Shown: one piece after another, positions 1 through 64,000 of the stretch
How the letters are laid out: the number at the start of each line of letters is the position of its first letter
Numbering within the stretch: the stretch's first letter is position 1
Origin: Myxococcota bacterium
GTDB taxonomy: Bacteria > Myxococcota_A > UBA9160 > UBA6930
DNA length: 64,000 nucleotides
Direction of reading: 5' to 3'
NCBI GenBank assembly: GCA_028277885.1
Contig: JANQFK010000022.1
Coordinates: 176,052-240,051, forward strand
The notes under the pieces: model-generated
Databases searched by the model: none
Seen by the model: the letters and a program-made list of their open reading frames with translations, nothing else
Told to the model about the DNA's origin: nothing
Position numbers and translations under genes: made by a program

Positions 1-1
1 G

Positions 2-535
2 GCGCACCACGCCCTCCCGGGCGAGACGCAGCGAGGTGGGGTCGCCGTCGAGGGCCACGCGAGCGGTGCGGGCGGGTCGGCCGCCGCGCACCACGAGGAT
101 CTCGACCGCGCACAGCTTCGGGCGCAGGTCGAAGGAGACCCGGGCGGTGCGGCCCCGCGCCACGCGGATCTCCTCCTCGAGGGCTACGCGCTCGGTGCGC
201 ACGCCGCCGCCTTCGGCGGCGCGCTCGAAGCGGCCGCTCAGCTGGACGAAGTAGCTGCGCGCGGGCACGCCGCGGAAGTGGGTCTCGCGCGCGATGGCGT
301 TGCGCTCGAGGCGGCTCGAGGCCGGCGGCTCCCCGGGCTCGTCGCCCTCGCCGCGCAGGCGCCGCTCGCGCCGCCGGGCGAGGCGCACGTCGAAGCAGCC
401 GCTGCGCGGGGAGGCGTAGTCGACCACGACCACGACGTCGCCCCGGCCGCGCAGCCGGCGGGCCAAGAGGCCGAGCAGGGCGACGGCGAGAACGGTCGCA
501 CCGGCGGCCCAGGCAATGGGGGGAATTGCCTCCAT
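2..535 (-). CDS. hypothetical membrane-anchored protein, N-terminal part (gene continues beyond left edge)
   Basis: Absent from the ORF track because its stop lies outside the window. ATG (cat at 533-535) opens a minus-strand frame with no in-frame stop down to nt 2. Begins MEAIPPIAWAAGATVLAVALLGLLARRLRG (one TM helix), then VVVVDYASPRSGCFDVRL... Strong GC3 bias in this frame. Confidence 0.5.
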   Translation of the reverse strand, partial: MEAIPPIAWAAGATVLAVALLGLLARRLRGRGDVVVVVDYASPRSGCFDVRLARRRERRLRGEGDEPGEPPASSRLERNAIARETHFRGVPARSYFVQLSGRFERAAEGGGVRTERVALEEEIRVARGRTARVSFDLRPKLCAVEILVVRGGRPARTARVALDGDPTSLRLAREGVVR

Positions 536-632
536 CGGCGCACCGATCGGATGGACGCGGGGCCGCCTTGAGCCGTGCCTGCGAACCCGTCGTCCACCGG
601 CAGCTTCGCCCCGGCGACGAGCAGCCCGGGGC

Positions 633-1445
633 TCAGAAGCGCTTCAGGATGCGGTCGATGGCCTGGTCCGAGAGCTTCGTCCGGCGCTTCACCCCGGTGT
701 AGACCCGGAGCGCGAGGCGATCCATCGCCACCAGGAGCCGCTCCTTCGCCGAGGCCCCGGGGAGCGCGCGGTAGTCCGTGGAGGAGTTCTCCAGCTCGTG
801 GCCCTCGTCGGTGTAGTAGTAGAGCAGGAGGCCCTTGCGGCTCTCGCCCTCGGGGCAGGCGAGCTTGTGGGGGTGGCCGTGGAAGGAGTCGGGGACCGTG
901 GCGAAGAGTATGCAGCGGTTGAACTCCGGCGCCGCGGATCGGACGCAGCGCGTCATGTCGGCGTCCCAGAGCTCGAGGTTGCCCTGCCAGTCCGGCTGCC
1001 AGTCCTTGTTGAAGTAGAGCAGCAGGTTGATCTGGCGCCGCCAGCTGCGCCGCTTGGTGTGGGTGCGGAAGTCGGTGTGGATGTTGAGGAAGCCGCCCGG
1101 CTGCACGAGGTGCATGCCCGCGCCCTCGAGGTCCGGGTCGGCGAGCAGGCCCTCGATGCCCGCCAGCCGGCCCACGAAGTCCAGCATCACGGGCGACTGG
1201 AGCTCATCGATCAGCGCCCGGGTGTGGGCCGGCATCTTCTCGACGTCGGTGAGGGCGAGCTTGCGCTCGTTGTAGTGGTGGTAGTGCTTCCAGCCCGCCT
1301 GGGTCTCCTCGAAGTCCTTCAGGGTCTTCTCGGCGACCGCGGTGGGGAGGAAGTCGTCGATCACGACGTGGGGGAAGGGCGCCGCGCTCGCGAAGGACTC
1401 GCGCAGCTCGTCGGCCAGGGTCTCCAGTCGCTTCTCGTCCAGCAT
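633..1445 (-). CDS. 2OG-Fe(II) oxygenase, prolyl-4-hydroxylase-like
   Basis: Track ORF 633..1577 trimmed to ATG at 1445 (MLDEKRLETL...). HxD metal motif in FLNIHTDFRTH and a distal His in SFHGHPH. Overall 2OG-oxygenase-like layout. Confidence 0.85.
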   Translation of the reverse strand: MLDEKRLETLADELRESFASAAPFPHVVIDDFLPTAVAEKTLKDFEETQAGWKHYHHYNERKLALTDVEKMPAHTRALIDELQSPVMLDFVGRLAGIEGLLADPDLEGAGMHLVQPGGFLNIHTDFRTHTKRRSWRRQINLLLYFNKDWQPDWQGNLELWDADMTRCVRSAAPEFNRCILFATVPDSFHGHPHKLACPEGESRKGLLLYYYTDEGHELENSSTDYRALPGASAKERLLVAMDRLALRVYTGVKRRTKLSDQAIDRILKRF

Positions 1446-1656
1446 CCGCACGGCGCGCGCTCCTCGGCGCACCATCATGGCAGAGGCGAGCCGCCCCGCG
1501 CTACCGCGACGTGCGCGGTCGGGGCCCGGCGAGCCGCAGCGGATCGGCAGGAAGGCGGGCCAGCCCGGCGTGGCCACGGGCCGATTGCCGCCGGCGGCGA
1601 AGATCGCGCGAGGATGGCGCCCGCCCCGGGGGGTTCGCGTGGTAGGCTTGCGCCCC

Positions 1657-1812
1657 GTGACGCCCGAACCCGACTCCGGAGCCGACCCGGGCTCGAGCTG
1701 GCCGCGCAGACTCCGTCAGGCCGGCACCTGGCTGCTCTACGGGGCGATGCTCGCGGCGGTCCTCGCCCTGTGGAACAACGATGCGCCCCAGTTCATCTAC
1801 GTGGCGTTCTAG
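1657..1812 (+). CDS. small single-TM protein with C-terminal FIYVAF tail (DltX-like acyl-shuttle candidate)
   Basis: C-terminal part of track ORF 1342..1812. Possible in-frame starts are GTG 1639, TTG 1648 and GTG 1657. Encodes ...RLRQAGTWLLYGAMLAAVLALWNNDAPQFIYVAF*, with Tyr codon at 1798-1800 and TAG at 1810-1812. Lies directly upstream of the SGNH and MBOAT genes. The start codon is uncertain. Confidence 0.5.
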   Translation: MTPEPDSGADPGSSWPRRLRQAGTWLLYGAMLAAVLALWNNDAPQFIYVAF

Positions 1813-2890
1813 AACGCTGCGCATCGGGCTCCTGCTGGGGGGCTTCCTGGTGGCGGGCCCGGGCGCCGCCCGCGGCGAGACCTGCCTTCCGCCGCTGTTC
1901 GAGGGCGGCCAGCGCCTGGCCCGCATCGGCGAGGCGAGGGTGCTCTGGCTCGGTCTGCTGCTGCGCCAGCACGAGGTCTGCCGGCGTCCGGCGCGCCGCC
2001 CCGGAGAGCTGCGCGTCCTCGTGTTCGGCAACAGCGGCATCTTCGGGTTCCCGCTCCCCGCGGAGCACACCGCCGTCGGCCTCCTGAACCGGCGCTTCGC
2101 CCGCCAGGGCACGCCGGCCCATCTCTACAACCTGGCCTTCCCGTTCACCTACCAGGTGAAGGATGCGGTGATCCTGAGCGAGGCGCTGCGCTACCGCCCC
2201 GACGTCATCGTCTACGGCACCACCCTGGCCGACTACTACCACGTCGCGCCGAACGCCTACCCGCCGCTCGTCGCGTTCTTCGATGCGAACACCGGCGGCG
2301 TGCGGCGTCTCGCCGCCCGGGAGCCGGCCGGACTCGTCGAGCCCATCGACCGCTACCGCGACGCCTATGCAGGGGCCGCGACCCCCTGGCGCAACTTCCG
2401 CCAGCTCGGGCTCTACCTCCGCGAGGGCGCCCGCGAGCTCGGGCTGCATGCGCGCCGACGCTGGTTCCCGGACCTGCCGGACAGCCCCGTCCGCATCGAG
2501 TCCCGCCGGGACCGCTACGACTGCAGAGCGGTGGAGGAGCGCTTCGAGCGCGACTTCGGCGGGTGGCGGGACTGGAGCCTGCTCGCCTTCCTCGGGGAGG
2601 CGGGGCGCCGGACCGGGGCCGAGGTCGTCGTGGTGAACTGGCCGGTGGCTCGCGAGCCCCGTGGCGCCTGCCACAACGTCCGCTACCCGACGCGCGAGCT
2701 CGCGGCGTATCGGCGCTGGCTGCGGGCGGAGACGGCGCGGCTCGGCTTCCGCCTGGTGGACCTCCAGGACCGCTTCGACGCCTCCCTGTTCGTCGACTCC
2801 CTGCACCTCGGCCCGCGTGGACAGCGGGGCGTCGCGGACCTCCTGGAGGCCCCGCTACGGGACGTGCTGCTCGCCCGCAGGCGGCGGTGA
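1781..2890 (+). CDS. SGNH/GDSL-family hydrolase/acyltransferase (DltD/AlgX-like position)
   Basis: 369-aa ORF with an N-terminal signal/anchor LRIGLLLGGFLVAGPGAA. Block I-like VFGNSG and block V-like DSLH. Sits between the micro-ORF and the MBOAT gene. Confidence 0.8.
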   Translation: MRPSSSTWRSRTLRIGLLLGGFLVAGPGAARGETCLPPLFEGGQRLARIGEARVLWLGLLLRQHEVCRRPARRPGELRVLVFGNSGIFGFPLPAEHTAVGLLNRRFARQGTPAHLYNLAFPFTYQVKDAVILSEALRYRPDVIVYGTTLADYYHVAPNAYPPLVAFFDANTGGVRRLAAREPAGLVEPIDRYRDAYAGAATPWRNFRQLGLYLREGARELGLHARRRWFPDLPDSPVRIESRRDRYDCRAVEERFERDFGGWRDWSLLAFLGEAGRRTGAEVVVVNWPVAREPRGACHNVRYPTRELAAYRRWLRAETARLGFRLVDLQDRFDASLFVDSLHLGPRGQRGVADLLEAPLRDVLLARRRR

Positions 2891-2918
2891 CGACGGACCG
2901 CGAGACCGGCCCGACGCG

Positions 2919-4112
2919 ATGATCTTCCTGGACACCTGGTTCTGGATCTTCGCCGCCGTGGCGCTGCCGGGGTACTGGCTGTGTCCGTCCCGGGCGAAGC
3001 TCTACTGGCTGCTCGCCGCGAGCGCGGTCTTCCACTGGCACTTCGCCGGGCCCGCCGGGATGGCGCCCATCCTGGTGCTGGCCGTGATCACCTACGCGGT
3101 GGGGATCGGGATCGCGACCGGCGTCCGGCGCGGCGCCTTCGTAGCGGCTTGCGTCACCCTGGTGGGCGCGTTGGCGTTCTACAAGTACTCGGAGTTCGGC
3201 GCCGGGAGCCTCGCGGGCCTGCTCGGCTGGCTCGATCTCCGCCCCTGGGCCGCCGGTCTCTCGAGCTGGACGGCCCCCGTCGCGCCCCTCGCCATCTCGT
3301 TCTTCACCTTCGAGTTCGTCCACTACCTCTACGAGGTCCGGGTGCACGGCCGCGCACCGATCCGCAACCCCTTCCACTTCGGCGTCTTCGCGATCTTCTT
3401 CCCCTCCCTGGCCTCGGGCCCCATCAAGCGCTTCAACGACTTCGTCCCCCAGCTGGAAGGCCTGCGCAACCCGGGGGTCGACGAGGTCCTCGACGGGGCG
3501 CGCCGCGTGATCCGCGGGCTCTTCAAGAAGGTCTGCATCGCCGACCTGCTGGTGGAGCTGATCGTGATCCTGGAGGAGGTGCCCCACTGGACGCCGCCCG
3601 TCGTGGGCTCCCTGGCCGTGCTCCAGGGCTTCCGCATCTACTACGACTTCGCCGGCTACTCCGACATGGCGATCGGCCTCGCCCGCATGCTGGGCCTGCG
3701 CATCCCCGAGAACTTCGACCGCCCGTACTTCTCGACCAGCCTGCGCGAGTTCTGGCGCCGCTGGCACATGAGCCTCAGCACCTGGATCCGGGACTACGTC
3801 TACGTGCCCCTGGGCGGCAACCGCACCCGCCGGGGCGCCAACCTGCTGATCGCCATGGTGCTGTGTGGCCTGTGGCACGGCGCGGCCTGGAACTTCGCGC
3901 TGTGGGGCCTCTGGCACGGCCTCGGGCTGGCCCTCGAGGCCGGCGTGCGTCGGGCGCGGCCGGCGTGGCTCGAGGCCGGCGGGCCGATGCGCGGGCTCCG
4001 CTGGGCCGTCTGCTACGGCTGGGTCAGCTACGGCTGGCTGCTGTTCTTCTACCCGATCGGCACGGTGGCCGACATGACCGCGGCCTGCCTGGCATGGGCG
4101 TCCGGTGGCTGA
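2919..4112 (+). CDS. MBOAT-family membrane O-acyltransferase (AlgI/DltB-like)
   Basis: Track ORF 2661..4112 trimmed to ATG 2919 (MIFLDTWFWIFAAV...). Polytopic. Carries YYDFAGYSDMAIG and the His-containing signature FWRRWHMSLSTWIRDY. Confidence 0.95.
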   Translation: MIFLDTWFWIFAAVALPGYWLCPSRAKLYWLLAASAVFHWHFAGPAGMAPILVLAVITYAVGIGIATGVRRGAFVAACVTLVGALAFYKYSEFGAGSLAGLLGWLDLRPWAAGLSSWTAPVAPLAISFFTFEFVHYLYEVRVHGRAPIRNPFHFGVFAIFFPSLASGPIKRFNDFVPQLEGLRNPGVDEVLDGARRVIRGLFKKVCIADLLVELIVILEEVPHWTPPVVGSLAVLQGFRIYYDFAGYSDMAIGLARMLGLRIPENFDRPYFSTSLREFWRRWHMSLSTWIRDYVYVPLGGNRTRRGANLLIAMVLCGLWHGAAWNFALWGLWHGLGLALEAGVRRARPAWLEAGGPMRGLRWAVCYGWVSYGWLLFFYPIGTVADMTAACLAWASGG

Positions 4113-5766
4113 GCTCCCGAGGCTGCTGCGCACCTCGCTCCCCGACGCGACCGGAAGCCCCTGGGTGGCCCGCCTGGTGGCGCTGCTCTGCGTGAGCGCC
4201 GCCTTCGAGCTGCTCTTCGTCGGGCACAGCATCAACCGCATGGACGAGGCCTGGCCCCTCTACGCCGCGATGCGGCTGCATGCGGGCGGCGTGCTGTACG
4301 ACGACGTCTTCTGGGTGTTCCCTCCGGGCCACGTCTGGACCGCGTGGCTGGCCTGGTGGCTCGACCCGCCGGGCCTGCTCCTCACCCGCTGCGTGTATGC
4401 GGCGTTCTGCGTGGCGCTGAGCGGCGGCATCTACCTCCTGGCGCGGCGCCTCATGCCCGAGCCCTTCGCGCTGCTGGCCGGGGCGCTCGTCGCCCTGGCG
4501 GCTCCGCGATCGCACCTCGGCCAGATGCTGTTCGGCTACCGCTACCTGATCCTCGCGCTGCTGCCCCTGCTCGCCTACGACCGGCGGCTGCGGGGCGGCA
4601 GCGCGCGCTGGATGTGGGGGGCGGGCGCCCTCATGGGCCTCGCGCTGGTCTTCCGGGTGACGCCGGCCTTCTCGGCGAGCTGCGGCATCGCGGTGGCGCT
4701 CGTCGCCGCCAGCCCCAGCTGGCGGCGTTGCCTCGAGGACGGGCTGCGCTTCGGCGGCGGCCTCGGGATCGTCGTGGCTCCGGTCCTGGCCTGGTTCGCC
4801 ATCAGCGTGGGGCTCGGTCGCCTCTGGCAGGAGGTGATCGCCCACCCCGCGCTGCTGGCGCTGCTCCAGTCCCAGCCCCTGCCGGAGCTGGCCTGGCCCG
4901 GGAGCCTCCGGCGAGCGGCGGTCTGGGACGCCTTCGTCAGCCTGCAGTTCCGGCTCGTCTGGGGGCTCTACCTCGGCTACGCGGTCGCGCTGCTGGTCAG
5001 CTGGGTGCGCGCCCGCCGCGCGGGCCGGCCCTTCGAGCACGGCCTGCTGACCGCGGTCACGGTCCTCGGCGCCGTGTTCTTCCTGCGCTCCCTGACCCGC
5101 TCCGACGAGCCCCACCTCGACTCCGTGATCCCGCCCGCCTGCCTGCTCTTCGCCCACCTCTCGGCCTGGCTCTTCGCCGCCGTCCTTCCGGGCGGAGCGG
5201 AGGGGGAGCGCGGCTGGCGCCCGCGGGCGGCGTGGGCGTGCGCGGCGGGCCTCCTGGCCGCCTGGGTCTACCTGCTCGGGACGGACGTCATGGTGCGGCC
5301 GGAGGTGCGGGGCCACAACGCGCTGCGCAGCGCGCCGGAGACCCGGCTCCGGCGCGCCCACAAGGCCGAGAACATCGACCGGACCGTGGAGCTGCTGGCG
5401 CGGGTGACGCCGCCGGGCGGCGTGGTGCTGAACCTGTCACCTTCGCCGCTGTTCCACGTGCTGACCCGCCGGCCGGGCCCGGGCCATCGCGACCTGCTGA
5501 TGCCGGGGACGTTCCTCGACGAGGGCGAAGAGGGGGCGTTCGTGGAGCGGCTGGAGGCCGCGCCTCCCGACGCGGTGATCTGGCCGGTGCGCGCCTTCGA
5601 CCGCATGCCGTCGCGCTCCGTGGAGGTCACGGCCCCGAAGCTGACCGCCTGGGTGAAGGAGCGCTACGAGTTCGTGCCCGGCCAGACGTGGCCTCGGCCG
5701 ATCCAGCCCGGCGAGCATCGCTGGCTCGTCATGCTGCCCCGCGCAGGGCCCGGGCGCGTGCGCTGA
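4105..5766 (+). CDS. GT-C-like polytopic membrane glycosyltransferase candidate, paralog 1, with C-terminal soluble domain
   Basis: GTG start overlaps the MBOAT stop. About 10 or more TM segments. Acidic first-loop motif NRMDEAWPLYA. C-terminal soluble part contains GPGHRDLLMPGTF and WPVRAFDRM. Colinear with the next gene. Confidence 0.85.
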   Translation: MAELPRLLRTSLPDATGSPWVARLVALLCVSAAFELLFVGHSINRMDEAWPLYAAMRLHAGGVLYDDVFWVFPPGHVWTAWLAWWLDPPGLLLTRCVYAAFCVALSGGIYLLARRLMPEPFALLAGALVALAAPRSHLGQMLFGYRYLILALLPLLAYDRRLRGGSARWMWGAGALMGLALVFRVTPAFSASCGIAVALVAASPSWRRCLEDGLRFGGGLGIVVAPVLAWFAISVGLGRLWQEVIAHPALLALLQSQPLPELAWPGSLRRAAVWDAFVSLQFRLVWGLYLGYAVALLVSWVRARRAGRPFEHGLLTAVTVLGAVFFLRSLTRSDEPHLDSVIPPACLLFAHLSAWLFAAVLPGGAEGERGWRPRAAWACAAGLLAAWVYLLGTDVMVRPEVRGHNALRSAPETRLRRAHKAENIDRTVELLARVTPPGGVVLNLSPSPLFHVLTRRPGPGHRDLLMPGTFLDEGEEGAFVERLEAAPPDAVIWPVRAFDRMPSRSVEVTAPKLTAWVKERYEFVPGQTWPRPIQPGEHRWLVMLPRAGPGRVR

Positions 5767-5850
5767 GGAGCCGGTCTTCCGGCTGGGCCGCACCCGGTGC
5801 CTGGGGTATCAAGGGCGGGCCCGGTCCTCCTCCACCGTTCGGGAACCTCG

Positions 5851-7494
5851 ATGCGGCGCCCTCTCCACAGCACCCTCGCCGATGCGGGAAGCTCGCCCTG
5901 GCTCGGGCGCCTGCTCGTCGTCCTGTGCGTGAGCGTCGCCTACGAGTCGCTCTTCCTCGTCCACAGCCTGAACCGGATGGACGAGTCCTGGCCGCTCTAC
6001 GCCGGCATGCAGCTCCACGCCGGCGGTCGCCTCTACGACGACGTGCTCTGGGTCTTTCCTCCGGGCCACGTCTGGATCGGGTGGCTCTCCTGGTGGCTCG
6101 ATCCACCGGGATTCATCCTGGCCCGGCTCCTGTACTCGGTCTTCGCGGTCGCCCTGTGCGCCGGCGTCTACTTCCTGGCCCGGCGGCTCATGCCCGAGCC
6201 CTTCGCCCTGCTCGCCGGGCTGCTGGTGGCCCTGGCGGCGCCGCGCAGCCACCTCGGCCACCTCCTGTTCGGCTACCGCTACCTGATCCTCGTGGTGCTG
6301 GCGCTCCTCGCCTACGACCGGCGCCTGCGCGGAGGCTCCGCGCTCTGGATGTGGGTGTCGGGCGCGTGGATGGGCGTGGCGCTCACCTTCCGGGTGACGC
6401 CGGCGTTCTCGGCGAGCTGTGGGATCGCGGTGGCGCTCCTCGCCGCCAGCCCGAGCTTCCGTCGCTGCATCCAGGACGGCCTGCGCTTCAGCGGCGGGCT
6501 GGCGATCGTCGTCGTCCCCGTGCTGGCCTACTTCGCGGCGGGCGTCGGGCTGGGACGGCTCTGGCAGGAGGTCATCCTCCACCCGCTCGAGATGCTCCAG
6601 GCGCTCCCGCTGCCGGAGATCCGCTGGCCGTCGGATGGGGGCCGCATCCCCATCTACCGGTTCTTCGTGGCGCTCCAGTTCCGGCTGATCTGGGTGCTGT
6701 ACTTCGGCTACCTCGCCGTCCTGGCGGCGCTCTGGGTGCGGGCGAGGCGCCGCGGCGAGCCCTTCCGCCACGGGCTGCTCACCGCCGTGGTGGTCTTCGG
6801 CGCCGTCTTCTTCGTCCGCTCCACCGGTCGCTCGGACGAGGCCCACCTGGACTCGGTGATCGCTCCGGTCTGCCTCGTGTTCGCCCACCTGTCGGCCTGG
6901 CTCTTCACCGCTCTCTGGCCCGGCGACGGGAGCGGCGGGGCGGGCTTCGGCTGGCGATCGGTCTCGGCCCACGGGCTCGGCGCGGCGTTGCTGGGGAGCT
7001 GGATCTTCCTGCTGGGCGTGGACGAGTCCAGCCGGCTGCGGGTGCGCGGCGGCTGGCCCCTCGAGAGCGTGGGCGGGACGATCCTCATGCAGCCCCGCTT
7101 CCACGTGGAGAACATCGACCGCGTGGTCCGTCTCATCGAGGAGGCCACGCAGCCCGACGATCGGATCCTCAACCTGTCGGCGACGCCCATGTTCCACGTG
7201 TTGACGGGTCGCCTGGGCCCGGGCCACCGGGACCTGATCATGCCCGGCACCTTCTTCGACGACGCCGAGGAGCGCCGCTTCCTGGCCCGGCTCCGCTCCG
7301 ATCCTCCCGCCGCCGTGGTCTGGCCCGTGCGCGCCTTCGATCGCATGCGCTCCCGCTCCCACAAGGCGACGGCGCCGCGGGTCACGGCCTGGGTGGAGCG
7401 GAACTACGAGAAGCTGCCGGGTCAGGAATGGGACGAGCCGATCCACCGCGGTGAGCTGCGCTGGTTCGTCCTCGTGCCGCGAGGCGCTCCTTGA
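5851..7494 (+). CDS. GT-C-like polytopic membrane glycosyltransferase candidate, paralog 2
   Basis: Track ORF 5797..7494 trimmed to ATG 5851 (MRRPLHSTL...). Colinear with 4105-5766 and sharing long identical blocks (NRMDESWPLYA, ARRLMPEPFALLAG, FRVTPAFSASCGIAVAL, GPGHRDLIMPGTF). Confidence 0.85.
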   Translation: MRRPLHSTLADAGSSPWLGRLLVVLCVSVAYESLFLVHSLNRMDESWPLYAGMQLHAGGRLYDDVLWVFPPGHVWIGWLSWWLDPPGFILARLLYSVFAVALCAGVYFLARRLMPEPFALLAGLLVALAAPRSHLGHLLFGYRYLILVVLALLAYDRRLRGGSALWMWVSGAWMGVALTFRVTPAFSASCGIAVALLAASPSFRRCIQDGLRFSGGLAIVVVPVLAYFAAGVGLGRLWQEVILHPLEMLQALPLPEIRWPSDGGRIPIYRFFVALQFRLIWVLYFGYLAVLAALWVRARRRGEPFRHGLLTAVVVFGAVFFVRSTGRSDEAHLDSVIAPVCLVFAHLSAWLFTALWPGDGSGGAGFGWRSVSAHGLGAALLGSWIFLLGVDESSRLRVRGGWPLESVGGTILMQPRFHVENIDRVVRLIEEATQPDDRILNLSATPMFHVLTGRLGPGHRDLIMPGTFFDDAEERRFLARLRSDPPAAVVWPVRAFDRMRSRSHKATAPRVTAWVERNYEKLPGQEWDEPIHRGELRWFVLVPRGAP

Positions 7495-9371
7495 GGCGGA
7501 GCGTGCCGCTCGGTGCGCTGCTGGTCCTCGCCGTGGTCGTCGGGTCCGCGCTCCACCTGTCGCGCGGCTCCCGGCTCAGCGTGGACTGGGTGGACGAGGG
7601 CCAGATCGTGTACCCGGCCTGGCGCGTCTCCGAGGGCGCGCTGCCCTACCGGGACTTCCGCCACCTCTACGGACCCTCGCTCTTCTTCGTGAACGCCGCG
7701 CTCTTCGAGCGCTTCGGCGTCGACCTCGCCGTGCTCCGCAACCTGATGGTCGGGCTCAAGGCCGCCATGGTCGGGCTCGTCTTCCTCGCGGCGCGGGCGG
7801 TGGCGCCGCTGCCGGTGGCGCTCGGGCTGGCGCTGCTCCTCGCGGCCGTGTGGGGCTGGCCGGCCGCGCACCTGAACACTCCCTACGCGAGCTACTACGG
7901 CCTGCCGCTCGCGCTGGCGGGGATGCTCCTGCCCCTGGCCCTCCCGCGCCGGCCGAGGGCCGCCTGGTGGCTGGCGGGCCTGGCGATCGGGACGGCCGCG
8001 ACCTTCAAGCAGACCAACGGGCTGTTCCCGGCCCTGGCCCTCGCGCTGCTCTCGCTGGCCCGCTCCCGGCCCGGCGCCGACGGGGCTCCGCCCGGGGCGC
8101 TCCAGGCCCGCGCCGCCGCCGTGCTGCGCGGAGCCGCGTTCGTGGCCTGCGTGGCCTTGCCGGTCTACTACCTGCGGGGCTCCACGCTCGGAAACGCGGC
8201 CCTGCTGGCCGGGCCGTGGCTGCTGTGCTGCGCCGCGGTGGGGCTCCGGGAGTGGCGAACGCCGCCGGACCCCCGGGAGCGCGCCGCCTCGGCCACGGAG
8301 CTGCTGGGCCTCGCCGCCGGCCTGGTGGTGGCTCCGGCCGCCTACGCGCTCTTCTACGCGGGGCAGGGCGCGCTGCCCGCCCTGGTGGCGGACACGGTGA
8401 CCGAGATGCCCGCGCTGATCCGCTGGTTCGTTCCCCTGGAGGCACCGGGGTCCCTGGCCGTGCTCTGGGTCGCCTGCCTGCTCGGCGCCGCGGGCGCGGG
8501 CGTCTCGTCCCGGCCCCCGCGGCTTCGCGCCGGCGTGGGCGGGCTCTCGCTCGGGGGTCTCGCGCTGGCGAGCGTCGCGTTCCTGCGAGAGGAGGCCTTC
8601 TCGGGCCTGGTCTCGGGGCTGTTTCCGCTGCTCCCCCACGTCGTCACGTGGCTCGCCCTGGCGACCTGGCTACGCGGCGGAGCGCGTCTCGGCGAGCGCG
8701 AGCTGCTCGTGCTCCTCCTCGCCGCCAGTGGGCTGCTCTACCTCTACCCCGCGGCGGACTGGGCCCACGCCTACACCAGCCTGCCGGTCTTCCTCCCCGC
8801 CCTGGGCCTCCTGCTGGCCCGGCCCTTCGCCGCGGGGCTCGCCCGCAGCCGGACGATCTACCTCGCGACCCTGGCCGTCGCGGTGGGGCTCTTCCTCGCG
8901 GTGCCCTTCGTCCTGATCCAGCGCGACTACGCCGCCCTGCGCGGGCGCCCGCTCCCCCAGCGGGCCAGCGGGATCCGCGTGCCCGGCGCCATGCACCGCG
9001 ACCACGTGGCCCTCGCCGCCGCGCTGCTCTCCGACCGCCACCGCGAGCGCGACGTCGTCGTGCTCTCGGGCCAGCACCTGCTCTACTTCGTCAGCGGGCG
9101 CGTGTCGCCCCTCGAGGAGCACGAGTTCGCCCTCTACCTGAACCGCTTCGAGGGCATCTCGGGCGAGGACCTGCGACGGCTCGTGGACCAGGACGCGGTG
9201 GTGGCGCGGCTCGAGGCGACCCGCCCGCTGCTGGTCGAGGACTACCAGGGCGCGGGCGCCCGCCTGCGCCGGCAGCTGCCCCGGCTGGGCCGCTACATCG
9301 AGCGGCGCTACCGGGAGCAGAGCCGGGTCGGCGGGCTGCGCATCCTCGACCGGCGGGAGCCGGCCCGCTAG
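7491..9371 (+). CDS. GT-C-like polytopic membrane protein, third more divergent member of the array
   Basis: TTG start overlaps the previous stop (alternative GTG at 7503). First-loop VDWVDEGQIVYPAW. Many TM segments followed by a C-terminal soluble region. Confidence 0.8.
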   Translation: MRRSVPLGALLVLAVVVGSALHLSRGSRLSVDWVDEGQIVYPAWRVSEGALPYRDFRHLYGPSLFFVNAALFERFGVDLAVLRNLMVGLKAAMVGLVFLAARAVAPLPVALGLALLLAAVWGWPAAHLNTPYASYYGLPLALAGMLLPLALPRRPRAAWWLAGLAIGTAATFKQTNGLFPALALALLSLARSRPGADGAPPGALQARAAAVLRGAAFVACVALPVYYLRGSTLGNAALLAGPWLLCCAAVGLREWRTPPDPRERAASATELLGLAAGLVVAPAAYALFYAGQGALPALVADTVTEMPALIRWFVPLEAPGSLAVLWVACLLGAAGAGVSSRPPRLRAGVGGLSLGGLALASVAFLREEAFSGLVSGLFPLLPHVVTWLALATWLRGGARLGERELLVLLLAASGLLYLYPAADWAHAYTSLPVFLPALGLLLARPFAAGLARSRTIYLATLAVAVGLFLAVPFVLIQRDYAALRGRPLPQRASGIRVPGAMHRDHVALAAALLSDRHRERDVVVLSGQHLLYFVSGRVSPLEEHEFALYLNRFEGISGEDLRRLVDQDAVVARLEATRPLLVEDYQGAGARLRRQLPRLGRYIERRYREQSRVGGLRILDRREPAR

Positions 9372-11245
9372 GGCGCGGGCGTCAGGTCCAGGAACAGCGA
9401 GATGTACTCGCCGTTCTTCGACACCTCCACCAGGCCGAGCTGCAGTCCCAGGAAGTCCGGCAGCGGGAACGACTCGAGCGAGGTCAGGAGATCCGGCAGG
9501 GCCGAGGGCAGGATGCCCTCGAGCAGGCTCTCCACCGTCGCCTCGAAGATGCCGAGCTTGTCCCGGATGATGTCGACGTTGATCTCCTGGGCCACCACGG
9601 CGCCGAGCGTGAAGGAGAGCTCGCCGGCCGCGAACGTGATGTCGAGCCCCACGGTCAGGTCCACCACGCCCTGGAGGTACGTCTTCAGGTTGTTGTTCCG
9701 GATGTTCACCTGGAGCTGGGCGATGCGCATCTCCGCGAGCTCGCCCAGGGGTCCGGGCGCGCCCGTGATGAGCGGGGCCGTGGTCGGCCGCAGCTCGAGC
9801 ACGAGGGCCTCGTCCGGGTCCACGGTGCCGAACTCGGGGATGACCGACGCCAGCACGCCGGCGGTGAGCGGCACCGGGTCCGGGATGACGGGCGGGATCG
9901 CGATCTCGTTGATGTTCTGGATCAACAGGCCGCTCTCGATCTCGGCCTTGAGGAGCTGGTTGAAGGCCGAGGTGGAGAGGGAGATCGCGAGCTCGTAGGG
10001 GAGCGCGCCCGGACTGAGCGCCTCGCAGGTGCCGCCGGGACAGTTCGCGTCCACGTCGCAGGCGTTGCCGTCGTTGCTCCCGCCGACGCAGTGGGCGAAG
10101 GACGGGAAGGGCTCCGGGATGTGGTAGGAGGCCGTGAGATCCACCGCCATGGGGTCGGGCATGGAGGCCGTGATGCGTGCGTCGGAGTCGAGGGTGAGGC
10201 CCTCGACGTCCTCGAACACGTCGAAGAGCGGCGTCTCGAGGCTCACGCCGACGGCCTGGCCGAGGGGGCCCGAGATCTCGATCTCGGCCAGGGCCAGCTC
10301 GACCTCGTCGGCGATGGGGCCGTCGAGGGGCCCGGAGCCGTCCGGATCGTTCAGGAAGCCGGCGAGGGCTCCCTGCACCTCGGCGGTGACGTCGCTCTCG
10401 ATGATCCCGAAGAACTGCGCCACCTCGCACAGGAAGCCCGAGGTGATCTCGAAGTCGAAGCCGGTCCCGCCGAAGCTGAGGTTCCCCTGCTGGACGACGT
10501 CGATCAGGCTGGGATCGCCGGCGTCGGCCTGGAGGTCGTAGACGCCGTCCACCTCGACCAGGCTGCTGGTGATGCGACCGTCGCAGTTCGGAGCCAGGAA
10601 GCCCTGGCCGTCGAGGAAGACGTTCACGACCACGTTGTTGAGGTCGATGTTGGCCGCCACGTTGCCGTTGGACAGGGCGTCGATGTCGAGGCCGAAGGGC
10701 TGGCTGAACGACGGCGCCGGGTTGCGGACCGAGATGTCGAAGTCCCACACCGCTTCGACGGTGAGCAGGAAGAGGCCCACGGGCACCAGGGTGGCGAGAT
10801 CGATGCTGATGCCCGACTGGACGATCGACTGGGCCTCGTCGAGGCCCGAGTCGTTGAGCCGCAGGGCGACGCCCATGGGGGAGAAGGCGCCGTCGGCGAT
10901 CGACTCGCCCTGGAAGACGGTGACGCGGTCGCGCACGTCCTTGTTGGCGAAGCCGTAGGTGTACCGGACCAGGATCGGGTTCACGATGTCGGTGAGGTTC
11001 ACCGTCGCCGAGAAGGAGCCGCCGCCGCCCACGGGGGTGACGACGCCGTTCACGCGCAGCGTGCCGTCGGCTCGCGGGTTCAGCACGACACCGGCAACGG
11101 ACACGCTCGTCGCCGTGGTGAAGATGCCGTGGTCCGGGGTCGCGATGACGACCCTCGGGTCCGGCGTGCCGCAGGGCATGCCGAGCAGACCGAGGACGGA
11201 GACGGCGACGAGAGCCGCGAGCGAGGAGCGGGCGCGCTGGTTCAC
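9368..11245 (-). CDS. secreted lipoprotein: N-terminal Ig-like domain, then a possible BPI/LBP/CETP-like (TULIP) lipid-binding fold with a Cys-rich insert
   Basis: Track ORF 9368..11473 trimmed to GTG 11245, preceded by GGGGGA. Signal peptide VNQRARSSLAALVAVSVLGLLGMPC. Visibly lower GC, rich in N/I/F/D. C-terminus is FPLPDFLGLQLGLVEVSKNGEYISLFLDL. Confidence 0.85.
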   Translation of the reverse strand: MNQRARSSLAALVAVSVLGLLGMPCGTPDPRVVIATPDHGIFTTATSVSVAGVVLNPRADGTLRVNGVVTPVGGGGSFSATVNLTDIVNPILVRYTYGFANKDVRDRVTVFQGESIADGAFSPMGVALRLNDSGLDEAQSIVQSGISIDLATLVPVGLFLLTVEAVWDFDISVRNPAPSFSQPFGLDIDALSNGNVAANIDLNNVVVNVFLDGQGFLAPNCDGRITSSLVEVDGVYDLQADAGDPSLIDVVQQGNLSFGGTGFDFEITSGFLCEVAQFFGIIESDVTAEVQGALAGFLNDPDGSGPLDGPIADEVELALAEIEISGPLGQAVGVSLETPLFDVFEDVEGLTLDSDARITASMPDPMAVDLTASYHIPEPFPSFAHCVGGSNDGNACDVDANCPGGTCEALSPGALPYELAISLSTSAFNQLLKAEIESGLLIQNINEIAIPPVIPDPVPLTAGVLASVIPEFGTVDPDEALVLELRPTTAPLITGAPGPLGELAEMRIAQLQVNIRNNNLKTYLQGVVDLTVGLDITFAAGELSFTLGAVVAQEINVDIIRDKLGIFEATVESLLEGILPSALPDLLTSLESFPLPDFLGLQLGLVEVSKNGEYISLFLDLTPAP

Positions 11246-11521
11246 GGAGATCCCCCAGACCGGACGAGAGCCCGTCGGCTCGCGTTGCCGGCTGCTTTCC
11301 CGGCCGACGCGGCCGGGCTCATTGTTGCAGGGCGCCTGGGGGAAGGGCGTGCGGCGCCTGAACCCTCGGGCGCCCTGGAGAGGAGAGGTCGCTGCTCCGC
11401 CGCCTCTCGACCTCGCAAATTGGGCGATATCACACCGCCGTGTCAAGGATTTTCTGCACCACCCCCGGCGCAACGGGGCCCCGTTTGGAGGGCGATGGAG
11501 GGCGATGGCAGGGGTCCGACG

Positions 11522-12895
11522 TCAGCGCAGGTAGCCGAGAGCCTCGAGCGCGTCCCGCGTCCCGGCGTCCAGCGAGGGCTCCGGCAACCCGCGGGGGTCG
11601 GGCAGGCTCGCCTCGACGCGCGAGAGCTCGAGGGAAAGCGCCTCCGGCACCCGCGGGTCCGCGGGCCCGAGCGGCTCCCGCTCGCCGGGATCGCGATCCA
11701 GCCGGTACCAGGTGTGGCTCCCGTCCGTGTGGACCAGGAGCTTCCACGGGCCCCGGAGCAGCGCCCGGCGGTGCTGGCTGCGCCCCTTCAGGAGCTCCAG
11801 CACGAGGTCGCGCTCGGGGAGCGCCCCCTCGGCGAGCAGGTTCCGGCCGCGCATGCCGGGCGCGGCCTCGACCCCCGCCAGGGCGAGCAGGGTGGTCGGG
11901 ACGTCGAGCAGGTCCACGGCCTCGTCGCGCCGCGCCCCGACGCCGGGGCGCCGGAAGTCGCGCAGAGCGAGGGGCGCTCGCAGCACCTCGTCGTGGAGGG
12001 TCAGGCCGTGGCCCCAGCCGCCGTGGTCGCCGAACTCCTCGCCGTGGTCCGCAGTCACCACCACGACGGCGTTGCGGGCGAGGCCGCGGCGCTCGAGCTC
12101 CGCCAGCAGCTCGCCGAGGGCCGCGTCCACCTGTGCCACCTCGGCGTCGTACAGGTCGAAGAGCCAGCGGCGCTCCTCGGCATCGGGCTCGCGCCCGGTC
12201 CTCGCCATCTCGATCAGGGCATCGGTGCTGACGCCGTCGGGGCGCTCGCCCGCGTCCCGGCGGAAGGTCTCCCGGAAGGGGCGCGTCGGTGCGTAGGGGG
12301 TGTGGGGGTCCACGTAGTGGACGTACAGGAACAGGGGGCGCGTGGTCTCGGCGGGCAGTCGGCGCAGCAGCCGCTGGTTCACCTCACGCGCCCGCGGAAG
12401 GCGGAGGCTCTGGCGGCGCCCCCCCAGCTCGATCTCCAGGGTGTCGAGGAAGGCCCCCGCCGGCGCCGGCATCATCAGCGGCTCGAAGACGTCGAAGCCC
12501 CGCGCGAAGCCGAAGCGCTCGGCGACCTGGATCGGGTTCCCCGAGACCGCGATGGTGTGGTAGCCGGCGTCGCGCAGTAGCTCGGCCAGCACGGGCACCG
12601 CGTCGTCGAGGCCGTCGCCGAGCCGCGCGATGCCGTGCTCGGAGGAGAGCCGCGACGTGAAGAGCGATCCCACCGAGGGCTTCGTCCAGGAGCTGGGTGC
12701 GAAGGCGCGGGTGAAGAGGACGCCCTCGGCGGCGAGACCGTCGAAGCTCGGCGAGGTGGGACGGTCGTGTCCGTAGGCGCCGAGGCGGTCGGCGCGCAGG
12801 GTGTCGACGACGACCAGGACGAGGTGCGGGGGCGCGGCGGGCCCCTCGCCCGCACAGGCGATCAGCGCCGCCAGGCACCCGAGCCCGACCCGCAC
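11522..12895 (-). CDS. sulfatase-fold (alkaline-phosphatase superfamily) lipoprotein, Thr at the nucleophile position
   Basis: Track ORF 11522..14431 trimmed to GTG 12895 (VRVGLGCLAALIAC lipobox). Motifs VVVDTLRADRLG, SSWTKPSVGSLFTSR..HGI, VVVTADHGEEFGDHGGWGHG. C-terminal tail is ALEALGYLR*. Confidence 0.9.
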   Translation of the reverse strand: MRVGLGCLAALIACAGEGPAAPPHLVLVVVDTLRADRLGAYGHDRPTSPSFDGLAAEGVLFTRAFAPSSWTKPSVGSLFTSRLSSEHGIARLGDGLDDAVPVLAELLRDAGYHTIAVSGNPIQVAERFGFARGFDVFEPLMMPAPAGAFLDTLEIELGGRRQSLRLPRAREVNQRLLRRLPAETTRPLFLYVHYVDPHTPYAPTRPFRETFRRDAGERPDGVSTDALIEMARTGREPDAEERRWLFDLYDAEVAQVDAALGELLAELERRGLARNAVVVVTADHGEEFGDHGGWGHGLTLHDEVLRAPLALRDFRRPGVGARRDEAVDLLDVPTTLLALAGVEAAPGMRGRNLLAEGALPERDLVLELLKGRSQHRRALLRGPWKLLVHTDGSHTWYRLDRDPGEREPLGPADPRVPEALSLELSRVEASLPDPRGLPEPSLDAGTRDALEALGYLR

Positions 12896-12903
12896 CGCGC
12901 GGC

Positions 12904-14418
12904 TCAGGGTCGCTCCGTCGACTCCTCGTCGAGGGTGGTGATCTCGGCCTCGAGGAGGAACTGGTAGGCGAACAGGGAGGGCCAGAGCCGCGCCAGGGCG
13001 TGGTAGGCCGAGGCGATCCCGCGCACCAGCCGGCTGCGCCCGGTGGACTCGAACACCACCTCGAAGGGCAGGGCGGTCACGCGCTGGCGCAGGATGCGGA
13101 AGCCGGCCTGCTCCACGGCGCGCCGGAAGCTGCTGCGGGTGTAGAGGTGGACGTGGGTCTCGTCCAGGACGCCGCGGGGCCCGTACTCGAAGCGGCCGGC
13201 AAGGAGCGAGAGGCGGTAGAACCAGAGCGCCACGTTGGGGGTCGAGATCAGCAGCCGCCCCTCGGGCTTGAGGTAGCGCCGCACCCCGCGCAGCACCTCG
13301 GTGCGGCTGCGCAGGTGCTCGATCACGTCGGAGCAGATCACGTAGTCGAAGACGCGGCCCGTGGGCAGCTCGAGGGGCTGCTCGAGGTCGCGCTGGTGGA
13401 AGGCGTGCAGGTCCTCGGTGAGCCGGCGCGGCGCCTCGAGGTCCACCCCCGTCACCTCGACGCCCTTCTGGCGCAGCGGCCGCGCCAGCAGCCCCTGGGA
13501 GCAGCCCAGGTCGAGCACCCGGCTGCCCGGCTCGATGGCGTCCACGATCTGCATGTGGGAGCCGGTCGGGCTCCGCTTGAGCGTGTAGTGGACGTCGGGC
13601 TCGACGAAGTAGCTGCCGCTGCGCGTGAGGTGGAGCTGGTGGAGCCGGTAGTCGAGGGCGGCGGCGGTGAAGCGCAGCACGTGGAGGAGCCCGCGCGGGC
13701 TGGAGGGGTACTCCTTCCAGCTCGGCGGGAGCGGCACCTCGACCACGGGTGCGCCCAGGGCCCGGCACTGGACCAAGGTCTGCATGTCGAAGACGCGGTC
13801 GTCGGCGTTCAGCTGGAACGGGATCGCGCGCAGGGCGCGGGCCGCGTACACGCGGAAGCCCGAGTGGTAGTCGCCGAGGCGCAGGCCCAGCAGCCGGTTC
13901 TGGACCGCGGTGGCGGCGAGGTGCGCGATCCAGTGGGGCAGGCGCACCTCGGGCCGCTCGCGCTGCATGCGCCGGGTGGCGATCACGAGCGCGCCGGGCT
14001 CCGCGAGGGCGGCCTGGAGCAGCTCCGGCAGGGCCTCGCCGGGGTGGCGCCCGTCGCCCCGCATCGTCACCGCGAAGTCGAAGCCCCGGAGCAGCACGTA
14101 CTCGAAGGCCGACTTGCGCGCCGCGCCGGCGCCGGGCTCGCCGGGGGTGCGGTGGATGCGGATCTCGAGCCGTCGCTCGGGTGCGAGCTCGCGGAGCGGC
14201 GACGAGAGGTCGCCGGCCCCGGGCTCGGGCACCACCACGAGCTCCTCGATGCAGTCGTCGAGGGCGGCGGGGATCGCCTCGATGCTGCGGCGCAGCAGCG
14301 CGGCGTCGGCGACCGAGAACAGCAGCAGGGCGATGCGCGGGAAGCCCTCGCCGCGCTCGCGCCGGGTGCGCAGCAGCGTCTCGAGGGGCTTCTCGCCCGC
14401 CTGGGGGTCCGCGGCCAT
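12904..14418 (-). CDS. bifunctional GT2-like glycosyltransferase / class I SAM-dependent methyltransferase
   Basis: Track ORF 12904..14619 trimmed to ATG 14418 (MAADPQAGEKPLE). N-terminal half is DPM1/GtrB-like (TMRGDGRHP, DYHSGFRVY). C-terminal half has VLDLGCSQG, ICSDVIEHL and LKPEGRLLISTPN. Confidence 0.9.
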   Translation of the reverse strand: MAADPQAGEKPLETLLRTRRERGEGFPRIALLLFSVADAALLRRSIEAIPAALDDCIEELVVVPEPGAGDLSSPLRELAPERRLEIRIHRTPGEPGAGAARKSAFEYVLLRGFDFAVTMRGDGRHPGEALPELLQAALAEPGALVIATRRMQRERPEVRLPHWIAHLAATAVQNRLLGLRLGDYHSGFRVYAARALRAIPFQLNADDRVFDMQTLVQCRALGAPVVEVPLPPSWKEYPSSPRGLLHVLRFTAAALDYRLHQLHLTRSGSYFVEPDVHYTLKRSPTGSHMQIVDAIEPGSRVLDLGCSQGLLARPLRQKGVEVTGVDLEAPRRLTEDLHAFHQRDLEQPLELPTGRVFDYVICSDVIEHLRSRTEVLRGVRRYLKPEGRLLISTPNVALWFYRLSLLAGRFEYGPRGVLDETHVHLYTRSSFRRAVEQAGFRILRQRVTALPFEVVFESTGRSRLVRGIASAYHALARLWPSLFAYQFLLEAEITTLDEESTERP

Positions 14419-14494
14419 GACGCTCCAGCATAGGCGATGGCGGGCGGCGGGGTCCCAGGGCGCGGGCGGGCTCCGCGAGCTGAAGGGGGCAGGG

Positions 14495-16198
14495 TCAGGG
14501 AGCGGTCGGGGCCAGGCAGCGGGTCGGATCCAGGCGCGCCCACCCGAAGCCGCGCGCGCGTTCCAGCTCCACCACGCAGCCGCCTCCCCGCGCGCGGTCG
14601 AGGGCGGGCAGCGGCGCATAGAGGCGCGCCCCCCAGCCGCCGAAGGCCAGGCGCACCTCGGGGCCGCGCCGGATGCCGAGGTCCGGGAAGGCGCGGTCCG
14701 CTGCGCGGAGGTAGTCGAAGACGTGGTCCGCGCTCTGGGGGCGCTTCGGGTTCCCGCGCATGCGCCAGGCGTGGATCACCACCACGTCGACCCGGTCCCA
14801 GCGGAAGCGCGAGATCACCGCGTCCTCGAAGGTGTGGCTGCCGGCGAACTTGGCCGGGTCCCAGCGCGCCGGGGCGTCGGCCGACCCCAGGGTCTGCATC
14901 GCGAGCCGCGCCGGGTGGAAGTGCGGCATCAGCACGAAGTAGGTCTCCTCGTCGACCAGCAGCACGCCGGGCCGCGCGCGGGTCTCGGCCAGGAAGGCGC
15001 CGGCCCGCTCCACGCTGGCCCGGGGCACCACGCCCTCCAGGTGGCGCCGCGAGTCGAGCTGCGCGGTTCCCGCCAGGCTGCGCAGCGGAGCCGGGTAGGC
15101 GAGCAGCCCGGCGAGCACGGCGAGCGCGGCCCAGCGCCAGGGTGCCGGCGCCGTCGCCGCGGCGACCACGCCGTGCGCGATCCCCGGCAGCAGGATCGGA
15201 GCGAGCCAGATCGAGTGGCGGGACTCGCCGAAGGGGAACACCGCCGCCAGCGAGAGCGTCACCGCGGCGGCGACGCCGAAGAGGGCGAGGGCCGGCAGCA
15301 GCAGGGCGCGGCGGCGGAGCGCGGCGACGAGCCCCACCCCGAGGAGCAGCACGGCGAGGGCGTCCCAGGCGGGATCGATCCAGTAGCGCAGCACGCCCAC
15401 GCCGCCCTCGAGCAGGCCGGCGAGGTCGGCGTGGAAGTACGGCCGCAGCCAGGTGGCGCGGGCCGAGCGCAGGTGGTCGCCTCCCACCAGCGTGGCGTTC
15501 ACGTGGCTCCACCACAGCCAGAGCACCCCGGCGAGGGCGGGCAGCTGGACGCCCGCCAGGGTGACGAGACGCCGCCGCTCGAGGGCGCCGGCCAGCCAGA
15601 GCAGGCCCGCCGCGCCGCTCGCCGCCGCCGCGAACAGCCACGAGCCGTAGTGGATCGCGATGGCGACGGCGAGCAGCGCACCCCAGGCCACGGCGTCCCG
15701 GGGCCGGCCGTGGCCGGCGAAGCGCGCCAGCAGCCACAGCCCGACGGCCAGCACCAGGAGCTGGAGCGTGTAGGGCCGGATCACCTGGGACTGGGCGATG
15801 GCGCCGGGGGAGATCGCGAGCAGGAGCGCCGCGACGAGCCCCGTCGGCGTGCCGAGCAGGGCGCGGGCCGCGGCGTAGAGGGCGGGAACCGCGAGCACGC
15901 CGCAGAGCAGGGCGGGTGCCCGCAAGGCCTCGAAGTCGAGGCTCAGCGCCCCGGCGGCGCGCACCACCAGGAAGAACAGCGGTGGGTGGGCGTTGCTCGC
16001 GACCTCGGTCGCGAACCGCTCCCACGAGGGCCAGCTCGCCGCCGAGTAGTAGATGCCCTCGTCGGGGTTGAGCCAGAACCCGAGGAAGCCCGGCAGGCGC
16101 AGGCCCAGGGCGACGAGGGCGAGGGCCGCCACCGCGAAGGGCGCGAGCCGCTCGAGCCACTCGAGCCGGGCGGGCGCCTCCGGGGGCGTTGCGGGCAT
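14495..16198 (-). CDS. GT-C family glycosyltransferase (ArnT/PMT-like)
   Basis: 567-aa polytopic protein. First-loop motif WLNPDEGIYYSAA. C-terminal soluble domain. Confidence 0.85.
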   Translation of the reverse strand: MPATPPEAPARLEWLERLAPFAVAALALVALGLRLPGFLGFWLNPDEGIYYSAASWPSWERFATEVASNAHPPLFFLVVRAAGALSLDFEALRAPALLCGVLAVPALYAAARALLGTPTGLVAALLLAISPGAIAQSQVIRPYTLQLLVLAVGLWLLARFAGHGRPRDAVAWGALLAVAIAIHYGSWLFAAAASGAAGLLWLAGALERRRLVTLAGVQLPALAGVLWLWWSHVNATLVGGDHLRSARATWLRPYFHADLAGLLEGGVGVLRYWIDPAWDALAVLLLGVGLVAALRRRALLLPALALFGVAAAVTLSLAAVFPFGESRHSIWLAPILLPGIAHGVVAAATAPAPWRWAALAVLAGLLAYPAPLRSLAGTAQLDSRRHLEGVVPRASVERAGAFLAETRARPGVLLVDEETYFVLMPHFHPARLAMQTLGSADAPARWDPAKFAGSHTFEDAVISRFRWDRVDVVVIHAWRMRGNPKRPQSADHVFDYLRAADRAFPDLGIRRGPEVRLAFGGWGARLYAPLPALDRARGGGCVVELERARGFGWARLDPTRCLAPTAP

Positions 16199-16250
16199 GC
16201 CGGGGTAGGTAGCGCAGCGCCGGCGGCGCTTCGGGGGCGCCGCCGCGGCG

Positions 16251-18368
16251 TCAGGGGCGGCTCAGCTCCACCAGGCCGAGGAGCGCCTGGGCGGGCGGGG
16301 CCGAGGGGTCCCGCGGCCGGCGGCTGCGCTCGACGTACTCGCGCACGAGGCGCAGCTGGAGTCGGGAGCGCGGATCCTCGGGCGCGAGCGCCATCAGCGC
16401 GCGCGCCTCGACGAGGGCCTGCACCGGGCGGTCGAGTCGCAGCAGGTCGTAGACGAGTCGCTGGCGCGGCCGCCTCGCGTCGGGGTCGAGGGCGATGAGG
16501 GCGCGCTCGGCCGCGATCGCCTCCTCGTAGGCGCCCAGCCGGGCGTAGCTCCAGCCGCGCAGCGCGAGGTCCCGGGGGTGCTCGGGCTCGCCGTCCGGGC
16601 GGCTGCGCAGCAGGGCGTCGGCGGCCGGGCCGCGCACCCAGCCCCAGCGGCGCGCCCACTCGGGGCGCTCGCGGATCACCCGCGCCGGGTCGACGCCCTG
16701 CTCGGCGTCGAAGGGGACGCGCTGGGTCCGGTACCAGGCCTCCACCCGGGCGAGGTTCGCCGCGTTGCTCTCGTTGCGGCGCAGGTAGAGGGCGTCCTTC
16801 ACCGTGCGCCAGACGGGCAGCCAGCCCGGTGCGCGCTCCAGGTGGGCCGAGGTGTAGTGGCGGTCGCCGGGCGCCCCCGTGCCGTGGAAGACGTCGACGC
16901 CGCGCCGGTCGAGCAGCCCGAGGAGGTCCTCGCCGGCCTTCCCCCCGCGCCGCTCCTGCGCGGCCAGGTAGTCCTCGAAGACGTCGAGGCCGTAGTGCTC
17001 GGTGCGGCTGTCGATGAAGGTGCGCAGGCGCGGCGCCAGCCGGTAGCCGAGGAAGCCCCCCATCGCGTAGCTGTTGAACAGGTTGCCCTCGAGACCGGTC
17101 TCCTCGAGGAAGCGCACGCTCTCGCCGTGGAACTTCCGCACGTCCCAGGTGGCCTCGAGGTAGGCGGCCGGCGCGCGCGGAATCCGGGCGAGCCGCGCGC
17201 GGTGGAAGGGCACCTGGGGCATCGCCACGGCGAGGGCCGCGGCGATCCCCGCAGCCGCCCAGGCCAGGGCCCGGCTGCGCGGCGCGGGACCGGCGAGGCG
17301 CAGGGCGCGCAGCACGTAGAGGAGCGGGAAGATCCCCATCCACAGGAAGCGCACGGACGCGAGGGCGGCCAGCACGGCGGCGGACGCGACGCCGAGCAGC
17401 AGCGGGTCCGCGGGAGCGAGGGTCTCCCGCCCGGGGCGGCGCAGGAAGCGGAGCGAGACGGCGAGGGCGCTGGCCGCGAAGAGGAGCAGCACCGCGTCCG
17501 CGAGCCCCCAGGCCAGCACGCTCACCGAAGGCGCCGCGGGCGGGGAGAAGGGATCGAAGCGGGCCCACTCGTCGATCACGGCCCAGATGGCGCTCTCCGC
17601 CGAGGAGGTGAAGAAGGTGAGGTGCTGGCCGATGCCGCGCGGGTTCAGCAGGCTCGCCGCCAGGGCGAGGCCGAGGGCCACGGCGAGGCGCCGGGCGTGG
17701 CGCGCCTCCCGGGCGGGCTCCACCCCGACCTCGGCGCCGCGCGCGCCGGCCCAGCGCGCCAGGCCGACGCGCAGCGCGATTCCCATCAGCGCCGCCACGC
17801 CCAGCAGCGGACCGAGGGCGAAGAGCGAGTGGGCGTTGGCCCAGAGCCCGATCCCCACCGCGCTCGCCGCCACCACGCCCCAGCCCGGCCGCCGCCTCGG
17901 CGCCAGCAGCCCGCTCCACACGAGCAGGGTGGCGGGGATGCTGACGAGATCCGGGCGCAGCTGCATCAGCCGGGGCCAGGCCAGCACGGCGAACACCGCC
18001 GTCGCCGCCGCGGCCTCGGCGAGGCCCGGGCTCTCGCGGCGCAGGGCTGCGAGCCCCAGCCCGAGGATGCCCACCACGGCGAGCACGTGGGCGACGCGCA
18101 GCCCGTCGAGGCCGGCGAGCACCTCGACGCCGTGCACGCCCACGCCGAAGAGCCACTCGTGCTGCACCGGCGCGTCGTCGTGGGCGGTGTGGAGGAGCGG
18201 GTCGCCGTCGGGCCAGGGCCCCTCGCGGGCGTAGACCTCGCCCATGGCGAGGTGCCACCAGAGGTCGTTGGTGCGCAGCGGGCCGCCACACAGGTAGAGG
18301 AGCTGGAGCGCGAGGAGCGCGAGGCCGAGGAGCGCCGCGACGTCTGCGCCGCGGCCGGGTCGCTTCAT
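16251..18368 (-). CDS. polytopic membrane protein with C-terminal TPR-like region (putative GT-C-type transferase or polymerase)
   Basis: Track ORF 16251..19904 trimmed to ATG 18368 (MKRPGRGADVAALLGLALL...). Motif LRTNDLWWHLAMGEVY. More than 10 TM segments. The tail has TPR-like helices (GWSYARLGAYEEAIAAERALIALDP). Confidence 0.85.
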   Translation of the reverse strand: MKRPGRGADVAALLGLALLALQLLYLCGGPLRTNDLWWHLAMGEVYAREGPWPDGDPLLHTAHDDAPVQHEWLFGVGVHGVEVLAGLDGLRVAHVLAVVGILGLGLAALRRESPGLAEAAAATAVFAVLAWPRLMQLRPDLVSIPATLLVWSGLLAPRRRPGWGVVAASAVGIGLWANAHSLFALGPLLGVAALMGIALRVGLARWAGARGAEVGVEPAREARHARRLAVALGLALAASLLNPRGIGQHLTFFTSSAESAIWAVIDEWARFDPFSPPAAPSVSVLAWGLADAVLLLFAASALAVSLRFLRRPGRETLAPADPLLLGVASAAVLAALASVRFLWMGIFPLLYVLRALRLAGPAPRSRALAWAAAGIAAALAVAMPQVPFHRARLARIPRAPAAYLEATWDVRKFHGESVRFLEETGLEGNLFNSYAMGGFLGYRLAPRLRTFIDSRTEHYGLDVFEDYLAAQERRGGKAGEDLLGLLDRRGVDVFHGTGAPGDRHYTSAHLERAPGWLPVWRTVKDALYLRRNESNAANLARVEAWYRTQRVPFDAEQGVDPARVIRERPEWARRWGWVRGPAADALLRSRPDGEPEHPRDLALRGWSYARLGAYEEAIAAERALIALDPDARRPRQRLVYDLLRLDRPVQALVEARALMALAPEDPRSRLQLRLVREYVERSRRPRDPSAPPAQALLGLVELSRP

Positions 18369-19573
18369 GGGGAGGCCGGGCTGCGGGCCGGCGCCGCGTC
18401 GGGGACGCTCGCGCGATGCAGCAGGGCCTCGCCCACGACGCGGTAGCCCTCGCTGCGCGCGTCCACGAACACCGCGTCGCCGCGCGCGAGCGGGAGGGGA
18501 GCCGCGCCGGGCTCCTCCAGGCGGGCCTCGCCGCTCGTGCAGAGCAGGATCTCCGGGAGCCGCCGCGTCCGGATCTCGAGAGCGTCGCCTCCGCGCAGGG
18601 CGAGGCGCGAGAGCGCGAAGGCGTCGCAGCGGACGGGCCAGCGGTCCACGGCGTCGGAGCCCGCCTCGGCGCGCAGGATCTCCGGCGGCCGCGGTGCCCG
18701 GGAGGCGACGGCGCGCAGCTCGGCGACGTCCACGGGCTTCGACGTGAGCCCGCCCCGGACCACGTTGTCGGAGCTGCTCATCAGCTCGATCGCGCTGCCG
18801 GCCAGGTAGCCGTGGAGCTCTCCCGGCGGCAGGTAGAGGGCCTCGCCCGGTGCCAGGACCCGGGCCTCGAGGAAGAGCGGCGCCAGGGCGGCGGGGTCTC
18901 CCGGGTGGCGTGCCGCGAGCTCCCTCGCCCACGCGAAGGCCGGCTCCTCGGGGCGACGCGCGGCGGCCTCCCGCGTCGCCGTGGCGACCTTCTCGGCCAG
19001 GGTCCGGCCGCGGGGAGCCGGCAGGGAGAGCACGCCGGCCAGGCCGGCCAGGGCGTCGCGGTGCGTCGCGGCCGCCGCCAGGGCGTCGAGCTCCCCGAGC
19101 GCGAGCTCGGCGCACAGGGCCCGCTGGTGCTCCGGCTCCCGGAGCCCGCACAGGACCCAGAACGGCGAGAGGGCGCACACCATCTCGTGCTTGCCGTTCG
19201 GATCCCGGTAGTGGCGCTCGGGCGCCGCGCGGTCGAGGCCCGCGGCCTCCTCCCGGGCGAAGCCCGCCGCGGCCCGGGTGGCGTCGGGATGCACCTGGAG
19301 GGAGAGCGGCCGCTCCACCGCGAGCAGCTTCAACAGGAACGGCAGCACGCTCGCCGCGCCCACCCAGGCCTGCGGGTCCGCGTCGATCCGCTCGGCGAGG
19401 GAGCGCCAGTCCGAGCCGACGCGCACCTCCGAGGGCGCGCGCTCGTGGGCGCCCAGCCAGAGCTCCGCCCAGGGTCGCCCGTCCGGGTTGGGCAGGCCCA
19501 GCAGCTCCGGGATCACCGAGGGGGAGCCCCAGTCGTAGTGCTGGACCGGATTGCGGAGTCGGTGCGCGCCCAT
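18365..19573 (-). CDS. manA: mannose-6-phosphate isomerase, class I
   Basis: Track ORF 18365..19615 trimmed to ATG 19573 (MGAHRLRNPVQHYDWGS). Motifs LWLGAH, PFLLKLL..RPLSLQVHP and YRDPNGKHE. The stop overlaps the downstream start (ATGA). Confidence 0.9.
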   Translation of the reverse strand: MGAHRLRNPVQHYDWGSPSVIPELLGLPNPDGRPWAELWLGAHERAPSEVRVGSDWRSLAERIDADPQAWVGAASVLPFLLKLLAVERPLSLQVHPDATRAAAGFAREEAAGLDRAAPERHYRDPNGKHEMVCALSPFWVLCGLREPEHQRALCAELALGELDALAAAATHRDALAGLAGVLSLPAPRGRTLAEKVATATREAAARRPEEPAFAWARELAARHPGDPAALAPLFLEARVLAPGEALYLPPGELHGYLAGSAIELMSSSDNVVRGGLTSKPVDVAELRAVASRAPRPPEILRAEAGSDAVDRWPVRCDAFALSRLALRGGDALEIRTRRLPEILLCTSGEARLEEPGAAPLPLARGDAVFVDARSEGYRVVGEALLHRASVPDAAPARSPASP

Positions 19574-19730
19574 GAGCCCCCGTTGCGGAGAAGCTGCTGG
19601 AAGGGCGCCAAACATACCCGAGGGTGCGGGCTCGGCTCCGCCCCGGCCTCAAGAGCGGACGGCGGGCCTCCGATCCCGTCCGGGTCCCCGTGCGCCGGGC
19701 CCCGCCTCCGGCCCGATCGAGGAGACGACC

Positions 19731-20510
19731 ATGGCCCGATCCCCGCTCGTCCGCCTCGCGTGGCTCGTCCTCGCGGCCGGCCTGCTGGCCACGCCCGCCG
19801 GCGCCAAGCTGTACCGCTGGGTCGACTCCGGCGGCACGACCCACTACACGGACCGGGCCGAGGAGGTCCCGCCCCGGTACCGCGACCAGCTCGCCGACGA
19901 CCACCCGGGCTACGAGCCCGGCTCCGGGACGGCCAGCTTCGTGGTGGTGCCGGGGATCGACGGCCGGCCCGACGAGAACGGCAAGGCGAAGGCCCTCGAC
20001 GAGGATGCCTACCAGGCCCGCGCCAACGAGGCGCTGGCCGGCCAGCGCAAGGACTCCCCGTGGTCCTCCTCGCGCGCGCTGCCCGACCTGGGCGAGCTCC
20101 TCGAGGGGGGAGCCCCGGTCATCGCGGGGCTGATCGCCGGCGCCCTGGTGGCGATCGCACTGGTGCTGCTCGTCTCGGTCGTGATCCTGAAGGCGTCCTG
20201 CTACTTCTGCGGCGAGCCGGCGCCGGGCTGGGGCAAGGGCATGGGCGTGGTCCTGATCCAGACCCTCGGCGCCGGGGCCACGGGCTTCCTGATCGGCCTG
20301 CTCGTGCCCCAGGGCCCCGGCGGCTACGAGGTGCAGGCCGGCCAGTTCGCCGTCGGCTTCCTCGTCAACGCCGCCGTCCTGCGCAGCATGCTGCTCGACA
20401 GCTTCCCGAAGGCGCTGGCCGTGGTGGCGGTGGCGATGCTGATCCAGCTGGTGCTCGGTCTGGTGCTCGGCCTCGCGGTGGCGATGAGCCTGGGGCTGGC
20501 CGCGCTCTGA
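19731..20510 (+). CDS. DUF4124-like signal-peptide domain fused to a C-terminal multi-TM region
   Basis: Track ORF 19551..20510 trimmed to ATG 19731, preceded by GGAGA. Begins MARSPLVRLAWLVLAAGLLATPAGAKLYRWVDSGGTTHYTD, followed by about 4 TM helices. Confidence 0.8.
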   Translation: MARSPLVRLAWLVLAAGLLATPAGAKLYRWVDSGGTTHYTDRAEEVPPRYRDQLADDHPGYEPGSGTASFVVVPGIDGRPDENGKAKALDEDAYQARANEALAGQRKDSPWSSSRALPDLGELLEGGAPVIAGLIAGALVAIALVLLVSVVILKASCYFCGEPAPGWGKGMGVVLIQTLGAGATGFLIGLLVPQGPGGYEVQAGQFAVGFLVNAAVLRSMLLDSFPKALAVVAVAMLIQLVLGLVLGLAVAMSLGLAAL

Positions 20511-20581
20511 CGCTGGCGCCGGGGACGCGCTTCGCGTAGAACGCCCGGAGGCCGCGCGGCGCGGCCCCGGAGACCTGGCAG

Positions 20582-21280
20582 ATGGCGGCGTCCCGAGGCC
20601 ACGGCTGGTGGCCCTACCTGGGCCCCTACGGCCTGTTCCTGATCCTGGTCGAGATCGGCAGCCGCACGCCGGAGTCCGCGGCCGGCGCGATGCTGCTCGT
20701 GAAGGTGCTGCTCCCCGGCGCCCTGGTGCTCCACTTCGCCCGACGCGGCGACTACCCGGAGCTGAGCGGCTACCGACCCGGCGCGGCCGGCTTCGCGGCC
20801 GACGTGCTGTGCGGCCTGGTCATCACGGCGCTCTGGATGGGCCCGTTCCTGCTGCTTCCGGGCCTCGAGCGCGGCGCGCCCGAGGACGCCTTCGACCCCG
20901 CCGGCTTCGCGCCGCTGGGCGCCGGGGTCGCCCTCGGCGTGCGCCTGCTGGGCTTCGGGGTGGTGACGCCCTTCGTCGAGGAGCTCTTCGTGCGCAGCTT
21001 CGTGATCCGGCTGGTCGACGTGATCGACACCGGCGAGGACTTCCGCAGCGTCCCCATCGCCCGCTTCACCTGGCGGAGCTTCGTCATCACCGCCGTCTGG
21101 TTCACCTTCACCCACGTGCCCTGGGAGTGGGGCGTGGCCGCCGTCGCGGGCGTGGTGTTCAACCTCTGGCTCTACCAGCGCCGCCACATCGGCTCCCCCA
21201 TCGTCGCCCACGCCGTCGCCAACGCCTCCATCTGGGCGATCGTGGTCCTGGGCCCAGGCGACCTGTGGGTATTCCTGTAG
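20582..21280 (+). CDS. CPBP-family intramembrane glutamic endopeptidase (CAAX protease-related)
   Basis: 232-aa polytopic protein with motifs PFVEELFVRSF, FTFTHVP and VAHAVANASIW. Confidence 0.9.
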   Translation: MAASRGHGWWPYLGPYGLFLILVEIGSRTPESAAGAMLLVKVLLPGALVLHFARRGDYPELSGYRPGAAGFAADVLCGLVITALWMGPFLLLPGLERGAPEDAFDPAGFAPLGAGVALGVRLLGFGVVTPFVEELFVRSFVIRLVDVIDTGEDFRSVPIARFTWRSFVITAVWFTFTHVPWEWGVAAVAGVVFNLWLYQRRHIGSPIVAHAVANASIWAIVVLGPGDLWVFL

Positions 21281-21326
21281 AACCCACTTCTGCCCGCAGC
21301 CGTCGCCGGGATGCTACTAGGGCAGA

Positions 21327-21342
21327 GGCCCCGCGCGGGGCC
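21327..21342. repeat. perfect 16-nt palindrome GGCCCCGCGCGGGGCC between convergent genes (possible bidirectional terminator stem, no U-tract)
   Basis: Read directly in the 174-bp gap between 20582-21280 (+) and 21455-21856 (-). Confidence 0.5.
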
Positions 21343-21454
21343 GCGCGCCAGACGCGTGATCCCTCCGCGCGCGAAGCGTCTCGGAAGGCAAGCCCGCCAT
21401 GGGCGGGCGCGCAGCGCCGGCCCGCCTCCGGCGGGCTGGCGCGAAGTCCAGAAG

Positions 21455-21856
21455 TCACGCCGCGCCGCGGTGGCCGATGCGGACGCGCTTCGAGAGCTCG
21501 GTGATGTCGACCACGCTCTTGTGGACGGCCTCGGGGTTGCGCTCCCGGCAGGCGAGGGCGAGCTCGTGGGCCGCCACGGCGAGGGGCTCGTAGCCGAGCT
21601 CGGAGGACTCGTCGCCGAAGGCCACGGCCGCGGCCTCGAGCGGGGCGAGGGCCCCCTCGGCCTCCAGGTCCTGGAGGCCGTCCACGCGATCGCCCAGGGC
21701 GAACACGAAGGCGTCGATGCGCTCCTCGAGCTCGGGATCGTCGGCGCGGGTCGAGGCGATGGGCTTGGGCGCGGGACCGATCACCCCGCTCGTATCGACC
21801 GCTGGCGCCCCGGCCTGAACGCGGGCTGCGACGCCGCTCGAAGGCTGACGCCCCAA
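21455..21856 (-). CDS. hypothetical small acidic helical protein (weak HPt-like resemblance)
   Basis: Very high GC3 in this frame. Sequence DDPELEERIDAFVFALGDRVDGLQDLEAEG...AVAAHELALACRERNPEAV. Start uncertain (TTG 21856 or GTG 21784). Confidence 0.5.
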   Translation of the reverse strand: MGRQPSSGVAARVQAGAPAVDTSGVIGPAPKPIASTRADDPELEERIDAFVFALGDRVDGLQDLEAEGALAPLEAAAVAFGDESSELGYEPLAVAAHELALACRERNPEAVHKSVVDITELSKRVRIGHRGAA

Positions 21857-21889
21857 GCCCCCGGGACTAGGGCGAAAACCGGACCGGTC

Positions 21890-22513
21890 TCAGCGGAGCC
21901 CGAACTGCACCAGGTCGAGGTCCAGGCGGTCGCCGGCGGGCGCCTCGAGGGCCAGGGTGAGGCGCCTCCGGTCGCCGAAGCCGGCCAGCCGGCGGTAGGC
22001 GTCGGTGCCCCGCTTCACCACCGCGAAGCGGGCCGTCCCGCCGGCGAAGTCGACCTCCCGCGGTGGCTCGCCGTCCTCGCCGCCGACGCGCAGGCGCCCG
22101 CGCTTCACGCGGAACTCGAAGGCGCCCTCGCGGCGCAGCACGTCCTGGAAGTCGCGCTCGGCATTGTCCGGGCGCGAGATCCCCTCCAGGTGGTAGTAGA
22201 GGCTCCCCAGGGCGTTGGGCTGGGGCCGGGCGTTCTCGTCCGTGCAGCGGGTCCCGCCGGGGATCTCGAGGTCGAAGAGCTGGACCCGGGCGGTGAGGGG
22301 CCGGACGTGGCGCGGGCCCGGCGCGATCAGCACCCGCCGCAGCCCGCGGTGGGCGACGCCTTCGATGGTGCAGACCAGCGGCGCGCGCCAGTCGCCGCGG
22401 GTCCAGCCGAGAGCCAGCATGTTGAGGTCGCGCGGCGGCTCCCCGGGGCGCTGTCCCAGCGAGCCCAGTCCCAGCAGCAGCACGAGGAGCGCGAGGGGTG
22501 CGCGGGCGGGCAT
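21890..22513 (-). CDS. secreted hypothetical protein
   Basis: ATG start, signal peptide MPARAPLALLVLLLGLGSLG, protein-like composition and high GC3. Confidence 0.75.
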   Translation of the reverse strand: MPARAPLALLVLLLGLGSLGQRPGEPPRDLNMLALGWTRGDWRAPLVCTIEGVAHRGLRRVLIAPGPRHVRPLTARVQLFDLEIPGGTRCTDENARPQPNALGSLYYHLEGISRPDNAERDFQDVLRREGAFEFRVKRGRLRVGGEDGEPPREVDFAGGTARFAVVKRGTDAYRRLAGFGDRRRLTLALEAPAGDRLDLDLVQFGLR

Positions 22514-22617
22514 CGGGCCAGCCTACCGCCCCGCGCCCGATTCGCGAAGCCCGGCCGGTCGGACCGTGGGGAAGGGAGCCGCTTGCAGGTCGACGCCGCG
22601 TCCGGGACCGTCACCGG

Positions 22618-22908
22618 GTGCGTTGCTTCGCCTGTGACGCCGCCCACGAGCTCGCGAGCGGGGAGCGGGTGGGCTTCCGAGACGCCTGCTCGGCCTGCGG
22701 CGCGGACCTCCACGTCTGCCGCAACTGCGCCCACCACGACCCCTCGGCCTACAACGAGTGCCGGGAGTCCGGTGCCGAGCGCGTCGCCGACCGCGAGCGC
22801 GCGAACCGCTGCGAGTGGTTCGCGCCCGGGTCCGGGGGCGGAGGCGACGCCGCCGCCGCGCGCGAGTCGGCGAGCCGCTCCCTCGATGCCCTGTTCAAGA
22901 AGCGCTGA
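22618..22908 (+). CDS. small Cys-rich zinc-ribbon-like protein
   Basis: Track ORF 22498..22908 trimmed to GTG 22618. Begins VRCFACDAAHE..CSACGADLHVCRNCAHHD..YNECRE..NRCEWF. Stop lies 1 nt before the PPTase start. Confidence 0.6.
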   Translation: MRCFACDAAHELASGERVGFRDACSACGADLHVCRNCAHHDPSAYNECRESGAERVADRERANRCEWFAPGSGGGGDAAAARESASRSLDALFKKR

Positions 22909-22909
22909 C

Positions 22910-23629
22910 GTGGAGGTGCTGCCCGCCGACGAGGTCCACGTCTGGTGGGCGCCGCTCCCGGAGACCGAGGCCCGGGAGAGCTGGGAGCTGCTCTCCGAGG
23001 CGGAGCGCGAGCGCGCCCGCCGCTTCCGCTTCCCGCGCCACCGCCGGGCCTTCGTCGCCTCTCACGCCATGGTGCGCACCACGCTCTCCCGCTACGCCGC
23101 CGTCTCGCCCGCCGCCTGGGAGTTCGTCGCCGAGCGGCGCGGGCGGCCCCGGGTGGCGGGCCCCGCCGGCGCCGCCCGGCCGCGCTTCAACCTCTCCCAC
23201 AGCGACGCTCTCGCCGCCTGCGCGGTGGCGGCCGAGCTCGACGTCGGCGTGGACGTCGAGGGAGCGGCCCGCGTCCGCCACGCCCTCGAGATCGCCGAGC
23301 GCTACTTCACCCGCGGCGAGGCCGAGGCGCTTCGCGACCTCGAGGGTGCGGCCCGGGTGGCGCGCTTCCTCGACCTCTGGACGCTCAAGGAGGCCTACGT
23401 GAAGGCGCGCGGCGACGGGCTCGCCCTGCCGCTCGACGGGATGGGGTTCGCACCCGGCGCCGACCGGGTGGCCGTGGCGTTCCAGCCCGGCCTGCGGGAC
23501 GAGCCGGGCCACTGGCAGTTCGCCCTCGAGGAGCCCGTGACGGGCCAGCGCCTCGCGCTGGCGGTGCACCGGCCGGGACGGCCCGACGTCGCCGTGCGGC
23601 TGCGCCGGGCCGGGCCGCTCGCGGGCTGA
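22910..23629 (+). CDS. Sfp-type 4'-phosphopantetheinyl transferase
   Basis: Last 239 aa of track ORF 21311..23629, GTG start at 22910. Motifs FNLSHSD, GVDVE and WTLKEAYVKARG. Confidence 0.9.
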   Translation: MEVLPADEVHVWWAPLPETEARESWELLSEAERERARRFRFPRHRRAFVASHAMVRTTLSRYAAVSPAAWEFVAERRGRPRVAGPAGAARPRFNLSHSDALAACAVAAELDVGVDVEGAARVRHALEIAERYFTRGEAEALRDLEGAARVARFLDLWTLKEAYVKARGDGLALPLDGMGFAPGADRVAVAFQPGLRDEPGHWQFALEEPVTGQRLALAVHRPGRPDVAVRLRRAGPLAG

Positions 23630-23691
23630 GTCGTGGGGAGAATCCCCGGGGCCGGCGGGGCGGCGATTCCAGTCGGGGCGCGCGGCGTCCG

Positions 23692-24387
23692 ATGGAGGAG
23701 GGGATGGGGGTCGACTACCGGGCCAAGGACACCTGGACGGTCTTCAAGATCATGGGCGAGTTCGTGGAGGGCTTCGAGACCCTCCGCCCCATCTGGCCCT
23801 CGGTCTCGATCTTCGGCAGCGCACGCCTCGAGCCCGGTGACCGCTACTACCAGGAGGGCGTCCGGGTGGGCGAGGAGCTCTCCAAGGCGGGCTTCTCGAT
23901 CATCACCGGCGGCGGGCCCGGGGTGATGCGGGCCGCGAACGAGGGCGCCAAGGCCGGCAAGGGGCGCTCCATCGGGCTCCACATCAAGCTGCCCGAGGAG
24001 CAGGCCCCCAACGACGCCACGGACATCCAGATCCAGTTCGACTACTTCTTCGCCCGCAAGGTGATGTTCGTGAAGTACGCCTGCGGGTTCGTGGCGCTGC
24101 CCGGCGGCTTCGGCACCCTGGACGAGGTCTTCGAGGCCCTCACCCTGATCCAGACCAACAAGGTGCACGACTTCCCGGTGATCCTGTTCGGCTCGGAGTT
24201 CTGGGCCGGCCTCGTGGGATGGCTCGAGAAGCAGCCCCTCGCCCAGGCGATGATCTCCCAGCGCGACCTCGAGCTGTTCCAGGTGACCGACGACGTGGAC
24301 GAGGTGGTGGAGGTGATCCAGCGCCACTTCGAGCGCCGCCGCCAGCGCCGGGGGCCCGTCCAGTCCCGAGGGCACGAGACCCCCTAG
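23692..24387 (+). CDS. LOG-family nucleotide phosphoribohydrolase (TIGR00730-like)
   Basis: Last 231 aa of track ORF 22945..24387, ATG at 23692. Motifs ITGGGPGVMRAANEGA and PGGFGTLDEVFE. Confidence 0.92.
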   Translation: MEEGMGVDYRAKDTWTVFKIMGEFVEGFETLRPIWPSVSIFGSARLEPGDRYYQEGVRVGEELSKAGFSIITGGGPGVMRAANEGAKAGKGRSIGLHIKLPEEQAPNDATDIQIQFDYFFARKVMFVKYACGFVALPGGFGTLDEVFEALTLIQTNKVHDFPVILFGSEFWAGLVGWLEKQPLAQAMISQRDLELFQVTDDVDEVVEVIQRHFERRRQRRGPVQSRGHETP

Positions 24388-24405
24388 CCCCGGAAGACCC
24401 GAAGC

Positions 24406-26178
24406 TTGAGCCTCACCCTTCGAGCAGCACGTGAGCTCCGCGGAGCGGTGGGGGGCGGTCTCGCCGCAGCGGCGATCGGCGCCGGCTGGGCGGCGGGCTA
24501 CGGGCTGCCCGGGAGCGCGATCGCGGCGTCGGCGGGCCTCCACGGCGTCGCCGGTCTCGCGCTGGGTGCGCTCCTCGGCCGGCTCCACCCGGCCCTGGCC
24601 GCGGTGGCGGCCGCCGTGCTGTTCGCCGCGCTGCCGGCGGGCTGGGCGGCGCTCACCGCGGCGCCCGAGGCGAGCGCGCCGCTCGCGCCGCGCCCGGTGG
24701 CGAAGGCCGAGCCCCGGGACGCGACGGCGCGGCGCGTGGCCGTGATCGGGCTCGACGGCGCGGACTGGCGCGTGATCGACCCGCTGCTCGCCGCGGGCGA
24801 GCTTCCCCACCTGCGCGCGCTCCTGGCGCGCGGGCGCGGCTGGGTGCTGCGCTCCACCGACCCCAGCAGCTCGCCGGTGGTGTGGACGTCGATCTTCTCG
24901 GGCAAGCCGCCCGAGGCCCACGGCATCACGGACTGGGACTCGTCCCGCGCCGACAACCGGCGGGCGGCGCTGCTCTGGGAGCTGCTGGCCGGGGCCGGCC
25001 TGCGCTCGGTGGTGGTGAACGTGCCCGGCAGCTGGCCGCCCACGGCCGTGGACGGCGCCTTCGTGTCGGGCTTCCCGATGCCCTCGCCGCTGCTGCCCGC
25101 CTCGGCCGAGACCGGCTTCCAGAACCTCGGCACCCTGGTGGACCCCGAGGCCCGTGCGGCGACGCTGACGGTGGTGGGCGCGCGGGACGGCCGCGCCGAC
25201 GTGAGCCTCGGCCGTCTGGCGCCGCGCGCCCGGGGCAGCCTGCGCCACCCGCTGTTCGAGACGCGCGCGGCCCGGCGCTGGCTTCCCGCCCGGTCCCTGG
25301 AGACCGAGGTCGCGCTGGCCAACGGCAGCGCGCCGCCGCCGGGCGAGTGGTCCCACTGGCACCACCACGCCGAGGCCGGCGTGGCCCTCGTGTACCGCAT
25401 GCACCGCCTGGCGGACTCCCGCCTGTGGCTCACGCCGGCCTTCCAGGACCCGGCGCGGCCGTCCCTGGTCTTCACCAACGCGCCCTGGGTCGCCGAGGCG
25501 CTGGCCGCGAACGGGCCCTACGTGGTGGAGGGAGCCGGCTGGCGGCTCGCCGCGGAGCCCGCGCTGCGCACCACCCTGGTCGAGCACCTCGAGCAGGTCG
25601 AGGCGCGCCATCGGCGCGCCGCCGAGACGCTGCTGGCGGCGGTTCCCGACTGGCGGCTCTTCGCCCACGTCATCACCCTGCCGGACCGGGTCTCCCACGC
25701 GTTCTGGCGCTTCCACGCGCCCTCGGACTACCCGGCCGCGGAGCCCGGCGAGGCCGCCGCCCAGGCCGAGCGGGTGCGCGAGGCCTACCGGGTGGCCGAC
25801 GTCCACCTCGGCGCGCTGCTGGCCCGGGTGGACGACGGCGAGACCCTGATCGTGGTGCCGAGCGACCACGGCTTCCAGTCGAATCCGCCGGAGTGGGGCA
25901 ACCATCGCGACGCCGGCATCCTGGTGCTGGCCGGGCCGGGCGTGGGCCATCGGCCCGAGCGCGGCGAGCGCTCGATCTACGACGTGACGCCGCTGGCCCT
26001 GGCGGCCCTCGGGCTACCGGTGGCGTCGGACATGGTGGGCGAGGTGCCGGGCGGCCTGGCCGCGGCCGACACCGTGCGCCGGATCGCCAGCTACGAGCGC
26101 GGCGCGGCCCCCGCGGCCGGCGCCCGCATCGACGAGACCACCACCGAGCAGCTGCGCAGCCTCGGCTACGTGGAGTGA
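24406..26178 (+). CDS. membrane-anchored alkaline-phosphatase-superfamily enzyme (type I phosphodiesterase/NPP-like)
   Basis: N-terminal TM helices. Motifs VIGLDGADW, SSSPVVWTSIFSGKPPEAHGI and VVPSDHGF. C-terminal tail is EQLRSLGYVE*. Confidence 0.85.
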   Translation: MSLTLRAARELRGAVGGGLAAAAIGAGWAAGYGLPGSAIAASAGLHGVAGLALGALLGRLHPALAAVAAAVLFAALPAGWAALTAAPEASAPLAPRPVAKAEPRDATARRVAVIGLDGADWRVIDPLLAAGELPHLRALLARGRGWVLRSTDPSSSPVVWTSIFSGKPPEAHGITDWDSSRADNRRAALLWELLAGAGLRSVVVNVPGSWPPTAVDGAFVSGFPMPSPLLPASAETGFQNLGTLVDPEARAATLTVVGARDGRADVSLGRLAPRARGSLRHPLFETRAARRWLPARSLETEVALANGSAPPPGEWSHWHHHAEAGVALVYRMHRLADSRLWLTPAFQDPARPSLVFTNAPWVAEALAANGPYVVEGAGWRLAAEPALRTTLVEHLEQVEARHRRAAETLLAAVPDWRLFAHVITLPDRVSHAFWRFHAPSDYPAAEPGEAAAQAERVREAYRVADVHLGALLARVDDGETLIVVPSDHGFQSNPPEWGNHRDAGILVLAGPGVGHRPERGERSIYDVTPLALAALGLPVASDMVGEVPGGLAAADTVRRIASYERGAAPAAGARIDETTTEQLRSLGYVE

Positions 26179-26853
26179 GGCGCCGGCGCCGGCGGTCTCC
26201 TCCGCCGGACCCTCGGTGGGCCAGCGCTCGCCGATCAGCGGGTCGAGGGAGAGCGCGAAGGAGAGCAGCCGGCTGCGCGCGGCCTCGGTCTCGCCGGAGC
26301 GCAGCGGCGTGCTCAGCCGGATGAGCGCGCCGTCGGCGCGGCCCTCGAGCAGGCGCCCGGCCAGGCGGTCGAGGTTCTGGTCGATACCGCCCAGCATGCC
26401 GGTGCGGCGGTGGGAGCGGTACCAGAACAGCACCAGGCGCCGCTCGCGGTCGCGCTCCACCACGTACTCGTTCATGGCGAGCTCGCCCTGCGGGTCGGCG
26501 CGCACCACCCGGGACTCGGGGATCCCCCAGCCCGCGCCGGTGTAGCAGCCCCGGGGCGTGTGCTCGGGACGGCCGCCGCGGCCGGTGCCGTAGTAGCCGA
26601 GGTAGAGCCACACGACGCCGCCCTCGGAGCTCCGGTAGGCGCGCTGGAGGTTGAAGTCGGCGCGCAGCGCGTTCTCCACCACGGAGTCGATGGGCAGGTC
26701 CTCGGAGCGCCAGCCGTCGATCTCGCGGGGCAGGGTGGCGAGCGCGCTGGCGTCGACCACCGGCGCGCCGCGCAGGGTGAGGGCCCAGGCGAGGGCGCCC
26801 ACGGCCACCAGGACCGCACACAGCAGCGCGGTGGAGAGCTGGTCGCGGCTCAC
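26014..26853 (-). CDS. EpsI-family protein (exosortase-associated periplasmic domain)
   Basis: Part of track ORF 26014..27684. GTG 26853 forms a GTGA overlap with the upstream stop. N-terminal TM helix, then LPREIDGWRSEDLP..LQRAY..VWLYLGYYG..EHTPRGCYTGAGW..LVLFWYRSHRR..GRADGALIRLSTP. Confidence 0.8.
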   Translation of the reverse strand: MSRDQLSTALLCAVLVAVGALAWALTLRGAPVVDASALATLPREIDGWRSEDLPIDSVVENALRADFNLQRAYRSSEGGVVWLYLGYYGTGRGGRPEHTPRGCYTGAGWGIPESRVVRADPQGELAMNEYVVERDRERRLVLFWYRSHRRTGMLGGIDQNLDRLAGRLLEGRADGALIRLSTPLRSGETEAARSRLLSFALSLDPLIGERWPTEGPAEETAGAGASLHVAEAAQLLGGGLVDAGAGRGGRAALVAGDPAHGVGRGQAARHLAHHVRRHR

Positions 26854-28082
26854 CGCGCTCCCCTCCCCAGGCGCAGGCCCAGCCGGCGCCCTCCCCAGAG
26901 CGCCGCCGCCGCCGCGCCCAGCTGGGCGAGGGGGGTCGGGCGCAGCCCGCCGAGCAGGGGCAGCGCCGCGGCGCCGGCGAGGCCCGCCGCCAGCCACGCC
27001 GCGCCGCCCCGGGACGGCGCGAACAGGCCGACCGGGAAGGCCCAGAGCGCCAGCCAGGCCATGGCGAGCGCCGGCCGCAGGCGATCGAAGGCGCTTCGCT
27101 CGGGCAGCAGCAGCATCCAGCCGTCTCCCACGGTCGGCCCGAGCCCGCAACGCTCGAGGCCGTTCACCGCCAGGCACAGATCGGCTTCCGAGCGCCTCGC
27201 CTGCACCCGGATCGCATCGCCGGGCGCCGCCGCCGCCAGCGCGCCGGGGCTCCGGACCCGGGTGGACTCGAGGCCCAGGGCCTGGCCGCGGCTGCGGTAG
27301 CGCAACACGAGGTCGGGACCCTCGGGCCCGAGCAGCAGGAGCCCGTGGCCCTCGACGTCGGTGATCAGCAGCAGGGCGGCCTGGCCGGAGGGGGCGGGGC
27401 CCGCGCGCCCCTCGACCTCCACCCGGAACGGGCCGGTCAGGGAGGCGCGCACGGCCTCGGCATCGGGGAGCCGGCCGTGGGGAACCGGAGCGCCGTCGAG
27501 GCGCGCCGCGTCCAGGGACCCGGCGTAGGGCGCGAGGTGGCCCAGGTCCGGCGTCCAGTGCCCCGAGAGCGGTCCGTCCGCTGCGCGCCCCGGAGCCGCG
27601 GCGAGCAGGAGGCCGGTGCCGGCCAGGGCGGCGAGGCAGACGGCCAGCGCCAGTGCGGCGGCGAGCGGGCGCGGGCGCAGCCACGCGTCGGCATGGGCGG
27701 CCGCCAGTGCGCCGAGCCCCGCGCCGCTCGCGTTCGCGATCACGTCGACGAGGCTCGGGTCGCGGCCGGGGATGGCGAGCTGGGCGGCCTCCACCGCGAG
27801 GCCGAGGGCCAGACCCGCCGCGGCCACGAGCCCGGGACGCACGCCGAGCAGCACCGCCGCGGCCCCCGCCGGCAGCAGCAGGGCGAGGTTGCGCAGCACG
27901 TCGGAGAGCGCGATGCCGCCCGGCGCCGCGTCCGGCGGCGGTACGCCCGCACTCGGGCCGGGTGCGGGCCAGAGGGTGGCGAACGCGAAGGCGGCGAGCG
28001 CGCAGGCCAGCGCGAGGGCCGCCGTCGGCCGTCGCCAGTGCGAGGCACCCGACGCGTGCGTGCTCCCCTCGGCTTTCCCCAT
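26850..28082 (-). CDS. VanZ-like membrane domain + beta-sandwich (LamG-like?) domain + C-terminal TM helices
   Basis: Track ORF 26850..28160 trimmed to ATG 28082. VanZ-like stretch SDVLRNLALLLPAG...GRDPSLVDVIANASGAGLGA. Central soluble domain, then 3 C-terminal TM helices. Confidence 0.75.
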   Translation of the reverse strand: MGKAEGSTHASGASHWRRPTAALALACALAAFAFATLWPAPGPSAGVPPPDAAPGGIALSDVLRNLALLLPAGAAAVLLGVRPGLVAAAGLALGLAVEAAQLAIPGRDPSLVDVIANASGAGLGALAAAHADAWLRPRPLAAALALAVCLAALAGTGLLLAAAPGRAADGPLSGHWTPDLGHLAPYAGSLDAARLDGAPVPHGRLPDAEAVRASLTGPFRVEVEGRAGPAPSGQAALLLITDVEGHGLLLLGPEGPDLVLRYRSRGQALGLESTRVRSPGALAAAAPGDAIRVQARRSEADLCLAVNGLERCGLGPTVGDGWMLLLPERSAFDRLRPALAMAWLALWAFPVGLFAPSRGGAAWLAAGLAGAAALPLLGGLRPTPLAQLGAAAAALWGGRRLGLRLGRGAR

Positions 28083-28183
28083 CGCGGCGCCAGAACCTAG
28101 CAGTCCGGCGGGTGGGCCCGGTAGCAAGCCGGGGCCGTCGCCGCGTGCCGACAGGGTCACGGGCAGAGGGCTAGCATGCCGCG

Positions 28184-29404
28184 GTGCGGGGCCGAGGAGC
28201 GGGGGGAGGGGGTGACGACGGCCGGGCGGGCGTCCCGAAGCCGCTGCTGGCGCTGCTCGCCGGCCTGGCGGTGCTGGTCGTCCTCGAGCTCGGCGCCCGC
28301 GTCGTGCTGGGGGTGCTCGCGCGCGTCCCCAAGTTCCGCTTCACCCCGATCGAGGCGCGCCTCGCGGAGCAGACCGACAAGCTCCGCGAGCTGCTCGACT
28401 CCCAGGGCGACTCCCTGGTGCGGCTCGATCCCGAGATCGGGTGGGTGTACGGGCCGGGCCACCGCGGCGACCTCTACTCGAGCAACTCCCAGGGCCTGCG
28501 CGGGCGTCGGGAGTACGCGCCGCGCCCGCCCCCGGGCGTGCTCCGGCTCGCGGCCTTCGGGGACTCCTTCGTCCACGCCAACGAGGTGGCCGACGCGGAC
28601 GCCTGGTCGGCGCGCCTCGAGTCCCTCGACCCGCGGCTCGAGGTGCTGAACTTCGGCGTGGGCGGCTTCGGCACCGACCAGGCGCTCCTCCTGGCGCGAC
28701 GCCGGCTGCCCGACTTCGATCCCCAGGTCGTGGTGCTGGGCTTCGCCGAGGTGAACCTCGCCCGCAACGTGAACCGCTACCGGCGCTTCCTCTCTCCGGA
28801 CGACCTGCCGCTGTTCAAGCCGCGCTTCCTGCGCGCCCCCGGTGGCGTGCTCGAGCGGGTCGCGAACCCGTTCCCCGGCCTCGAGGACCAGCGTGCGCTC
28901 CTCGCCGAGCCCCGGGGCGTGCTGGCCGCCGCGCCCCACGACTTCTACTTCGAGCCCCTCGAGTGGCGGAACCCGCTCTACGACCGGCTCGGCCTCGCGC
29001 GCCTCACGAGCAGCCTCGCCGCGCGCACCTGGCGCTCGCGGGGCTCGGCGGACCGCCTCTACCGGGGCGGGCGCATGAACGACGCGAGCGAGGCCTTCGA
29101 GCTCCTGGTCGCCCTCGTGCGCCAGTTCGCCGGGGAGGTGGCGGCCGGCGGCCGGGAGTTCCTGCTCGTCGTCTTCCCGACCCGGAGCGAGGACGTCTGG
29201 GGCGGCGGGTCCCGGGTCTACCAGCCGCTCCTCGACGCCGTCGCCGACCTGCGGGTCCTGGACCTGGCCGAGCCCCTCGCCGCCGCCGGGCTCGAGCCGT
29301 CGGAGTGGCTGCGCCCGGGCGGCCACTACGGCGCCGCGGCGAATCGGATCGTGGCCGAGGCCGTCCATGGAGTGCTGGACGACCTCCGGAGCGGCACACG
29401 ATGA
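28184..29404 (+). CDS. SGNH/GDSL hydrolase
   Basis: GTG start, N-terminal anchor. Motifs AAFGDSF, NFGVGGFGTDQ and GGHY. Confidence 0.8.
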   Translation: MRGRGAGGGGDDGRAGVPKPLLALLAGLAVLVVLELGARVVLGVLARVPKFRFTPIEARLAEQTDKLRELLDSQGDSLVRLDPEIGWVYGPGHRGDLYSSNSQGLRGRREYAPRPPPGVLRLAAFGDSFVHANEVADADAWSARLESLDPRLEVLNFGVGGFGTDQALLLARRRLPDFDPQVVVLGFAEVNLARNVNRYRRFLSPDDLPLFKPRFLRAPGGVLERVANPFPGLEDQRALLAEPRGVLAAAPHDFYFEPLEWRNPLYDRLGLARLTSSLAARTWRSRGSADRLYRGGRMNDASEAFELLVALVRQFAGEVAAGGREFLLVVFPTRSEDVWGGGSRVYQPLLDAVADLRVLDLAEPLAAAGLEPSEWLRPGGHYGAAANRIVAEAVHGVLDDLRSGTR

Positions 29405-30960
29405 GCGGAGACGAGCGAGGCGGGGCGACGGCGGAGGGCGGCGGCGAGGCCCCCGGCAGCGAGCCCTTCGCCATGGACCGCATCGGGCGCCACACCCTGG
29501 TCTACGGCCTCGGGATCGCGCTGCGCCAGTCGGTCTCGTTCCTGATGCTCCCGATCTACACCCGCTACCTCTCGCCCGCCGACTACGGCGTGATGGAGCT
29601 GATCGAGCTCGCCCTCGACCTGATCGCGACGGTGGCGGGGGCGCGCATCGCGGTGGGGATCTTCCGCTACTACCACAAGGCCGAGACGCCCCGGGACCGG
29701 GACGCCGTGGTCTCCACCGCGTTCCTCGTGCTGACGCTCAGCTACCTGACCGTGGGCCTCGCGACCCTGCTCTTCGCCGCGCCGCTGGCCCGGCTCATCT
29801 TCGGCTCCGAGGAGCACGTGGTGCTGGTGCGCCTCGCTGCGACGAGCCTGGCCCTCAGCAGCCTGACCCTGGCTCCCCTCACCCTGGCCCGGGTGCGGGA
29901 CCGCTCCACGCTCTTCGTCACCGCGAACGCGGCGATCCTGCTGCTCAAGGTGGGGCTCAACCTGGTGTTCCTCGCCGGTCTCGGCCTCGGCGTGCTGGGC
30001 GTCTTCCTCAGCAACGTGATCGGCAGCCTGGTGGTGGGCGCCGCCCTCACCGTCTACCTGGTGCGCGAGGTGGGGCTTCGCTGGTCGCGCTCCGCGACGC
30101 GGGACCTGCTGCGCTACGGCATCCCGCTGGTCGGCACCCAGCTCGCCACCTTCGTGGCCACCTTCGCCGACCGCTTCTTCCTGAACGCGGCCGCCGACGA
30201 GGCGGCCGTCGGGCTCTACGGCCTCGCCTATCGGTTCGGCTTCCTGCTGGCTGCCGTGGGCTACATGCCCTTCGAGCTGGTCTGGGAGCCGGCGCGCTTC
30301 GCCGTCGCCCGGCGCCCCGACCGCGACACGATCCTGGCCCGCGGCTTCGTCTACCTGAACCTGCTGCTCGTCTCCGCCGCCGTGGGGATCACGCTCTTCG
30401 TCGACGAGGTCCTCGTCCTCATGACCGCACCGGCCTTCCATCCCGCCGCGGCCATCGTCCCGCTGATCCTGGTCGCCTACGTGTTCCAGGGCTGGGCCGG
30501 CATCCAGGACATCGGGATCCTGATCCGCGAGAAGACCGAGTACGTGACCCTGGCGAACTGGGTGGCGGCCGGGGTCGCCCTGGTGGGCTACGCGATCTTC
30601 GTCCCGCGCTACCTGGCCTGGGGGGCGGCGGGCGTCACCGTGGTGGCCTTCGCGGTGCGCTACGTCGGCGTCTACTGGGCCTCCCAGCGGCTGTGGCCGG
30701 TGCGCTATCGCTGGGGCCCGGTGCTGCGGATCCTCGCCTTCGCGGGAGCGGCCTGCGCGGCCGGGCTGGCGCTGCCGCCCCTGGGGCTGGCGGCGGCCCT
30801 GGGTGCCAAGGCGCTGCTGTTCGGCGGCTTCGTGCTCGCGGTCTGGAGCCTGGGCGGGCTCGCCGCCGAGGAGCGGGAGGAGCTCGCCGCCATGGCGGGC
30901 GCGCTGGGCGCCACCCTGACGGGGCGCGGCCGCAGCGACGCCCCGGGGACGGGCGGATGA
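29401..30960 (+). CDS. Wzx-type oligosaccharide flippase (MOP superfamily)
   Basis: ATG 29401 forms an ATGA overlap with the previous stop. 519 aa, about 12-14 TM segments, polysaccharide-biosynthesis-protein-like N-terminus. Confidence 0.9.
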   Translation: MSGDERGGATAEGGGEAPGSEPFAMDRIGRHTLVYGLGIALRQSVSFLMLPIYTRYLSPADYGVMELIELALDLIATVAGARIAVGIFRYYHKAETPRDRDAVVSTAFLVLTLSYLTVGLATLLFAAPLARLIFGSEEHVVLVRLAATSLALSSLTLAPLTLARVRDRSTLFVTANAAILLLKVGLNLVFLAGLGLGVLGVFLSNVIGSLVVGAALTVYLVREVGLRWSRSATRDLLRYGIPLVGTQLATFVATFADRFFLNAAADEAAVGLYGLAYRFGFLLAAVGYMPFELVWEPARFAVARRPDRDTILARGFVYLNLLLVSAAVGITLFVDEVLVLMTAPAFHPAAAIVPLILVAYVFQGWAGIQDIGILIREKTEYVTLANWVAAGVALVGYAIFVPRYLAWGAAGVTVVAFAVRYVGVYWASQRLWPVRYRWGPVLRILAFAGAACAAGLALPPLGLAAALGAKALLFGGFVLAVWSLGGLAAEEREELAAMAGALGATLTGRGRSDAPGTGG

Positions 30961-32147
30961 GCGCTCCGGCCGGGCCCCGACGCGTGCTCTTCTGCGAGGT
31001 CTGTGAGGACGGGACCGTCGGCGGCTCCCACCAGATCCTGTTCGACCTGGTGCGCGCCCTCGACCCGGCGCGCTGGACGCCGGTGGTGGTCTTCTACCAG
31101 GAGAACCGCTTCGCCGCTGCGCTGCGCGCCGAGGGCGTCCCGGTCCACGTCTGGGAGGCGGAGCGCGCCCGCGAGCGCCGCCCGTTCCCCGGCGGTCGTC
31201 GCCCCGCGAAGCTCATGGCGAGCTTCGGTGCCATCGCGCGGCGCGCCCGGCTGCTGCGCCGGGAGCGGATCGACCTGGTGCACCTCAACAACTCGCCCTT
31301 CCTCGGCTACGACGACTGGCTGCCCGCCGCGCGCCTGCTGCGCATCCCGTGCATCACCTGGGCGGTGGGCGAGCCCTACGCGCTGCCCGCCGAGACCCTG
31401 CGCCGCCGGATGGTCGCCGACTGGGACCGGGTGGTCGCGATCTCCGAGCACATCGCCGCCCAGCTGCGCGCCGGCGGCTTCCCCGAGGAGCGGCTGCACA
31501 CCATCGTCTCGGGGATCGACGTGGCGGAGTTCACGGCGCGGGTGAAGCGCGACCGGGCCGCGGTGCGCGGCGAGCTCGGGGTCGGCGACGACGAGGTGCT
31601 GGTGCTGATGGTGGGCAACCTGCGCGCCTGGAAGGGCCAGGCCTGCGTGGTGGAGGCGCTGCGGCTGCTCGCGCCCGCGGTGGGCGCCCGGGTGAGGCTC
31701 GCCTTCGCGGGGGCGGCGCGGCCCGAGGATGCCGACTACGTGGCGGGCCTCGAGGCCGCGGTGGAGAAGGACGGCCTCGCCGGACGCGTCGCGTTCCTCG
31801 GCCCGCGTCGCGACGTGCCGGATCTGATGAACGCGGCCGACGTCGCGGTCCACGCGTCGACCTTCCCGGAGCCCTTCGGCCTGGTGCTCGTGGAGGCCCT
31901 CGCCCTCGGCAAGCCCCTGGTGGCGGCGCGCCGCGGCGGCCCCCTCGAGATCCTGCGCGGGGGCACGGGCTTCCTGCACGACCCCGAGCGCCCCGCGGAG
32001 CTCGCCGCCATCCTCACCCACCTGGTCCAGGACCCGAAGCTGCGCCAGGACGTGAGCGAGCGAGCCCGGGCCCGGGCGGCGGAGCTCGACACGCGACGCA
32101 GCGCGCCCCGGGTCCAGGATCTCTACGACGAGGTGCTGGCGGGCTAG
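30957..32147 (+). CDS. GT4 (GT-B fold) glycosyltransferase
   Basis: ATG 30957 forms an ATGA overlap. Motif FPEPFGLVLVEALALGKPLVA. Confidence 0.9.
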   Translation: MSAPAGPRRVLFCEVCEDGTVGGSHQILFDLVRALDPARWTPVVVFYQENRFAAALRAEGVPVHVWEAERARERRPFPGGRRPAKLMASFGAIARRARLLRRERIDLVHLNNSPFLGYDDWLPAARLLRIPCITWAVGEPYALPAETLRRRMVADWDRVVAISEHIAAQLRAGGFPEERLHTIVSGIDVAEFTARVKRDRAAVRGELGVGDDEVLVLMVGNLRAWKGQACVVEALRLLAPAVGARVRLAFAGAARPEDADYVAGLEAAVEKDGLAGRVAFLGPRRDVPDLMNAADVAVHASTFPEPFGLVLVEALALGKPLVAARRGGPLEILRGGTGFLHDPERPAELAAILTHLVQDPKLRQDVSERARARAAELDTRRSAPRVQDLYDEVLAG

Positions 32148-32211
32148 CGCGCGCGCGGGGTGGCCGGGCGCCCCTCGGGGGCGGCCGCCACCGTGATTGA
32201 AGCTTTCGCGC

Positions 32212-32232
32212 AGCTACTCGTCCGAAGTAGCT
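32212..32232. repeat. 7-bp inverted repeat AGCTACT-N7-AGTAGCT, abutting TTGACG
   Basis: Read directly in the lower-GC 325-bp gap upstream of the PKS gene. Confidence 0.6.
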
Positions 32233-32235
32233 TGA

Positions 32236-32254
32236 CGGCTTGCGCTTTCGGGGG
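32236..32254 (+). repeat. conserved intergenic motif, copy A (CGGCTTGCGCTTTCGGGGG)
   Basis: Near-identical to copy B at 52827-52845 and related to copy C at 61825-61840. All three are in gaps upstream of plus-strand operons. Confidence 0.5.
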
Positions 32255-32472
32255 TCCCGAGGGCGGGGCGCGGTAGCCCACCCGGGCTGCGGCGTTGCTC
32301 CCGCGCCCGGGCCCTCTACGTTGGCCGGAAATCGTCGCTGCGGGTTCCGCCTCCGCCCCGATTCTTCCGATACGCATGGGAGGACCGGAGGCCCGGCGGC
32401 GGGCATCCACACGGTCCGGAGGGCCCGGGAACGCAGCGCCCGGGGAGCCTAGGAGTGGGGGCGAACGGCAGC

Positions 32473-38388
<5,916 letters not shown>

Positions 38389-38398
38389 GGGGGCGGCG

Positions 38399-39205
38399 AT
38401 GAACCCCTTCTTCTTCGGGACCTCCGAGGAGCGCCTGCTGGGCGTCCACCACCCGCCCCGCGGCCGCGCGCCCCGGGACGTCGGCGTGCTGCTGTGCGCG
38501 CCCTTCGGCCAGGAGTACATGCGCGCCCACCGCGCGTTCCGCCAGCTGGGCCTGCTGCTCGCCCGCCGCGGCTTCCACGTGCTGCGCTTCGACTGGTTCG
38601 GCACCGGGGACTCGGCGGGGGACGCCGAGGAGGGGAGCCTGGCCCGCTGGGTCGCCGACGCCCGCGCCGCCATCGAGGAGCTCGAGGACACCGCGGGCGT
38701 GGCCCGGGTCTCCCTGGTGGGCCTGCGCCTCGGCGCGCTGGTGGCGGCCCTCGCGGCCGAGGGGCGCGACGACGTCGCCGACCTGGTGCTCTGGGACCCG
38801 GTGGTGGAGGGGCGCCTGTATCTCGAGCAGCTGCGCAAGGCGCAGCACGTCCACGCGGGAGAGGATCCGGGCGACCTGACCCGGCTCGCTCCGGACGCCG
38901 TGGCCGGCATCCTCGGCTTCCCGATCACCGGCGCCCTGGCCGCGGAGCTCACCGCCGCGGACCTCACCGCGGTGGGGCTGCCGGCGCTGCGCCGGGTGCT
39001 CAGCGTGGTGGCCGAGGAGCGCGAGGAGTACGCCCGCTGCGACCGGGCGCTCGCCGAGCGCGGCCTCGACGTGCGCAGCGAGTGCCTGCCCGCCGGCGGG
39101 AGCTGGGCCGAGGTCGACAACTTCGGCTCGGCGCTGATCCCCCATCAGATCGTCCAGGCCATCGTGGCCTTCCTCGACCAGGAGCCCGGGGGAGCCCCGC
39201 GATGA
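38399..39205 (+). CDS. alpha/beta-hydrolase-fold protein with GLRLG at the nucleophile elbow (exosortase-system 'hydrolase'-like)
   Basis: ATG 38399 lies 10 nt after the PKS stop. Motifs LRFDWFGTGDSAG, SLVGLRLGALVA (Arg codon 38726-38728), LVLWDP and ALIPHQ. Confidence 0.85.
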   Translation: MNPFFFGTSEERLLGVHHPPRGRAPRDVGVLLCAPFGQEYMRAHRAFRQLGLLLARRGFHVLRFDWFGTGDSAGDAEEGSLARWVADARAAIEELEDTAGVARVSLVGLRLGALVAALAAEGRDDVADLVLWDPVVEGRLYLEQLRKAQHVHAGEDPGDLTRLAPDAVAGILGFPITGALAAELTAADLTAVGLPALRRVLSVVAEEREEYARCDRALAERGLDVRSECLPAGGSWAEVDNFGSALIPHQIVQAIVAFLDQEPGGAPR

Positions 39206-40095
39206 GGGAGCGCGCGATCCGGTTCGGAAGCCACGGGACCCTCGCGGGCATCGTGTGCGAGCCCGCCGGGCGGGGGGCGACCCGCGCCGTGGTGATGGTG
39301 AACTCCGGGATCCTGCACCGCGTCGGCGCGTGCCGCCTGCACGTCAAGCTCGCCCGCCGGCTGGCGGAGCGGGGCGTGCCGTCGCTGCGCTTCGACCACT
39401 CGGGGATCGGGGACAGCGAGGCCCGCCGCGACAGCCTGCCCTTCGAGAAGAGCGCCGTGCTCGAGATCCGCGAGGCCCTCGACTGGCTCGCGACCAAGCG
39501 CGGCATCGAGCGCTTCACCGTGCTCGGCCTGTGCTCCGGCGCCGACATGGCGTTCGAGGCCGCGCGGGAGGAGCCGCGCATCGACGGTCTGGTGCTGCTG
39601 GATCCGTGGGCCTACCGCACGCCCCGCTACTGGTGGACCCACTACCGGGCGCGGGTGACGAGCGCCGCCGCCTGGCGGAGGCTCTGGGAGCGCCACGCGG
39701 GCCGCCGCGTCGCGCCTCCGGCGCCGACCGGACCCGCGGCCGAGGAGGACCTCGACCTGCCCACCTACGTGCGCGAGTTCCCGCCCCGCGAGCGCGTGGC
39801 CGCGGACCTCGCCGCGATGGCGGCCCGGGGCCTGCGGCTGCTGTGCCTCTTCTCCGGCGGCCAGGGCGACCACTACAACCACGCGGGGCAGATGCGCGAG
39901 AGCTTCCGCGACGTGGATCTCGGCGAGCGTCTCGAGGAGGTCTTCCTCCCCGACGCGGACCACATCTTCACCGACCTGGGGCACCAGCAGACGGTGCTGC
40001 GCACCGTCGAGGGCTGGCTCGTCGCCGCGAGCGACCCGGCCGCCGACGCCGGCGCGCCCCAGGCGCTGCCCGCCACCGCGGGCTCGTCGGCCTGA
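39202..40095 (+). CDS. alpha/beta-hydrolase-fold protein with GLCSG (Cys) nucleophile elbow
   Basis: ATG 39202 forms an ATGA overlap. Motifs LRFDHSGIGDSEA, VLGLCSGADMA (Cys codon 39532-39534), LVLLDPW and DADHIF. Confidence 0.85.
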   Translation: MRERAIRFGSHGTLAGIVCEPAGRGATRAVVMVNSGILHRVGACRLHVKLARRLAERGVPSLRFDHSGIGDSEARRDSLPFEKSAVLEIREALDWLATKRGIERFTVLGLCSGADMAFEAAREEPRIDGLVLLDPWAYRTPRYWWTHYRARVTSAAAWRRLWERHAGRRVAPPAPTGPAAEEDLDLPTYVREFPPRERVAADLAAMAARGLRLLCLFSGGQGDHYNHAGQMRESFRDVDLGERLEEVFLPDADHIFTDLGHQQTVLRTVEGWLVAASDPAADAGAPQALPATAGSSA

Positions 40096-40102
40096 GCGCG
40101 CC

Positions 40103-41221
40103 GTGGAGCCCGCGCGTCCCGCGCCCCTCACGATCGCCCAGATGATCGAGACCGACGGCCCCGGCGGCGCCGAGACCGTGGTGCTCGAGCTGTCGCGGGA
40201 GCTGCGACGCCGCGGCCACCGCGTGATCGCGGTGGGGCCCGAGCGGGGAGAGGGGTGGCTCTCGGGGCGCTTCCACGACGATGGCTTCGAGCGCCGCGGC
40301 TTCCGGATCCGGCGCGCCCTCGACCCGCTCTTCCTGCGCGACCTGACCCGCATGCTCCGCGACGTGGACGTGGTGCACAGCCACGAGTTCACCTGCGCGG
40401 TCTACGGCGCCGCGGCGACCCGCCGCCTGGGGATTCCCCACGTGATCACCATGCACGGCAACGAGCGGGTGGCCGACGCCTGGCGCCGGCGCGTCGCGCT
40501 GCGCTGGGCGTTCCGGCGCTCTGCGCACTGCCTCACCATCTCCGACACCACCCGCTTCGACATGGAGACGCGGCTGGGCCTCGCGTCCGGCGTGCTCGAG
40601 GTGGTTGCCAACGGGGTCGCGGTGCCCGAGGGCGACGCCGCGCGGATCCGCGCCGAGCTCGCCCTCGAGGAGGGCGACCTGCTGCTGCTCGCCGTGGGGA
40701 ACCTCTACGAGCGCAAGGGACACAAGGTGCTGCTCGAGGCCCTGCACCGCGTCCTCGCCGAGGGCAAGCGGCCCCTGCACCTCGCCATCGCGGGCCGCGG
40801 AGCCGAGCACGACCGCCTGATCGAGTTCGCCGAGGAGTGCGGGATCGCGGAGCGCGTGCACCTGCTGGGCGTGCGCGACGACGTGCCCGACCTGCTCGCC
40901 GGCGCCGACGTCTACGTGATGCCGTCCTTCTGGGAGGGGATGCCCCTGGCGCTCCTCGAGGCGATGCTGGCCGGCAAGCCCTGCGTGGCGAGCCGCACCG
41001 GCGGGATCCCCGAGGTGGTCGCGTCGGACCGCCTCGGCGTGCTGGTGCCGCCGGGGGACGTCGAGGCCCTCGCGAACGCGCTGGCCCGGGTGGTGGACGA
41101 TCCGCCCCTGCGGGCCTCCCTGGGCCGGGCCGCCCGGGAGCACGCGCTGGCGCGCTACACGCTCCCGGTCATGACCGACGCCTACGAGCGACGCTACCGT
41201 GACGCGCCGTCTAGCGCCTGA
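40103..41221 (+). CDS. GT4 glycosyltransferase
   Basis: GTG start. Motifs IETDGPGGAE and SFWEGMPLALLEAMLAGKPCVAS. Confidence 0.9.
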   Translation: MEPARPAPLTIAQMIETDGPGGAETVVLELSRELRRRGHRVIAVGPERGEGWLSGRFHDDGFERRGFRIRRALDPLFLRDLTRMLRDVDVVHSHEFTCAVYGAAATRRLGIPHVITMHGNERVADAWRRRVALRWAFRRSAHCLTISDTTRFDMETRLGLASGVLEVVANGVAVPEGDAARIRAELALEEGDLLLLAVGNLYERKGHKVLLEALHRVLAEGKRPLHLAIAGRGAEHDRLIEFAEECGIAERVHLLGVRDDVPDLLAGADVYVMPSFWEGMPLALLEAMLAGKPCVASRTGGIPEVVASDRLGVLVPPGDVEALANALARVVDDPPLRASLGRAAREHALARYTLPVMTDAYERRYRDAPSSA

Positions 41222-42224
41222 CGCGCAGCGCGCGGCGCAGCGCGAGGGCCCTGCGCAGGAGCGGTGCGGGAAGCCGGGCGAGCCCGCGCAGGCGCAGGGG
41301 CGGACGGGCCAGGTGGGCCAGCTCGGCGCGGGCCGCGCGGGTGCGGCCGCGATGCAGCAGCTCGGCGCAGCGGATCAGGCGCTGCTCCTCGACGGCCTCG
41401 CGGTACAGCGCCCCGTGCCGGGCCAGGAACTCCGGGTCGGAGCCCCAGACCCGCTCGAGGACGTGCAGGCTCGAGGTGGCGGCGAGCAGCGGGTCCACGG
41501 TGCTGAGACGGTCCGCGGCGTCGCCGTACTGCCAGGCGGTCTCGACGTCGAGGAAGGCTCCCGCGCCCGCCCGGGCCAGGCGGCCGAAGCACTCCAGGTC
41601 CTCCCGGGTCGGCACGTCCTCGGCGAAGCGGAGGGCGTCGCCGGCCTCCCGGCGGCGCGCCACCACGGTGCTGGTGAACACGTAGCCGCGGCGGGCCTCG
41701 GCGGCGTAGAGGTCGCCGACGTGGACCGGGAAGTCGTCGAAGCCCGGAGGCAGCTCCGAGAGCCGGGAGAAGGCCACCGCCGGCCCGAGGATCTCGCTCC
41801 AGGGTCGCGGATCCCGGTGCCAGCGGAACAGGAAGCGGGGGTGCTCGCGGCCGGCGGCGTCCCGGACCGCGAAGTCGCTGAACAGGAACAGCACGTCCGG
41901 GCGCGCGGCGAAGAGCCGGCGCGCCAGCTCGAGCTTGCCCGGCATCCACTCGTCGTCGGAGTCGAGGAAGGCCACGAGCTCGCAGCGGGCGGCGCGGATG
42001 CCCGCGTTGCGGGCGGCGCCGGCCCCGCCGTGGCGCAGCGCCCGGTAGCGGATGCGCTCCCGGTAGGGCGCCAGCGCGGCCTCGGTGCCGTCCCGGGAGC
42101 CGTCGTCGACGACGATCACCTCGTCGCCGGGCCGGCACTGGGCCAGGGCGGAGCACACCGCGCGGCCCACCAGGTGGGCGCGGTCGTGGGTCGGGATCAC
42201 CGTGGAGATGCTGAGGTCGCTCAC
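41211..42224 (-). CDS. GT2 glycosyltransferase
   Basis: Track ORF 41211..42524 trimmed to GTG 42224, preceded by GGAGAG. Motifs STVIPTHDR, VIVVDDGSRDGT and FLDSDDEW. Confidence 0.9.
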   Translation of the reverse strand: MSDLSISTVIPTHDRAHLVGRAVCSALAQCRPGDEVIVVDDGSRDGTEAALAPYRERIRYRALRHGGAGAARNAGIRAARCELVAFLDSDDEWMPGKLELARRLFAARPDVLFLFSDFAVRDAAGREHPRFLFRWHRDPRPWSEILGPAVAFSRLSELPPGFDDFPVHVGDLYAAEARRGYVFTSTVVARRREAGDALRFAEDVPTREDLECFGRLARAGAGAFLDVETAWQYGDAADRLSTVDPLLAATSSLHVLERVWGSDPEFLARHGALYREAVEEQRLIRCAELLHRGRTRAARAELAHLARPPLRLRGLARLPAPLLRRALALRRALRVRR

Positions 42225-42286
42225 GTCTCTCCGCCGACCCGGGAGCCTATCGTGGCCGGGGCGGGAATGGGACCGGGAGGCCCGCC

Positions 42287-43573
42287 GTGAAGCCGCCGGC
42301 CTCCACCTCGCTGGCCCGGGAGCCGCGGCGAGCCCCCCCGCGAACGGGGGAGCCGCGCCGGGCGCCCACACGGCCCGGCCCGATCGTCGACGGCCTCCCC
42401 ACCTCGCTCGAGGTGCGGGAGGGCGGGAGCGGGCTCGACCGCCTGCTTCCCGACTGGGAGGAGCTCGCGGCGCGCAGCCTCGAGCCCAACGTGTTCTACG
42501 AGGCGCCCCTGCTGCGGCCCGCACTCCGCCACCTCGCCGAGGGGGCGACGCTGGAGGTCTGGCTGGTCTGGGCCCACCGTGAAGGCGACCCGCCGCGGCT
42601 GTGCGCGCTCCTGCCCGTCGAGCGCCGGCGCGGCTACCGCGGGCTCCCCGTCGCCATCGCGGCGCCCTGGAAGCACGTCCACTGCTTCCTGTGCACGCCG
42701 CTGCTCGACCGCGAGCTCGCCGACGCCGGCGCCGCGGGCCTGCTGGCCCACGCCGCCGAGGCCGGGGTGGCCCTCTTCGAGTGGCGGGCCGTGGGGGCGC
42801 GCGGCCAGTTCCAGGCGGTGCTCGAGCGGGCCGCGCAGCGGGCCGGCCGGGCCCTGCGCGCGACGGAGGGCCACGAGCGGGCGCTCTTCCTTCCCGCCCG
42901 CGACGCCGAGGCCCACCTGCGCGCCGCCCAGCCCCGGCATCACCGACGCAAGGAGCTGCGCCGGCTGATGCGCCGGCTGCGGGAGCAGGGCGAGGTCGCG
43001 CTGCACGCCCTCGCTCCCGGCGAGGACCCGGCCCCCTGGATCCGCGACTTCCTCGCCCTCGAGGCCTCGGGCTGGAAGGGCGGCACCGGGACCGCGATCG
43101 CGCGGCGCCCGGAGGAGCGCGCCTGGTTCGAGACCGCCGCCCGGGAGTGCGCCGAGGCGGGCCAGCTCCGCATGCTGGCCCTCGAGCTCGACGGCCGCCC
43201 CGTCGCGATGAAGTGCAACTTCCTGGCCCGGGGGAGCGGCGGCGCGGGGCGCTGCGGCTTCGCGTTCAAGATCGCCCACGACGAGGCCTTCGCGCGCTTC
43301 TCGCCCGGGCTGCTCCTGGAGCACGAGCACGGGGTCCACCTGCACGAGGAGGGCGAGGTGGCCTGGATGGACTCCTGCGCCCAGCCGGGCCACCCGATGA
43401 TCGAGCGGCTCTGGCCCGATCGCCGCGCGATCGCCACGCTCCTCTCGGACGCCGGCAGCCTGCGCGGCCGCGGCATCGTCGCCGCCCAGCCGCTGCTGCG
43501 GGGCCTGCTGCGCGCCCTGCGCGGTCGGCGGGCCGGCCCGCCGGACTCCGCGCCCCCGGAGGAGCCGCAGTGA
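42287..43573 (+). CDS. GNAT-fold acyltransferase, CelD/BioF2-like (Acetyltransf_6-type)
   Basis: 428-aa ORF with GTG start. Sequence RHHRRKELRRLMRRLREQGEV... and FLALEASGWKG. Composition is protein-like after about residue 40. Confidence 0.8.
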   Translation: MKPPASTSLAREPRRAPPRTGEPRRAPTRPGPIVDGLPTSLEVREGGSGLDRLLPDWEELAARSLEPNVFYEAPLLRPALRHLAEGATLEVWLVWAHREGDPPRLCALLPVERRRGYRGLPVAIAAPWKHVHCFLCTPLLDRELADAGAAGLLAHAAEAGVALFEWRAVGARGQFQAVLERAAQRAGRALRATEGHERALFLPARDAEAHLRAAQPRHHRRKELRRLMRRLREQGEVALHALAPGEDPAPWIRDFLALEASGWKGGTGTAIARRPEERAWFETAARECAEAGQLRMLALELDGRPVAMKCNFLARGSGGAGRCGFAFKIAHDEAFARFSPGLLLEHEHGVHLHEEGEVAWMDSCAQPGHPMIERLWPDRRAIATLLSDAGSLRGRGIVAAQPLLRGLLRALRGRRAGPPDSAPPEEPQ

Positions 43574-44433
43574 CGGGGCGGCCGGAGCTGCTCGAGATCG
43601 ACGGCGACGTGCTGCGGCGCAGCCTCGATCGCGAGCCCTTTCGCATCCGCCACCGCCTGAGCGGTCACCCGCTCTTCGCCGTGGAGCGGCTGCTGCGCCT
43701 GTGTCGAGATCTCCCCGAGGAGTGCGTCGAGTACAACGCCGGCGACGTCGCCGTGGGTCAGGACGCGGCCCTCACGCCGCGCACCGGTCTCTCCGCCGAG
43801 GAGACGGTCCGCCGCATCGCCGAGCAGCAGTCCTGGATGGTGCTCAAGTACGTGGAGCGCGATCCCGAGTACCGCGCGCTGCTCCACGCCTGCCTCGACG
43901 AGGTCCGGCGCCACAGCGAGGCCGTGGCGCCGGGCATGGACCGCCGCGAGGGCTTCGTCTTCCTGTCCTCGCCCGGCTCGGTGACGCCCTTCCACATGGA
44001 CCCGGAGCTGAACTTCCTGCTCCAGGTGGCGGGCAAGAAGCGGATGCGGCTGTTCGACAACGCCGACCGCGGGATCGTGTCCGAGGCGGAGCTCGACCGC
44101 TTCCACGCCGATCACCCCCACCGCAACCTGCCCTTCCGGGAGGAGTTCGACGCCCGCGCCCGGGTGCACGACCTGGCACCGGGGGACGGCGTCCACGTGC
44201 CCGTCACCACGCCCCACTGGGTCGAGGTGGGGGACGAGGTCTCGGTCTCCTTCAGCATCACGTTCCGCAGCGACGTCTCCGAGCGGCGCGCCGGGGTGCA
44301 CGCCTGGAACGCGGCGCTGCGCCGGCGGGGCTGGCGTCCGCGCGCAGTGGGGGCGTCGCCGCGCCTCGACGACGCCAAGTACCTCGCCTGGCGGGCGCGG
44401 CGGCGGCTGGTGGGGATGCTGCGCCGTGGCTGA
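43570..44433 (+). CDS. JmjC/cupin-type 2OG-Fe(II) oxygenase
   Basis: GTG 43570 forms a GTGA overlap. Motifs TPFHMDPE (HxD/E) and VPVTTPHWV (distal His). Confidence 0.85.
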   Translation: MTGRPELLEIDGDVLRRSLDREPFRIRHRLSGHPLFAVERLLRLCRDLPEECVEYNAGDVAVGQDAALTPRTGLSAEETVRRIAEQQSWMVLKYVERDPEYRALLHACLDEVRRHSEAVAPGMDRREGFVFLSSPGSVTPFHMDPELNFLLQVAGKKRMRLFDNADRGIVSEAELDRFHADHPHRNLPFREEFDARARVHDLAPGDGVHVPVTTPHWVEVGDEVSVSFSITFRSDVSERRAGVHAWNAALRRRGWRPRAVGASPRLDDAKYLAWRARRRLVGMLRRG

Positions 44434-45880
44434 GGAGGGCGCCGCCGTCGACACCCGGGGCGAGGGGCTGCGGGTCGCGCGCAACAGCGCGTTCCTGAGC
44501 GGCGGCGCCGTGGTGGGGCTCGGCCTGGGCTTCGTCAGCACCATCCTGGTGACCGACACCCTGGGCGAGGACTACGGCCTGCTGATCGGCGCCCAGCGCT
44601 TCGTCGGCTTCTTCCTGGTGATCGCGAGCTTCGGCCTGCACCCCCTGCTGGTGCGCCGTCTGGCGGCCCGCCGCGACGAGCCCGGCGAGCTCTTCGGCAC
44701 GGTGATCTTCCTGCGCGCGCTGCTCGGTGCCTTCTTCGCCTTCCTGGTGCCGACGGTGGCCGCGGTGGCGGGCTACCTGCCCGACGCGCGCTGGGTGCTG
44801 CTGGGGTTCGTCGCCATCGAGTTCCTGGGCGTCTTCGCCGACTCCTACGTGGCGCTGTGCGAGGGCTACGAGCGCATGGCGCGGGTGGCCCTGGTGCCCC
44901 TGGTGCGCTCCCTCACCACCTTCGTCGGCGTGGTGGCGGTGACGCTCTCGGGAGCGGGGCTGGCGGCGATCCTCGGCGTCTACCTGCTGGGCCAGCTCGT
45001 CCGCCTGGGGTTCGCGGCGGCCCTCGCCCACGGTGCGCTGCCGCGCATGCAGGTGCGGCTGCGCCGCGATCGGGTGCGGCCGCTGCTCTCCGAGGCCGGC
45101 TGGTTCGTGGCCGTGGGGCTCTCCTCCTCGGCGCTGGCGTCCCTCGCGGTGGTGGGGCTGGCGCGCCTGGCGGGCCCCGGCGAGACCGCGCGCTACGGCG
45201 CGGCGCTCAACTTCGTCGACCTGGTCGTGATGGCGCCCCTGCTGGTGCAGCGCGCGCTGCTGCCCGCGTTCAGCCGGCTCCAGGCCAGCGGTGGCGCGGC
45301 GGGCCTCGCGAACGGCGGGCTGCGCATCGTGCCCGCCCTGCTGATCCCGGCCGGCGCCGGGCTCGCGGTGCTGGCCGATCCCGTGCTGGCCCTCTACCCG
45401 AGCGGCCAGTTCGGCGAGGCGGCGCCGGTGCTGCGGGTGCTCGCCCTGGGGCTCCTGTTCCTCGGGCCGAGCTACGTCTCGGGCACCTACCTGACGGGCT
45501 CCGGCCGCCTGCGCACCCTCTTCGTGGTGAACGTCGTCGCGGCCGGCGTCGAGGCGCTGCTGCTGCTGGCGCTGGTGCCGAGCCTGGGCGCCCCCGGCGC
45601 GGCCTGGGCGGCGGTCACGGCCTTCGCCGCGGCGTCGGGGATCCAGCTGCTCGCGATCCGCGGCGAGGGCGTGGAGATCCCCTGGGCCCCGCTGCTGCGG
45701 GTGGGGCTGGCGAGCGCGGGGATGGCCGCGCTGGTGTATCCGTTCCGCGAGCTGCCGCTGCCCGTGGCCGTGGCGGTCGGGGTGGTAGGCTACGCGGCGC
45801 TGCTCTGGCTGCTCACGCCGCGGGACAGCCTGGAGCGTCGGCTGCTCGAGCAGGGGGTCGCGCCGTGGCGGAGTCGCTGA
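44426..45880 (+). CDS. second Wzx-type flippase (MOP superfamily)
   Basis: GTG start overlaps the previous stop by 8 nt. 484 aa, about 12-14 TM segments. Confidence 0.85.
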   Translation: MAEEGAAVDTRGEGLRVARNSAFLSGGAVVGLGLGFVSTILVTDTLGEDYGLLIGAQRFVGFFLVIASFGLHPLLVRRLAARRDEPGELFGTVIFLRALLGAFFAFLVPTVAAVAGYLPDARWVLLGFVAIEFLGVFADSYVALCEGYERMARVALVPLVRSLTTFVGVVAVTLSGAGLAAILGVYLLGQLVRLGFAAALAHGALPRMQVRLRRDRVRPLLSEAGWFVAVGLSSSALASLAVVGLARLAGPGETARYGAALNFVDLVVMAPLLVQRALLPAFSRLQASGGAAGLANGGLRIVPALLIPAGAGLAVLADPVLALYPSGQFGEAAPVLRVLALGLLFLGPSYVSGTYLTGSGRLRTLFVVNVVAAGVEALLLLALVPSLGAPGAAWAAVTAFAAASGIQLLAIRGEGVEIPWAPLLRVGLASAGMAALVYPFRELPLPVAVAVGVVGYAALLWLLTPRDSLERRLLEQGVAPWRSR

Positions 45881-45882
45881 GG

Positions 45883-46986
45883 GTGGCGCGGGTGGCCGGG
45901 GCCGGAGACGCGCGCCACGCGGACCGCTGGCTCGCGCCCGGCCCGGAGTGGCGGCGCTGCGAGTCCCAGCTCGAGGCCGCGGGCGTTCCCCTCGCCTTCG
46001 TGCAGCGCGCCGTCTCGGCCGAGGCGGAGCGGGCGGGGGCCTGGCGGTTCCTGGCCGTCCGGGACGACGAGGAGCGCTGCCGCTGCGGCTTCGCGGTGCG
46101 CGAGGAGGGGACGCGGGCGCTCCCCGGCCACCGCATCTGGCGCGTCGAGCGCTTCGGCGCGGCGGCCGACGCCGCGAGCCGCGCGCACGCCCTCACGGCC
46201 CTGGCGGCGCGGGCCCGGACGGCCCGACGCGTGCTGCGCGTCGAGCTCGGCGTGGTGGAGCGCGACCCGGAGCGCGCCGCCGCCCTGGCCCGGGAGGCGG
46301 AGCGGGCGGGCTTCGCGCCGAGCCCGAGCCCGCGTCTCTACCGCGACACGATCGCGATCGACCTCCGCCGCGACCTCGACGCCATCCTCGCCGGGTTCAA
46401 GAAGCAGACGCGCAAGAACCTGCGGCGCATGGAGCGCGAGCCCTTCGCGGTGCGGCCCCTCGAGGATCCGGCCTGCGCGGAGCGGATGGAGCGGCTGCTG
46501 GCCGAGACCATGGGGCGCACCGGCGGGCCCGCCGAGGCCGCGGACTGGCGGGCGCGCATTCGCGTCGCCCGGGAGCACCCCGGGCTCTCCCGGCTGGCGG
46601 GCCTGTTCCGCGACCCCGGGCAGGGGCCCGAGGCGCTGGTGGCCTTCGGCTGGGCGGTCCACAACGGAGACCACGTCGAGTACCGCACCACCGCGTCGAC
46701 CCGCATCGCGGGCTCGCGGCTGCCGCTCACCTACGGGCTCGCCTGGGACCTGCTGCGCTGGGCCCGGGAGCGGGGCGCCGCCTGGTTCGACTTCGGCGGG
46801 GTGAGCGCGGGCGGGCTGGGCAGCGAGGATCCCCTGGGCGGCATCTCGGACTTCAAGCGCTCGTTCGGGGGTGAGGTCACAAGCATTGGCTCTGAATGGA
46901 TTTTCGAGCCTCGGCCGCTGCTCGCTCGGGTGGCCCGAGGCGCGGGAGCCCTGCGCCGGGCGGTCCGCGGCAGGCGCCGCTCGTGA
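45883..46986 (+). CDS. FemAB-like (aminoacyl-transferase-type GNAT fold) protein
   Basis: C-terminal part of track ORF 44857..46986, with GTG 45883 as a tentative start. Motifs FKKQTRKNLRRMER and YGLAWDLLRWARERGAAWFDFGG...GISDFKRSFGG. Confidence 0.8.
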   Translation: MARVAGAGDARHADRWLAPGPEWRRCESQLEAAGVPLAFVQRAVSAEAERAGAWRFLAVRDDEERCRCGFAVREEGTRALPGHRIWRVERFGAAADAASRAHALTALAARARTARRVLRVELGVVERDPERAAALAREAERAGFAPSPSPRLYRDTIAIDLRRDLDAILAGFKKQTRKNLRRMEREPFAVRPLEDPACAERMERLLAETMGRTGGPAEAADWRARIRVAREHPGLSRLAGLFRDPGQGPEALVAFGWAVHNGDHVEYRTTASTRIAGSRLPLTYGLAWDLLRWARERGAAWFDFGGVSAGGLGSEDPLGGISDFKRSFGGEVTSIGSEWIFEPRPLLARVARGAGALRRAVRGRRRS

Positions 46987-47981
46987 GCCCGGTCGTCCAC
47001 CTGGTCGCCTCCATCGACACCGAGGAGGACAACTGGCTGCCCACCCGGAACGACGTCCGCGTCGAGAACATCCAGGAGCTGCCGTCGCACCACCGCCTGC
47101 TGCGCGCGCTGGGCCTCAAGCCCACCTACTTCGCCGATCACCCGGTGGTGGCCGACCCGGCCGCGGCGGCGCGGCTCGCGGAGCTCGAGGGGGCCGAGCT
47201 CGGCGCCCACCTGCACCCCTGGAACACGCCGCCCCTCGACGAGGCGCTGACCCCCGCCCACACCATGCTGCGCAACCTCCCCGCCGCGCTCCAGCGGGCA
47301 AAGCTGGCCCACCTGGTCGACGCCCACGAGGCCGCCTTCGGGCGCCGGCCCACCTCGTTCCGTGCGGGCCGCTTCGGCCTGGGACGCGAGACCGTGGCGG
47401 CCCTCATCGACGCGGGCTTCGAGGTGGACAGCAGCGTGGTGCCCTTCGTGAGCTGGCAGGGCGACGAGGGCCCGGACTTCGACGGCGCACCGGTCCACCC
47501 CTATCGCCTCGACGGTCGCTCGGACCCCCGGACGCCGGCGAGGGACGGCCCGCTGTGCGAGATCCCGCTCTCGGCCGGCTTCACGCGCCGGCCCTTCGGC
47601 TGGCGCTCGCGGCTGCATCGCCGGCTGTCGCGGCCCCCGTTCCCCCGGCTGCGCATGCTCGGGCTGGCCTCGCGCCTGGGCCTGGCCCGGCGGGTGATCG
47701 TGAGCCCCGAGACGGACACCGCGGAGGACATGCTGGCGGTGTCGCGCCAGCTCGTGGCCGAGGGCGCCTCCTGCCTGCAGATCTTCTGGCACAGCCCGAG
47801 CCTCGTGCCCGGCCTCGGGCCCTTCGTGCGCGAGCCCCGCGACCGCGGGGCCCTGGAGCGTCGCATCGAGGACTACGTATCCGGCCTGGCGCGGGACTAC
47901 GAGCTGCGGCCGGTCACGGTGAGCGAGGCGGCGGCCGCGCTCCTCCCGCCGCTTCCCCCGCGACCCGGGGCGTCGGCGTGA
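46983..47981 (+). CDS. polysaccharide deacetylase-like protein (WalW-type)
   Basis: Track ORF 46896..47981 trimmed to GTG 46983 (GTGA overlap). Motifs HLVASIDTEEDNW, GAHLHPW and FRAGRFG. Confidence 0.85.
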   Translation: MSPVVHLVASIDTEEDNWLPTRNDVRVENIQELPSHHRLLRALGLKPTYFADHPVVADPAAAARLAELEGAELGAHLHPWNTPPLDEALTPAHTMLRNLPAALQRAKLAHLVDAHEAAFGRRPTSFRAGRFGLGRETVAALIDAGFEVDSSVVPFVSWQGDEGPDFDGAPVHPYRLDGRSDPRTPARDGPLCEIPLSAGFTRRPFGWRSRLHRRLSRPPFPRLRMLGLASRLGLARRVIVSPETDTAEDMLAVSRQLVAEGASCLQIFWHSPSLVPGLGPFVREPRDRGALERRIEDYVSGLARDYELRPVTVSEAAAALLPPLPPRPGASA

Positions 47982-48553
47982 GGGGCCCGGCCCGACGCGC
48001 ACTGCGCGGCCTCGGTCGCCTGGCCCTGCGCCGGGACGCGCGCCAGGACGCGCTCCACGAGTGGAGGCGCCGCCTCGGGAGCGAGCCCCCGCTCCCGGAC
48101 GGAGCCATCCAGGAGGTGCTCTTCGTCTGCTACGGGAACGTCTGCCGCAGCCCCTACGCCGCCGCGCTCCTCGCCGCGAGGCGGCCGGGCCTCGGCGTGC
48201 ACTCGGCGGGCCTCGAGGCGGGGGAGGGGCGGGCCGCGGAGCCCACGGCCCGGCGGGTGGCCGCCGGCCGCGGGGTCTCGCTCGAGCCCCACCGGGCCCA
48301 TCGCCTCGCCGCGCCGGACCTCCAGCGGGCGGACCTGGTGCTGGTGATGGAGGGCCGTCACGTCGACGCCGTCCTGCGCGCCTGGCCCGAGGCGCGGCCC
48401 AAGCTCCGCCTGCTCGGCGACTACCGGGCCGCGGCGCCCTTCCGCATCCCGGACCCCTGGGGCGAGTCCGACGAGGTCTTCGCAGCGGTGTTCGCGCGCA
48501 TCGAGGCCGCGGTGGCGCGGCTGGCCGCGCTCCTCGAGGAGCGGACGTCGTGA
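47978..48553 (+). CDS. low-molecular-weight protein tyrosine phosphatase (Wzb-like)
   Basis: GTG 47978 forms a GTGA overlap. P-loop VLFVCYGNVCRSP and DPWG. Confidence 0.9.
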   Translation: MRGPARRALRGLGRLALRRDARQDALHEWRRRLGSEPPLPDGAIQEVLFVCYGNVCRSPYAAALLAARRPGLGVHSAGLEAGEGRAAEPTARRVAAGRGVSLEPHRAHRLAAPDLQRADLVLVMEGRHVDAVLRAWPEARPKLRLLGDYRAAAPFRIPDPWGESDEVFAAVFARIEAAVARLAALLEERTS

Positions 48554-49668
48554 GCTTCGCCTGGCTCGTCGTCGGCCTCGGGCTGGCCTGGGTGGTCTAC
48601 GGCTACCTGGGCTACCCGCTCGTCCTGCTCGCGCTGCGCCGGCTCGCGCCGCGCCCCGTGCGCAGCGCGGAGGTCGCGCCGCCGCTCTCCTTCATCCTGG
48701 CCGTCCACGACGGCGAGGCCCACCTCGAGCGCAAGCTCGCCGCCACCCTCGCTCTCGACTACCCCGGCCCCCTCGAGGTGATCGTCGCGTCGGACGGCTC
48801 CCGTGACGGCACCGATGCCATCGCGGAGCGCTTCGCCGATCGCGGCGTGGTGCTCGTGCGCAACCCCGAGCGCCAGGGCAAGGAGGCCGCCCAGGCCCGG
48901 GCGATCCGCCGCGCCACGGGCGAGCTGCTGGCCTTCAGCGACGTCACCGCGGAGCTCGAGCCCGACGCCCTCACCCGGATCGTGCAGCCCTTCGCGGACC
49001 CTTCGGTGGGCTGCGTGAGCAGCGAGGACGTCGTGGCGGGGACGGGCGGGGAGGGCGCCTACGTGCGCTACGAGATGGCGCTGCGGCGCCTCGAGTCCGA
49101 GACGACCAGCCTGATCGGGCTCTCGGGCTCGTTCTTCGCGGCCCGCCGCGCCCTGTGCGAGCCGTGGCCCGCCGACCTCGCGAGCGACTTCCGGGTCGCC
49201 CTCGAGGCGGCGCGCCGGGGCCTGCGTGCGGTGAGCGAGCCCCGGGCCCGCGCGCGCTTCGGCGCAGTGCGGGAGACGCGCGACGAGTGGGTGCGCAAGG
49301 TGCGCACGGTGCAGCGCGGCATCGCGGTGCTCTCGGCGTACCGCGACGTCCTCCACCCGCGCCACGGCCGGGCGGCCTTCACGCTGTGGAGCCACAAGGC
49401 GGTGCGCTTCGGCTCCCCCTTCGCGCTGCTCGCCGTGGCCCTCGCGTCGCTGCCCCTGGCGGCGAGCGGTCCCTGGGGCCTCGCGCTGGTCGCCGCCCAG
49501 GGGCTCGGCTACGGACTCGGCGGGCTCTCCCTGCTGCGGCCGTCGCTGCCCCTCGGCCCCGCCCGCCTGCTGGGCTTCTTCCTGCTCGTGAACGCCTCGA
49601 CGCTGGTCGCCTGGCGGCGGCACTGGACCGGCCCGCGCGCGGTGACCTGGCAGCCCACCTCGCGATGA
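48550..49668 (+). CDS. membrane-embedded GT2 glycosyltransferase (synthase-like, TM helices at both ends)
   Basis: GTG 48550 forms a GTGA overlap. N-terminal TM helix, motifs VIVASDGSRDGT and FSDVT, 3-4 C-terminal TM helices. Confidence 0.9.
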   Translation: MSFAWLVVGLGLAWVVYGYLGYPLVLLALRRLAPRPVRSAEVAPPLSFILAVHDGEAHLERKLAATLALDYPGPLEVIVASDGSRDGTDAIAERFADRGVVLVRNPERQGKEAAQARAIRRATGELLAFSDVTAELEPDALTRIVQPFADPSVGCVSSEDVVAGTGGEGAYVRYEMALRRLESETTSLIGLSGSFFAARRALCEPWPADLASDFRVALEAARRGLRAVSEPRARARFGAVRETRDEWVRKVRTVQRGIAVLSAYRDVLHPRHGRAAFTLWSHKAVRFGSPFALLAVALASLPLAASGPWGLALVAAQGLGYGLGGLSLLRPSLPLGPARLLGFFLLVNASTLVAWRRHWTGPRAVTWQPTSR

Positions 49669-49675
49669 GTGCGCG

Positions 49676-50806
49676 ATGAGCGGAGCCTTCCATCGACGGC
49701 CCCCGGGCGGCGAGCCCGTGCGCGCCGGACAGCTCGCGCACCTGCTGCGCGAGCGCGATCCCGGCGAGCGGCTGGCGGCCCGCCTGCGCGAGCGGCTCGG
49801 CGTCGAGCACGTGGGCTTCCACGCCTCGGGCCGCGAGGCCCTGCGCGCGCTCCTCGTCGCGGTGGCGGCCCGCACGGGTCGCGGCGAGGTCCTGGTGCCC
49901 GCCTACACCTGCTACTCGGTGCCGTCGGCGGTGGCCGCGGCGGGCCTGCGCGTGCGCCTGGTGGAGGTGGACGCCCGGGGCGCCCTCGATGCCGGGCGCC
50001 TCGCGGACGCCCCGCTCCGGGCCGCCGCGGCGCTGGTGGTCTGCAACCTGTTCGGCGTTCCCGAGCCCCTGGCGCCGCTGCGCGAGATCGCGGCCGCGGC
50101 CGGCGTCTTCGTGGTGGACGACGCCGCCCAGTCCTTCGGCGCCGCGTCCTGCGAGGGGCCGGTGGGAGGGCGCGGCGATGCCGGGATCCTCAGCCTGGGG
50201 CGGGGCAAGCCGCTCTCGGGACTCGGCGGAGGCGTCCTCGTCGGCTCCCGGGAGGCGGAGCTCGCCGCGCCTCCGCGGCCCGCGGGCGGGCGCGCGAGCG
50301 CGCTGCTGCGCGCCCTCGCCTACGACGCCGCCCTCTCACCGCGGGTCTTCCCCTGGCTCGCGAGGCTGCCGGGCCTCGAGGTCGGCGTCACGCGCTTCGA
50401 CCCGGGCTTCCGGCGCGGAGCGATCCGCGGCGACGCCCTCGCGCTGGCGGATGCGCACCTCGCCGTCTTCGACGCCGAGGTCGAGGGCCGGCGCGCGCTC
50501 GCGCAGGACCTCGGCGAGAGCGTCGCCCGCGCCGGGCTCACGCCGCTCGCCGCGCCGAGCCGGCAGGGCGTCTACCCGCGACTCGTCCTGCGCGCTCCCG
50601 ACGCGACGCGCCGCGAGCGCCTGCTCGAGCGCCTGCGACCCCTCGGCGCGAGCGGGATGTACCCGGCGGCCCTGAGCGAGGTCGCGGCCCTGGTCCCGCA
50701 CCGTGCCGACGCGGAGCGCTGCCCGGTCGCCGAGGACCTGGCGCGCCGCATCCTCACCCTGCCCCTGCACCCGGCGATCGCCGAGGGCCTCGACGAGCTC
50801 GTCTAG
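49676..50806 (+). CDS. DegT/DnrJ/EryC1-like PLP aminotransferase-fold protein
   Basis: Motifs VPAYTCYSVPSAV, VVDDAAQSFGA and SLGRGKPLS (candidate PLP Lys). Confidence 0.8.
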   Translation: MSGAFHRRPPGGEPVRAGQLAHLLRERDPGERLAARLRERLGVEHVGFHASGREALRALLVAVAARTGRGEVLVPAYTCYSVPSAVAAAGLRVRLVEVDARGALDAGRLADAPLRAAAALVVCNLFGVPEPLAPLREIAAAAGVFVVDDAAQSFGAASCEGPVGGRGDAGILSLGRGKPLSGLGGGVLVGSREAELAAPPRPAGGRASALLRALAYDAALSPRVFPWLARLPGLEVGVTRFDPGFRRGAIRGDALALADAHLAVFDAEVEGRRALAQDLGESVARAGLTPLAAPSRQGVYPRLVLRAPDATRRERLLERLRPLGASGMYPAALSEVAALVPHRADAERCPVAEDLARRILTLPLHPAIAEGLDELV

Positions 50807-50865
50807 GAGGCCGACCCGAGAGGGTCAGCCGACGACGCGAAAGATCCTGCGAAGCGGAATCGCAG

Positions 50866-51669
50866 CTAGCCCGCTCGCCGACGCGTCTCGATCCAGGCCA
50901 GGGCCAGCACGAAGGCGACGAGGGGCAGGCCCGACTGGAGCGCGTGCCGGCCCAGGGCCGGCTGGCCGAGCAGCAGCAGGCCCGCCGCCCCGAGCACCGC
51001 GACCGCCTGTCCCGGGATCGCCCACAGGCCGAAGACGAGCGCGCGCCGTAGCAGGCCGGCGGACCCCGCGCGCGCCCGCACTCCCGCGTACCACCCCATG
51101 CCCGCCAGCAGCACGGCGAGGCGCAGGCCGCCTTCGTCGATGCCGAGCTCGGCCCCCGACGGGGTGCGCAGCAGCGGACCGCTCGCCGTCAGCCCGGCAC
51201 CGAGAGCGCTCCAGACCCCGGCCGCGAAGCGCGCGAGAGGCGCCTCGAGCCAGGACGAGACCAGGCTCGTCGCCGCGGTGGGGGGCGGCACGATCCACAG
51301 CGAGAGGGCCGCGGCAGGCAGGCTCGGCCGGCCCGTCGCGAGCGCCAGGCCGCAGAACGCCACGGGCAGGCCCAGGCGGGCGACGGACCACGCCCCGCCG
51401 GCGATGCCGAGAATCTGGAGCGCGACGCCGGCCACGAGTGCGACGCTGCCGAGCCGCGGGCGGCGCGGGGAGGCGGGCTCGCCCCGCGAGCACAGCACGA
51501 TCAGGATCGGCGCGACCGCGATGCCCCAGCTGCGGTCCACCGCGGTCAGGCTGCGGACGAGATCGAAGAGGACCGGCGAGAAGGCGGCGCCCAGGGCGAG
51601 CCAGGGCAGGGCCGCCTGGGAGCGGGCGGGGTCGGGATGGCTCAGCTCAGCCCCCGATCCCGGCAGCAC
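50866..51669 (-). CDS. exosortase/archaeosortase-like polytopic membrane protein, divergent; canonical catalytic Cys not evident
   Basis: 267 aa, about 8 TM segments, with an EpsH-like layout (RSWG near the N-terminus, SLWIVPPP, GIDEGGLRLAVLL where xxCSGxR is expected, HALQSG near the C-terminus). High GC3. The CDS call is more secure than the family call. Confidence 0.6.
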   Translation of the reverse strand: MLPGSGAELSHPDPARSQAALPWLALGAAFSPVLFDLVRSLTAVDRSWGIAVAPILIVLCSRGEPASPRRPRLGSVALVAGVALQILGIAGGAWSVARLGLPVAFCGLALATGRPSLPAAALSLWIVPPPTAATSLVSSWLEAPLARFAAGVWSALGAGLTASGPLLRTPSGAELGIDEGGLRLAVLLAGMGWYAGVRARAGSAGLLRRALVFGLWAIPGQAVAVLGAAGLLLLGQPALGRHALQSGLPLVAFVLALAWIETRRRAG

Positions 51670-52732
51670 CGCCGGCGCCGATCGCGGCGCCGGGTGGCGC
51701 GGCGTGGAGCGCGCGATCGGTCTTGAGCGCGCACGCGAAGGACCAGCCGCGGGTCAGCCCCATGCGCGGCAGGCGCAGCGGGTCCGAGCCCGGCCGCACC
51801 GCGCCGAGCTCGGTGGTGAAGGCGGCCTCGCAGCCGCTGCGCGCGATGGCGCTGCGGGCCGCTTCGCTCTGGTGCTCGGGCCCGCCGTAGGGGTAGGCGA
51901 AGGTGGCGACGGGCGCGTCGAGCTCCGCCGCCAGGCGCTCGACGGAGCCCAGCACCTCGGCCTCGCACTCGGCGGCGTCGAGCTGCGCGAGGTTGGCGTG
52001 GGAGCGGGTGTGGGCGCCGAGCTCGAAGCCGCGCCGGCGCAGCTCGCGGACCTGGTCCCAGTCGAGCAGCGGTGCCGCGCGCCCCCGCTCGGGCAGCTTC
52101 GCGTGGGCGGCCCCGGCGAGGGCCCGCAGCGCGGCCTCGATCTCGGCGGGCGGGGTGCGCATCAGGGCCATCGAGAGCTGCCAGTGGGCGCTCTCGCGCT
52201 GGGCGTCGCTCGCGAGGGGCAGGCGCTCGGGCAGGGACCAGCGCGCGCGCAGCTCCGGCGCGCAGGCGGCGACGTCGAGGCTCTCGGCGCGGCTCGCCCG
52301 CAGCGCCTCGCCCAGGCGCTCCCACCAGAACAGCCGGTCGGTCCCCACGAAGTCGGTGTTGAGGAACACCGTGGCGGGAATCCGGAGGGACTCGAGGAGC
52401 GGGGCGGCGAGGTGGAGGTTGTCGGCGTAGCCGTCGTCGAAGCTCACGCCGAATGCGGGCGCGGCGTCGGGCTCGCGGCGCAGCAGCTGCGAGAGGGGCA
52501 GCGGCTCGGCGTGGCGGCGCATGAAGCGCAGCTGGGCCTCGAGCACGTCGAGGGGCACGCCGCGCTCGACCCCGTAGCCCGGGGGCTCGCTGCGCGCGGC
52601 CCGGCCACCGGCGGGCGCCACGCGGTGGTAGACGAGGACGAGCGCGGTGCCGCGCGCCTCCGGGCGACGCCATCGGCGCCGGTACCACCCGCAGGCGTGG
52701 AGGAGCGGGCTGAAGAGCTTCTCCAGCATCAT
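51647..52732 (-). CDS. polysaccharide deacetylase (CE4/NodB-type)
   Basis: Motifs LVYHRV, VSFDDGYADN, ATVFL, LGAHTRSH and AYPYG. Confidence 0.9.
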   Translation of the reverse strand: MMLEKLFSPLLHACGWYRRRWRRPEARGTALVLVYHRVAPAGGRAARSEPPGYGVERGVPLDVLEAQLRFMRRHAEPLPLSQLLRREPDAAPAFGVSFDDGYADNLHLAAPLLESLRIPATVFLNTDFVGTDRLFWWERLGEALRASRAESLDVAACAPELRARWSLPERLPLASDAQRESAHWQLSMALMRTPPAEIEAALRALAGAAHAKLPERGRAAPLLDWDQVRELRRRGFELGAHTRSHANLAQLDAAECEAEVLGSVERLAAELDAPVATFAYPYGGPEHQSEAARSAIARSGCEAAFTTELGAVRPGSDPLRLPRMGLTRGWSFACALKTDRALHAAPPGAAIGAGGAAGIGG

Positions 52733-52826
52733 CCGGGTGTACGGTATCGGGCACCCCCGGTGGCGGCTATAGTCCGGCGCCGGGTACGCCGCCTTGCGGC
52801 GGACGAGGCCGACGAGCCGGGCAGGG

Positions 52827-52845
52827 CGGCTTCGCTTTCGGGGGG
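52827..52845 (+). repeat. conserved intergenic motif, copy B (CGGCTTCGCTTTCGGGGGG)
   Basis: Matches copy A except for one missing G. Lies 13 nt upstream of the TTG start at 52858. Confidence 0.5.
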
Positions 52846-52857
52846 CGAGCGGCGCGA

Positions 52858-53943
52858 TTGGGACGGAACGTCGTCAGCCTGATCGCCTCCCTGGCCGTCA
52901 CCGCGCTCCTCGCCGAAGGCGCCCTGCGCCTGTTCTTCGTGCCGGCGCCGCCCTGGCGCGAGCCCCAGACGCGCCACGTCGAGAGCCCGCTGCTGGGCTG
53001 GGGCCTGCCGCCCGGCTCCCGGTCCTTCACCATCGACGCGCCGGTCTCGGTGAACGCCCACGGCCTGCGCGACGACGAGTTCCCGCGGGCCAAGCCTCCG
53101 GGCGAGACCCGCGTCCTCGCGCTGGGCGACTCCTTCACCTTCGCGCTGGGCGTGCGCTTCGAGGACCTGTACGTCCAGCAGCTCGAGCGCCTGCTCGACG
53201 CGCGCCATCCCGAACGCCGCCACCAGGTCATCAACGCCGGCGTGGCGGGCTACAACACCCGCCAGGAGCTGATCTACCTGCGCGCGGAGGGCCTCGGCTT
53301 CGAGCCGGACCTGGTCACCGTGGGCTTCTACTGGAACGACCTGCTCGGCAACGAGGAGCCGCTCCCGGATCTCGCGACGCCCCGGCTGCCCGAGCGCATC
53401 GAGACCCTGGGCCGCGACGAGCGCCGCCACACCCTGCCGCCCTGGATCCGCGAGCGGCTGCGCTCGAGCGTGCTGCTCTACCAGGTGGTGACGCGCGCGA
53501 AGCGCCTCGGCCAGGCCTTCGACCCGCCCACGGACCCCTACTCCCGTGCCCAGCAGGCGCTGCTCGAAGGCGACGCCGCGGTGCTGGACCCGCTCTGGGA
53601 GGCCACGGGCCGCCGGCTGCGCGAGCTGGCCGCCGCCCTCGAGCCGGGCGCCATCCCCGCGGTGCTGGTCGTCTTCCCCATGGAGAACCAGATCCGCCGC
53701 GACTACCCGCAGCTGGTCTTCGCCGAGCGCCTGCGCGAGATCTGGGAGCCCACCGGCCACCCCCTGGTGGATCTCGAGCCGGCCTACCGCGCCGCCCTCG
53801 AGGCCGGTGACAACCCCTTCCTGCCCTACGACCTCCACCCCAACGCCCTCGGGATGCGGATCGCCGCCGAAGCGATCTACCAGGCGATCCGCGACGGAGG
53901 CCTCCTCGGCGGGGCGAAGGGCCGGGGCGCGCGCCGCGGATGA
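52858..53943 (+). CDS. SGNH/GDSL hydrolase
   Basis: TTG start, N-terminal anchor. Motifs ALGDSFT, NAGVAGYNT, YWNDL and DLHPN. Confidence 0.85.
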   Translation: MGRNVVSLIASLAVTALLAEGALRLFFVPAPPWREPQTRHVESPLLGWGLPPGSRSFTIDAPVSVNAHGLRDDEFPRAKPPGETRVLALGDSFTFALGVRFEDLYVQQLERLLDARHPERRHQVINAGVAGYNTRQELIYLRAEGLGFEPDLVTVGFYWNDLLGNEEPLPDLATPRLPERIETLGRDERRHTLPPWIRERLRSSVLLYQVVTRAKRLGQAFDPPTDPYSRAQQALLEGDAAVLDPLWEATGRRLRELAAALEPGAIPAVLVVFPMENQIRRDYPQLVFAERLREIWEPTGHPLVDLEPAYRAALEAGDNPFLPYDLHPNALGMRIAAEAIYQAIRDGGLLGGAKGRGARRG

Positions 53944-54749
53944 GCTGGGTCGACGCGGTGGCGGCGGCGGTCGAGCGCAGCGGTCTCGCCTCGCCGGGAG
54001 CGACCCCGGGGCCGCTGCTGCTCATGTACCACGGCCTGGGGGGCGAGGACGGCGTGGCGCCGGACGCCTTCGAGTCCCAGCTGGATCGCCTGGCCGCCGC
54101 GCGCCGCGTCGTCCCCCTCGGCGATGCCGTGGCGGCGCTGGGCACCCAGGCGGCGGGCGGGCTCGCGAGCGTCACCTTCGACGACGGCTACCGCGACTTC
54201 GTCGAGCTGGCGCTCCCGCGCCTCGCCGCCCGCGCGATGCACGCCACGTTGTTCGTGCCCGCCGGCTTCCTCGGCGGCCACAACGCCTGGGACGAGGGCC
54301 TGCATCCACGGCGCGAGATCCTCGACGAGGACCAGCTGCGGGCGATCGATCCGCAGCGGGCCGCCATCGGCGCCCACGGCTTCAGCCACTGCCGCCTCGC
54401 CGGCCTCGACGACGCGGCCCTCGCCCGCGAGACCCGCGACGCCAAGGCCCGGCTCGAGGCGGTGTGGGGCCACGAGGTGCGGCACTTCGCGTACCCCTAC
54501 GGCCAGCTCGACGACTTCGACGGGCGCGCGGAGCGCGCCGTGCGCGACGCCGGCTTCGAGGCCGCCTGCTCGACGCACTTCGGGCGCGGCAGCACGCCCG
54601 CCGACCGCCACCGCCTGCGCCGGGTCGGCGTCGGCCCCGACGACGACGACGCCCGCTTCGCCCGCAAGCTGAGCGGTGCCTACGACTGGTGCGCGACGAA
54701 GGAGCGCTGGGGCGCGCGCTGGCGCCGCGGACGGTCCGGTGGCCGCTGA
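53940..54749 (+). CDS. polysaccharide deacetylase (CE4/NodB-type)
   Basis: ATG forms an ATGA overlap. Motifs LMYHGL, VTFDDGYRD, ATLFV, GAHGFSH and AYPYG. Confidence 0.9.
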   Translation: MSWVDAVAAAVERSGLASPGATPGPLLLMYHGLGGEDGVAPDAFESQLDRLAAARRVVPLGDAVAALGTQAAGGLASVTFDDGYRDFVELALPRLAARAMHATLFVPAGFLGGHNAWDEGLHPRREILDEDQLRAIDPQRAAIGAHGFSHCRLAGLDDAALARETRDAKARLEAVWGHEVRHFAYPYGQLDDFDGRAERAVRDAGFEAACSTHFGRGSTPADRHRLRRVGVGPDDDDARFARKLSGAYDWCATKERWGARWRRGRSGGR

Positions 54750-55845
54750 CCTCAAGGCCGCGGTGGTGCGGGACGCCGCCGGTCTCGCGGCCCTGGGGGC
54801 CGAGTGGGACGCGCTGCTCGAGCGCGCCGGCCGCCCGAGCGCCTTCCTCGAGTCGCGCTGGCTGCGGGCCTGGTGGTCCGCCTACGCGGACGGGCGCGAG
54901 CTCCGCGTGGTGACGCTGCGCCGGGAGGGGCGCCTCGAGGCCGCGGCTCCGCTCTTCGTGCAGCGAGGCCGGGGCCTCGCGAGCCTGCACCTGCTGGGCC
55001 AGGGGCGCCTCGACGAGCTCGGCTGCCTGGTCGACGCGGCGGCTCCCGACGCCTGGCCGGCCCTCGGCAGCGCGCTCGCCGGGCTGCCGGAGTGGGACGC
55101 CCTCGAGCTCCACTCCTGGTCCCTCGGCCACGACGCCCTCGAGCGCCTGGTGACCGGGCTCGGGCCGGGCTTCGCCTGGGCGGTGCGCAGCTACGAGCGC
55201 TGCCCCTTCGTCTCGGTCGACGGCACCTGGGAGCAGGGCCTCGCCGCGCGCACCTCGCGCTTCCGCAAGTGGGTGCGGAAGGTCGAGCGCAAGGCCACGG
55301 GCTACGGCGCCACCCGGCTCGAGTGCCGGCGCGGCAGCGGGATCGAGCCGGCCCACCTGCGGGAGCTGGCCGCCCTCGAGTCGCGCAGCCGCCACGGCCG
55401 GGCGGGCACGGGCCACTTCGCGGACCCGCGCTTCGCGCGGATGCTCGAGGCGCTGCTCGGCGAGCCGGACCCGCCCCTCGAGCTCCAGCTGCTGCGGGTC
55501 GATGGCCGCCTGGTGGCGGCCGAGCTGCTCGGCCTCGGCGGTCCCTCGCTGCTCGGGCTGTGGACGTGCTTCGACGCCGAGCTTCCCTACACCGGGACCT
55601 ACGTGGTGAACCGCGCGATCCAGAGCGCCTTCGAGCGCGGCGCGGCGAGCTTCGAGTTCCTCCAGGGCGACGAGCGCTACAAGCTCACCTGGGCGACCGG
55701 GGAGCGCGAGGTGCTCCAGGCCTGCATCGCGCGCCGGCGCCCGGCGGCCCGCCTCTGGCTGGGGGCCCGGCGGCTGCGCTGGTGGGCGGCGGGGTCGCGC
55801 CGCCTGCGACCCGTCCTCGAGCGGCTGCGCAGCCTCGCGCGCTAG
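54739..55845 (+). CDS. GNAT-fold acyltransferase, CelD/BcsL-like
   Basis: Track ORF 54676..55845 trimmed to GTG 54739 (VAADLKAAVVRDAAGL). Motifs FLESRWLRAWW and FEFLQGDERYKLTWAT. Confidence 0.8.
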   Translation: MAADLKAAVVRDAAGLAALGAEWDALLERAGRPSAFLESRWLRAWWSAYADGRELRVVTLRREGRLEAAAPLFVQRGRGLASLHLLGQGRLDELGCLVDAAAPDAWPALGSALAGLPEWDALELHSWSLGHDALERLVTGLGPGFAWAVRSYERCPFVSVDGTWEQGLAARTSRFRKWVRKVERKATGYGATRLECRRGSGIEPAHLRELAALESRSRHGRAGTGHFADPRFARMLEALLGEPDPPLELQLLRVDGRLVAAELLGLGGPSLLGLWTCFDAELPYTGTYVVNRAIQSAFERGAASFEFLQGDERYKLTWATGEREVLQACIARRRPAARLWLGARRLRWWAAGSRRLRPVLERLRSLAR

Positions 55846-56960
55846 CGCGCCAGGCGCTCGCGGTAGACGGCGAGGGTCTCGTCGAGCATGCGCTCCGCCG
55901 AGAGCTCCCCGGCCACCGAGCGGCGCGCGCCCGCCGAGAGCCGCCGGGCCAGTGCGGGATCGGCGAGGATGCGCTCCACGCCCTCGGCGATGGACTCGGC
56001 GCTGCGCGCGTCGGCGAGCAGGGCGTTCTCCTCGTGACGCAGCACCTCGGGCAGGCCGCCCACCCGCGGCGCCACCACCGGAAGGCCGGCGCAGAGCGCC
56101 TCGAGGAGCGCGTAGGGCACGCCCTCGGACCGCGAGGTGAAGACCAGCACGTCGAGGGCGTCGAGGCGCTCGGCCACGTCGTCGACGCCGCCCAGGAACG
56201 CCACACCGGAGCCGAGGCCCCGCTCCCGGGCCTCGGACTCGAGGGCCCCGCGCAGCGGGCCGTCTCCGAGGATCCAGCCCTCGAGGGCGGGGCGGGAGCG
56301 CCGGAGCCGCTCGACGACCCGCAGGAAGAGGGCGTGGTCCTTCACCGGCACCAGCCGTCCCACGCAGCCGATCCGCGGCGGCGCTCCGGCCTCCCGCGGC
56401 GCGGGCTCGCCGCGGCGACACAGCAGCCCGTTCCGCACCACCCGGATCCGCGCGGCGGGCAGCCAGCGCCGCACGTAGTCGTCGCGCACGTCCTCGCACA
56501 CGGCGACGAAGGCGCCAGCGCGCAGCACCGGCAGCCAGCGCGCGAGGCGGTTGTACCACCAGATGCGCGTCCCGGGACCCGGGCCGGGCTCGACGCTCGC
56601 GTGGAGGGTGACCAGCAGCTCCGCGTCGAGGCCGACGCTCGCCAGCCCGGCCCACAGCACGCCCAGGTAGCCGTGGGCGTGCACCACGTGGGGCCGCGCC
56701 TCGCGCAGGTGCCGGCGCAGCGCGCGGATGCGCGCGCGCCCCGACCCCGGCAGGGCGAGCACGGCGGCGCCCTCGGCGCGGAAGCGGTCGGCCACGGGGC
56801 CGGCCTCGCTGAACACGAAGCGGGCGTCCACGGCGTCGGGCCGCTCCCGTCCGGCGAGGTGCAGCTGGAGCAGGTGCGACTCCATGCCCGCCCACACCGA
56901 GCCATCCGTGACGTGCACGACGCGGATCGGTGCAGCGGAGCCGGACTCCGGGGACGCCAT
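55842..56960 (-). CDS. GT4 glycosyltransferase
   Basis: Track ORF 55842..57686 trimmed to ATG 56960 (MASPESGSAAPIRVVHV). Motif SRSEGVPYALLEALCAGLPVVA. Confidence 0.9.
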   Translation of the reverse strand: MASPESGSAAPIRVVHVTDGSVWAGMESHLLQLHLAGRERPDAVDARFVFSEAGPVADRFRAEGAAVLALPGSGRARIRALRRHLREARPHVVHAHGYLGVLWAGLASVGLDAELLVTLHASVEPGPGPGTRIWWYNRLARWLPVLRAGAFVAVCEDVRDDYVRRWLPAARIRVVRNGLLCRRGEPAPREAGAPPRIGCVGRLVPVKDHALFLRVVERLRRSRPALEGWILGDGPLRGALESEARERGLGSGVAFLGGVDDVAERLDALDVLVFTSRSEGVPYALLEALCAGLPVVAPRVGGLPEVLRHEENALLADARSAESIAEGVERILADPALARRLSAGARRSVAGELSAERMLDETLAVYRERLAR

Positions 56961-56973
56961 GGATCGCCGCGGG

Positions 56974-57002
56974 GTTAGCATGGCGCCGGGGCCGGTGCTA
57001 AC
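56974..57002. repeat. inverted repeat GTTAGCA-N15-TGCTAAC centred in a 54-bp divergent intergenic gap
   Basis: Read directly. The repeat centre (56988) coincides with the midpoint between the two divergent start codons (56960 and 57015). Confidence 0.6.
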
Positions 57003-57014
57003 TCCTGCGCGGCC

Positions 57015-57986
57015 ATGCAGCGCGCGAGGCGGGTGGCGAAGCGGGCCCTCTCCCTCGTCGACCGGGCGTTGGCCTCGTCGGCGCACGGCGAGCCCCCGGA
57101 TCCCGGCGCGCTGCCCGCGGTCTTCATCGTCGGCGGCCCGCGCTCGGGAAGCACGCTGCTCTACCAGGCGTGGGTCCGCTCGCGTCGCTTCGCCTACCTG
57201 AACAACGTGAGCGCGCGCTTCCCGCGCAGCGCCCACCGGGTCGCGCGCCTGCTGGCCATGCAGCGCTGGGAGCCTCCGGCGAGCTTCCGCAGCGAGTACG
57301 GCGACACGCGGGGCCGCGCGGCACCGAGCGAGGCCGGCGACTTCTGGGACCACGCGTTCCCCTGGCGGGTCCACCACGGCGTCGAGCCCGAGGACCTCGA
57401 TGACTCGCGCGTGGCCGCGTTGCGCGCCGTGGTGAGCGGTCTCGTCGAGCTCTACGGGGCGCCGTTCCTCGCCAAGAACCTGTGGCACAGCGTCCGCATC
57501 CCCGCCCTCGACGCGATCCTGCCGGCGGCGGTCTTCGTCGTGCTGCGCCGGGACCCGCTGCTGATGGCCCAGTCCCTGCTCGAGGCGCGCCGGCGCCGCC
57601 TCGGCGAGGCGCCGGGGTTCTGGTCCATCCGGCCGCGGGAGATCGTGCCCCTCGAGCACCTGCCTCCGGTGGAGCACACCGCCCACCAGCTCGCGGCCAC
57701 CTACCGCGCCATCGACGCGGCCCGGCGCCGGCTCGGGGAGGAGCGCTTCGTGGACGTGGACTACGAGGCCTTCTGCGCGGCGCCGGCCGCGGGCATCGCC
57801 GCGCTCGACGCCTTCCTGGAGCGCCGCGGGTGGACGCTCGAGGAGCGCGCCCCCCTGGAGACGACCTTCGCCGCCTCCCGGGAGCTGCGGCTTCCGCCCG
57901 ACGAGATCGAGCGGCTGGAGACGATCTTCCGCGAGCAGTGGCCGGGCGGCTATCCGCCCGGTCCGGGGGCTCGCACCGTCTCCTGA
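57015..57986 (+). CDS. PAPS-dependent sulfotransferase-family protein
   Basis: 5'-PSB-like FIVGGPRSGSTLLYQ and 3'-PB-like VVLRRDPLLMAQS. Confidence 0.85.
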   Translation: MQRARRVAKRALSLVDRALASSAHGEPPDPGALPAVFIVGGPRSGSTLLYQAWVRSRRFAYLNNVSARFPRSAHRVARLLAMQRWEPPASFRSEYGDTRGRAAPSEAGDFWDHAFPWRVHHGVEPEDLDDSRVAALRAVVSGLVELYGAPFLAKNLWHSVRIPALDAILPAAVFVVLRRDPLLMAQSLLEARRRRLGEAPGFWSIRPREIVPLEHLPPVEHTAHQLAATYRAIDAARRRLGEERFVDVDYEAFCAAPAAGIAALDAFLERRGWTLEERAPLETTFAASRELRLPPDEIERLETIFREQWPGGYPPGPGARTVS

Positions 57987-57992
57987 GCCGGC

Positions 57993-59135
57993 CTAGTTGG
58001 TGATCAGGAACGGACGACCGGGCGCCGACAGCGGCCCATCGCCCGGCGGCGGGCTCGCCGGCGGGGGCGTGGCGCCGCCGAAGCCCATGGCGGCGCACGA
58101 GGCCGGCTCGGAGCCGGAGGTCGCGTGGATGTTGTCCTGGTAGATGTACGCCGTCGACGGACCCTGGTACGTGTTGTTGTGGTAGTTGTTGAACACGAAG
58201 CGGTCCAGCGGACCCGTGCCGTCGCGCAGCCCGGTCAGGTTCGCCCCCTCGACGTGGATCAGCAGCCGGTCGTTGTGCCAGACGCGGATGCGCGCGTTCG
58301 AGGTGCCCCAGCCGTCGATGTGGAAGGAGCGGCAGCCCCAGGACCCGATGGGGTGGTCGGACTCGGAGTAGTCCGAGGCCAGGGGCGACAGGTGGAAGGT
58401 GTTGTTCGAGCCCTGGACGCCCCGCAGCACCGTGCCGAAGCAGCTGCCGCCGGCGCAGTTGCCGTCGGGGACCCCGATGCTCATGGCGCGCGGCATCCAG
58501 CTCGACATGGCGGGCGGCGGGTTGGGCGACATCGGGGCGTTGCCCCAGATGTTGTTGGTGTTGCAGCCGAGCAGGCAGTGCAGGCCGTTGCCGAACTCGT
58601 TGGTCTTGATCGGACCGCCGCGGTTCACGAAGTTCGACGAGTACTTGTACACGTAGGTGTACCCGATCGTCCGGGAGGCGCGGGAGAAGCGCGCGTCGCC
58701 GAGCAGGCCGCCGTAGCGACCGGGGCGGAACTTCAGGCCGAGGGCGTTGTTGCCGTCGAACACGCAGTCGCCGTCGGGGCTGTCGCAGGCGCCGGGCTGC
58801 ACCACGTTCACGCACTTGAAGCCCTCGGCGCCCTCGACGTTGCGGCTGCCCTGGGCGGCGCTCCAGCACTCGTTGGTCTGGCCGCCGTACTTCTGGAACC
58901 AGCCGCTGTCGCCCTTGTCGCCGCCCTGGGGCCCGCGGCTGAAGTTCAGCGACGGGTCCTCGAAGTCCTCGCAGAAGAGGACGTTCGGGTCGTAGAGGGC
59001 GTCCTGGGGGTTCTGGACCCGGTCGCAGTAGCAGTTCTGGCCGGCCGTACACGGAGCGGCGCCGGCGGCGTCGGCCGCGAAGAGCGCGGCCACGGCCGTC
59101 AGGAGCAAGGCGCCGGGGAGCGAGGCGAGACGCAT
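57993..59135 (-). CDS. secreted Cys-rich protein, concanavalin-like / polysaccharide-lyase-like fold (family uncertain)
   Basis: Track ORF 57993..60734 trimmed to ATG 59135, preceded by GGAAGGG. Signal peptide MRLASLPGALLLTAVAALFAADAAGA. Lower GC. Motifs SFHIDGWGTSNARIRVWHNDRLL and FVFNNYHNNTYQG..YIYQDNIH. Confidence 0.8.
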   Translation of the reverse strand: MRLASLPGALLLTAVAALFAADAAGAAPCTAGQNCYCDRVQNPQDALYDPNVLFCEDFEDPSLNFSRGPQGGDKGDSGWFQKYGGQTNECWSAAQGSRNVEGAEGFKCVNVVQPGACDSPDGDCVFDGNNALGLKFRPGRYGGLLGDARFSRASRTIGYTYVYKYSSNFVNRGGPIKTNEFGNGLHCLLGCNTNNIWGNAPMSPNPPPAMSSWMPRAMSIGVPDGNCAGGSCFGTVLRGVQGSNNTFHLSPLASDYSESDHPIGSWGCRSFHIDGWGTSNARIRVWHNDRLLIHVEGANLTGLRDGTGPLDRFVFNNYHNNTYQGPSTAYIYQDNIHATSGSEPASCAAMGFGGATPPPASPPPGDGPLSAPGRPFLITN

Positions 59136-59236
59136 GAGATGAGCCCTTCCGATCGTACGCCGGAGGGATCGAGTCCCCCCGGCTCTCGAGACGGCCGGAG
59201 GATCGGTGGAGAAGCCCACAACCTCTGTGATGGGGG

Positions 59237-60637
59237 TCACCCCGCACCCCTTTCTGCGCGGTCCTGAGGGGTTCTTCCGACCGAAGGCCCCCCGCGAGGG
59301 GCCGGCAACGCCCGGATCAGCCGGAGCTTGCCCGAAGCCTCGCGCTCCAGCCCGCCCACGGTCTCGGTGGCCACCTCGAAGCGCTCCCCGCTCTCCCGGG
59401 CGAGGCGCCGGGCCAGGGTGGCGCCGTCCTCCTCCCGGTACCCGGGCCCGGGCACGATCCGCACCCGGAGCCGGTCCGGGCGCTCCTGGACGAACTGGGC
59501 CTGGAGGATCGGCATCCCGGCGTCTCGGGCCTCCTCGAGGTGGTAGAGGAAGAACTCGCCGTGGAAGCGCCGGCCGTCGGCGGCCTCGACGAAGTCGTAG
59601 GCCCGTCCGAACACCTCCCGGAAGGCCGGCAGCCCGCGGCCGCAGGCGCAGCCCGCGGCGGGCACCACCCGGTCTCCCACGTCGTATCGCAACAACGGCG
59701 TGGCGCGATTGTGAAGATCCGTCAACACGAGGCGGTGGGCGTCGGGCCGGCTCTCGGTGGGGTCGGGGATCAGCTCCACCCAGAGGTTCTCGGCCATCAG
59801 GTGCAGGGTTCCCCGCTCGCACTCGTACAGGATCGCCCCGACCTCGCCGCAGCCGTACTCGTTGTAGACCGGTGCGCCGAAGGCGGCGCAGATCCGCTCG
59901 CGGTCGCCCGGGGCCAGCACCTCGGAGGTGGTCACCACGGCGCCCACGCCGAGGGCCTCGAGGGGCAGCTTCTCCTCGCGACAGAAGTCGGCGAACTGCA
60001 CCAGCATGGAGACGTAGCCGTAGGCCCAGGCCGGTCGGCTCTCGACCAGACGCCGGTAGTAGCCGCGCAGGTCCTCCCGCGAGAACGCGAAGGCGGAGAA
60101 GCGGTCGCGGTTCAGCACCCAGTCGATGGCGCGGAAGCGCAGCCGCGCCCGGGCGCCGAGGGCCGTGCCCCAGAAGCGCGCCTGGCGGTCGCCGGGACGC
60201 ACGCCGTACCAGCCGTAGCTGCGCCAGGAGGCGGCCTGCTCGGCCGCCGTGGCGCTGCGGTCCTTCTTGAGCCGCACCGGGACGCCCAGGGAGCCGCCCG
60301 TGGTCTTCCAGCTGTAGGTGCCGGGCCAGCGGGCCACGTCGATGGCGGCGGCGTGCTCGACGAGATCCGGCTTGGTGAGCAGCGGGAGCCGCGTGAGGTC
60401 CCCGGCGTCGGCGCGCTCGGCGTCGAGGCCGGCCTCGCGTCCCAGGGCGGCGTAGTGGCGGCTGTGGCGCAGGGCGTGGCGCAGGATGCGCCCGAGGGCG
60501 TCCTCCTGGAGCCGGCGCAGCTCGGCCTCGCTCCACCACTGGGAGGCCTCGTAGCGCCGCAGCAGCCCGAACACCCGCTCGCCCCGCAGCCAGGTCGCGG
60601 GGCGGTAGACGAGGTTGCGGGCCAGCCACGCGTTCAC
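59237..60637 (-). CDS. adenylate-forming enzyme, PaaK/CapK (F390-synthetase-like) family
   Basis: Track ORF 59237..61558 trimmed to GTG 60637 (GTGA overlap). Motifs SWKTTGGSLGVP, YNEYGCGE, RYDVGD and SGKLRLI. Confidence 0.85.
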   Translation of the reverse strand: MNAWLARNLVYRPATWLRGERVFGLLRRYEASQWWSEAELRRLQEDALGRILRHALRHSRHYAALGREAGLDAERADAGDLTRLPLLTKPDLVEHAAAIDVARWPGTYSWKTTGGSLGVPVRLKKDRSATAAEQAASWRSYGWYGVRPGDRQARFWGTALGARARLRFRAIDWVLNRDRFSAFAFSREDLRGYYRRLVESRPAWAYGYVSMLVQFADFCREEKLPLEALGVGAVVTTSEVLAPGDRERICAAFGAPVYNEYGCGEVGAILYECERGTLHLMAENLWVELIPDPTESRPDAHRLVLTDLHNRATPLLRYDVGDRVVPAAGCACGRGLPAFREVFGRAYDFVEAADGRRFHGEFFLYHLEEARDAGMPILQAQFVQERPDRLRVRIVPGPGYREEDGATLARRLARESGERFEVATETVGGLEREASGKLRLIRALPAPRGGPSVGRTPQDRAERGAG

Positions 60638-61812
60638 GGGCTCTCCACGGCGCGGACCAGCCGCTCGGCGTCGTAGCGCCACGCGTAGGTGGTCTCGGCG
60701 GCCTTGCGGGCGCGCTCGCGCATCTCGCGGGCACCCACGGGATCGTCGAGGACGGCGGCCACCGCCCGCGCCAGGTCGCCCGGGTCGCCGCCGCGGAAGG
60801 TCCGGCCGGAGCCCGTCTCCTCGAGGACGCGCACCATGGGCGGGGCGTCGCTCGCCACCACGGGGAGCCCCACCGCCATGTACTCGAAGAGCTTGTTGGC
60901 GAGGGTGTGGTCGATGTGGGAGCAGCGATGGAAGGGCAGCAGGCCGACGTCCGCGGCGGCCCACAGGGCGGGGAGATCCTCGTAGGGGCGCGCGCCCGCC
61001 AGGCGCACCCGCGCCTCCAGGCCCAGCCGGCGCCGGCTCTCCTCGAGGGCGCGCCGCACCTTGCCGTCTCCGACGATCAGCAGCGACGCCTCGCGTCCGG
61101 TCTCGAGCAGGCGCGCCAGGGCCTGCATCGCCACCTCGAGCCCGCGGTCGCCGGCCAGGATGCCGGTGAAGAGCAGGCAGGCCGCGTCGGCATCGGGCTC
61201 GACGGCGAGGGGCCGCTCCGCCAGCCGGCGGACGCGATCGAGCTCCGGCGTGTTGCGCACCAGGGTCCAGCGACCCTCGGGCAGGCCGCAGCGCTCGAGG
61301 CGCTCGCCGGCCTCCTCGGCCACCACCAGCACCCGGCTCGCCCGGCGCATCAGCCAGCGCTCCACCGCCTCGGCGAGGCGCGGGCTGCGCACCGTCGCGG
61401 CCACGCCGCGCACGTCGCCGAAGCGGCGCATGCTGCGCAGGGCCTCGGGGTAGGGCTCGGCCAGGTCCAGGATCGAGGGCACCCCGAGCCGCCGGGCCAG
61501 CCACACGCCGAGGGGCGCGAGGGGGAGGTCGCGCACCACGATCCGGTCCGGCCGGCACTCCCGGGCCGCGGCCACGGCGGCCGCCGCCCAGTGGGGCTGG
61601 AAGAAGAACGGCATGCCGATCAGCGGCTCGAGGGGGCCGGGGTGGGGCAGGCGGCGGATCTCGACACCTCCGAGCCGCTCCCGGCGCGGCCGTTTCTGGC
61701 GGTTGCGGGCCAGGAGGGTTACTTCATGACCAGCCCGCTCGAACGCGTGGAGAAACTTCTCCACGCGAACGTCCCAGGGGTAGTCGCCGTCGAAGATCTT
61801 CAGGATTCGCAT
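60634..61812 (-). CDS. GT4 glycosyltransferase
   Basis: Track ORF 60634..61893 trimmed to ATG 61812 (MRILKIFDGDYPWD). Motif NKLFEYMAVGLPVVAS. Confidence 0.9.
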   Translation of the reverse strand: MRILKIFDGDYPWDVRVEKFLHAFERAGHEVTLLARNRQKRPRRERLGGVEIRRLPHPGPLEPLIGMPFFFQPHWAAAAVAAARECRPDRIVVRDLPLAPLGVWLARRLGVPSILDLAEPYPEALRSMRRFGDVRGVAATVRSPRLAEAVERWLMRRASRVLVVAEEAGERLERCGLPEGRWTLVRNTPELDRVRRLAERPLAVEPDADAACLLFTGILAGDRGLEVAMQALARLLETGREASLLIVGDGKVRRALEESRRRLGLEARVRLAGARPYEDLPALWAAADVGLLPFHRCSHIDHTLANKLFEYMAVGLPVVASDAPPMVRVLEETGSGRTFRGGDPGDLARAVAAVLDDPVGAREMRERARKAAETTYAWRYDAERLVRAVESP

Positions 61813-61824
61813 CAGCGGACCGAT

Positions 61825-61840
61825 CGCTCGGGGGTCCCGG
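61825..61840 (+). repeat. conserved intergenic motif, weaker copy C (CGCTCGGGGGTCCCGG)
   Basis: Shares CGCT..CGGGGGTCCCG with copy A. Lies in the divergent gap, about 85 nt upstream of the SGNH start at 61923. Confidence 0.35.
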
Positions 61841-61922
61841 GCCCGGCTCCCGAAGCGCCCCGTGCGCCCGCGGGGAGGCCTGCCGGCGCCCATTGAGCGC
61901 GCCCCGAGCTACTGGATCGGAA

Positions 61923-63023
61923 ATGGCGGAGCAGAGTGAACCCCAATTCGGACTCGCCAAGTCGCTGCTCTACAGCTCCTTGCTCATCTTCCTGGTCTTC
62001 GGGCTGGCCGAGTGCTCGGTCCGGACCTGGGCCCACTACTACCGGGAGAGCGCCCAGAAGTTCGACCCGGAGGCCGGGACCTACGTGCTCGTCCCCGGTC
62101 GGCATCGCACCCCCCGCGGGGTCCTCGTCATCAATTCTAGGGGATTCGTGGGCGCCGAGCTGGAGCCCCCTGGGGACGATCTTTGGCGCGTCGTGGCCGT
62201 GGGCGACTCCTGCACCTTCGGCGGCGGCGACGACGTGGACACCTACCCCGCGATGCTGGACGTGCGCCTGGACGGCCGCGAGGCCCCGGGGCGGCGCTAC
62301 GAGGTGGTGAACCTCGGCATCTCCGGCCTCGACTCGGGCCTGGCCCTGCGGCGCTTCCGCAGCGAGGCCCCGCCCCTCGAGCCCGACGTGGTCACCATCT
62401 ATCTCGGCTGGAACGACCTGATGAAGTCGGACCCGCTCGGGCAGAGCCGCAGCAGCCGCTGGTCCGGCGCGGCGGGCCTGCTCGACCGGCTCTGGCTCGC
62501 GAAGGGCCTGCGCAAGCTGCTGTTCTTCCACGTGCGGCCGCGGCTGCGCCCGCCGGCCACCGGGCCCGAGAGCCGCACGGGCCGGTTCGCCGGCTTCCGC
62601 CCCGACGTCTACGAGGAGAACCTGACCACGCTCGTGGGCGAGGTGCGCGAGCTCGGCGCGCGACCGCTGCTCGTCACCCTGCCGACGGTGGTGCGCCCGG
62701 ACATGGACGTCGCCGCGCTCCGCGAGGCGCGCGTGGTGTTCCCGTACTTCCCCTCCGCCTACGCGGTGGGCGACTTCCTCGACCTGCTCGCCGCCTACAA
62801 CCGCGCCATCGAGCGCGTCGCCCTGGTGGAGCAGGTCCCGGTGGTGGACCTGGCGGCGCGCTTCGAGGAGCTTCCCGACCCTCGCCCCTACTTCTACGAC
62901 ACCATGCACACCAACAGCGACGGCATGGCGCGGATCGCGGCGGTCCTCGAGGAGGGCCTGGCGGCCGAGGGGCTCCTCGCACCGTCGGCCGCCCTGGCGC
63001 GCGACGCCCGGCACGCGGACTAG
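61923..63023 (+). CDS. SGNH/GDSL hydrolase
   Basis: Track ORF 61893..63023 trimmed to ATG 61923. N-terminal TM helix. Motifs AVGDSCTFG, NLGISGLDS, GWNDL and DTMHTN. Confidence 0.85.
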   Translation: MAEQSEPQFGLAKSLLYSSLLIFLVFGLAECSVRTWAHYYRESAQKFDPEAGTYVLVPGRHRTPRGVLVINSRGFVGAELEPPGDDLWRVVAVGDSCTFGGGDDVDTYPAMLDVRLDGREAPGRRYEVVNLGISGLDSGLALRRFRSEAPPLEPDVVTIYLGWNDLMKSDPLGQSRSSRWSGAAGLLDRLWLAKGLRKLLFFHVRPRLRPPATGPESRTGRFAGFRPDVYEENLTTLVGEVRELGARPLLVTLPTVVRPDMDVAALREARVVFPYFPSAYAVGDFLDLLAAYNRAIERVALVEQVPVVDLAARFEELPDPRPYFYDTMHTNSDGMARIAAVLEEGLAAEGLLAPSAALARDARHAD

Positions 63024-63028
63024 GCGCC

Positions 63029-64000
63029 GTGTGCGGAATCGCCGGAGTGCTCCACGCCGACCGCGACCATCCGGTCGGCGAGGCTCGCCTCGCCGGGATG
63101 GTGTCCCGCCTGCGCCACCGGGGGCCCGACGACGATGGCAGCTTCCGCGAGGGCCCGTGCGGCCTGGTGCACACGCGCCTCGCGGTGCTGGACCCGACGC
63201 CCCGCGCCCACCAGCCCATGGCGAGCGCCGACGGACGCTTCGTCCTCACCTACAACGGCGAGATCTACAACTTCCGGGAGCTGCGCGACGAGCTGCGCGC
63301 AGCGGGCCACGAGTTCCGCACCGGGAGCGACACCGAGGTGATCCTCGAGCTGGCGAGCCGCGGCGGAGCCGCCGCGCTGGAGCGCCTCGAGGGCATGTTC
63401 GCCTTCGCGCTCTACGACCGCGAGCTCGGCGAGCTGATGCTGGTGCGCGACCGCACCGGCATCAAGCCGCTGTTCTGGGTCCAGGACGAGGAGGGGATCG
63501 AGTTCGCCTCGGAGCCCAAGGCCCTGGCGCGGGGCGCCCGGGGCGCATCCCCGGACGCCGCGCGCATCGCCGAGTACCTGGCCTTCCGGCACCTCGCCGA
63601 GGAGGAGTGCCTGGCGCCGGGCGTGCGCACCCTGCCGCCCGGCCACCGGCTGGTGACGAACGGCCGCAAGCGCGTCGTCGAGGCCTGGTGGAGGCCGGAC
63701 TTCGCGGGCCGCGCCGACGGCCGGGACACCGATGCGATCGTGGCCCGGGCCGTGGAGCGGCAGCTCGTGAGCGACGTGCCCGTGGGCACGTTCCTCTCCG
63801 GGGGCGTCGACTCGGCGCTGGTGACCGCGGCGGCGAGCGAGGTCCTGGACGGGCTCGACACCTTCACCGTGGGCTTCCCGGATCCCGAGTGGGACGAGAC
63901 CTCCCGGGCGGCCCACGTCTCCGGGCGTCTCGGCGTGCGGGCCCACGTGATCGGACTGGAGCCCGCGGAGTACGTCGCCGCCCTGGGCGAGGCGGTCTGG
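63029..64000 (+). CDS. asparagine synthase (glutamine-hydrolysing)-family amidotransferase, N-terminal part (runs off right edge)
   Basis: Not in the track because there is no stop in the window. GTG 63029 is followed by CGIAG (N-terminal nucleophile Cys). Motifs HRGPDD, YNGEIYNFRELR, SDTEV and LSGGVDSA. Confidence 0.9.
   Translation, partial: MCGIAGVLHADRDHPVGEARLAGMVSRLRHRGPDDDGSFREGPCGLVHTRLAVLDPTPRAHQPMASADGRFVLTYNGEIYNFRELRDELRAAGHEFRTGSDTEVILELASRGGAAALERLEGMFAFALYDRELGELMLVRDRTGIKPLFWVQDEEGIEFASEPKALARGARGASPDAARIAEYLAFRHLAEEECLAPGVRTLPPGHRLVTNGRKRVVEAWWRPDFAGRADGRDTDAIVARAVERQLVSDVPVGTFLSGGVDSALVTAAASEVLDGLDTFTVGFPDPEWDETSRAAHVSGRLGVRAHVIGLEPAEYVAALGEAVW

Follow-up and report, generated by a model that had tools for sequence, protein, structure and literature searches.

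BPI, LBP, CETP and PLTP (PF01273 plus PF02886; structures 1ewf, 4m4d and 2obd) are secreted double-TULIP proteins, and until recently double TULIPs of the BPI/CETP type were held to be an invention of eukaryotes. A 2017 review recognised bacterial TULIPs as single-domain proteins only and found no evidence yet of TULIP dimerisation in prokaryotes (PMC5507252); YceB (DUF1439) is one such single-domain TULIP and was deposited as a lipoprotein (PMC5507252, PMC6791001). One structure has been reported since, that of the double-TULIP TipA from Bdellovibrio bacteriovorus, which works with the beta-sandwich partner TipB and binds and destabilises bilayers, and for which a role in predation has been proposed; the same study noted double-TULIPs with fused beta-rich domains in the AlphaFold database (bioRxiv 10.1101/2025.09.09.675085). 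Bacterial double-TULIPs are thus already documented. P47 and OrfX2 of Clostridium botulinum (5wix, 6ekt) are bacterial TULIP proteins as well.

The window, that is the whole analysed stretch of 64,000 nucleotides from a Myxococcota bacterium, carries on its complementary strand a complete gene (9368–11245, stop codon at 9368–9370) for a secreted protein of 625 aa in which an Ig-like domain precedes a BPI-like double TULIP. The signal peptide, the order of the domains and the fold prediction are established by the data given below. With a probability of roughly three in four we read the product as a lipid-binding or lipid-transfer protein of the envelope or extracellular space, exported and probably lipid-tethered, with an Ig domain and a double TULIP of BPI/LBP/CETP type. 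A confident annotation can now replace "hypothetical protein" for this gene.

The gene is real and not a chance ORF, because an identical protein and 180 full-length relatives exist. The identical protein (P0001) is present in the protein collection searched, and a gene of the same extent is called on an independent contig (L001). Translation begins at a GTG, 5 nt downstream of a Shine-Dalgarno-like GGGGGA element (11251–11256, complementary strand) found by direct reading of the sequence. GC3 of the gene is 0.94, the value expected for a real coding sequence at the 72–78% GC of the window. The longest version of the ORF reaches 11473, but the TTG at this position was rejected as the start because homologues begin at the signal peptide, no more than a few residues from the GTG. 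A GC-rich hairpin at 11299–11317 was considered as the terminator of the upstream gene and was also rejected because, on the strand of the gene, a T-tail is lacking. All six peptides quoted in the preliminary description are present in the translation (aa 20–25, 218–238, 265–299, 385–408, 421–441 and 593–621).

How closely does this protein resemble the eukaryotic family? Its confident AF2 model (pLDDT 89.8, pTM 0.85), a prediction and not an experimental structure, has two TULIP lobes and a central sheet arranged as a boomerang-shaped double barrel. When the model was compared with the PDB by Foldseek, the five best matches were all BPI, LBP and CETP (E 1.5e-21 to 3.7e-17), with about 535–570 alignment columns, TM values of 0.49–0.62 normalised to the target and the whole target aligned. 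BPI 1ewf was first (E 1.5e-21, TM 0.62 to target), followed by LBP (4e-20) and CETP (3.7e-17), and behind these came P47 and lipid binders with a single TULIP (Takeout, SPLUNC1 and Der p 7). The top matches are all lipid carriers; TipA (Q6MK73) was not among the PDB matches of the model. The two-lobed BPI-type barrel that had been proposed from the letters alone is therefore supported: the elongated barrel is present in the model, and no search assigned the protein with confidence to an unrelated family. The structural alignment to the BPI family, which covers the whole protein, has about 13% identity.

After the signal peptide, the first domain (aa 30–117, 10895–11158; this and all following features of the gene lie on the complementary strand) is an Ig-like beta-sandwich of the Glucodextranase domain B type. 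It was predicted as eight strands with pLDDT 94–98, matched glucodextranase 1ug9 in Foldseek and passed the Pfam model PF09136 (Glucodextran_B) at E 3.6e-6 with 27.2 bits against a cut-off of 27. The same model matched 51 of the 60 relatives on which our counts of conservation, domains and N-termini rest, so the Ig-like N-terminal domain noticed earlier is confirmed. The N-terminal TULIP lobe (aa 118–300, 10346–10894), delimited by AF2 secondary structure and by the Foldseek alignment to full-length BPI, LBP and CETP, consists of a strand (122–131), helix A (132–145), a long twisted sheet (159–269) and helix B (271–298). It is followed by a central region (aa 301–420, 9986–10345) defined by secondary structure and column conservation, and in its first part (aa 301–375) conservation reaches 0.71–0.76, among the best values in the family. 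This region is larger than in the BPI family and carries a clade-specific four-cysteine insert. The C-terminal TULIP lobe (aa 421–625, 9371–9985), recognised by PF02886, by orthologue scores and by the family profile against BPI, includes the strongly conserved helix A' with the motif SAFNQLLKAE.ESGLL and the FPLP tail.

A conserved disulfide is known in the N-domain of the BPI family. Two cysteines of the N-lobe, Cys221 (10583–10585) at the start of the long strand and Cys273 (10427–10429) at the start of helix B, span 10427–10585 and are present in all 60 relatives. This invariant pair recalls the eukaryotic bond and is a probable disulfide of the N-lobe, which would fasten the long strand to the beginning of helix B.

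The relation to BPI can also be traced in sequence, and here the two lobes differ. The query itself scored 12.6 bits with PF02886 (LBP_BPI_CETP_C), below the gathering score of 23 (E 0.095), in a collinear match of aa 424–604 to positions 42–219 of the 238 in the profile. Eight full-length orthologues with 40–45% identity to the query exceeded this cut-off (27.6–41.9 bits) over profile positions 39–236, and at E<=0.01 the model matched 17 of the 60 relatives. When the family profile was run against 177,635 PDB sequences, BPI alone was found (E 0.029), collinear over BPI residues 272–447 with the FPLP motif included. A comparison by hhalign with 13 mammalian BPI C-domain fragments, a shallow alignment, was collinear but weak (E 0.021, probability 2%). 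In the tail, family "sFPlPdfLG" aligns with BPI "GFPLPTPAR", and F593, P594 and P596 are invariant in the family; the resemblance of the C-terminus to the BPI tail, suggested in the preliminary description, therefore holds. These profile scores demonstrate, by way of the orthologues, a relationship in sequence between the C-lobe and Pfam LBP_BPI_CETP_C, which takes in both helix A' and the FPLP tail. In contrast, PF01273, the N-terminal BPI model, was unmatched in the query and in all 60 relatives even at E<=10, and the likeness of the predicted N-lobe to the BPI N-domain is at the level of fold only. The Pfam search that had been recommended thus supports the BPI-type assignment for the C-lobe of orthologues, but not for the query on its own score nor for the N-lobe. 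An NCBIfam scan of the protein gave no match, a single-sequence phmmer search of the PDB gave nothing meaningful, and hhalign detected no similarity between N-lobe and C-lobe that would indicate internal duplication, as is also the case in BPI.

The signal peptide (aa 1–24, 11174–11245) has a basic n-region with R4 and R6 and a hydrophobic core AALVAVSVLGLLGM; it was recognised from the sequence, from a predicted helix at 4–21 in AF2 and from the aligned N-termini of the 60 relatives. Directly after it lies Cys25 (11171–11173), a candidate site of lipid attachment; its lipobox, L-G-M-P-C, is atypical. The preliminary description had called the protein a lipoprotein, and for this speaks the cysteine behind the hydrophobic region, which is kept in 59 of 60 relatives. 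Against it, the query has Pro at −1 (G-M-P-C) and so breaks the lipobox rule applied here, by which the signal peptide should end in [LVI][ASTVI][GAS]-C, while the −1 residue is G, A or S in 33 of the 59 relatives with the cysteine (56%). The protein is exported and probably held by an N-terminal lipid tether; that Cys25 is lipidated, and where in or on the cell the protein resides, we infer rather than observe.

The family to which the protein belongs is large, bacterial, unstudied and entirely unannotated, and in sequence it is still recognisably related to the C-terminal domain of the eukaryotic proteins. The 180 relatives have 38–49% identity over the full length, and an exhaustive search gave at least 338 representative clusters (50% identity) at E<=1e-30. 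The family occurs in uncultured Myxococcota-like bacteria, and it is concentrated in MAGs that bear the label Myxococcota, Deltaproteobacteria or Binatia. The earlier remark that bacterial members of this fold class are rare is outdated by these hundreds of clusters and by the double-TULIP structure of TipA (bioRxiv 10.1101/2025.09.09.675085). The Ig sandwich is fused at the N-terminus in essentially all relatives. Longer relatives have the same Ig and double-TULIP core with extra modules, all of extracellular types: DUF4215 repeats, 10 EGF/cbEGF repeats, bacterial TSP3 repeats, legume-lectin domains and DUF642. Additions of the lectin, EGF or Cys-repeat kind are frequent in the family.

Among bacterial proteins TipA with TipB is a close parallel, being also a BPI-like double TULIP with a signal peptide and a functionally associated small beta-sandwich. 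However, the window protein carries its sandwich, of Glucodextranase-B/Ig type, as an N-terminal fusion, whereas TipB is separate and C2-like; neither a TipB-like small operonic partner nor a lipid enzyme is conserved near the gene in the 51 family loci compared. P47 and OrfX2 gave Foldseek E values of 2.9e-9 and 1.1e-7, but their superposition is much poorer (TM 0.29–0.31, rmsd 15–17 A), and neither neurotoxin nor orfX genes surround the gene of the window protein. YceB/DUF1439 and the other single-domain bacterial TULIPs contain one TULIP and have no detectable link to PF02886, whereas the window protein is a full N plus C pseudo-dimer. It differs from the BPI family itself in being bacterial, in its additional N-terminal Ig sandwich and in its probable lipid anchor.

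In the predicted double TULIP a long twisted beta-sheet wraps a long helix in each of two tube-shaped lobes, which the central sheet joins back to back. If the protein acts as its structural relatives do, the apolar interiors of these lobes would accept acyl or other hydrophobic parts of lipids. By analogy it may pull lipids from a membrane and hold them or shuttle them across the aqueous envelope or the extracellular space, with the Ig domain serving as its stalk or, possibly, regulating the N-lobe from within the same chain. Lipid binding and the nature of the ligand are here proposed from the behaviour of related carriers. Charge may narrow the choice of ligand: BPI and LBP are cationic, whereas the mature window protein is strongly acidic (19 K/R against 81 D/E, net about −62). 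In the N-lobe there are 3 K/R against 26 D/E, and the cationic N-terminal tip that BPI and LBP use for LPS is absent. This strong negative charge argues for a ligand other than anionic LPS bound in the BPI manner.

The same observation bears on the idea that the protein is a BPI-like weapon, with which a predatory or competitive Myxococcota-type bacterium would bind other bacteria at their LPS or outer membrane and permeabilise it, as BPI does. Secretion, the fold shared with BPI and LBP, the bilayer destabilisation by TipA and the concentration of the family in Myxococcota-labelled MAGs fit such a role, and the lectin, EGF and TSP3 fusions of relatives could target foreign surfaces. However, the missing cationic tip speaks against it, a lipid anchor would hold the protein on the producer cell, and the loci compared have no conserved toxin, immunity or secretion-system genes beside the gene, so we consider it quite unlikely.

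The gene lies between three membrane proteins of PMT_2 or similar type and a sulfatase-family gene, with MBOAT, GDSL, GT2-methyltransferase and PMI genes nearby and a KS-AT-KR-DH-ACP PKS at 32236–38388. Such surroundings, together with a sulfatase neighbour at one other locus (L006), could suggest that the protein is a carrier dedicated to what the adjacent genes produce, namely an acylated glycolipid or a polyketide-lipid from the GT-C, MBOAT, GDSL, GT2-methyltransferase, sulfatase and PKS genes. But all-against-all ORF clustering of 51 loci plus four context look-ups revealed no neighbour conserved across the family: any neighbour family is shared by at most 12 of the 50 other loci, and the window contains none of those families. 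Elsewhere the neighbours that recur are a membrane protein with DUF4079, at 8 loci, and FG-GAP/ASPIC, at 7. Moreover, the gene and its downstream neighbour are convergent, 276 nt lie between the gene and the sulfatase gene upstream, and the PKS is 21 kb away. The link to the adjoining glycan/PKS locus made in the preliminary description is therefore unsupported, and a carrier dedicated to this locus is very unlikely. Least probable is a structural or adhesive surface protein that has kept the TULIP shape and lost lipid binding, as in some TULIP relatives with non-tubular interiors: the Ig-like domain and the adhesive modules of relatives would suit it, and the lipid-binding cavity is putative, but AVLIFMW residues make up 45–47% of the lobes despite the acidic surface, every one of the best structural matches is a lipid carrier and helix A' of the C-lobe is strongly conserved.

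The family provides tractable candidates for asking which lipids are moved in diderm envelopes or between cells, how double TULIPs open and where the eukaryotic family came from. On the last two points we offer a speculation that is unlikely as a whole: the Ig and double-TULIP family might be an ancient sister lineage, in prokaryotes, to eukaryotic BPI/LBP/CETP, or even the origin of it, and the fused Ig domain might be a built-in gate which, in the manner of TipB, opens the N-lobe so that lipid can be loaded. If so, the duplication into TULIP-N and TULIP-C would be older than the eukaryotes, and recent transfer from eukaryotes to bacteria would not be the explanation.

The four-cysteine insert of the central region (aa 385–408, 10022–10093; HCVGGSNDGNACDVDANCPGGTCE) is a clean indel of 24 aa, specific to one clade, present in 5 of 60 relatives and modelled with pLDDT 89–93. 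A Cys-rich segment between the lobes had been compared with a repeat common in Myxococcota; the segment is there, but it matched no known Cys-repeat profile, and as a single copy it is not a repeat in the window. DUF4215 (PF13948) and the Myxococcus cysteine-rich repeat TIGR02232 were rejected as its identity, since neither Pfam (whole protein at E<=10, 40-mer at E<=1) nor NCBIfam gave a match. True DUF4215 repeats occur in other relatives as N-terminal extensions, and modules similar to the insert are found in an unrelated secreted protein at locus L049.

The target gene (9368-11245, minus strand) encodes a protein that is predicted to consist of an Ig domain followed by two BPI-like TULIP lobes. 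Its translation from a GTG start gives 625 residues, and a GGGGGA element can be read 5 nt upstream of this codon. In all 60 aligned relatives the N-terminus lies a few residues ahead of the hydrophobic signal core, therefore 11245 is a sensible start. The TTG at 11473, where the longest possible ORF begins, was disfavoured, as the aligned relatives begin at the signal peptide. The third-position GC is 0.94 in a window of 72-78% GC, a value typical of genuine genes in this genome. Public data contain one identical protein and 180 relatives of about 610 aa with full-length identity of 38-49%; those with a named source are annotated as 'hypothetical protein', except for single labels derived from domains.

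The AlphaFold2 model of the window protein, based on the 60-sequence alignment, was confident (mean pLDDT 89.8, pTM 0.85). It comprises a signal helix (aa 4-21), an eight-strand sandwich (aa 31-117), the N-lobe with a strand (122-131), helix A (132-145), long strands (159-269) and helix B (271-298), and a central region (aa 301-420). The C-lobe has a strand (419-423), helix A' (425-437) and long strands (480-562) in its first half, and helix B' (568-590) and two closing strands (601-623) in its second. As modelled, this layout repeats the TULIP strand-helix-sheet-helix pattern twice over. The top Foldseek match in the PDB was BPI (1ewf, E 1.5e-21, TM 0.62 normalised to BPI, 535 columns), followed by LBP (4e-20), CETP (3.7e-17), botulinum P47 (2.9e-9), and then the single-TULIP lipid binders Der p 7, SPLUNC1/BPIFA1, Takeout, beta-carotene-binding protein, and JHBP. 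For the Ig domain, Foldseek indicated glucodextranase (1ug9), and the Pfam model Glucodextran_B (PF09136) matched aa 30-110 with 27.2 bits against a cut-off of 27.

How much of the relation to BPI can be seen in the sequences themselves? The Pfam model LBP_BPI_CETP_C (PF02886) aligned collinearly with aa 424-604 of the window protein (profile positions 42-219 of 238) at a sub-threshold 12.6 bits (E 0.095), which taken alone is a mere hint. When the relatives were scanned individually, 17 of the 60 matched it at E<=0.01. Eight orthologues, 40-45% identical to the window protein over the full length, scored 27.6-41.9 bits against a gathering score of 23 and covered nearly the whole model. The 60-sequence profile found a sole match among 177,635 distinct PDB sequences, human BPI (E 0.029), aligning with BPI 272-447 so that the invariant F-P-x-P motif falls on BPI GFPLP. 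Profile-profile comparison with a shallow alignment of mammalian BPI C-domain fragments ran collinearly but scored weakly (E 0.021, probability 2%). For PF01273, the model of the BPI N-terminal domain, no match was found in any of the 60 relatives, even at E<=10. Because PF02886 and BPI matches occur in the family and PF01273 matches never do, the C-lobe has a real sequence link to the BPI family when the whole family is considered, and the N-lobe has none. No mutual sequence similarity was found between the N-lobe and the C-lobe, as is also the case in BPI. The preliminary description, all six quoted peptides of which were located at aa 20-25, 218-238, 265-299, 385-408, 421-441, and 593-621, had read a possible BPI-type fold from the sequence alone, and the Foldseek ranking together with the PF02886 matches in orthologues bears it out. 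Bacterial double TULIPs are already known, and the window protein does not form a new category.

The same description had called the protein a lipoprotein with a Cys-rich insert. The cysteine straight after the hydrophobic core is kept in 59 of the 60 relatives, a conservation that is hard to explain otherwise than by a putative lipidation site. However, the family lipobox consensus is L-G-A-x-C with G/A/S at position -1 in only 33 of 59 cases, and the window protein itself has G-M-P-C. The family as a whole probably consists of lipoproteins, whereas for the window member this status is uncertain. Two other cysteines, C221 and C273, occur in all 60 relatives; since both are invariant and lie at the starts of a long N-lobe strand and of helix B, respectively, they likely form a fold-stabilising disulfide. 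A CX8-9C loop of the N-lobe is present in 56 of the 60 relatives; this disulfide-bonded hairpin is missing from the window protein (aa 158-182, window about 10700-10774) and from the homologues P0002 and P0007.

The Cys-rich segment named in the preliminary description does exist. The central region carries it as a clean insertion of 24 residues with four cysteines, HCVGGSNDGNACDVDANCPGGTCE, modelled with pLDDT 89-93, single copy in the window and shared only with P0003, P0005, P0006, and P0010, the nearest carriers in the alignment. However, it matched no Pfam or NCBIfam Cys-repeat model, and its assignment to the defined Myxococcus repeat family was therefore rejected. It has the look of a small, mobile decoration knotted by disulfides, of a kind common in these bacteria, and its four cysteines would be expected to form two such bonds. 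Several four-Cys modules resembling it (e.g. CSGGTNAGVICTSNAKCSGGGTC) were seen at another locus, L049, in an unrelated 700-aa secreted protein with a long Pro/Thr-rich linker (7921-10023, plus strand), which adjoins a Binatia homologue of the target gene.

TULIP lobes house lipid tails in an apolar pocket, and the proteins extract, hold, and deliver lipids through water (PMC5507252; bioRxiv 10.1101/2025.09.09.675085). By analogy, the window protein would handle lipids likewise within the envelope or on the cell surface, either tethered by a lipid at its N-terminus or set free, and its Ig domain would serve as a spacer. A structural protein without lipid binding is less well supported than such lipid handling. 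The C-lobe is homologous to that of BPI, LBP, and CETP at the family level and the proteins probably work alike, but the window protein has neither an N-domain profile match nor the cationic tip. It also adds a signal peptide with the conserved cysteine, the Ig sandwich, a larger central region, and the clade-specific Cys knot. In contrast to the cationic BPI and LBP, the mature window protein is acidic (19 K/R against 81 D/E; 3 against 26 in the N-lobe), as are all 60 relatives to a similar degree. A surface this acidic speaks against LPS being captured electrostatically in the manner of BPI and would favour zwitterionic, neutral, or cation-bridged ligands. The role of an antibacterial effector is likewise less well supported than lipid carriage.

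A separate beta-sandwich, TipB, opens the double TULIP TipA, and among AlphaFold double TULIPs with fused beta-rich domains one sandwich is predicted on N-lobe helix A (bioRxiv 10.1101/2025.09.09.675085). The invariably fused Ig domain could, speculatively, play a TipB-like regulatory role, although TipB is C2-like and the Ig domain is of another Pfam type. It seems improbable that the BPI lineage has an ancient origin in prokaryotes that is represented by this family, with the gate already built in.

When 1.84 billion representatives were searched exhaustively with a profile, 338 clusters passed E<=1e-30 and 1028 passed E<=1e-10. In the one-genome-per-species data there were 45 loci, all from metagenome-assembled genomes and none from cultured isolates, most of them labelled Myxococcota, Deltaproteobacteria, or Binatia. 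In longer relatives the matches begin at the Ig domain every time, therefore the Ig domain plus double TULIP is the conserved unit. On either side of this core the relatives carry seven DUF4215 Cys-rich repeats, ten EGF/cbEGF repeats, bacterial TSP3 repeats, two legume-lectin domains, or DUF642. These fused modules are extracellular, in support of a protein that acts after export, at the surface, or outside the cell. For example, in P0155 (1366 aa), P0089 (1060 aa), and P0126 (1249 aa) the core is fused to the EGF, legume-lectin, or DUF4215 modules; EGF_CA arrays of ten-repeat size are unusual in bacteria.

The preliminary description had linked the protein to a neighbouring PKS/glycan locus. 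It described the neighbours accurately, but the association is not conserved over 51 loci: when all their ORFs were clustered, none of the neighbour families reached beyond 12 loci, and four long-contig look-ups of other loci gave unrelated neighbours. The sulfatase neighbour is common to the window and only one other locus. The recurrent neighbours, a DUF4079 membrane protein (8 loci) and FG-GAP/ASPIC (7 loci), are both absent from the window and may reflect the shared ancestry of the genomes rather than a functional link. The DUF4079 gene lies directly downstream of the double-TULIP gene in its eight loci, and in seven others the FG-GAP/UnbV_ASPIC gene lies within a few kb in varying orientation (L005, L011, L017, L024, L026, L048, L049). 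The target gene behaves as a stand-alone unit, and a carrier for the product of the neighbouring locus is less well supported.

In the window, the genes at lower coordinates than the target encode a 2OG oxygenase (633-1577, minus strand) and, on the plus strand, a GDSL-like protein (1781-2890), an MBOAT (2661-4112), two weak PMT_2-type membrane proteins that group as paralogues (4105-5766 and 5797-7494), and an unannotated 626-aa membrane protein with no Pfam match (7491-9371). The stop codons of this last gene and the convergent target gene overlap by 4 nt (9368-9371), which leaves no space for a terminator between them. At higher coordinates, on the minus strand, lie a sulfatase-family gene (11522-12970), a GT2-methyltransferase fusion (12904-14619), another PMT_2 protein (14495-16198), and PMI (18365-19615). 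Large polytopic membrane proteins are clustered here; three of the four match PMT_2 (GT-C, ArnT-like), two with scores under the gathering threshold. The 276-nt gap upstream of the target, between it and the sulfatase-family gene, contains a perfect 8-bp GC-only hairpin (11299-11317), CCCGGCCG-ACG-CGGCCGGG, with no T-run on the target's strand. The fusion gene runs into the start of the sulfatase-family gene; its product joins a strong class-I methyltransferase domain (Methyltransf_23, 96 bits) to a GT2 glycosyltransferase region that matches weakly. The KS-AT-KR-DH-ACP polyketide synthase (32236-38388, plus strand), 21 kb from the target, is a single-module type I enzyme with an AMP-binding_C-like stretch ahead of the carrier domain.

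What the first reader, a model, noticed from the sequence alone, without database searches (positions are those of the whole stretch)
20582..64000. Exosortase-system accessory gene set dispersed through the locus, with no canonical exosortase or PEP-CTERM substrate visible
As I recall the TIGRFAMs/Haft descriptions of PEP-CTERM/EpsH (XrtA) loci, hallmark neighbours are EpsI, a CAAX-protease-related protein and a FemAB-related protein. Others are a locus-specific polysaccharide deacetylase, GT4 'sugar transferases' and an AsnB-type amidotransferase. The XrtA subtype adds an acyl-CoA ligase, an ACP and 'hydrolase 1' and 'hydrolase 2'. This window contains look-alikes of nearly all of these. They are CPBP (20582-21280), EpsI (26014-26853), FemAB-like (45883-46986), WalW-type deacetylase (46983-47981) and two alpha/beta hydrolases (38399-40095). 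It also has four GT4 genes and AsnB (63029 onward). I found no protein ending in a PEP-TM-basic sorting signal, no PrsK/PrsR, and only a degenerate exosortase-like gene (50866-51669). This could be a variant, possibly non-sorting, derivative of the exosortase-associated EPS machinery.
Basis: partly seen in the sequence, partly recalled or inferred. Interest (0 to 1): 0.65.

Follow-up and report, generated by a model that had tools for sequence, protein, structure and literature searches.

The report
Cysteine-less exosortase paralog with EpsI
This stretch of an uncultured Myxococcota genome is a large sugar-polymer gene cluster whose "degenerate exosortase" belongs to a conserved, unnamed family of exosortase look-alikes that lack the catalytic residues and pair with EpsI, while a normal exosortase sits elsewhere on the same contig.

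Summary
The CPBP protease (TIGR03008, 97 vs 81 bits) and EpsI (TIGR02914, 104 vs 43) pass. The two hydrolases have hydr2_PEP and hydr1_PEP as best hits but score below cut-off. The FemAB-like, GT4 and AsnB genes are generic, and the "WalW deacetylase" matches nothing.

The 267-aa "degenerate exosortase" is not decayed. It belongs to a family of at least 369 clusters, homologous to exosortases (hhalign 93.6%; 70 of 122 members hit PF09721; AF2 pLDDT 94). The family has lost the Cys-x-Gly cysteine, the Asn-x-x-Arg arginine and the histidine: 0 of 122 members keep Cys, and most have Asp there. In 80 related Myxococcota loci this gene lies directly beside EpsI in 31 and within 10 kb in 17 more. 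It also occurs fused to GT4, Wzx or CE4 domains.

The "no canonical exosortase" reading holds only inside the window. A full-motif exosortase (P0321) is recorded on a contig of the same length (409,809 bp), so very likely the same contig, and from the same sample. Related loci carry canonical exosortases and bona fide PEP-CTERM proteins.

Best reading: a sorting-competent lineage with a non-catalytic exosortase paralog tied to polysaccharide assembly.

The parts
50866..51669 (-). Cys-less exosortase paralog ('Xrt-like', 267 aa): E-G-G in place of C-S-G, Q..A in place of N..R, and no conserved His
   Evidence: Family of 369 clusters. 70 of 122 members hit PF09721. hhalign against canonical exosortases gives Prob 93.6%, E 2e-7, with E179 aligned to the catalytic Cys. 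0 of 122 members have Cys at that column. AF2 pLDDT 94.1.
51647..52732 (-). CE4 polysaccharide deacetylase directly upstream of the Xrt-like gene, overlapping it by 23 nt
   Evidence: Pfam Polysacc_deac_1 62.3 bits. The same gene order occurs as one fused protein, P0124.
26014..26853 (-). Stand-alone EpsI (DUF3485), 279 aa with a C-terminal extension of about 60 aa
   Evidence: TIGR02914 103.8 > 42.8. PF11984 142.7. 60-76% identical homologs of 217-227 aa occur in Myxococcota MAGs.
26850..28082 (-). VanZ-like multi-pass membrane protein (410 aa), start/stop-overlapped with EpsI
   Evidence: Pfam VanZ 33 bits. The same VanZ->EpsI pair occurs in L008/L009. An Xrt-like/GT4 fusion followed by VanZ occurs in L010.
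20582..21280 (+). CPBP/Rce1-like intramembrane protease of the PEP-CTERM-associated type
   Evidence: TIGR03008 pepcterm_CAAX 97.1 > 81.05. The ortholog in L022 (86.7 bits) lies next to a PEP-CTERM protein.
19731..20510 (+). Signal peptide + DUF4124 + 4-TM protein in the slot upstream of the CPBP gene; it has no PEP motif
   Evidence: Pfam DUF4124; sequence read. In L022 this slot holds a PEP-CTERM protein.
21455..22513 (-). Two conserved hypothetical genes (109 aa at 21455-21784 and 207 aa at 21890-22513) that travel with CPBP and LOG
   Evidence: phmmer finds them in 11 and 8 of the 80 related loci. No family match.
22886..23629 (+). Sfp/HetI-type 4'-phosphopantetheinyl transferase
   Evidence: NCBIfam HetI-like 138 bits, below cut-off. 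Syntenic in L008 and L010.
23692..24387 (+). LOG/TIGR00730-family Rossmann protein
   Evidence: TIGR00730 145.9 > 96.35. Found next to EpsI in 14 of 80 loci.
24448..26178 (+). Alkaline-phosphatase-superfamily phosphodiesterase-like membrane protein
   Evidence: Pfam Phosphodiest 76.8 bits.
28184..32147 (+). SGNH esterase (28184-29404), Wzx-type flippase (29401-30960) and GT4 (30957-32147)
32455..38388 (+). Type I PKS (KS-AT-KR-DH-AMP_C fragment-carrier domain), 1977 aa
   Evidence: Pfam domains and NCBIfam. It occupies the slot that holds ACP + acyl-CoA ligase in L012.
38399..40095 (+). Two alpha/beta hydrolases: hydr2_PEP-like (38399-39205) then hydr1_PEP-like (39202-40095)
   Evidence: Best NCBIfam hits 107 and 111 bits, below the cut-offs of 202.75 and 168.45. 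The same pair in the same order occurs in L012.
40103..46986 (.). GT4 (40103-41221 +), GT2 (41211-42224 -), Acetyltransf_6/BspF-like (42287-43573 +), cupin/JmjC (43570-44433 +), MurJ/Wzx-like (44426-45880 +), FemAB-like (45865-46986 +)
46983..50806 (+). Unknown 332-aa protein (46983-47981), LMW-PTP Wzb (47978-48553), membrane GT2 (48550-49668), DegT aminotransferase (49676-50806)
   Evidence: The LMWPTP-GT2-DegT block is conserved beside the Xrt-like gene in L012, L017, L018 and L028.
52858..63023 (.). SGNH (52858-53943), CE4 (53940-54749), Acetyltransf_6 (54739-55845), GT4 (55842-56981 -), sulfotransferase (57015-57986), unknown 380 aa (57993-59135 -), CapK/PaaK-like adenylating enzyme (59237-60682 -), GT4 (60634-61893 -), SGNH (61923-63023)
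63029..64000 (+). AsnB-type amidotransferase, cut by the window end
   Evidence: TIGR01536 294.8 > 267.1; eps_aminotran_1 254.5 against 816.9 on about half the protein.

Best explanation
The region is a large biosynthesis island for a decorated polysaccharide or glycolipid, in an uncultured, ~75% GC Myxococcota bacterium. It is of the kind that accompanies PEP-CTERM/exosortase systems.

Its EpsI protein and PEP-CTERM-type CPBP protease are genuine. The exosortase-fold protein in the island (50866-51669) is a member of a conserved, unnamed paralog family. That family has lost the Cys, Arg and His of the exosortase motifs but keeps the fold, the P-x-P motif and a conserved polar site (R98, E142, D/E179-x-G181, Q221). 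In this lineage the paralog, not a canonical exosortase, is the usual genomic neighbour of EpsI.

Inferred mechanism: the paralog is a non-proteolytic membrane partner. Together with EpsI, and often the VanZ-like protein, it would bind a tail or a lipid-linked glycan at the outer face of the inner membrane. This would couple the polysaccharide assembly enzymes (GT4, Wzx, CE4) to the sorting reaction, which a separately encoded canonical exosortase (P0321 in this genome) would carry out on PEP-CTERM proteins encoded elsewhere.

Shown: homology, loss of the motifs, family conservation, gene adjacency and fusions, and a canonical exosortase recorded on a contig of the same length from the same sample. 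Inferred: lack of protease activity, physical partnership, and the coupling role.
For: Homology. The family profile aligns over 225 columns with canonical exosortases (hhalign Prob 93.6%, E 2e-7). It hits the D. vulgaris exosortase at 2.6e-13. 70 of 122 members hit PF09721.

Motif loss. E179 aligns to the Cys of CSG, Q221 to Asn, A224 to Arg and Q245 to His. 0 of 122 members and 0 of 50 locus ORFs have Cys there, and 0 of 122 have the Arg. All 10 lineage canonical exosortases keep C-S-G, N..R and H...G.

Not a pseudogene. There are 369 clusters at E<=1e-3. R98, G181, Q221, W23, W193, P128 and P130 are near-invariant. AF2 gives pLDDT 94.1 and pTM 0.89.

The Cys position is polar but variable (D 79, H 12, Q 8, E 7 of 122, and others), which fits binding better than an obligatory nucleophile.

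Link to EpsI. In the 80 loci the Xrt-like gene is immediately upstream of EpsI in 29, immediately downstream in 2, and within 10 kb in 17 more. The closest relatives L017/L018 have Xrt-like-GT4-EpsI in one run, with LMWPTP/GT2/DegT, LOG, hyp207, hyp109 and CPBP around it.

Link to glycan assembly. Fusions exist with CE4 (P0124), GT4 (P0152, P0148) and Wzx (P0195).

Co-existence with real sorting. P0321 (292 aa, all motifs, TIGR02602 147 > 105.55) is recorded on a 409,809-bp contig, the same length as for all window proteins checked, and comes from the same Logan sample. 10 of 80 loci have a canonical exosortase within a few kb of the Xrt-like/EpsI pair. TIGR02595-positive PEP-CTERM proteins occur in L022, L023, L071 and L078.
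Against: There is no experimental or structural evidence for a complex with the canonical exosortase or with EpsI.

In 28 of 80 loci that have room, no Xrt-like gene lies within 10 kb of EpsI. In the window the two genes are 24 kb apart.

Asp at the former Cys position in 65% of members, together with invariant Gln221 and Arg98, could equally mark a new catalytic site.

Fusions to GT4, Wzx and CE4 point to glycan chemistry and need not involve protein sorting at all.

PEP-CTERM proteins could not be looked for in the source genome outside the window.

Confidence: 0.5

Rival explanations
1. The paralog is an active enzyme with a remodelled site, built around Asp/Glu179, Gln221, Arg98 and Glu142. 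It would act on the lipid-linked glycan or on an acylated intermediate, for example as a polymerase, ligase or transferase of the EPS pathway, and would work independently of protein sorting.
For: The residue at the old Cys position is polar in most members (D/E/H/Q/N in 110 of 122), and Q221 and R98 are near-invariant. Fusions exist to GT4 (twice), Wzx and CE4. No recognisable Wzy polymerase was found in the window among the proteins scanned. The closest relatives place the gene inside a GT operon.
Against: The position-179 residue is not invariant; A, S, Y, R, V, M and L also occur. L013 has a Wzy_C gene two genes upstream of an Xrt-like/GT4 fusion, so the paralog does not generally replace Wzy. 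Its systematic pairing with EpsI, and its proximity to canonical exosortases and PEP-CTERM genes in 10 loci, tie it to the sorting system.
Confidence: 0.3
2. This is an ordinary XrtA/PEP-CTERM locus whose exosortase and substrates merely fall outside the 64-kb window. On this reading the 267-aa gene is an irrelevant relic.
For: A canonical exosortase is recorded on a contig of the same length from the same sample. EpsI and pepcterm_CAAX pass their cut-offs. Top hits of the hydrolases, GT4 genes and AsnB point to XrtA-system families.
Against: P0321 scores 150 against the XrtA cut-off of 208. It is flanked by PilZ/cNMP-binding and QueG-like genes, not EPS genes. The femAB, polyde, stp and hydr1/2 models all fail their cut-offs. 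The 267-aa gene belongs to a large conserved family, and that family is the regular neighbour of EpsI. No PrsK/R/T was found.
Confidence: 0.1
3. This is a true non-sorting derivative. The lineage would have abandoned PEP-CTERM sorting and kept only EPS-related accessory genes plus a dead exosortase.
For: No canonical exosortase, PEP-CTERM protein or Prs regulator occurs in 64 kb. The catalytic motifs are lost.
Against: A canonical exosortase with intact motifs is present in the same genome. Close relatives (EpsI 64% identical) have TIGR02595-positive PEP-CTERM proteins beside the orthologous CPBP gene.
Confidence: 0.1

Closest known systems
Exosortase (EpsH) family, TIGR02602 / PF09721 (Haft et al. 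2006, PMC1569441)
   Same: Homologous over the whole length, with a multi-pass membrane fold, the P-x-P motif and a short beta element before the helix that carries the (former) C-x-G motif. It is encoded next to EpsI and among EPS genes.
   Different: Of the six residues reported as invariant for EpsH homologs (C-x-G, N-x-x-R, H-x3-G), Cys, Asn, Arg and His are replaced (E/D, Q, A, none), Gly181 of C-x-G is kept, and the second Gly is only partly conserved. It scores below every curated exosortase model; the window protein's best hit is XrtW at 16 bits.
XrtA-type PEP-CTERM/EPS locus of Proteobacteria (TIGRFAMs accessory set: EpsI, pepcterm_CAAX, pepcterm_femAB, pepcterm_polyde, hydr1/hydr2_PEP, acyl-CoA ligase + ACP, stp1-3, eps_aminotran_1, PrsK/R/T)
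   Same: EpsI and pepcterm_CAAX pass their cut-offs. A hydr2/hydr1-like pair follows an acyl-carrier function. GT4, CE4, FemAB-superfamily and AsnB genes are present.
   Different: There is no XrtA, no PrsK/R/T and no PEP-CTERM gene in the locus. The femAB, polyde, stp and hydr models fail their cut-offs. The ligase + ACP pair is replaced by a type I PKS. The exosortase-fold gene lacks the catalytic motifs. The lineage is Myxococcota.
Methylobacillus sp. 12S methanolan locus, EpsH-EpsI pair (as summarised in PMC1569441)
   Same: An 8-TM EpsH-like gene lies immediately upstream of epsI within an EPS cluster. This is the arrangement seen for the Cys-less paralog in 29 of 80 related loci.
   Different: Methylobacillus EpsH belongs to the canonical family for which the motifs were defined. 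Here the partner of EpsI lacks them, and in the window the pair is split by 24 kb.
XrtD (VPLPA-CTERM exosortase) with a fused EpsI domain
   Same: The window EpsI aligns to the C-terminal EpsI domain of XrtD (TIGR04152 positions 278-481; plasmid XrtD hits).
   Different: In XrtD the EpsI domain is fused to a catalytic exosortase (CSGLR, N..R). Here EpsI stands alone and associates with a non-catalytic paralog.
Inactive paralogs of intramembrane proteases (for example iRhoms); conceptual analogy from my own knowledge
   Same: The membrane fold and a binding surface are conserved while the catalytic residues are lost, and the paralog co-exists with active relatives.
   Different: No homology. 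No functional data exist for the exosortase paralog.

Membership tests
Canonical exosortase (EpsH, TIGR02602/PF09721) | Detectable homology and a multi-pass membrane fold | tested here: met
   hhalign Prob 93.6%, E 2e-7, 225 columns. The family HMM hits the D. vulgaris exosortase at 2.6e-13. 70 of 122 family members hit PF09721. The AF2 model is all-helical with a short beta element, pLDDT 94.
Canonical exosortase (EpsH, TIGR02602/PF09721) | Invariant Cys-Xaa-Gly motif (PMC1569441) | tested here: not met
   The window protein has E179-G-G181. The family column is D79/H12/Q8/E7 of 122 with C 0 of 122. All 10 lineage canonical exosortases have C-S-G.
Canonical exosortase (EpsH, TIGR02602/PF09721) | Invariant Asn-Xaa-Xaa-Arg motif | tested here: not met
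   Q221-A-V-A224. In the family Gln occurs in 117 of 122 and Arg in 0 of 122.
Canonical exosortase (EpsH, TIGR02602/PF09721) | Invariant His-Xaa3-Gly motif | tested here: not met
   The column aligned to His holds Q245 in the window protein and D/S/T in the family. A neighbouring His occurs in only 39 of 122 members.
Canonical exosortase (EpsH, TIGR02602/PF09721) | Score at or above the curated cut-off of TIGR02602 or of a specific Xrt model | tested here: not met
   The only hit is XrtW at 16.3 bits against 425, and there is no Pfam hit at E<0.01. For contrast, P0321 from the same genome scores 147 > 105.55.
XrtA-type PEP-CTERM/EPS system | XrtA (TIGR03109) present | tested here: not met
   None in the window. 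P0321, recorded on a contig of the same length, scores 150.4 < 208.
XrtA-type PEP-CTERM/EPS system | EpsI (TIGR02914) | tested here: met
   103.8 > 42.8.
XrtA-type PEP-CTERM/EPS system | pepcterm_CAAX (TIGR03008) | tested here: met
   97.1 > 81.05.
XrtA-type PEP-CTERM/EPS system | hydr1_PEP / hydr2_PEP (TIGR03100/03101) | tested here: not met
   111 < 168.45 and 107 < 202.75. They are nonetheless the best hits and lie in a conserved order.
XrtA-type PEP-CTERM/EPS system | pepcterm_femAB (TIGR03019), pepcterm_polyde, stp1-3 glycosyltransferases | tested here: not met
   femAB 25.7 < 260. No pepcterm_polyde hit. stp2/stp3 87-148 < 409-442.
XrtA-type PEP-CTERM/EPS system | eps_aminotran_1 (TIGR03108) | tested here: inconclusive
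   254.5 against 816.9, but only the N-terminal 324 residues lie in the window.
XrtA-type PEP-CTERM/EPS system | PEP-CTERM substrates (TIGR02595) and PrsK/PrsR/PrsT in the genome | not testable with these tools
   None in the 64-kb window. The rest of the source genome could not be read. Relatives L022, L023, L071 and L078 have TIGR02595-positive proteins.

The most novel reading that the evidence does not exclude
Myxococcota carry a distinct, so far unnamed class of 'pseudo-exosortase', with D/E-x-G in place of C-x-G and no Arg or His. On this reading it is the true cognate partner of EpsI. It would work either as the acceptor- or substrate-presenting subunit of a two-component sorting machine together with a canonical exosortase, or as a new glycan-handling activity. 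That would give the first functional handle on EpsI and on how exosortase sorting is coupled to exopolysaccharide assembly.
Probability: 0.45. Interest if true: 0.7.

Novelty: new variant of a known kind. Interest (0 to 1): 0.55.

Why it matters
The biochemistry of exosortases, the acceptor they attach proteins to, and the role of EpsI are, as far as I know, still unresolved. Haft et al. (2006) stated that EpsI had no known function.

A large, conserved family of exosortase-fold proteins has shed the putative catalytic triad yet stays glued to EpsI, to the PEP-CTERM-type CPBP protease and to glycan-assembly enzymes, sometimes by gene fusion. That is a natural separation-of-function experiment. 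It suggests the fold has a binding or scaffolding role distinct from proteolysis, and it names concrete residues (R98, E142, D179, Q221) and partners (EpsI, the VanZ-like protein, GT4/Wzx/CE4) to test.

There is also a practical point. PGAP calls the one member that carries an NCBI name 'hypothetical protein', while Pfam-based pipelines tag many members as Exosortase_EpsH. Both labels mislead, and a dedicated family model would fix that.

Tried and rejected
1. I suspected the 410-aa membrane protein upstream of EpsI (26850-28082) was the hidden exosortase. Rejected: it has a VanZ domain and no hit to the exosortase HMMs.
2. AF2 with only two sequences gave an unusable model (pLDDT 42.6). Repeating with the 122-sequence alignment worked.
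3. The search for related loci on genome contigs failed with the Xrt-like alignments A2 and A3, which have no conserved 7-10-column stretch. I used the EpsI clade alignment instead.
4. Foldseek against afdb50 was unavailable. Foldseek against the PDB gave nothing (best E 0.69), and the PDB sequence search gave nothing. No solved exosortase structure was matched.
5. I tested the 'WalW-type deacetylase' label for 46983-47981. There is no NCBIfam, Pfam or PDB hit and no homolog in the fetched loci, and hhalign against local CE4 sets gave E~0.02. It stays unresolved.
6. I tried to read the source contig beyond the window through the look-up of encoding contigs. Only short Logan contigs were returned, or the product was not on record.
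7. Literature searches for a Cys-less or pseudo-exosortase, or for Myxococcota exosortases, found no description.
8. The pseudogene or sequencing-error explanation for the lost Cys is rejected by family-wide conservation.

Full report
**Gene calling and checking the observation**

The window is about 75% G+C, so plain ORF lists are flooded with spurious frames. I called genes by third-position GC and frame segmentation.

Curated NCBIfam/TIGRFAM models gave the following.
- Passing:
  - the CPBP protease 20582-21280: TIGR03008 pepcterm_CAAX, 97.1 bits against a cut-off of 81.05;
  - EpsI 26014-26853: TIGR02914, 103.8 against 42.8, and Pfam DUF3485/EpsI at 142.7.
- Best hit but below cut-off: the two hydrolases 38399-39205 and 39202-40095. 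Their best hits are hydr2_PEP (107 bits) and hydr1_PEP (111 bits), against cut-offs of 202.75 and 168.45.
- Generic only:
  - The FemAB-like protein scores 25.7 against 260 for pepcterm_femAB. It is one of three Acetyltransf_6/FemAB-superfamily proteins in the window.
  - The four GT4 genes have stp2/stp3 as top hits at 87-148 bits against 409-442.
  - The truncated AsnB passes only the generic asparagine-synthase model.
- No match: the protein called a 'WalW-type deacetylase' (46983-47981) hits nothing in NCBIfam, Pfam or PDB sequences.

No PrsK/R/T, no canonical exosortase and no PEP-CTERM-like tail occur in the window.

**The exosortase-like gene (50866-51669, minus strand, 267 aa)**

On its own the protein gives only a 16-bit hit to XrtW and no Pfam hit. 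The word-indexed search found just one relative. An exhaustive HMMER search with the two-sequence profile found 369 50%-identity clusters at E<=1e-3 and 270 at E<=1e-10, mostly proteins of about 260 aa.

Evidence that this family is homologous to exosortases:
- Of 122 members scanned, 70 hit Pfam Exosortase_EpsH (best E 6.9e-12). Many give weak hits to XrtV, XrtD, XrtW or 8TM_EpsH, and no other family recurs.
- I fetched three canonical exosortases from annotated plasmids: D. vulgaris pDV xrt and two XrtD genes.
  - Profile-profile alignment of the family against them gives Prob 93.6%, E 2e-7 over 225 columns.
  - The family HMM hits the D. vulgaris enzyme at 2.6e-13.
- With the 122-sequence alignment, AlphaFold2 gives a confident model (pLDDT 94.1, pTM 0.89).

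Homology and an intact fold are therefore established.

**Loss of the catalytic motifs**

Haft et al. (2006, PMC1569441) reported six perfectly conserved residues in EpsH homologs, in three motifs: Cys-x-Gly, Asn-x-x-Arg and His-x3-Gly. They proposed Cys, Arg and His as the catalytic triad.

In the hhalign alignment the window protein has:
- E179-G-G181 opposite C-S-G;
- Q221 opposite Asn;
- A224 opposite Arg;
- Q245 opposite His.

Across the family the Cys column is D 79, H 12, Q 8, E 7, with no Cys in 122 members. The Arg column never holds Arg. Gly181, Gln221 and Arg98 are each kept in more than 90% of members, Pro128 and Pro130 are invariant, and Glu142 is kept in 101 of 122. This is the signature of a conserved paralog that has given up thiol catalysis, not of a decaying gene. 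One member that carries an NCBI name (P0148) and two JGI members (P0124, P0128) are called 'hypothetical protein', and no NCBIfam model covers the family.

**Genomic context elsewhere**

Close homologs of the window EpsI (60-76% identical, typically 217-227 aa) are abundant in Myxococcota and 'Deltaproteobacteria' MAGs. A scan of GTDB species representatives with an EpsI-clade alignment returned 80 loci. Most are from uncultured Myxococcota or 'Deltaproteobacteria' MAGs; some records are titled Spirochaetales and one Holophagae. The best match is 66% identical, so the source genome is not itself a representative.

Scanning these loci with the family HMM and a canonical-exosortase HMM showed:
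- 48 of 80 loci carry a Cys-less paralog within 10 kb of EpsI.
- In 29 loci it ends right at the EpsI start, the classic xrt-epsI arrangement. In 2 loci it lies immediately downstream.
- 10 loci also carry a canonical exosortase (C-S-G in all ten, with N..R and His in most) a few kb away. The four of these that were scanned pass TIGR02602 (132-166 against 105.55) but no specific Xrt type.

The closest relatives, L017 and L018, show a compact version of the window's gene set: [DegT, GT2, LMW-PTP] [Xrt-like, GT4, EpsI] [LOG] [hyp207, hyp109] [CPBP]. In the window the same genes are spread out by about 24 kb of extra biosynthetic genes.

Other contigs add more links:
- VanZ-like -> EpsI pairs occur in L008 and L009.
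- An Xrt-like/GT4 fusion is followed by the VanZ-like gene, with AsnB, CE4, PPTase and CPBP nearby (L010).
- An Xrt-like/Wzx fusion is followed by ACP, an acyl-CoA ligase and the hydr2/hydr1-like pair (L012).
- Fusions to CE4 and GT4 exist.

The hydr2/hydr1 pair therefore recurs with a carrier-protein function. In the window that function is supplied by a 1977-aa type I PKS (KS-AT-KR-DH-carrier) together with a PPTase.

**Is this a non-sorting system?**

The evidence says it is not, at least not for the genome or the lineage.

The same kind of regex that found nothing in the window found genuine PEP-CTERM proteins in related loci. [quoted passage not shown] Those in L022, L023, L071 and L078 pass TIGR02595 (17.8-25 against 16). 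In L022 the PEP-CTERM gene sits directly upstream of the orthologous pepcterm_CAAX protease. In the window that slot holds a DUF4124/4-TM protein without a PEP motif.

A profile of the ten lineage canonical exosortases retrieved P0321, a 292-aa protein with YQSHG, FMVPVPP, AEACSG, N..R and H...G motifs.
- Its only contig is 409,809 bp long. That is the same length recorded for every window protein I looked up.
- Its Logan copy comes from the same sample, SRR20820740, as the window's Logan contigs.
- It passes TIGR02602 (147 against 105.55) but not XrtA (150 against 208).
- It is absent from the window and is flanked by a PilZ/cNMP-binding gene and a QueG-like gene.

The source genome therefore very probably has a working exosortase on the same contig, though not in an EPS locus.

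**Interpretation**

The region is a large island for a heavily decorated polysaccharide or glycolipid, of the exosortase-associated kind. Its contents are:
- four GT4 and two GT2 genes, and two Wzx/MurJ-like flippases;
- CE4 deacetylases, SGNH esterases and three Acetyltransf_6/FemAB-like proteins;
- DegT, AsnB, a sulfotransferase and a CapK-like adenylating enzyme;
- a PKS with two hydrolases, and an LMW-PTP;
- upstream, MBOAT and four GT-C/PMT_2-like proteins.

The most distinctive element is the Cys-less exosortase paralog, which in this lineage is the regular neighbour of EpsI.

I favour a non-proteolytic role. The paralog, with EpsI and often the VanZ-like protein, would bind a C-terminal tail or a lipid-linked glycan at the periplasmic face and couple assembly enzymes to the reaction performed by the separately encoded canonical exosortase. 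Three points support this.
- All three putative catalytic residues are lost.
- The residue at the old Cys position is variable although mostly polar.
- The paralog co-exists with canonical enzymes, in the same genome here and adjacent in 10 loci.

The main rival is a re-tooled enzyme acting on the glycan. The Asp preference, the invariant Gln and Arg, and the fusions to GT4, Wzx and CE4 support that reading. I cannot separate the two with the available tools. The descriptive conclusions are well supported, and the mechanism is inference.

**Comparison and novelty**

The locus works like, and is related to, the PEP-CTERM/EpsH systems of Haft et al. (2006). It fails membership of the XrtA type on most specific models, and the paralog fails four of the five membership tests for canonical exosortases, passing only the homology-and-fold test.

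I found no description of a catalytic-motif-less exosortase family in the searchable literature, nor in the curated model libraries. I rate it a new variant of a known kind.

It was right about the accessory flavour of the locus and about the odd exosortase-like gene. It was wrong that the gene is degenerate, and the non-sorting reading is not supported, because the genome very probably carries a canonical exosortase and close relatives carry PEP-CTERM proteins.

Noticed in passing
window 26850-28082 (-); L008 6051-7271; L010 12190-13422: A 406-410-aa VanZ-like multi-pass protein with a central soluble domain. Its gene overlaps EpsI start-to-stop here and in L008/L009, and it directly follows an Xrt-like/GT4 fusion in L010. 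It looks like a third recurrent partner of the system. It has no family assignment beyond the VanZ domain.
   Followed up: partly
window 26014-26200 (-) against 24448-26178 (+): The EpsI ORF is 279 aa against 217-227 aa in relatives. Its last ~60 codons look non-homologous and overlap the convergent phosphodiesterase-like gene by 165 nt.
   Followed up: no
window 32455-38388 (+): The type I PKS has the unusual domain order KS-AT-KR-DH, followed by an AMP-binding_C fragment and a carrier domain. In L012 the same slot, before the hydr2/hydr1-like pair, holds a separate ACP and acyl-CoA ligase. This suggests a swap of the acyl-activating module.
   Followed up: partly
window 19731-20510 (+); L022 3695-4369 (-): The gene slot directly upstream of the pepcterm_CAAX protease holds a bona fide PEP-CTERM protein in L022. 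In the window it holds a signal-peptide + DUF4124 + 4-TM protein with no PEP motif.
   Followed up: partly
window 21455-21784 and 21890-22513 (-): Two small hypothetical proteins (109 and 207 aa) with no family match are conserved next to LOG and CPBP in 11 and 8 of the 80 related loci.
   Followed up: partly
window 57993-59135 (-): A 380-aa protein with no NCBIfam or Pfam match lies in a local GC dip (0.71 against ~0.76). It is also unannotated in the Logan contig.
   Followed up: no
window 2817-18368: Upstream of the finding lie an MBOAT and four large GT-C/PMT_2-like membrane proteins, of which 4105-5766 and 5851-7494 are below the Pfam cut-off. There is also a further 15-TM protein without a family, a sulfatase, a methyltransferase with a weak sub-threshold GT2 match, a 705-aa membrane protein with no Pfam hit, and ManA. 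The glycan island probably starts well before 20582.
   Followed up: partly
window 47978-48553 (+): A Wzb-type LMW protein-tyrosine phosphatase is present, but no Wzc tyrosine kinase, Wza exporter or priming transferase was recognised anywhere in the 64 kb.
   Followed up: no
L024, L026, L029, L035, L040, L042, L044 and others: Several GTDB MAGs that carry this EpsI are titled 'uncultured Spirochaetales/Spirochaetaceae' in their records, and one is titled Holophagae. Most other hits in this EpsI clade are titled Myxococcota or Deltaproteobacteria. These titles may be mislabels, which I did not test.
   Followed up: no
L097 (Logan SRR20820740_9200) 1035-1913: The genome's canonical exosortase P0321 is solitary. 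It lies between a divergent PilZ/cNMP-binding regulator gene and a QueG-like gene, with no EpsI or EPS genes in the 2.5 kb available.
   Followed up: partly

Follow-up and report, generated by a model that had tools for sequence, protein, structure and literature searches.

Exosortase-A-associated hydrolases 1 and 2, first flagged around 2006, are paired, dissimilar alpha/beta-fold proteins of exopolysaccharide/exosortase loci, where they lie beside an adenylating enzyme and a carrier protein. NCBIfam lists both families (TIGR03100 for hydrolase 1, TIGR03101 for hydrolase 2) as "hypothetical equivalogs", and our literature searches found no functional study of either and almost nothing on a link between polyketide synthases (PKSs) and exosortases. 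A TIGR03100-like hypothetical protein, Bcam1334, is encoded in the Bep exopolysaccharide cluster of Burkholderia cenocepacia, a cluster needed for biofilm formation (PMC3584217). The pair of proteins considered here, A and B, is of this known but functionally unstudied kind, in a variant form tied to the carrier of a PKS or nonribosomal peptide synthetase (NRPS).

Some alpha/beta-fold enzymes are also known to transfer acyl or aminoacyl groups from carrier proteins, among them CmaE and SyrC, both of which use a Cys. These two, the shuttle CouN7, and the type II thioesterase LgnA are free-standing enzymes that take the acyl or aminoacyl group off a carrier thioester as a covalent intermediate and pass it on (PMC8748450). 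They belong to antibiotic pathways, where the recipient is another carrier protein or a small molecule, and they differ from A and B in acting alone, with no Arg-elbow partner; the likeness to B drawn here is one of proposed mechanism. GrgF, a weak sequence-profile match of B (E 7.8e-5), acts on polyketide chains from a PKS that has no release step of its own (PMC8902786). In contrast to A and B, it comes from a fungus, works without a partner subunit, and carries out a Claisen-type chain fusion.

The genes for A and B lie in a window of 64,000 nucleotides (the whole stretch of DNA that was analysed), and the features of the two that matter most are as follows:

38399..39205, + strand: ORF A, 268 aa, a triad-less alpha/beta-hydrolase-fold protein related to TIGR03101 (from sequence, profiles, and models)
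39202..40095, + strand: ORF B, 297 aa, an alpha/beta-hydrolase-fold protein related to TIGR03100, with a putative Cys111-His254-(Asp134) triad
39202..39205, + strand: ATGA, in which the stop of ORF A overlaps the start of ORF B (translational coupling; from sequence)
38726..38728, + strand: CGC codon for Arg110 of A (GLRLG), at the position of the nucleophilic Ser (from sequence and alignment to 9pjb and 7q4h)
39532..39534, + strand: TGC codon for Cys111 of B (GLCSG), at the nucleophile position (from sequence and alignment to 9pjb and 8b4u)
39601..39603, + strand: GAT codon for Asp134 of B (LVLLDPW), after strand beta6, the likely catalytic acid
39961..39963, + strand: CAC codon for His254 of B (DADHIF), at the position of the catalytic His (from alignment to the GGDHTF His of 9pjb)

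The initial annotation had given the positions of both ORFs, of the ATGA, and of the Arg and Cys codons, all of which proved exact when checked on the sequence, and the N-terminal motif LRFD[WH]xGxGDS that it claimed for both proteins is present in each (A, VLRFDWFGTGDS; B, SLRFDHSGIGDS). The GC fraction at third codon positions is 0.97 for ORF A and ORF B, and neighbouring genes are alike in this respect. We propose, with a probability of about 0.6, that A and B make up a two-subunit, cytoplasmic, trans-acting module that unloads an assembly line lacking a thioesterase (TE), B forming a Cys acyl-enzyme and A being non-catalytic.

Both proteins pass the cut-off of Pfam Hydrolase_4 (PF12146; 39.7 bits for A and 38.5 for B, against a cut-off of 27), and their AlphaFold models (AF2), confident in both cases (pLDDT 93.1 for A and 88.6 for B), have alpha/beta-hydrolase folds with the canonical order of strands, the layout that had been read from the sequence at the outset. 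Foldseek gives the models a probability of 1.00 of likeness to esterases. Feruloyl esterases, TTL lipase, and PET46 (9pjb, 8b4u, 7q4h, 7xrh, and 7wwh) come closest amongst solved structures, with sequence-profile E values of 1e-16 to 1e-23 and Foldseek TM-scores of 0.54-0.72. These have the RFDxxGxGDS and xHRxF motifs in common with A and B, but each is a hydrolase of one subunit with a Ser-Asp-His triad and an HG oxyanion motif, whereas B has Cys and NSG, and A has Arg and [YA]P. In profile alignments with the Ser hydrolases 9pjb, 8b4u, and 7q4h, Cys111 of B and Arg110 of A fall on the nucleophilic Ser (GLSMG). The alignment thus bears out the elbow as the initial annotation read it, with Arg in A (GxRxG) and Cys in B: there is no shift that would bring a Ser onto the elbow, and both residues are near-invariant.

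Amongst known families, B is best matched by TIGR03100 (111.0 bits over its full length, residues 3-274 aligning with 2-273 of 274) and A by TIGR03101 (107.0 bits, over residues 3-191 only), both falling far short of the curated cut-off (168.45 and 202.75 bits, respectively). Twenty relatives scanned against TIGR03100 scored 64-101 bits, and eight scanned against TIGR03101 scored 64-118 bits. No member above either cut-off emerged from a genome scan, a plasmid tblastn search, a search of 1.84 billion representatives, or NCBIfam scans of 29 relatives. The residues that the two families prefer at the elbow were therefore gauged by scoring point mutants of A and B against the profiles, an indirect measure that does not draw on the seed alignments. 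Against TIGR03100, B lost 6.0 bits with C111S, 5.8 with C111A, and 5.5 with H254A, while A gained 7.2 bits with R110C. Against TIGR03101, A lost 3.2 bits with R110S, 3.3 with R110A, and 3.9 with R110C, and the control, C33A, cost 0.4. So scored, the TIGR03100 profile shows a preference for Cys and His, and the TIGR03101 profile one for Arg, at the matching positions. Replacing Asp134 of B with Ala left its TIGR03100 score almost unaltered, so an acid at beta6 is no feature of the canonical hydrolase 1 family, and since C33A costs so little, Cys33 is not conserved in the canonical TIGR03101 family either. In these two residues, the beta6 Asp of B and Cys33 of A, the present clade differs from both. 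By such profile comparisons, which take up a relationship suggested in the initial annotation, A and B are sister clades of the TIGR03101 and TIGR03100 families.

As with canonical hydrolase 1, a second, dissimilar alpha/beta-fold protein stands beside B, namely the ATGA-coupled A. The difference lies in what they accompany: the TIGR03100/TIGR03101 pair goes with a free acyl-CoA ligase and an ACP, the present pair with a PKS (elsewhere an NRPS) that has its carrier fused. Clusters at 50% identity that match B at E <= 1e-30 number 985 and are spread over Gemmatimonadota, Myxococcota, Acidobacteria, and Alpha-, Beta-, and Gammaproteobacteria. Amongst the carriers that can be cultivated are Variovorax paradoxus VAI-C (INQ48_42270/42275), Azospirillum brasilense (H1Q64_RS27565), and Burkholderia. 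Assignment of B to the PhaC or type II thioesterase families was considered and set aside: Pfam Thioesterase is absent from the Pfam matches at E <= 0.01, and PhaC from the NCBIfam and Pfam matches, the PDB profile matches, and the top 50 Foldseek matches.

B looks as though it is built like an active Cys hydrolase or transferase. Cys111 is kept in all 120 close homologues and in 149 of 151 representatives of 50%-identity clusters; Cys is also found at the elbow in 53 of 53 genome loci, a count that is biased because the loci were retrieved in part by a pattern containing the Cys. His254 is kept in 147 of the 151 representatives, and, like Cys111, it aligns with its counterpart amongst the catalytic residues (Ser and His) of solved esterases (9pjb and 8b4u). 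The acid of the triad is probably Asp134: Asp or Glu occupies this beta6 position in 148 of the 151 representatives (about 97% of relatives), and in the three with Asn there, the beta7 loop supplies an Asp instead. The Cys-Asp-His triad that was first suggested from the motifs LVLLDPW and DADHIF therefore remains plausible, with nucleophile, His, and acid apparently at canonical positions. Asp223, in the canonical beta7 loop, was tried as the acid and rejected; the position is acidic in 110 of 120 close homologues but in only 56 of the 151 representatives.

In A, the catalytic residues are lost. Arg110 is kept in 120 of 120 close homologues, and Arg is found at the elbow in 49 of 50 neighbours of B, which were sampled independently of A. 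The canonical position of the acid (Asp203 of TTL lipase) is taken by Arg208, which varies amongst relatives, and the His of ALIPHQ (His249), a candidate in the initial annotation, does not hold up as catalytic: amongst 120 close homologues, 92 have Gln at position 249, 25 have Val, and just 3 have His. A is no classical hydrolase, because Arg sits on the Ser position, the acid and His positions are not conserved, and the HG motif has been replaced. All of this agrees with the further suggestion that A is a catalytically dead partner.

Despite the apparent loss of the triad, the loops around the former active site of A are invariant, the residues in question being Arg110, Cys33-x-Pro35, Glu39, Trp132-Asp133, Trp236, and Asp240. 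Cys33 is present in 120 of 120 close homologues and in 48 of 49 neighbours. Perhaps, then, A is active with a rebuilt site, for example with Cys33 beside Arg110, and the chain is relayed from the PCP to Cys111 of B, then to Cys33 of A, and on to an acceptor, or undergoes some other chemistry. So many invariant loops would suit such an activity, as would the position of Cys33 at the end of strand beta3, which adjoins the elbow in this fold, and its invariance within the clade, extending to the versions in Variovorax, Azospirillum, and Burkholderia. But the canonical family does without Cys33, as the mutant scores indicate, and the His loop of A has no conserved His, so we regard an active A as quite unlikely.

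Immediately before A comes a PKS gene, which, together with a likely activating enzyme elsewhere in the window, is described by these features:

32455..38388, + strand: type I PKS, 1977 aa, KS-AT-KR-DH-(AMP-binding_C relic)-PCP, with neither a thioesterase nor a loading module (from Pfam, NCBIfam, and motifs)
37744..37950, + strand: relic of an adenylation C-terminal subdomain (A_C), PKS residues 1764-1832 (Pfam AMP-binding_C, 28.7 bits)
38041..38226, + strand: terminal PCP, PKS residues 1863-1924, the presumed acyl donor for B (Pfam PP-binding, 52.8 bits)
22910..23629, + strand: 4'-phosphopantetheinyl transferase (PPTase) of the Sfp/HetI type, the likely activator of the PCP (Pfam ACPS and AASDHPPT_N; NCBIfam HetI-like, 137 bits, below cut-off)

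The expected motifs are found in the KS (TACSTS, EAHGTGT, and NIGH), the AT (GHSMG), and the KR (TGGLGGLG, LDD, and YTAAN), and the DH has His1416. Pfam finds no TE domain in this PKS, nor is there any GxSxG besides that of the AT serine, in agreement with the initial annotation. There is likewise no Pfam AMP-binding match to an adenylation core, and the A10-like motif of the relic reads GELDRRAL, the Glu standing at what we take to be the position of the usual conserved Lys. The phosphopantetheine-bearing Ser1891 (codon 38125-38127) lies in GGHSL of the PCP. LDD motifs mark B-type KRs, which give an (R)-3-hydroxyl. With an apparently intact KS, AT, B-type KR, and DH, the PKS would build a 3-hydroxy- or 2-enoyl-acyl chain on the terminal PCP, behind the relic.

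A PKS of this kind might also feed a polymerase: B would be PhaC-like and make a polyester from (R)-3-hydroxyacyl-S-PCP, a reading suited to the LDD motif of the KR and to the GxCxG box, Cys-His-Asp residues, and alpha/beta fold of B. It is extremely unlikely, given that the DH of the PKS is apparently intact and that the pair serves NRPS and aminoacyl-ACP systems as well.

The association with a carrier extends well beyond the window. In 49 of 51 loci A lies next to B, and a homologous KS-AT-KR-DH PKS is immediately upstream of the pair in 40 of the 47 that are informative. Of some 50 loci, drawn from several phyla, nearly all have the pair behind a PKS or NRPS with no TE, which ends in an A_C relic or subdomain and a PCP; this order of relic or subdomain and then PCP ahead of A is shared by PKS and NRPS loci. 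In three loci (L052, L053, and L057) the megasynthase is an NRPS or a hybrid and has A-A_C-PCP at its end; no TE was found in the megasynthases scanned with Pfam (these three and the PKS of the window). Elsewhere the pair is accompanied by NRPS genes and a PPTase (Variovorax), by an ACP and an amino-acid:ACP ligase (Azospirillum), or by an AMP-ligase and an ORF of 81 aa (L005). Exceptions include L004 and L046, where the pair is present and a carrier gene is absent from the flanks examined (the ORF upstream in L046 has no Pfam match), and L038, which has B without A. Between loci, the identity of the PCP is 45-71%. In L053, a locus of the NRPS type, it exceeds that of A or B: the terminal A_C and PCP are 51% and 62% identical to those of the window's PKS, and A and B only 36% and 32% identical to their counterparts in the window.

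In Azospirillum, B. cenocepacia, and a metagenomic protein (P0267), A and B are fused in that order. Such fusions and the ATGA coupling are what suggest to us that A and B associate physically. Another fusion of B, P0310, has an extra C-terminal domain with no Pfam match, and BLAST found no match between the fusions and the GNAT/FemAB-like proteins of the window.

The initial annotation saw in the pair the off-loading or transfer machinery of a PKS without a TE, consisting of a Cys acyltransferase and a dead partner. Its case is strengthened by the putative triad, the synteny with the carrier, and the fusions, the function itself being read from context. In the mechanism we propose, Cys111 of B, activated by His254 and probably Asp134, would attack the phosphopantetheine thioester to give an acyl-S-Cys enzyme. 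B would then hand the acyl group to a nucleophile tied to the exopolysaccharide pathway, or else to water. A, a paralogue that has lost the Ser, acid, His, and oxyanion motif, would serve as an obligate non-catalytic partner whose probable task is to bind the carrier didomain or else an anionic acceptor.

If water were the only recipient, B would be a hydrolytic enzyme of release or proofreading, akin to type II thioesterases, and A a regulatory or stabilising subunit, with no transfer to an acceptor. The linkage to a carrier and the triad fit this equally well, and the closest solved relatives (feruloyl esterases, TTL lipase, and PET46) are themselves hydrolases. However, in about 1000 clusters Cys strictly takes the place of Ser, which would be unusual for a plain hydrolase. 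The swap is typical of transferases that take a thioester to some other product (CmaE, SyrC, and PhaC). An acceptor is also suggested by the pair's consistent location in polysaccharide loci and by the invariant pocket of the second subunit, and neither A nor B matches Pfam Thioesterase (PF00975) at E <= 0.01. Purely hydrolytic release therefore seems to us unlikely, if still worth bearing in mind.

The placement in polysaccharide loci is evident in the window, beginning with the gene that follows B:

40103..41221, + strand: GT4 glycosyltransferase directly downstream of B (a homologue follows B in several Myxococcota-type loci)

The surrounding cluster encodes GT4 and GT2 glycosyltransferases, flippases, deacetylases, GDSL proteins, and GNAT/FemAB-like proteins. 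One might therefore suppose that the pair acts on the polysaccharide and not on the product of the PKS, as a deacylase or quality-control hydrolase, the role proposed for Bcam1334 (PMC3584217). The presence of the pair in polysaccharide clusters would be explained, but neither protein has an obvious N-terminal signal sequence (judged by eye), a carrier domain precedes the pair in nearly all loci, whatever else the cluster holds, and conservation of the pair goes hand in hand with that of the carrier didomain. We consider this role very improbable.

If the preferred reading, unloading of the PCP by B with A as its partner, is carried a step further, A and B, together with the canonical hydrolases 1 and 2, may constitute a new class of heterodimeric acyltransferases. 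The Cys of B would take an acyl or aminoacyl group, made by a PKS, an NRPS, or a ligase, from a dedicated A_C-PCP carrier, and the Arg-elbow pocket of A would present an anionic acceptor (a sugar phosphate, a uronic acid, or a lipid-linked repeat unit), yielding an acylated exopolysaccharide or glycolipid. We offer this extension tentatively and think it rather doubtful; were it true, there would be a direct biochemical bridge from assembly-line synthesis to polysaccharide systems of the exosortase type. The locus and its relatives point to testable chemistry, a Cys acyl-enzyme with a triad-less partner, and to a concrete candidate substrate, the terminal A_C-PCP of a PKS or NRPS without a TE. 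Were the chemistry confirmed, it would represent a new mechanism of release from assembly lines and predict exopolysaccharides decorated with polyketides or peptides, which would bear on the chemistry of biofilm matrices and on genome mining, in which the missing TE makes such clusters look incomplete.

The fusion in B. cenocepacia (595 aa, GVRAG ... GICSG ... LDHS) is followed by a GT4 glycosyltransferase and a flippase, the order of Bcam1334-1336, which makes the fusion a candidate for Bcam1334 itself. It differs from A and B in being a single protein and in having Asn at beta6, and no PKS lies beside it in the stretch examined. Also in the window are a protein of the EpsI family (103.8 bits, cut-off 42.8) and a PEP-CTERM-type CAAX protease (pepcterm_CAAX, 97.1 bits, cut-off 81.05), and no model for XrtA was matched there. 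Upstream of EpsI is an ORF of 436 aa that matches no NCBIfam family, and its 349-aa core gives only a weak match to Pfam VanZ.

The overlapping genes downstream of the polyketide synthase (PKS) were called by GC content at each codon position, the GC content of the window being about 75%. ORF A has Arg, and ORF B has Cys, at the nucleophile elbow (GxSxG) of the alpha/beta-hydrolase fold:

38399-39205, + strand: ORF A, 268 aa; third-position GC 0.97, like neighbouring genes
39202-40095, + strand: ORF B, 297 aa; third-position GC 0.97, like neighbouring genes
39202-39205, + strand: ATGA overlap of A and B, read from the DNA
38726-38728, + strand: Arg110 codon of A (CGC), read from the DNA
39532-39534, + strand: Cys111 codon of B (TGC), read from the DNA

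The last three positions agree with the initial annotation, as does the motif LRFD[WH]xGxGDS common to both proteins. The alpha/beta-hydrolase layout proposed there is borne out by matches of both to Pfam Hydrolase_4 and by AlphaFold models (from alignments of 120 and 94 sequences), which are confident folds of this type, with pLDDT 93.1 for A and 88.6 for B. The solved structures closest to the models are feruloyl esterases, TTL lipase, and PET46.

All PDB sequences were searched with a profile of each family. In B 'vllGlCsGaDma', and in A 'slvGlRlGaala', align to 'GVIGLSMGGRVA' of 9pjb and 8b4u, an alignment that places Cys111 and Arg110 on the nucleophilic Ser of solved hydrolases; therefore, the shift that might have exposed a Ser at the elbow, a concern raised at the outset, does not occur. 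In the same search, 'dadHiF' of B aligns to the catalytic 'GGDHTF'. Cys111 is present in all 120 close homologues of B. A search of 1.84 billion proteins gave 985 clusters matching B at E <= 1e-30, and among 151 representatives of 50%-identity clusters, Cys111 is kept in 149, His254 in 147, and Asp or Glu after strand beta6 (Asp134 in B) in 148, while Asp223, at the canonical beta7-loop position, is only partially conserved. Three relatives (the Azospirillum and Burkholderia A-B fusions and the B homologue of locus L052) have Asn instead of the beta6 acid, and each has an Asp in the beta7 loop; this small sample hints that one acid is always retained. The Cys-Asp-His triad suggested for B is supported by these alignments and counts, its acid probably being Asp134.

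Arg110 is found in 120/120 homologues of A and in 49 of 50 genes adjoining B, the latter chosen solely as neighbours of B and hence unselected on A. The other doubt, that the elbow residues might not be conserved, is answered by these counts. The rest of the catalytic apparatus is lost in A: Arg208, itself variable, takes the place of Asp203, the acid of TTL lipase; the HG oxyanion motif is replaced by [YA]P; and the His put forward as catalytic, at position 249, is kept in only 3 of 120 sequences, the others having Gln (92) or Val (25). The idea of a dead partner survives, without its candidate His. Invariant in the loops around the former active site are Cys33-x-Pro35, Glu39, Arg110, Trp132-Asp133, Trp236, Asp240, and Pro248, which argues for a conserved predicted binding site in A rather than the product of a decaying pseudogene. 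That the active site has instead been rebuilt in A, using Cys33, seems improbable.

The comparison proposed earlier, with exosortase-A-associated hydrolases 1 (TIGR03100) and 2 (TIGR03101), gave TIGR03101 as the top NCBIfam match of A (107 bits, below the cut-off of 202.75) and TIGR03100 as that of B (111 bits, below 168.45). None of 29 relatives scanned reaches either cut-off, and the A/B clade is best described, by sequence, as a large sister clade of the curated families. The residue preferences of those families were probed by scoring point mutants on their profiles. With TIGR03100, B loses 6.0 bits by C111S, 5.8 by C111A, 5.5 by H254A, and only 0.7 by D134A, and A gains 7.2 bits when Cys is placed at its elbow. 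With TIGR03101, R110S, R110A, and R110C each cost A 3.2 to 3.9 bits (control C33A, 0.4). Judging from these scores, the canonical families therefore also have Cys (strongly) and Arg (preferentially) at the elbow, which would be a family-wide feature and not peculiar to this locus. The pair belongs to the recognised, hitherto uncharacterised exosortase-A hydrolase 1 and 2 superfamily. It differs from those hydrolases in falling below both cut-offs and in being linked to a PKS or NRPS that has its own dedicated end, an adenylation C-subdomain (A_C) and a carrier domain (PCP), whereas they go with a free ligase and ACP. A literature search found no paper on Cys/Arg elbows, triad-less hydrolase 2, fusions, or carrier linkage. 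The finding is well founded and occurs widely, and with it a long-standing unknown can be put directly to the test; the function is what we infer.

The chain would come from the PKS:

32455-38388, upstream of A: PKS, 1977 aa; KS-AT-KR-DH, AMP-binding_C without adenylation core, then PCP
37744-38226: A_C relic and PCP, PKS residues 1764-1924

The motifs of KS, AT, KR, DH, and PCP appear intact; the KR has LDD, the mark of a B-type KR. The A10-like motif of the A_C relic is GELDRRAL, with Glu where the conserved A10 Lys usually sits. A domain and motif scan of the PKS found no thioesterase (TE), as the initial annotation had it, and no further GxSxG.

B was recovered at 53 genome loci, mainly in Gemmatimonadota and Myxococcota MAGs, with some in Acidobacteria, Gammaproteobacteria, and others. 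A adjoins B in 49/51 loci, and of 47 loci that allow a judgement, 40 have the PKS homologue immediately upstream. Three loci without the PKS homologue have, directly upstream, true NRPS modules with the same A_C-PCP end: C-A-A_C-PCP (L052), a PKS/NRPS hybrid ending C-A-A_C-PCP (L053), and A-PCP-KS-AT-PCP-C-A-A_C-PCP (L057), none with a TE. By in-frame queries, the A_C relic and PCP are directly upstream of A almost everywhere. Between the window and L053, identity is 51% for A_C and 62% for PCP, against 36% for A and 32% for B; the didomain therefore accompanies the pair irrespective of the machinery that assembles the chain. An end shared across loci, and in L053 better conserved than the hydrolases, suggests that the pair recognises the didomain. 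In L038 (Polyangiaceae MAG, 9352-10858), B directly follows the A_C-PCP end and no A homologue was detected, and A is therefore not strictly obligatory everywhere.

The most economical reading of residues, alignment, conservation, synteny, and fusion is that A and B would form a heteromeric unloading module. Cys111 of B, with His254 and probably Asp134, would accept the acyl group from its thioester with phosphopantetheine, forming an acyl-S-enzyme, and would then hand it to an acceptor; thioester-to-thioester exchange suits a thiol nucleophile. A would be the non-catalytic partner, its conserved, Arg-centred pocket binding either an anionic acceptor or the didomain of the carrier. Precedents are CmaE, SyrC, CouN7, and LgnA, free-standing enzymes that shuttle carrier-bound groups (PMC8748450), and GrgF, which has an alpha/beta fold, joins PKS chains to one another (PMC8902786), and is a weak match (6lzh) in the PDB profile search. 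Plain hydrolytic release, with no such acceptor, is rather unlikely, and to a PhaC-like polymerase we give hardly any credence.

An unloading module of two parts may also be read from fusions, in which A always precedes B: Azospirillum (611 aa; GLRLG ... GLCAG ... GADHS), Burkholderia cenocepacia (595 aa; GVRAG ... GICSG ... LDHS), and the metagenomic P0267 (608 aa). The Burkholderia ORF is followed by GT4 and flippase genes, and by this order it resembles Bcam1334 in Bcam1334-1336 of the Bep biofilm polysaccharide cluster, where Bcam1334 is annotated as a TIGR03100-like hypothetical protein (PMC3584217). An esterase role directed at polysaccharide is very improbable. In Azospirillum brasilense, the fusion follows genes for an ACP, an acyl-CoA-dehydrogenase-like protein, and an amino-acid:ACP ligase; the operon-like row (L060, plasmid, 2345-9990) also holds a DUF1839 protein and a GH2 glycosidase, and it links the pair to aminoacyl-carrier chemistry besides acyl chains. 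Variovorax paradoxus has the order NRPS, NRPS, PPTase, A, B, Wza, Wzc, and in a Gemmatimonadaceae MAG the pair is beside an acyl-CoA dehydrogenase, an AMP-ligase, and an 81-aa ORF. In further fusions, the C-terminus of B is joined to an unassigned 360-aa domain without Pfam match, to a membrane domain of polytopic type, or to a Cys-rich domain that looks secreted (P0310, 659 aa; P0387, 553 aa; P0241, 594 aa); these may point to acceptors. L003 (Gemmatimonadaceae contig_3979) and L047 have an extra gene between A and B; that of L003 encodes a GDSL/SGNH-type protein. After B in L003 come a membrane acyltransferase (Acyl_transf_3) and a flippase, an arrangement that recalls the relays by which polysaccharides are O-acylated.

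Near A and B in the window are GT4 and GT2 glycosyltransferases, two flippases, GNAT/FemAB-like proteins, a cupin, deacetylases, GDSL proteins, an aminotransferase, a sulfotransferase, a low-molecular-weight phosphotyrosine phosphatase, and an Sfp/HetI-type PPTase. Also present are:

20582-21280, + strand: CAAX-protease-related protein; PEP-CTERM-specific TIGR03008, 97.1 bits (cut-off 81.05)
26014-26853, - strand: EpsI-family protein; TIGR02914 above cut-off; also resembles the XrtD C-terminus
26850-28160, - strand: 436-aa ORF, EpsI-family gene directly downstream

Since the first passes TIGR03008, the window is taken, by profile match, as part of an exosortase/PEP-CTERM-type locus. No exosortase model matched in the window, and no XrtA or PEP-CTERM substrate was recognised there. 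The 436-aa ORF may be a divergent exosortase; it has no NCBIfam match, and in Pfam its 349-aa core matches VanZ alone, weakly. L001 has a VanZ-like 399-aa protein near its PKS. The tandem genes at 4105-5766 (+) and 5851-7494 (+) look like paralogues, seemingly hydrophobic, of about 550 aa with very similar N and C termini (…SPW…RL…LCVS…E.LF… / …W.VL.PR…). A 332-aa protein (46983-47981, +) without Pfam or NCBIfam match has homologues, 47-59% identical, that occur together with the PKS-A-B module in the Myxococcota-type loci L001, L006, L007, L009, and L020.
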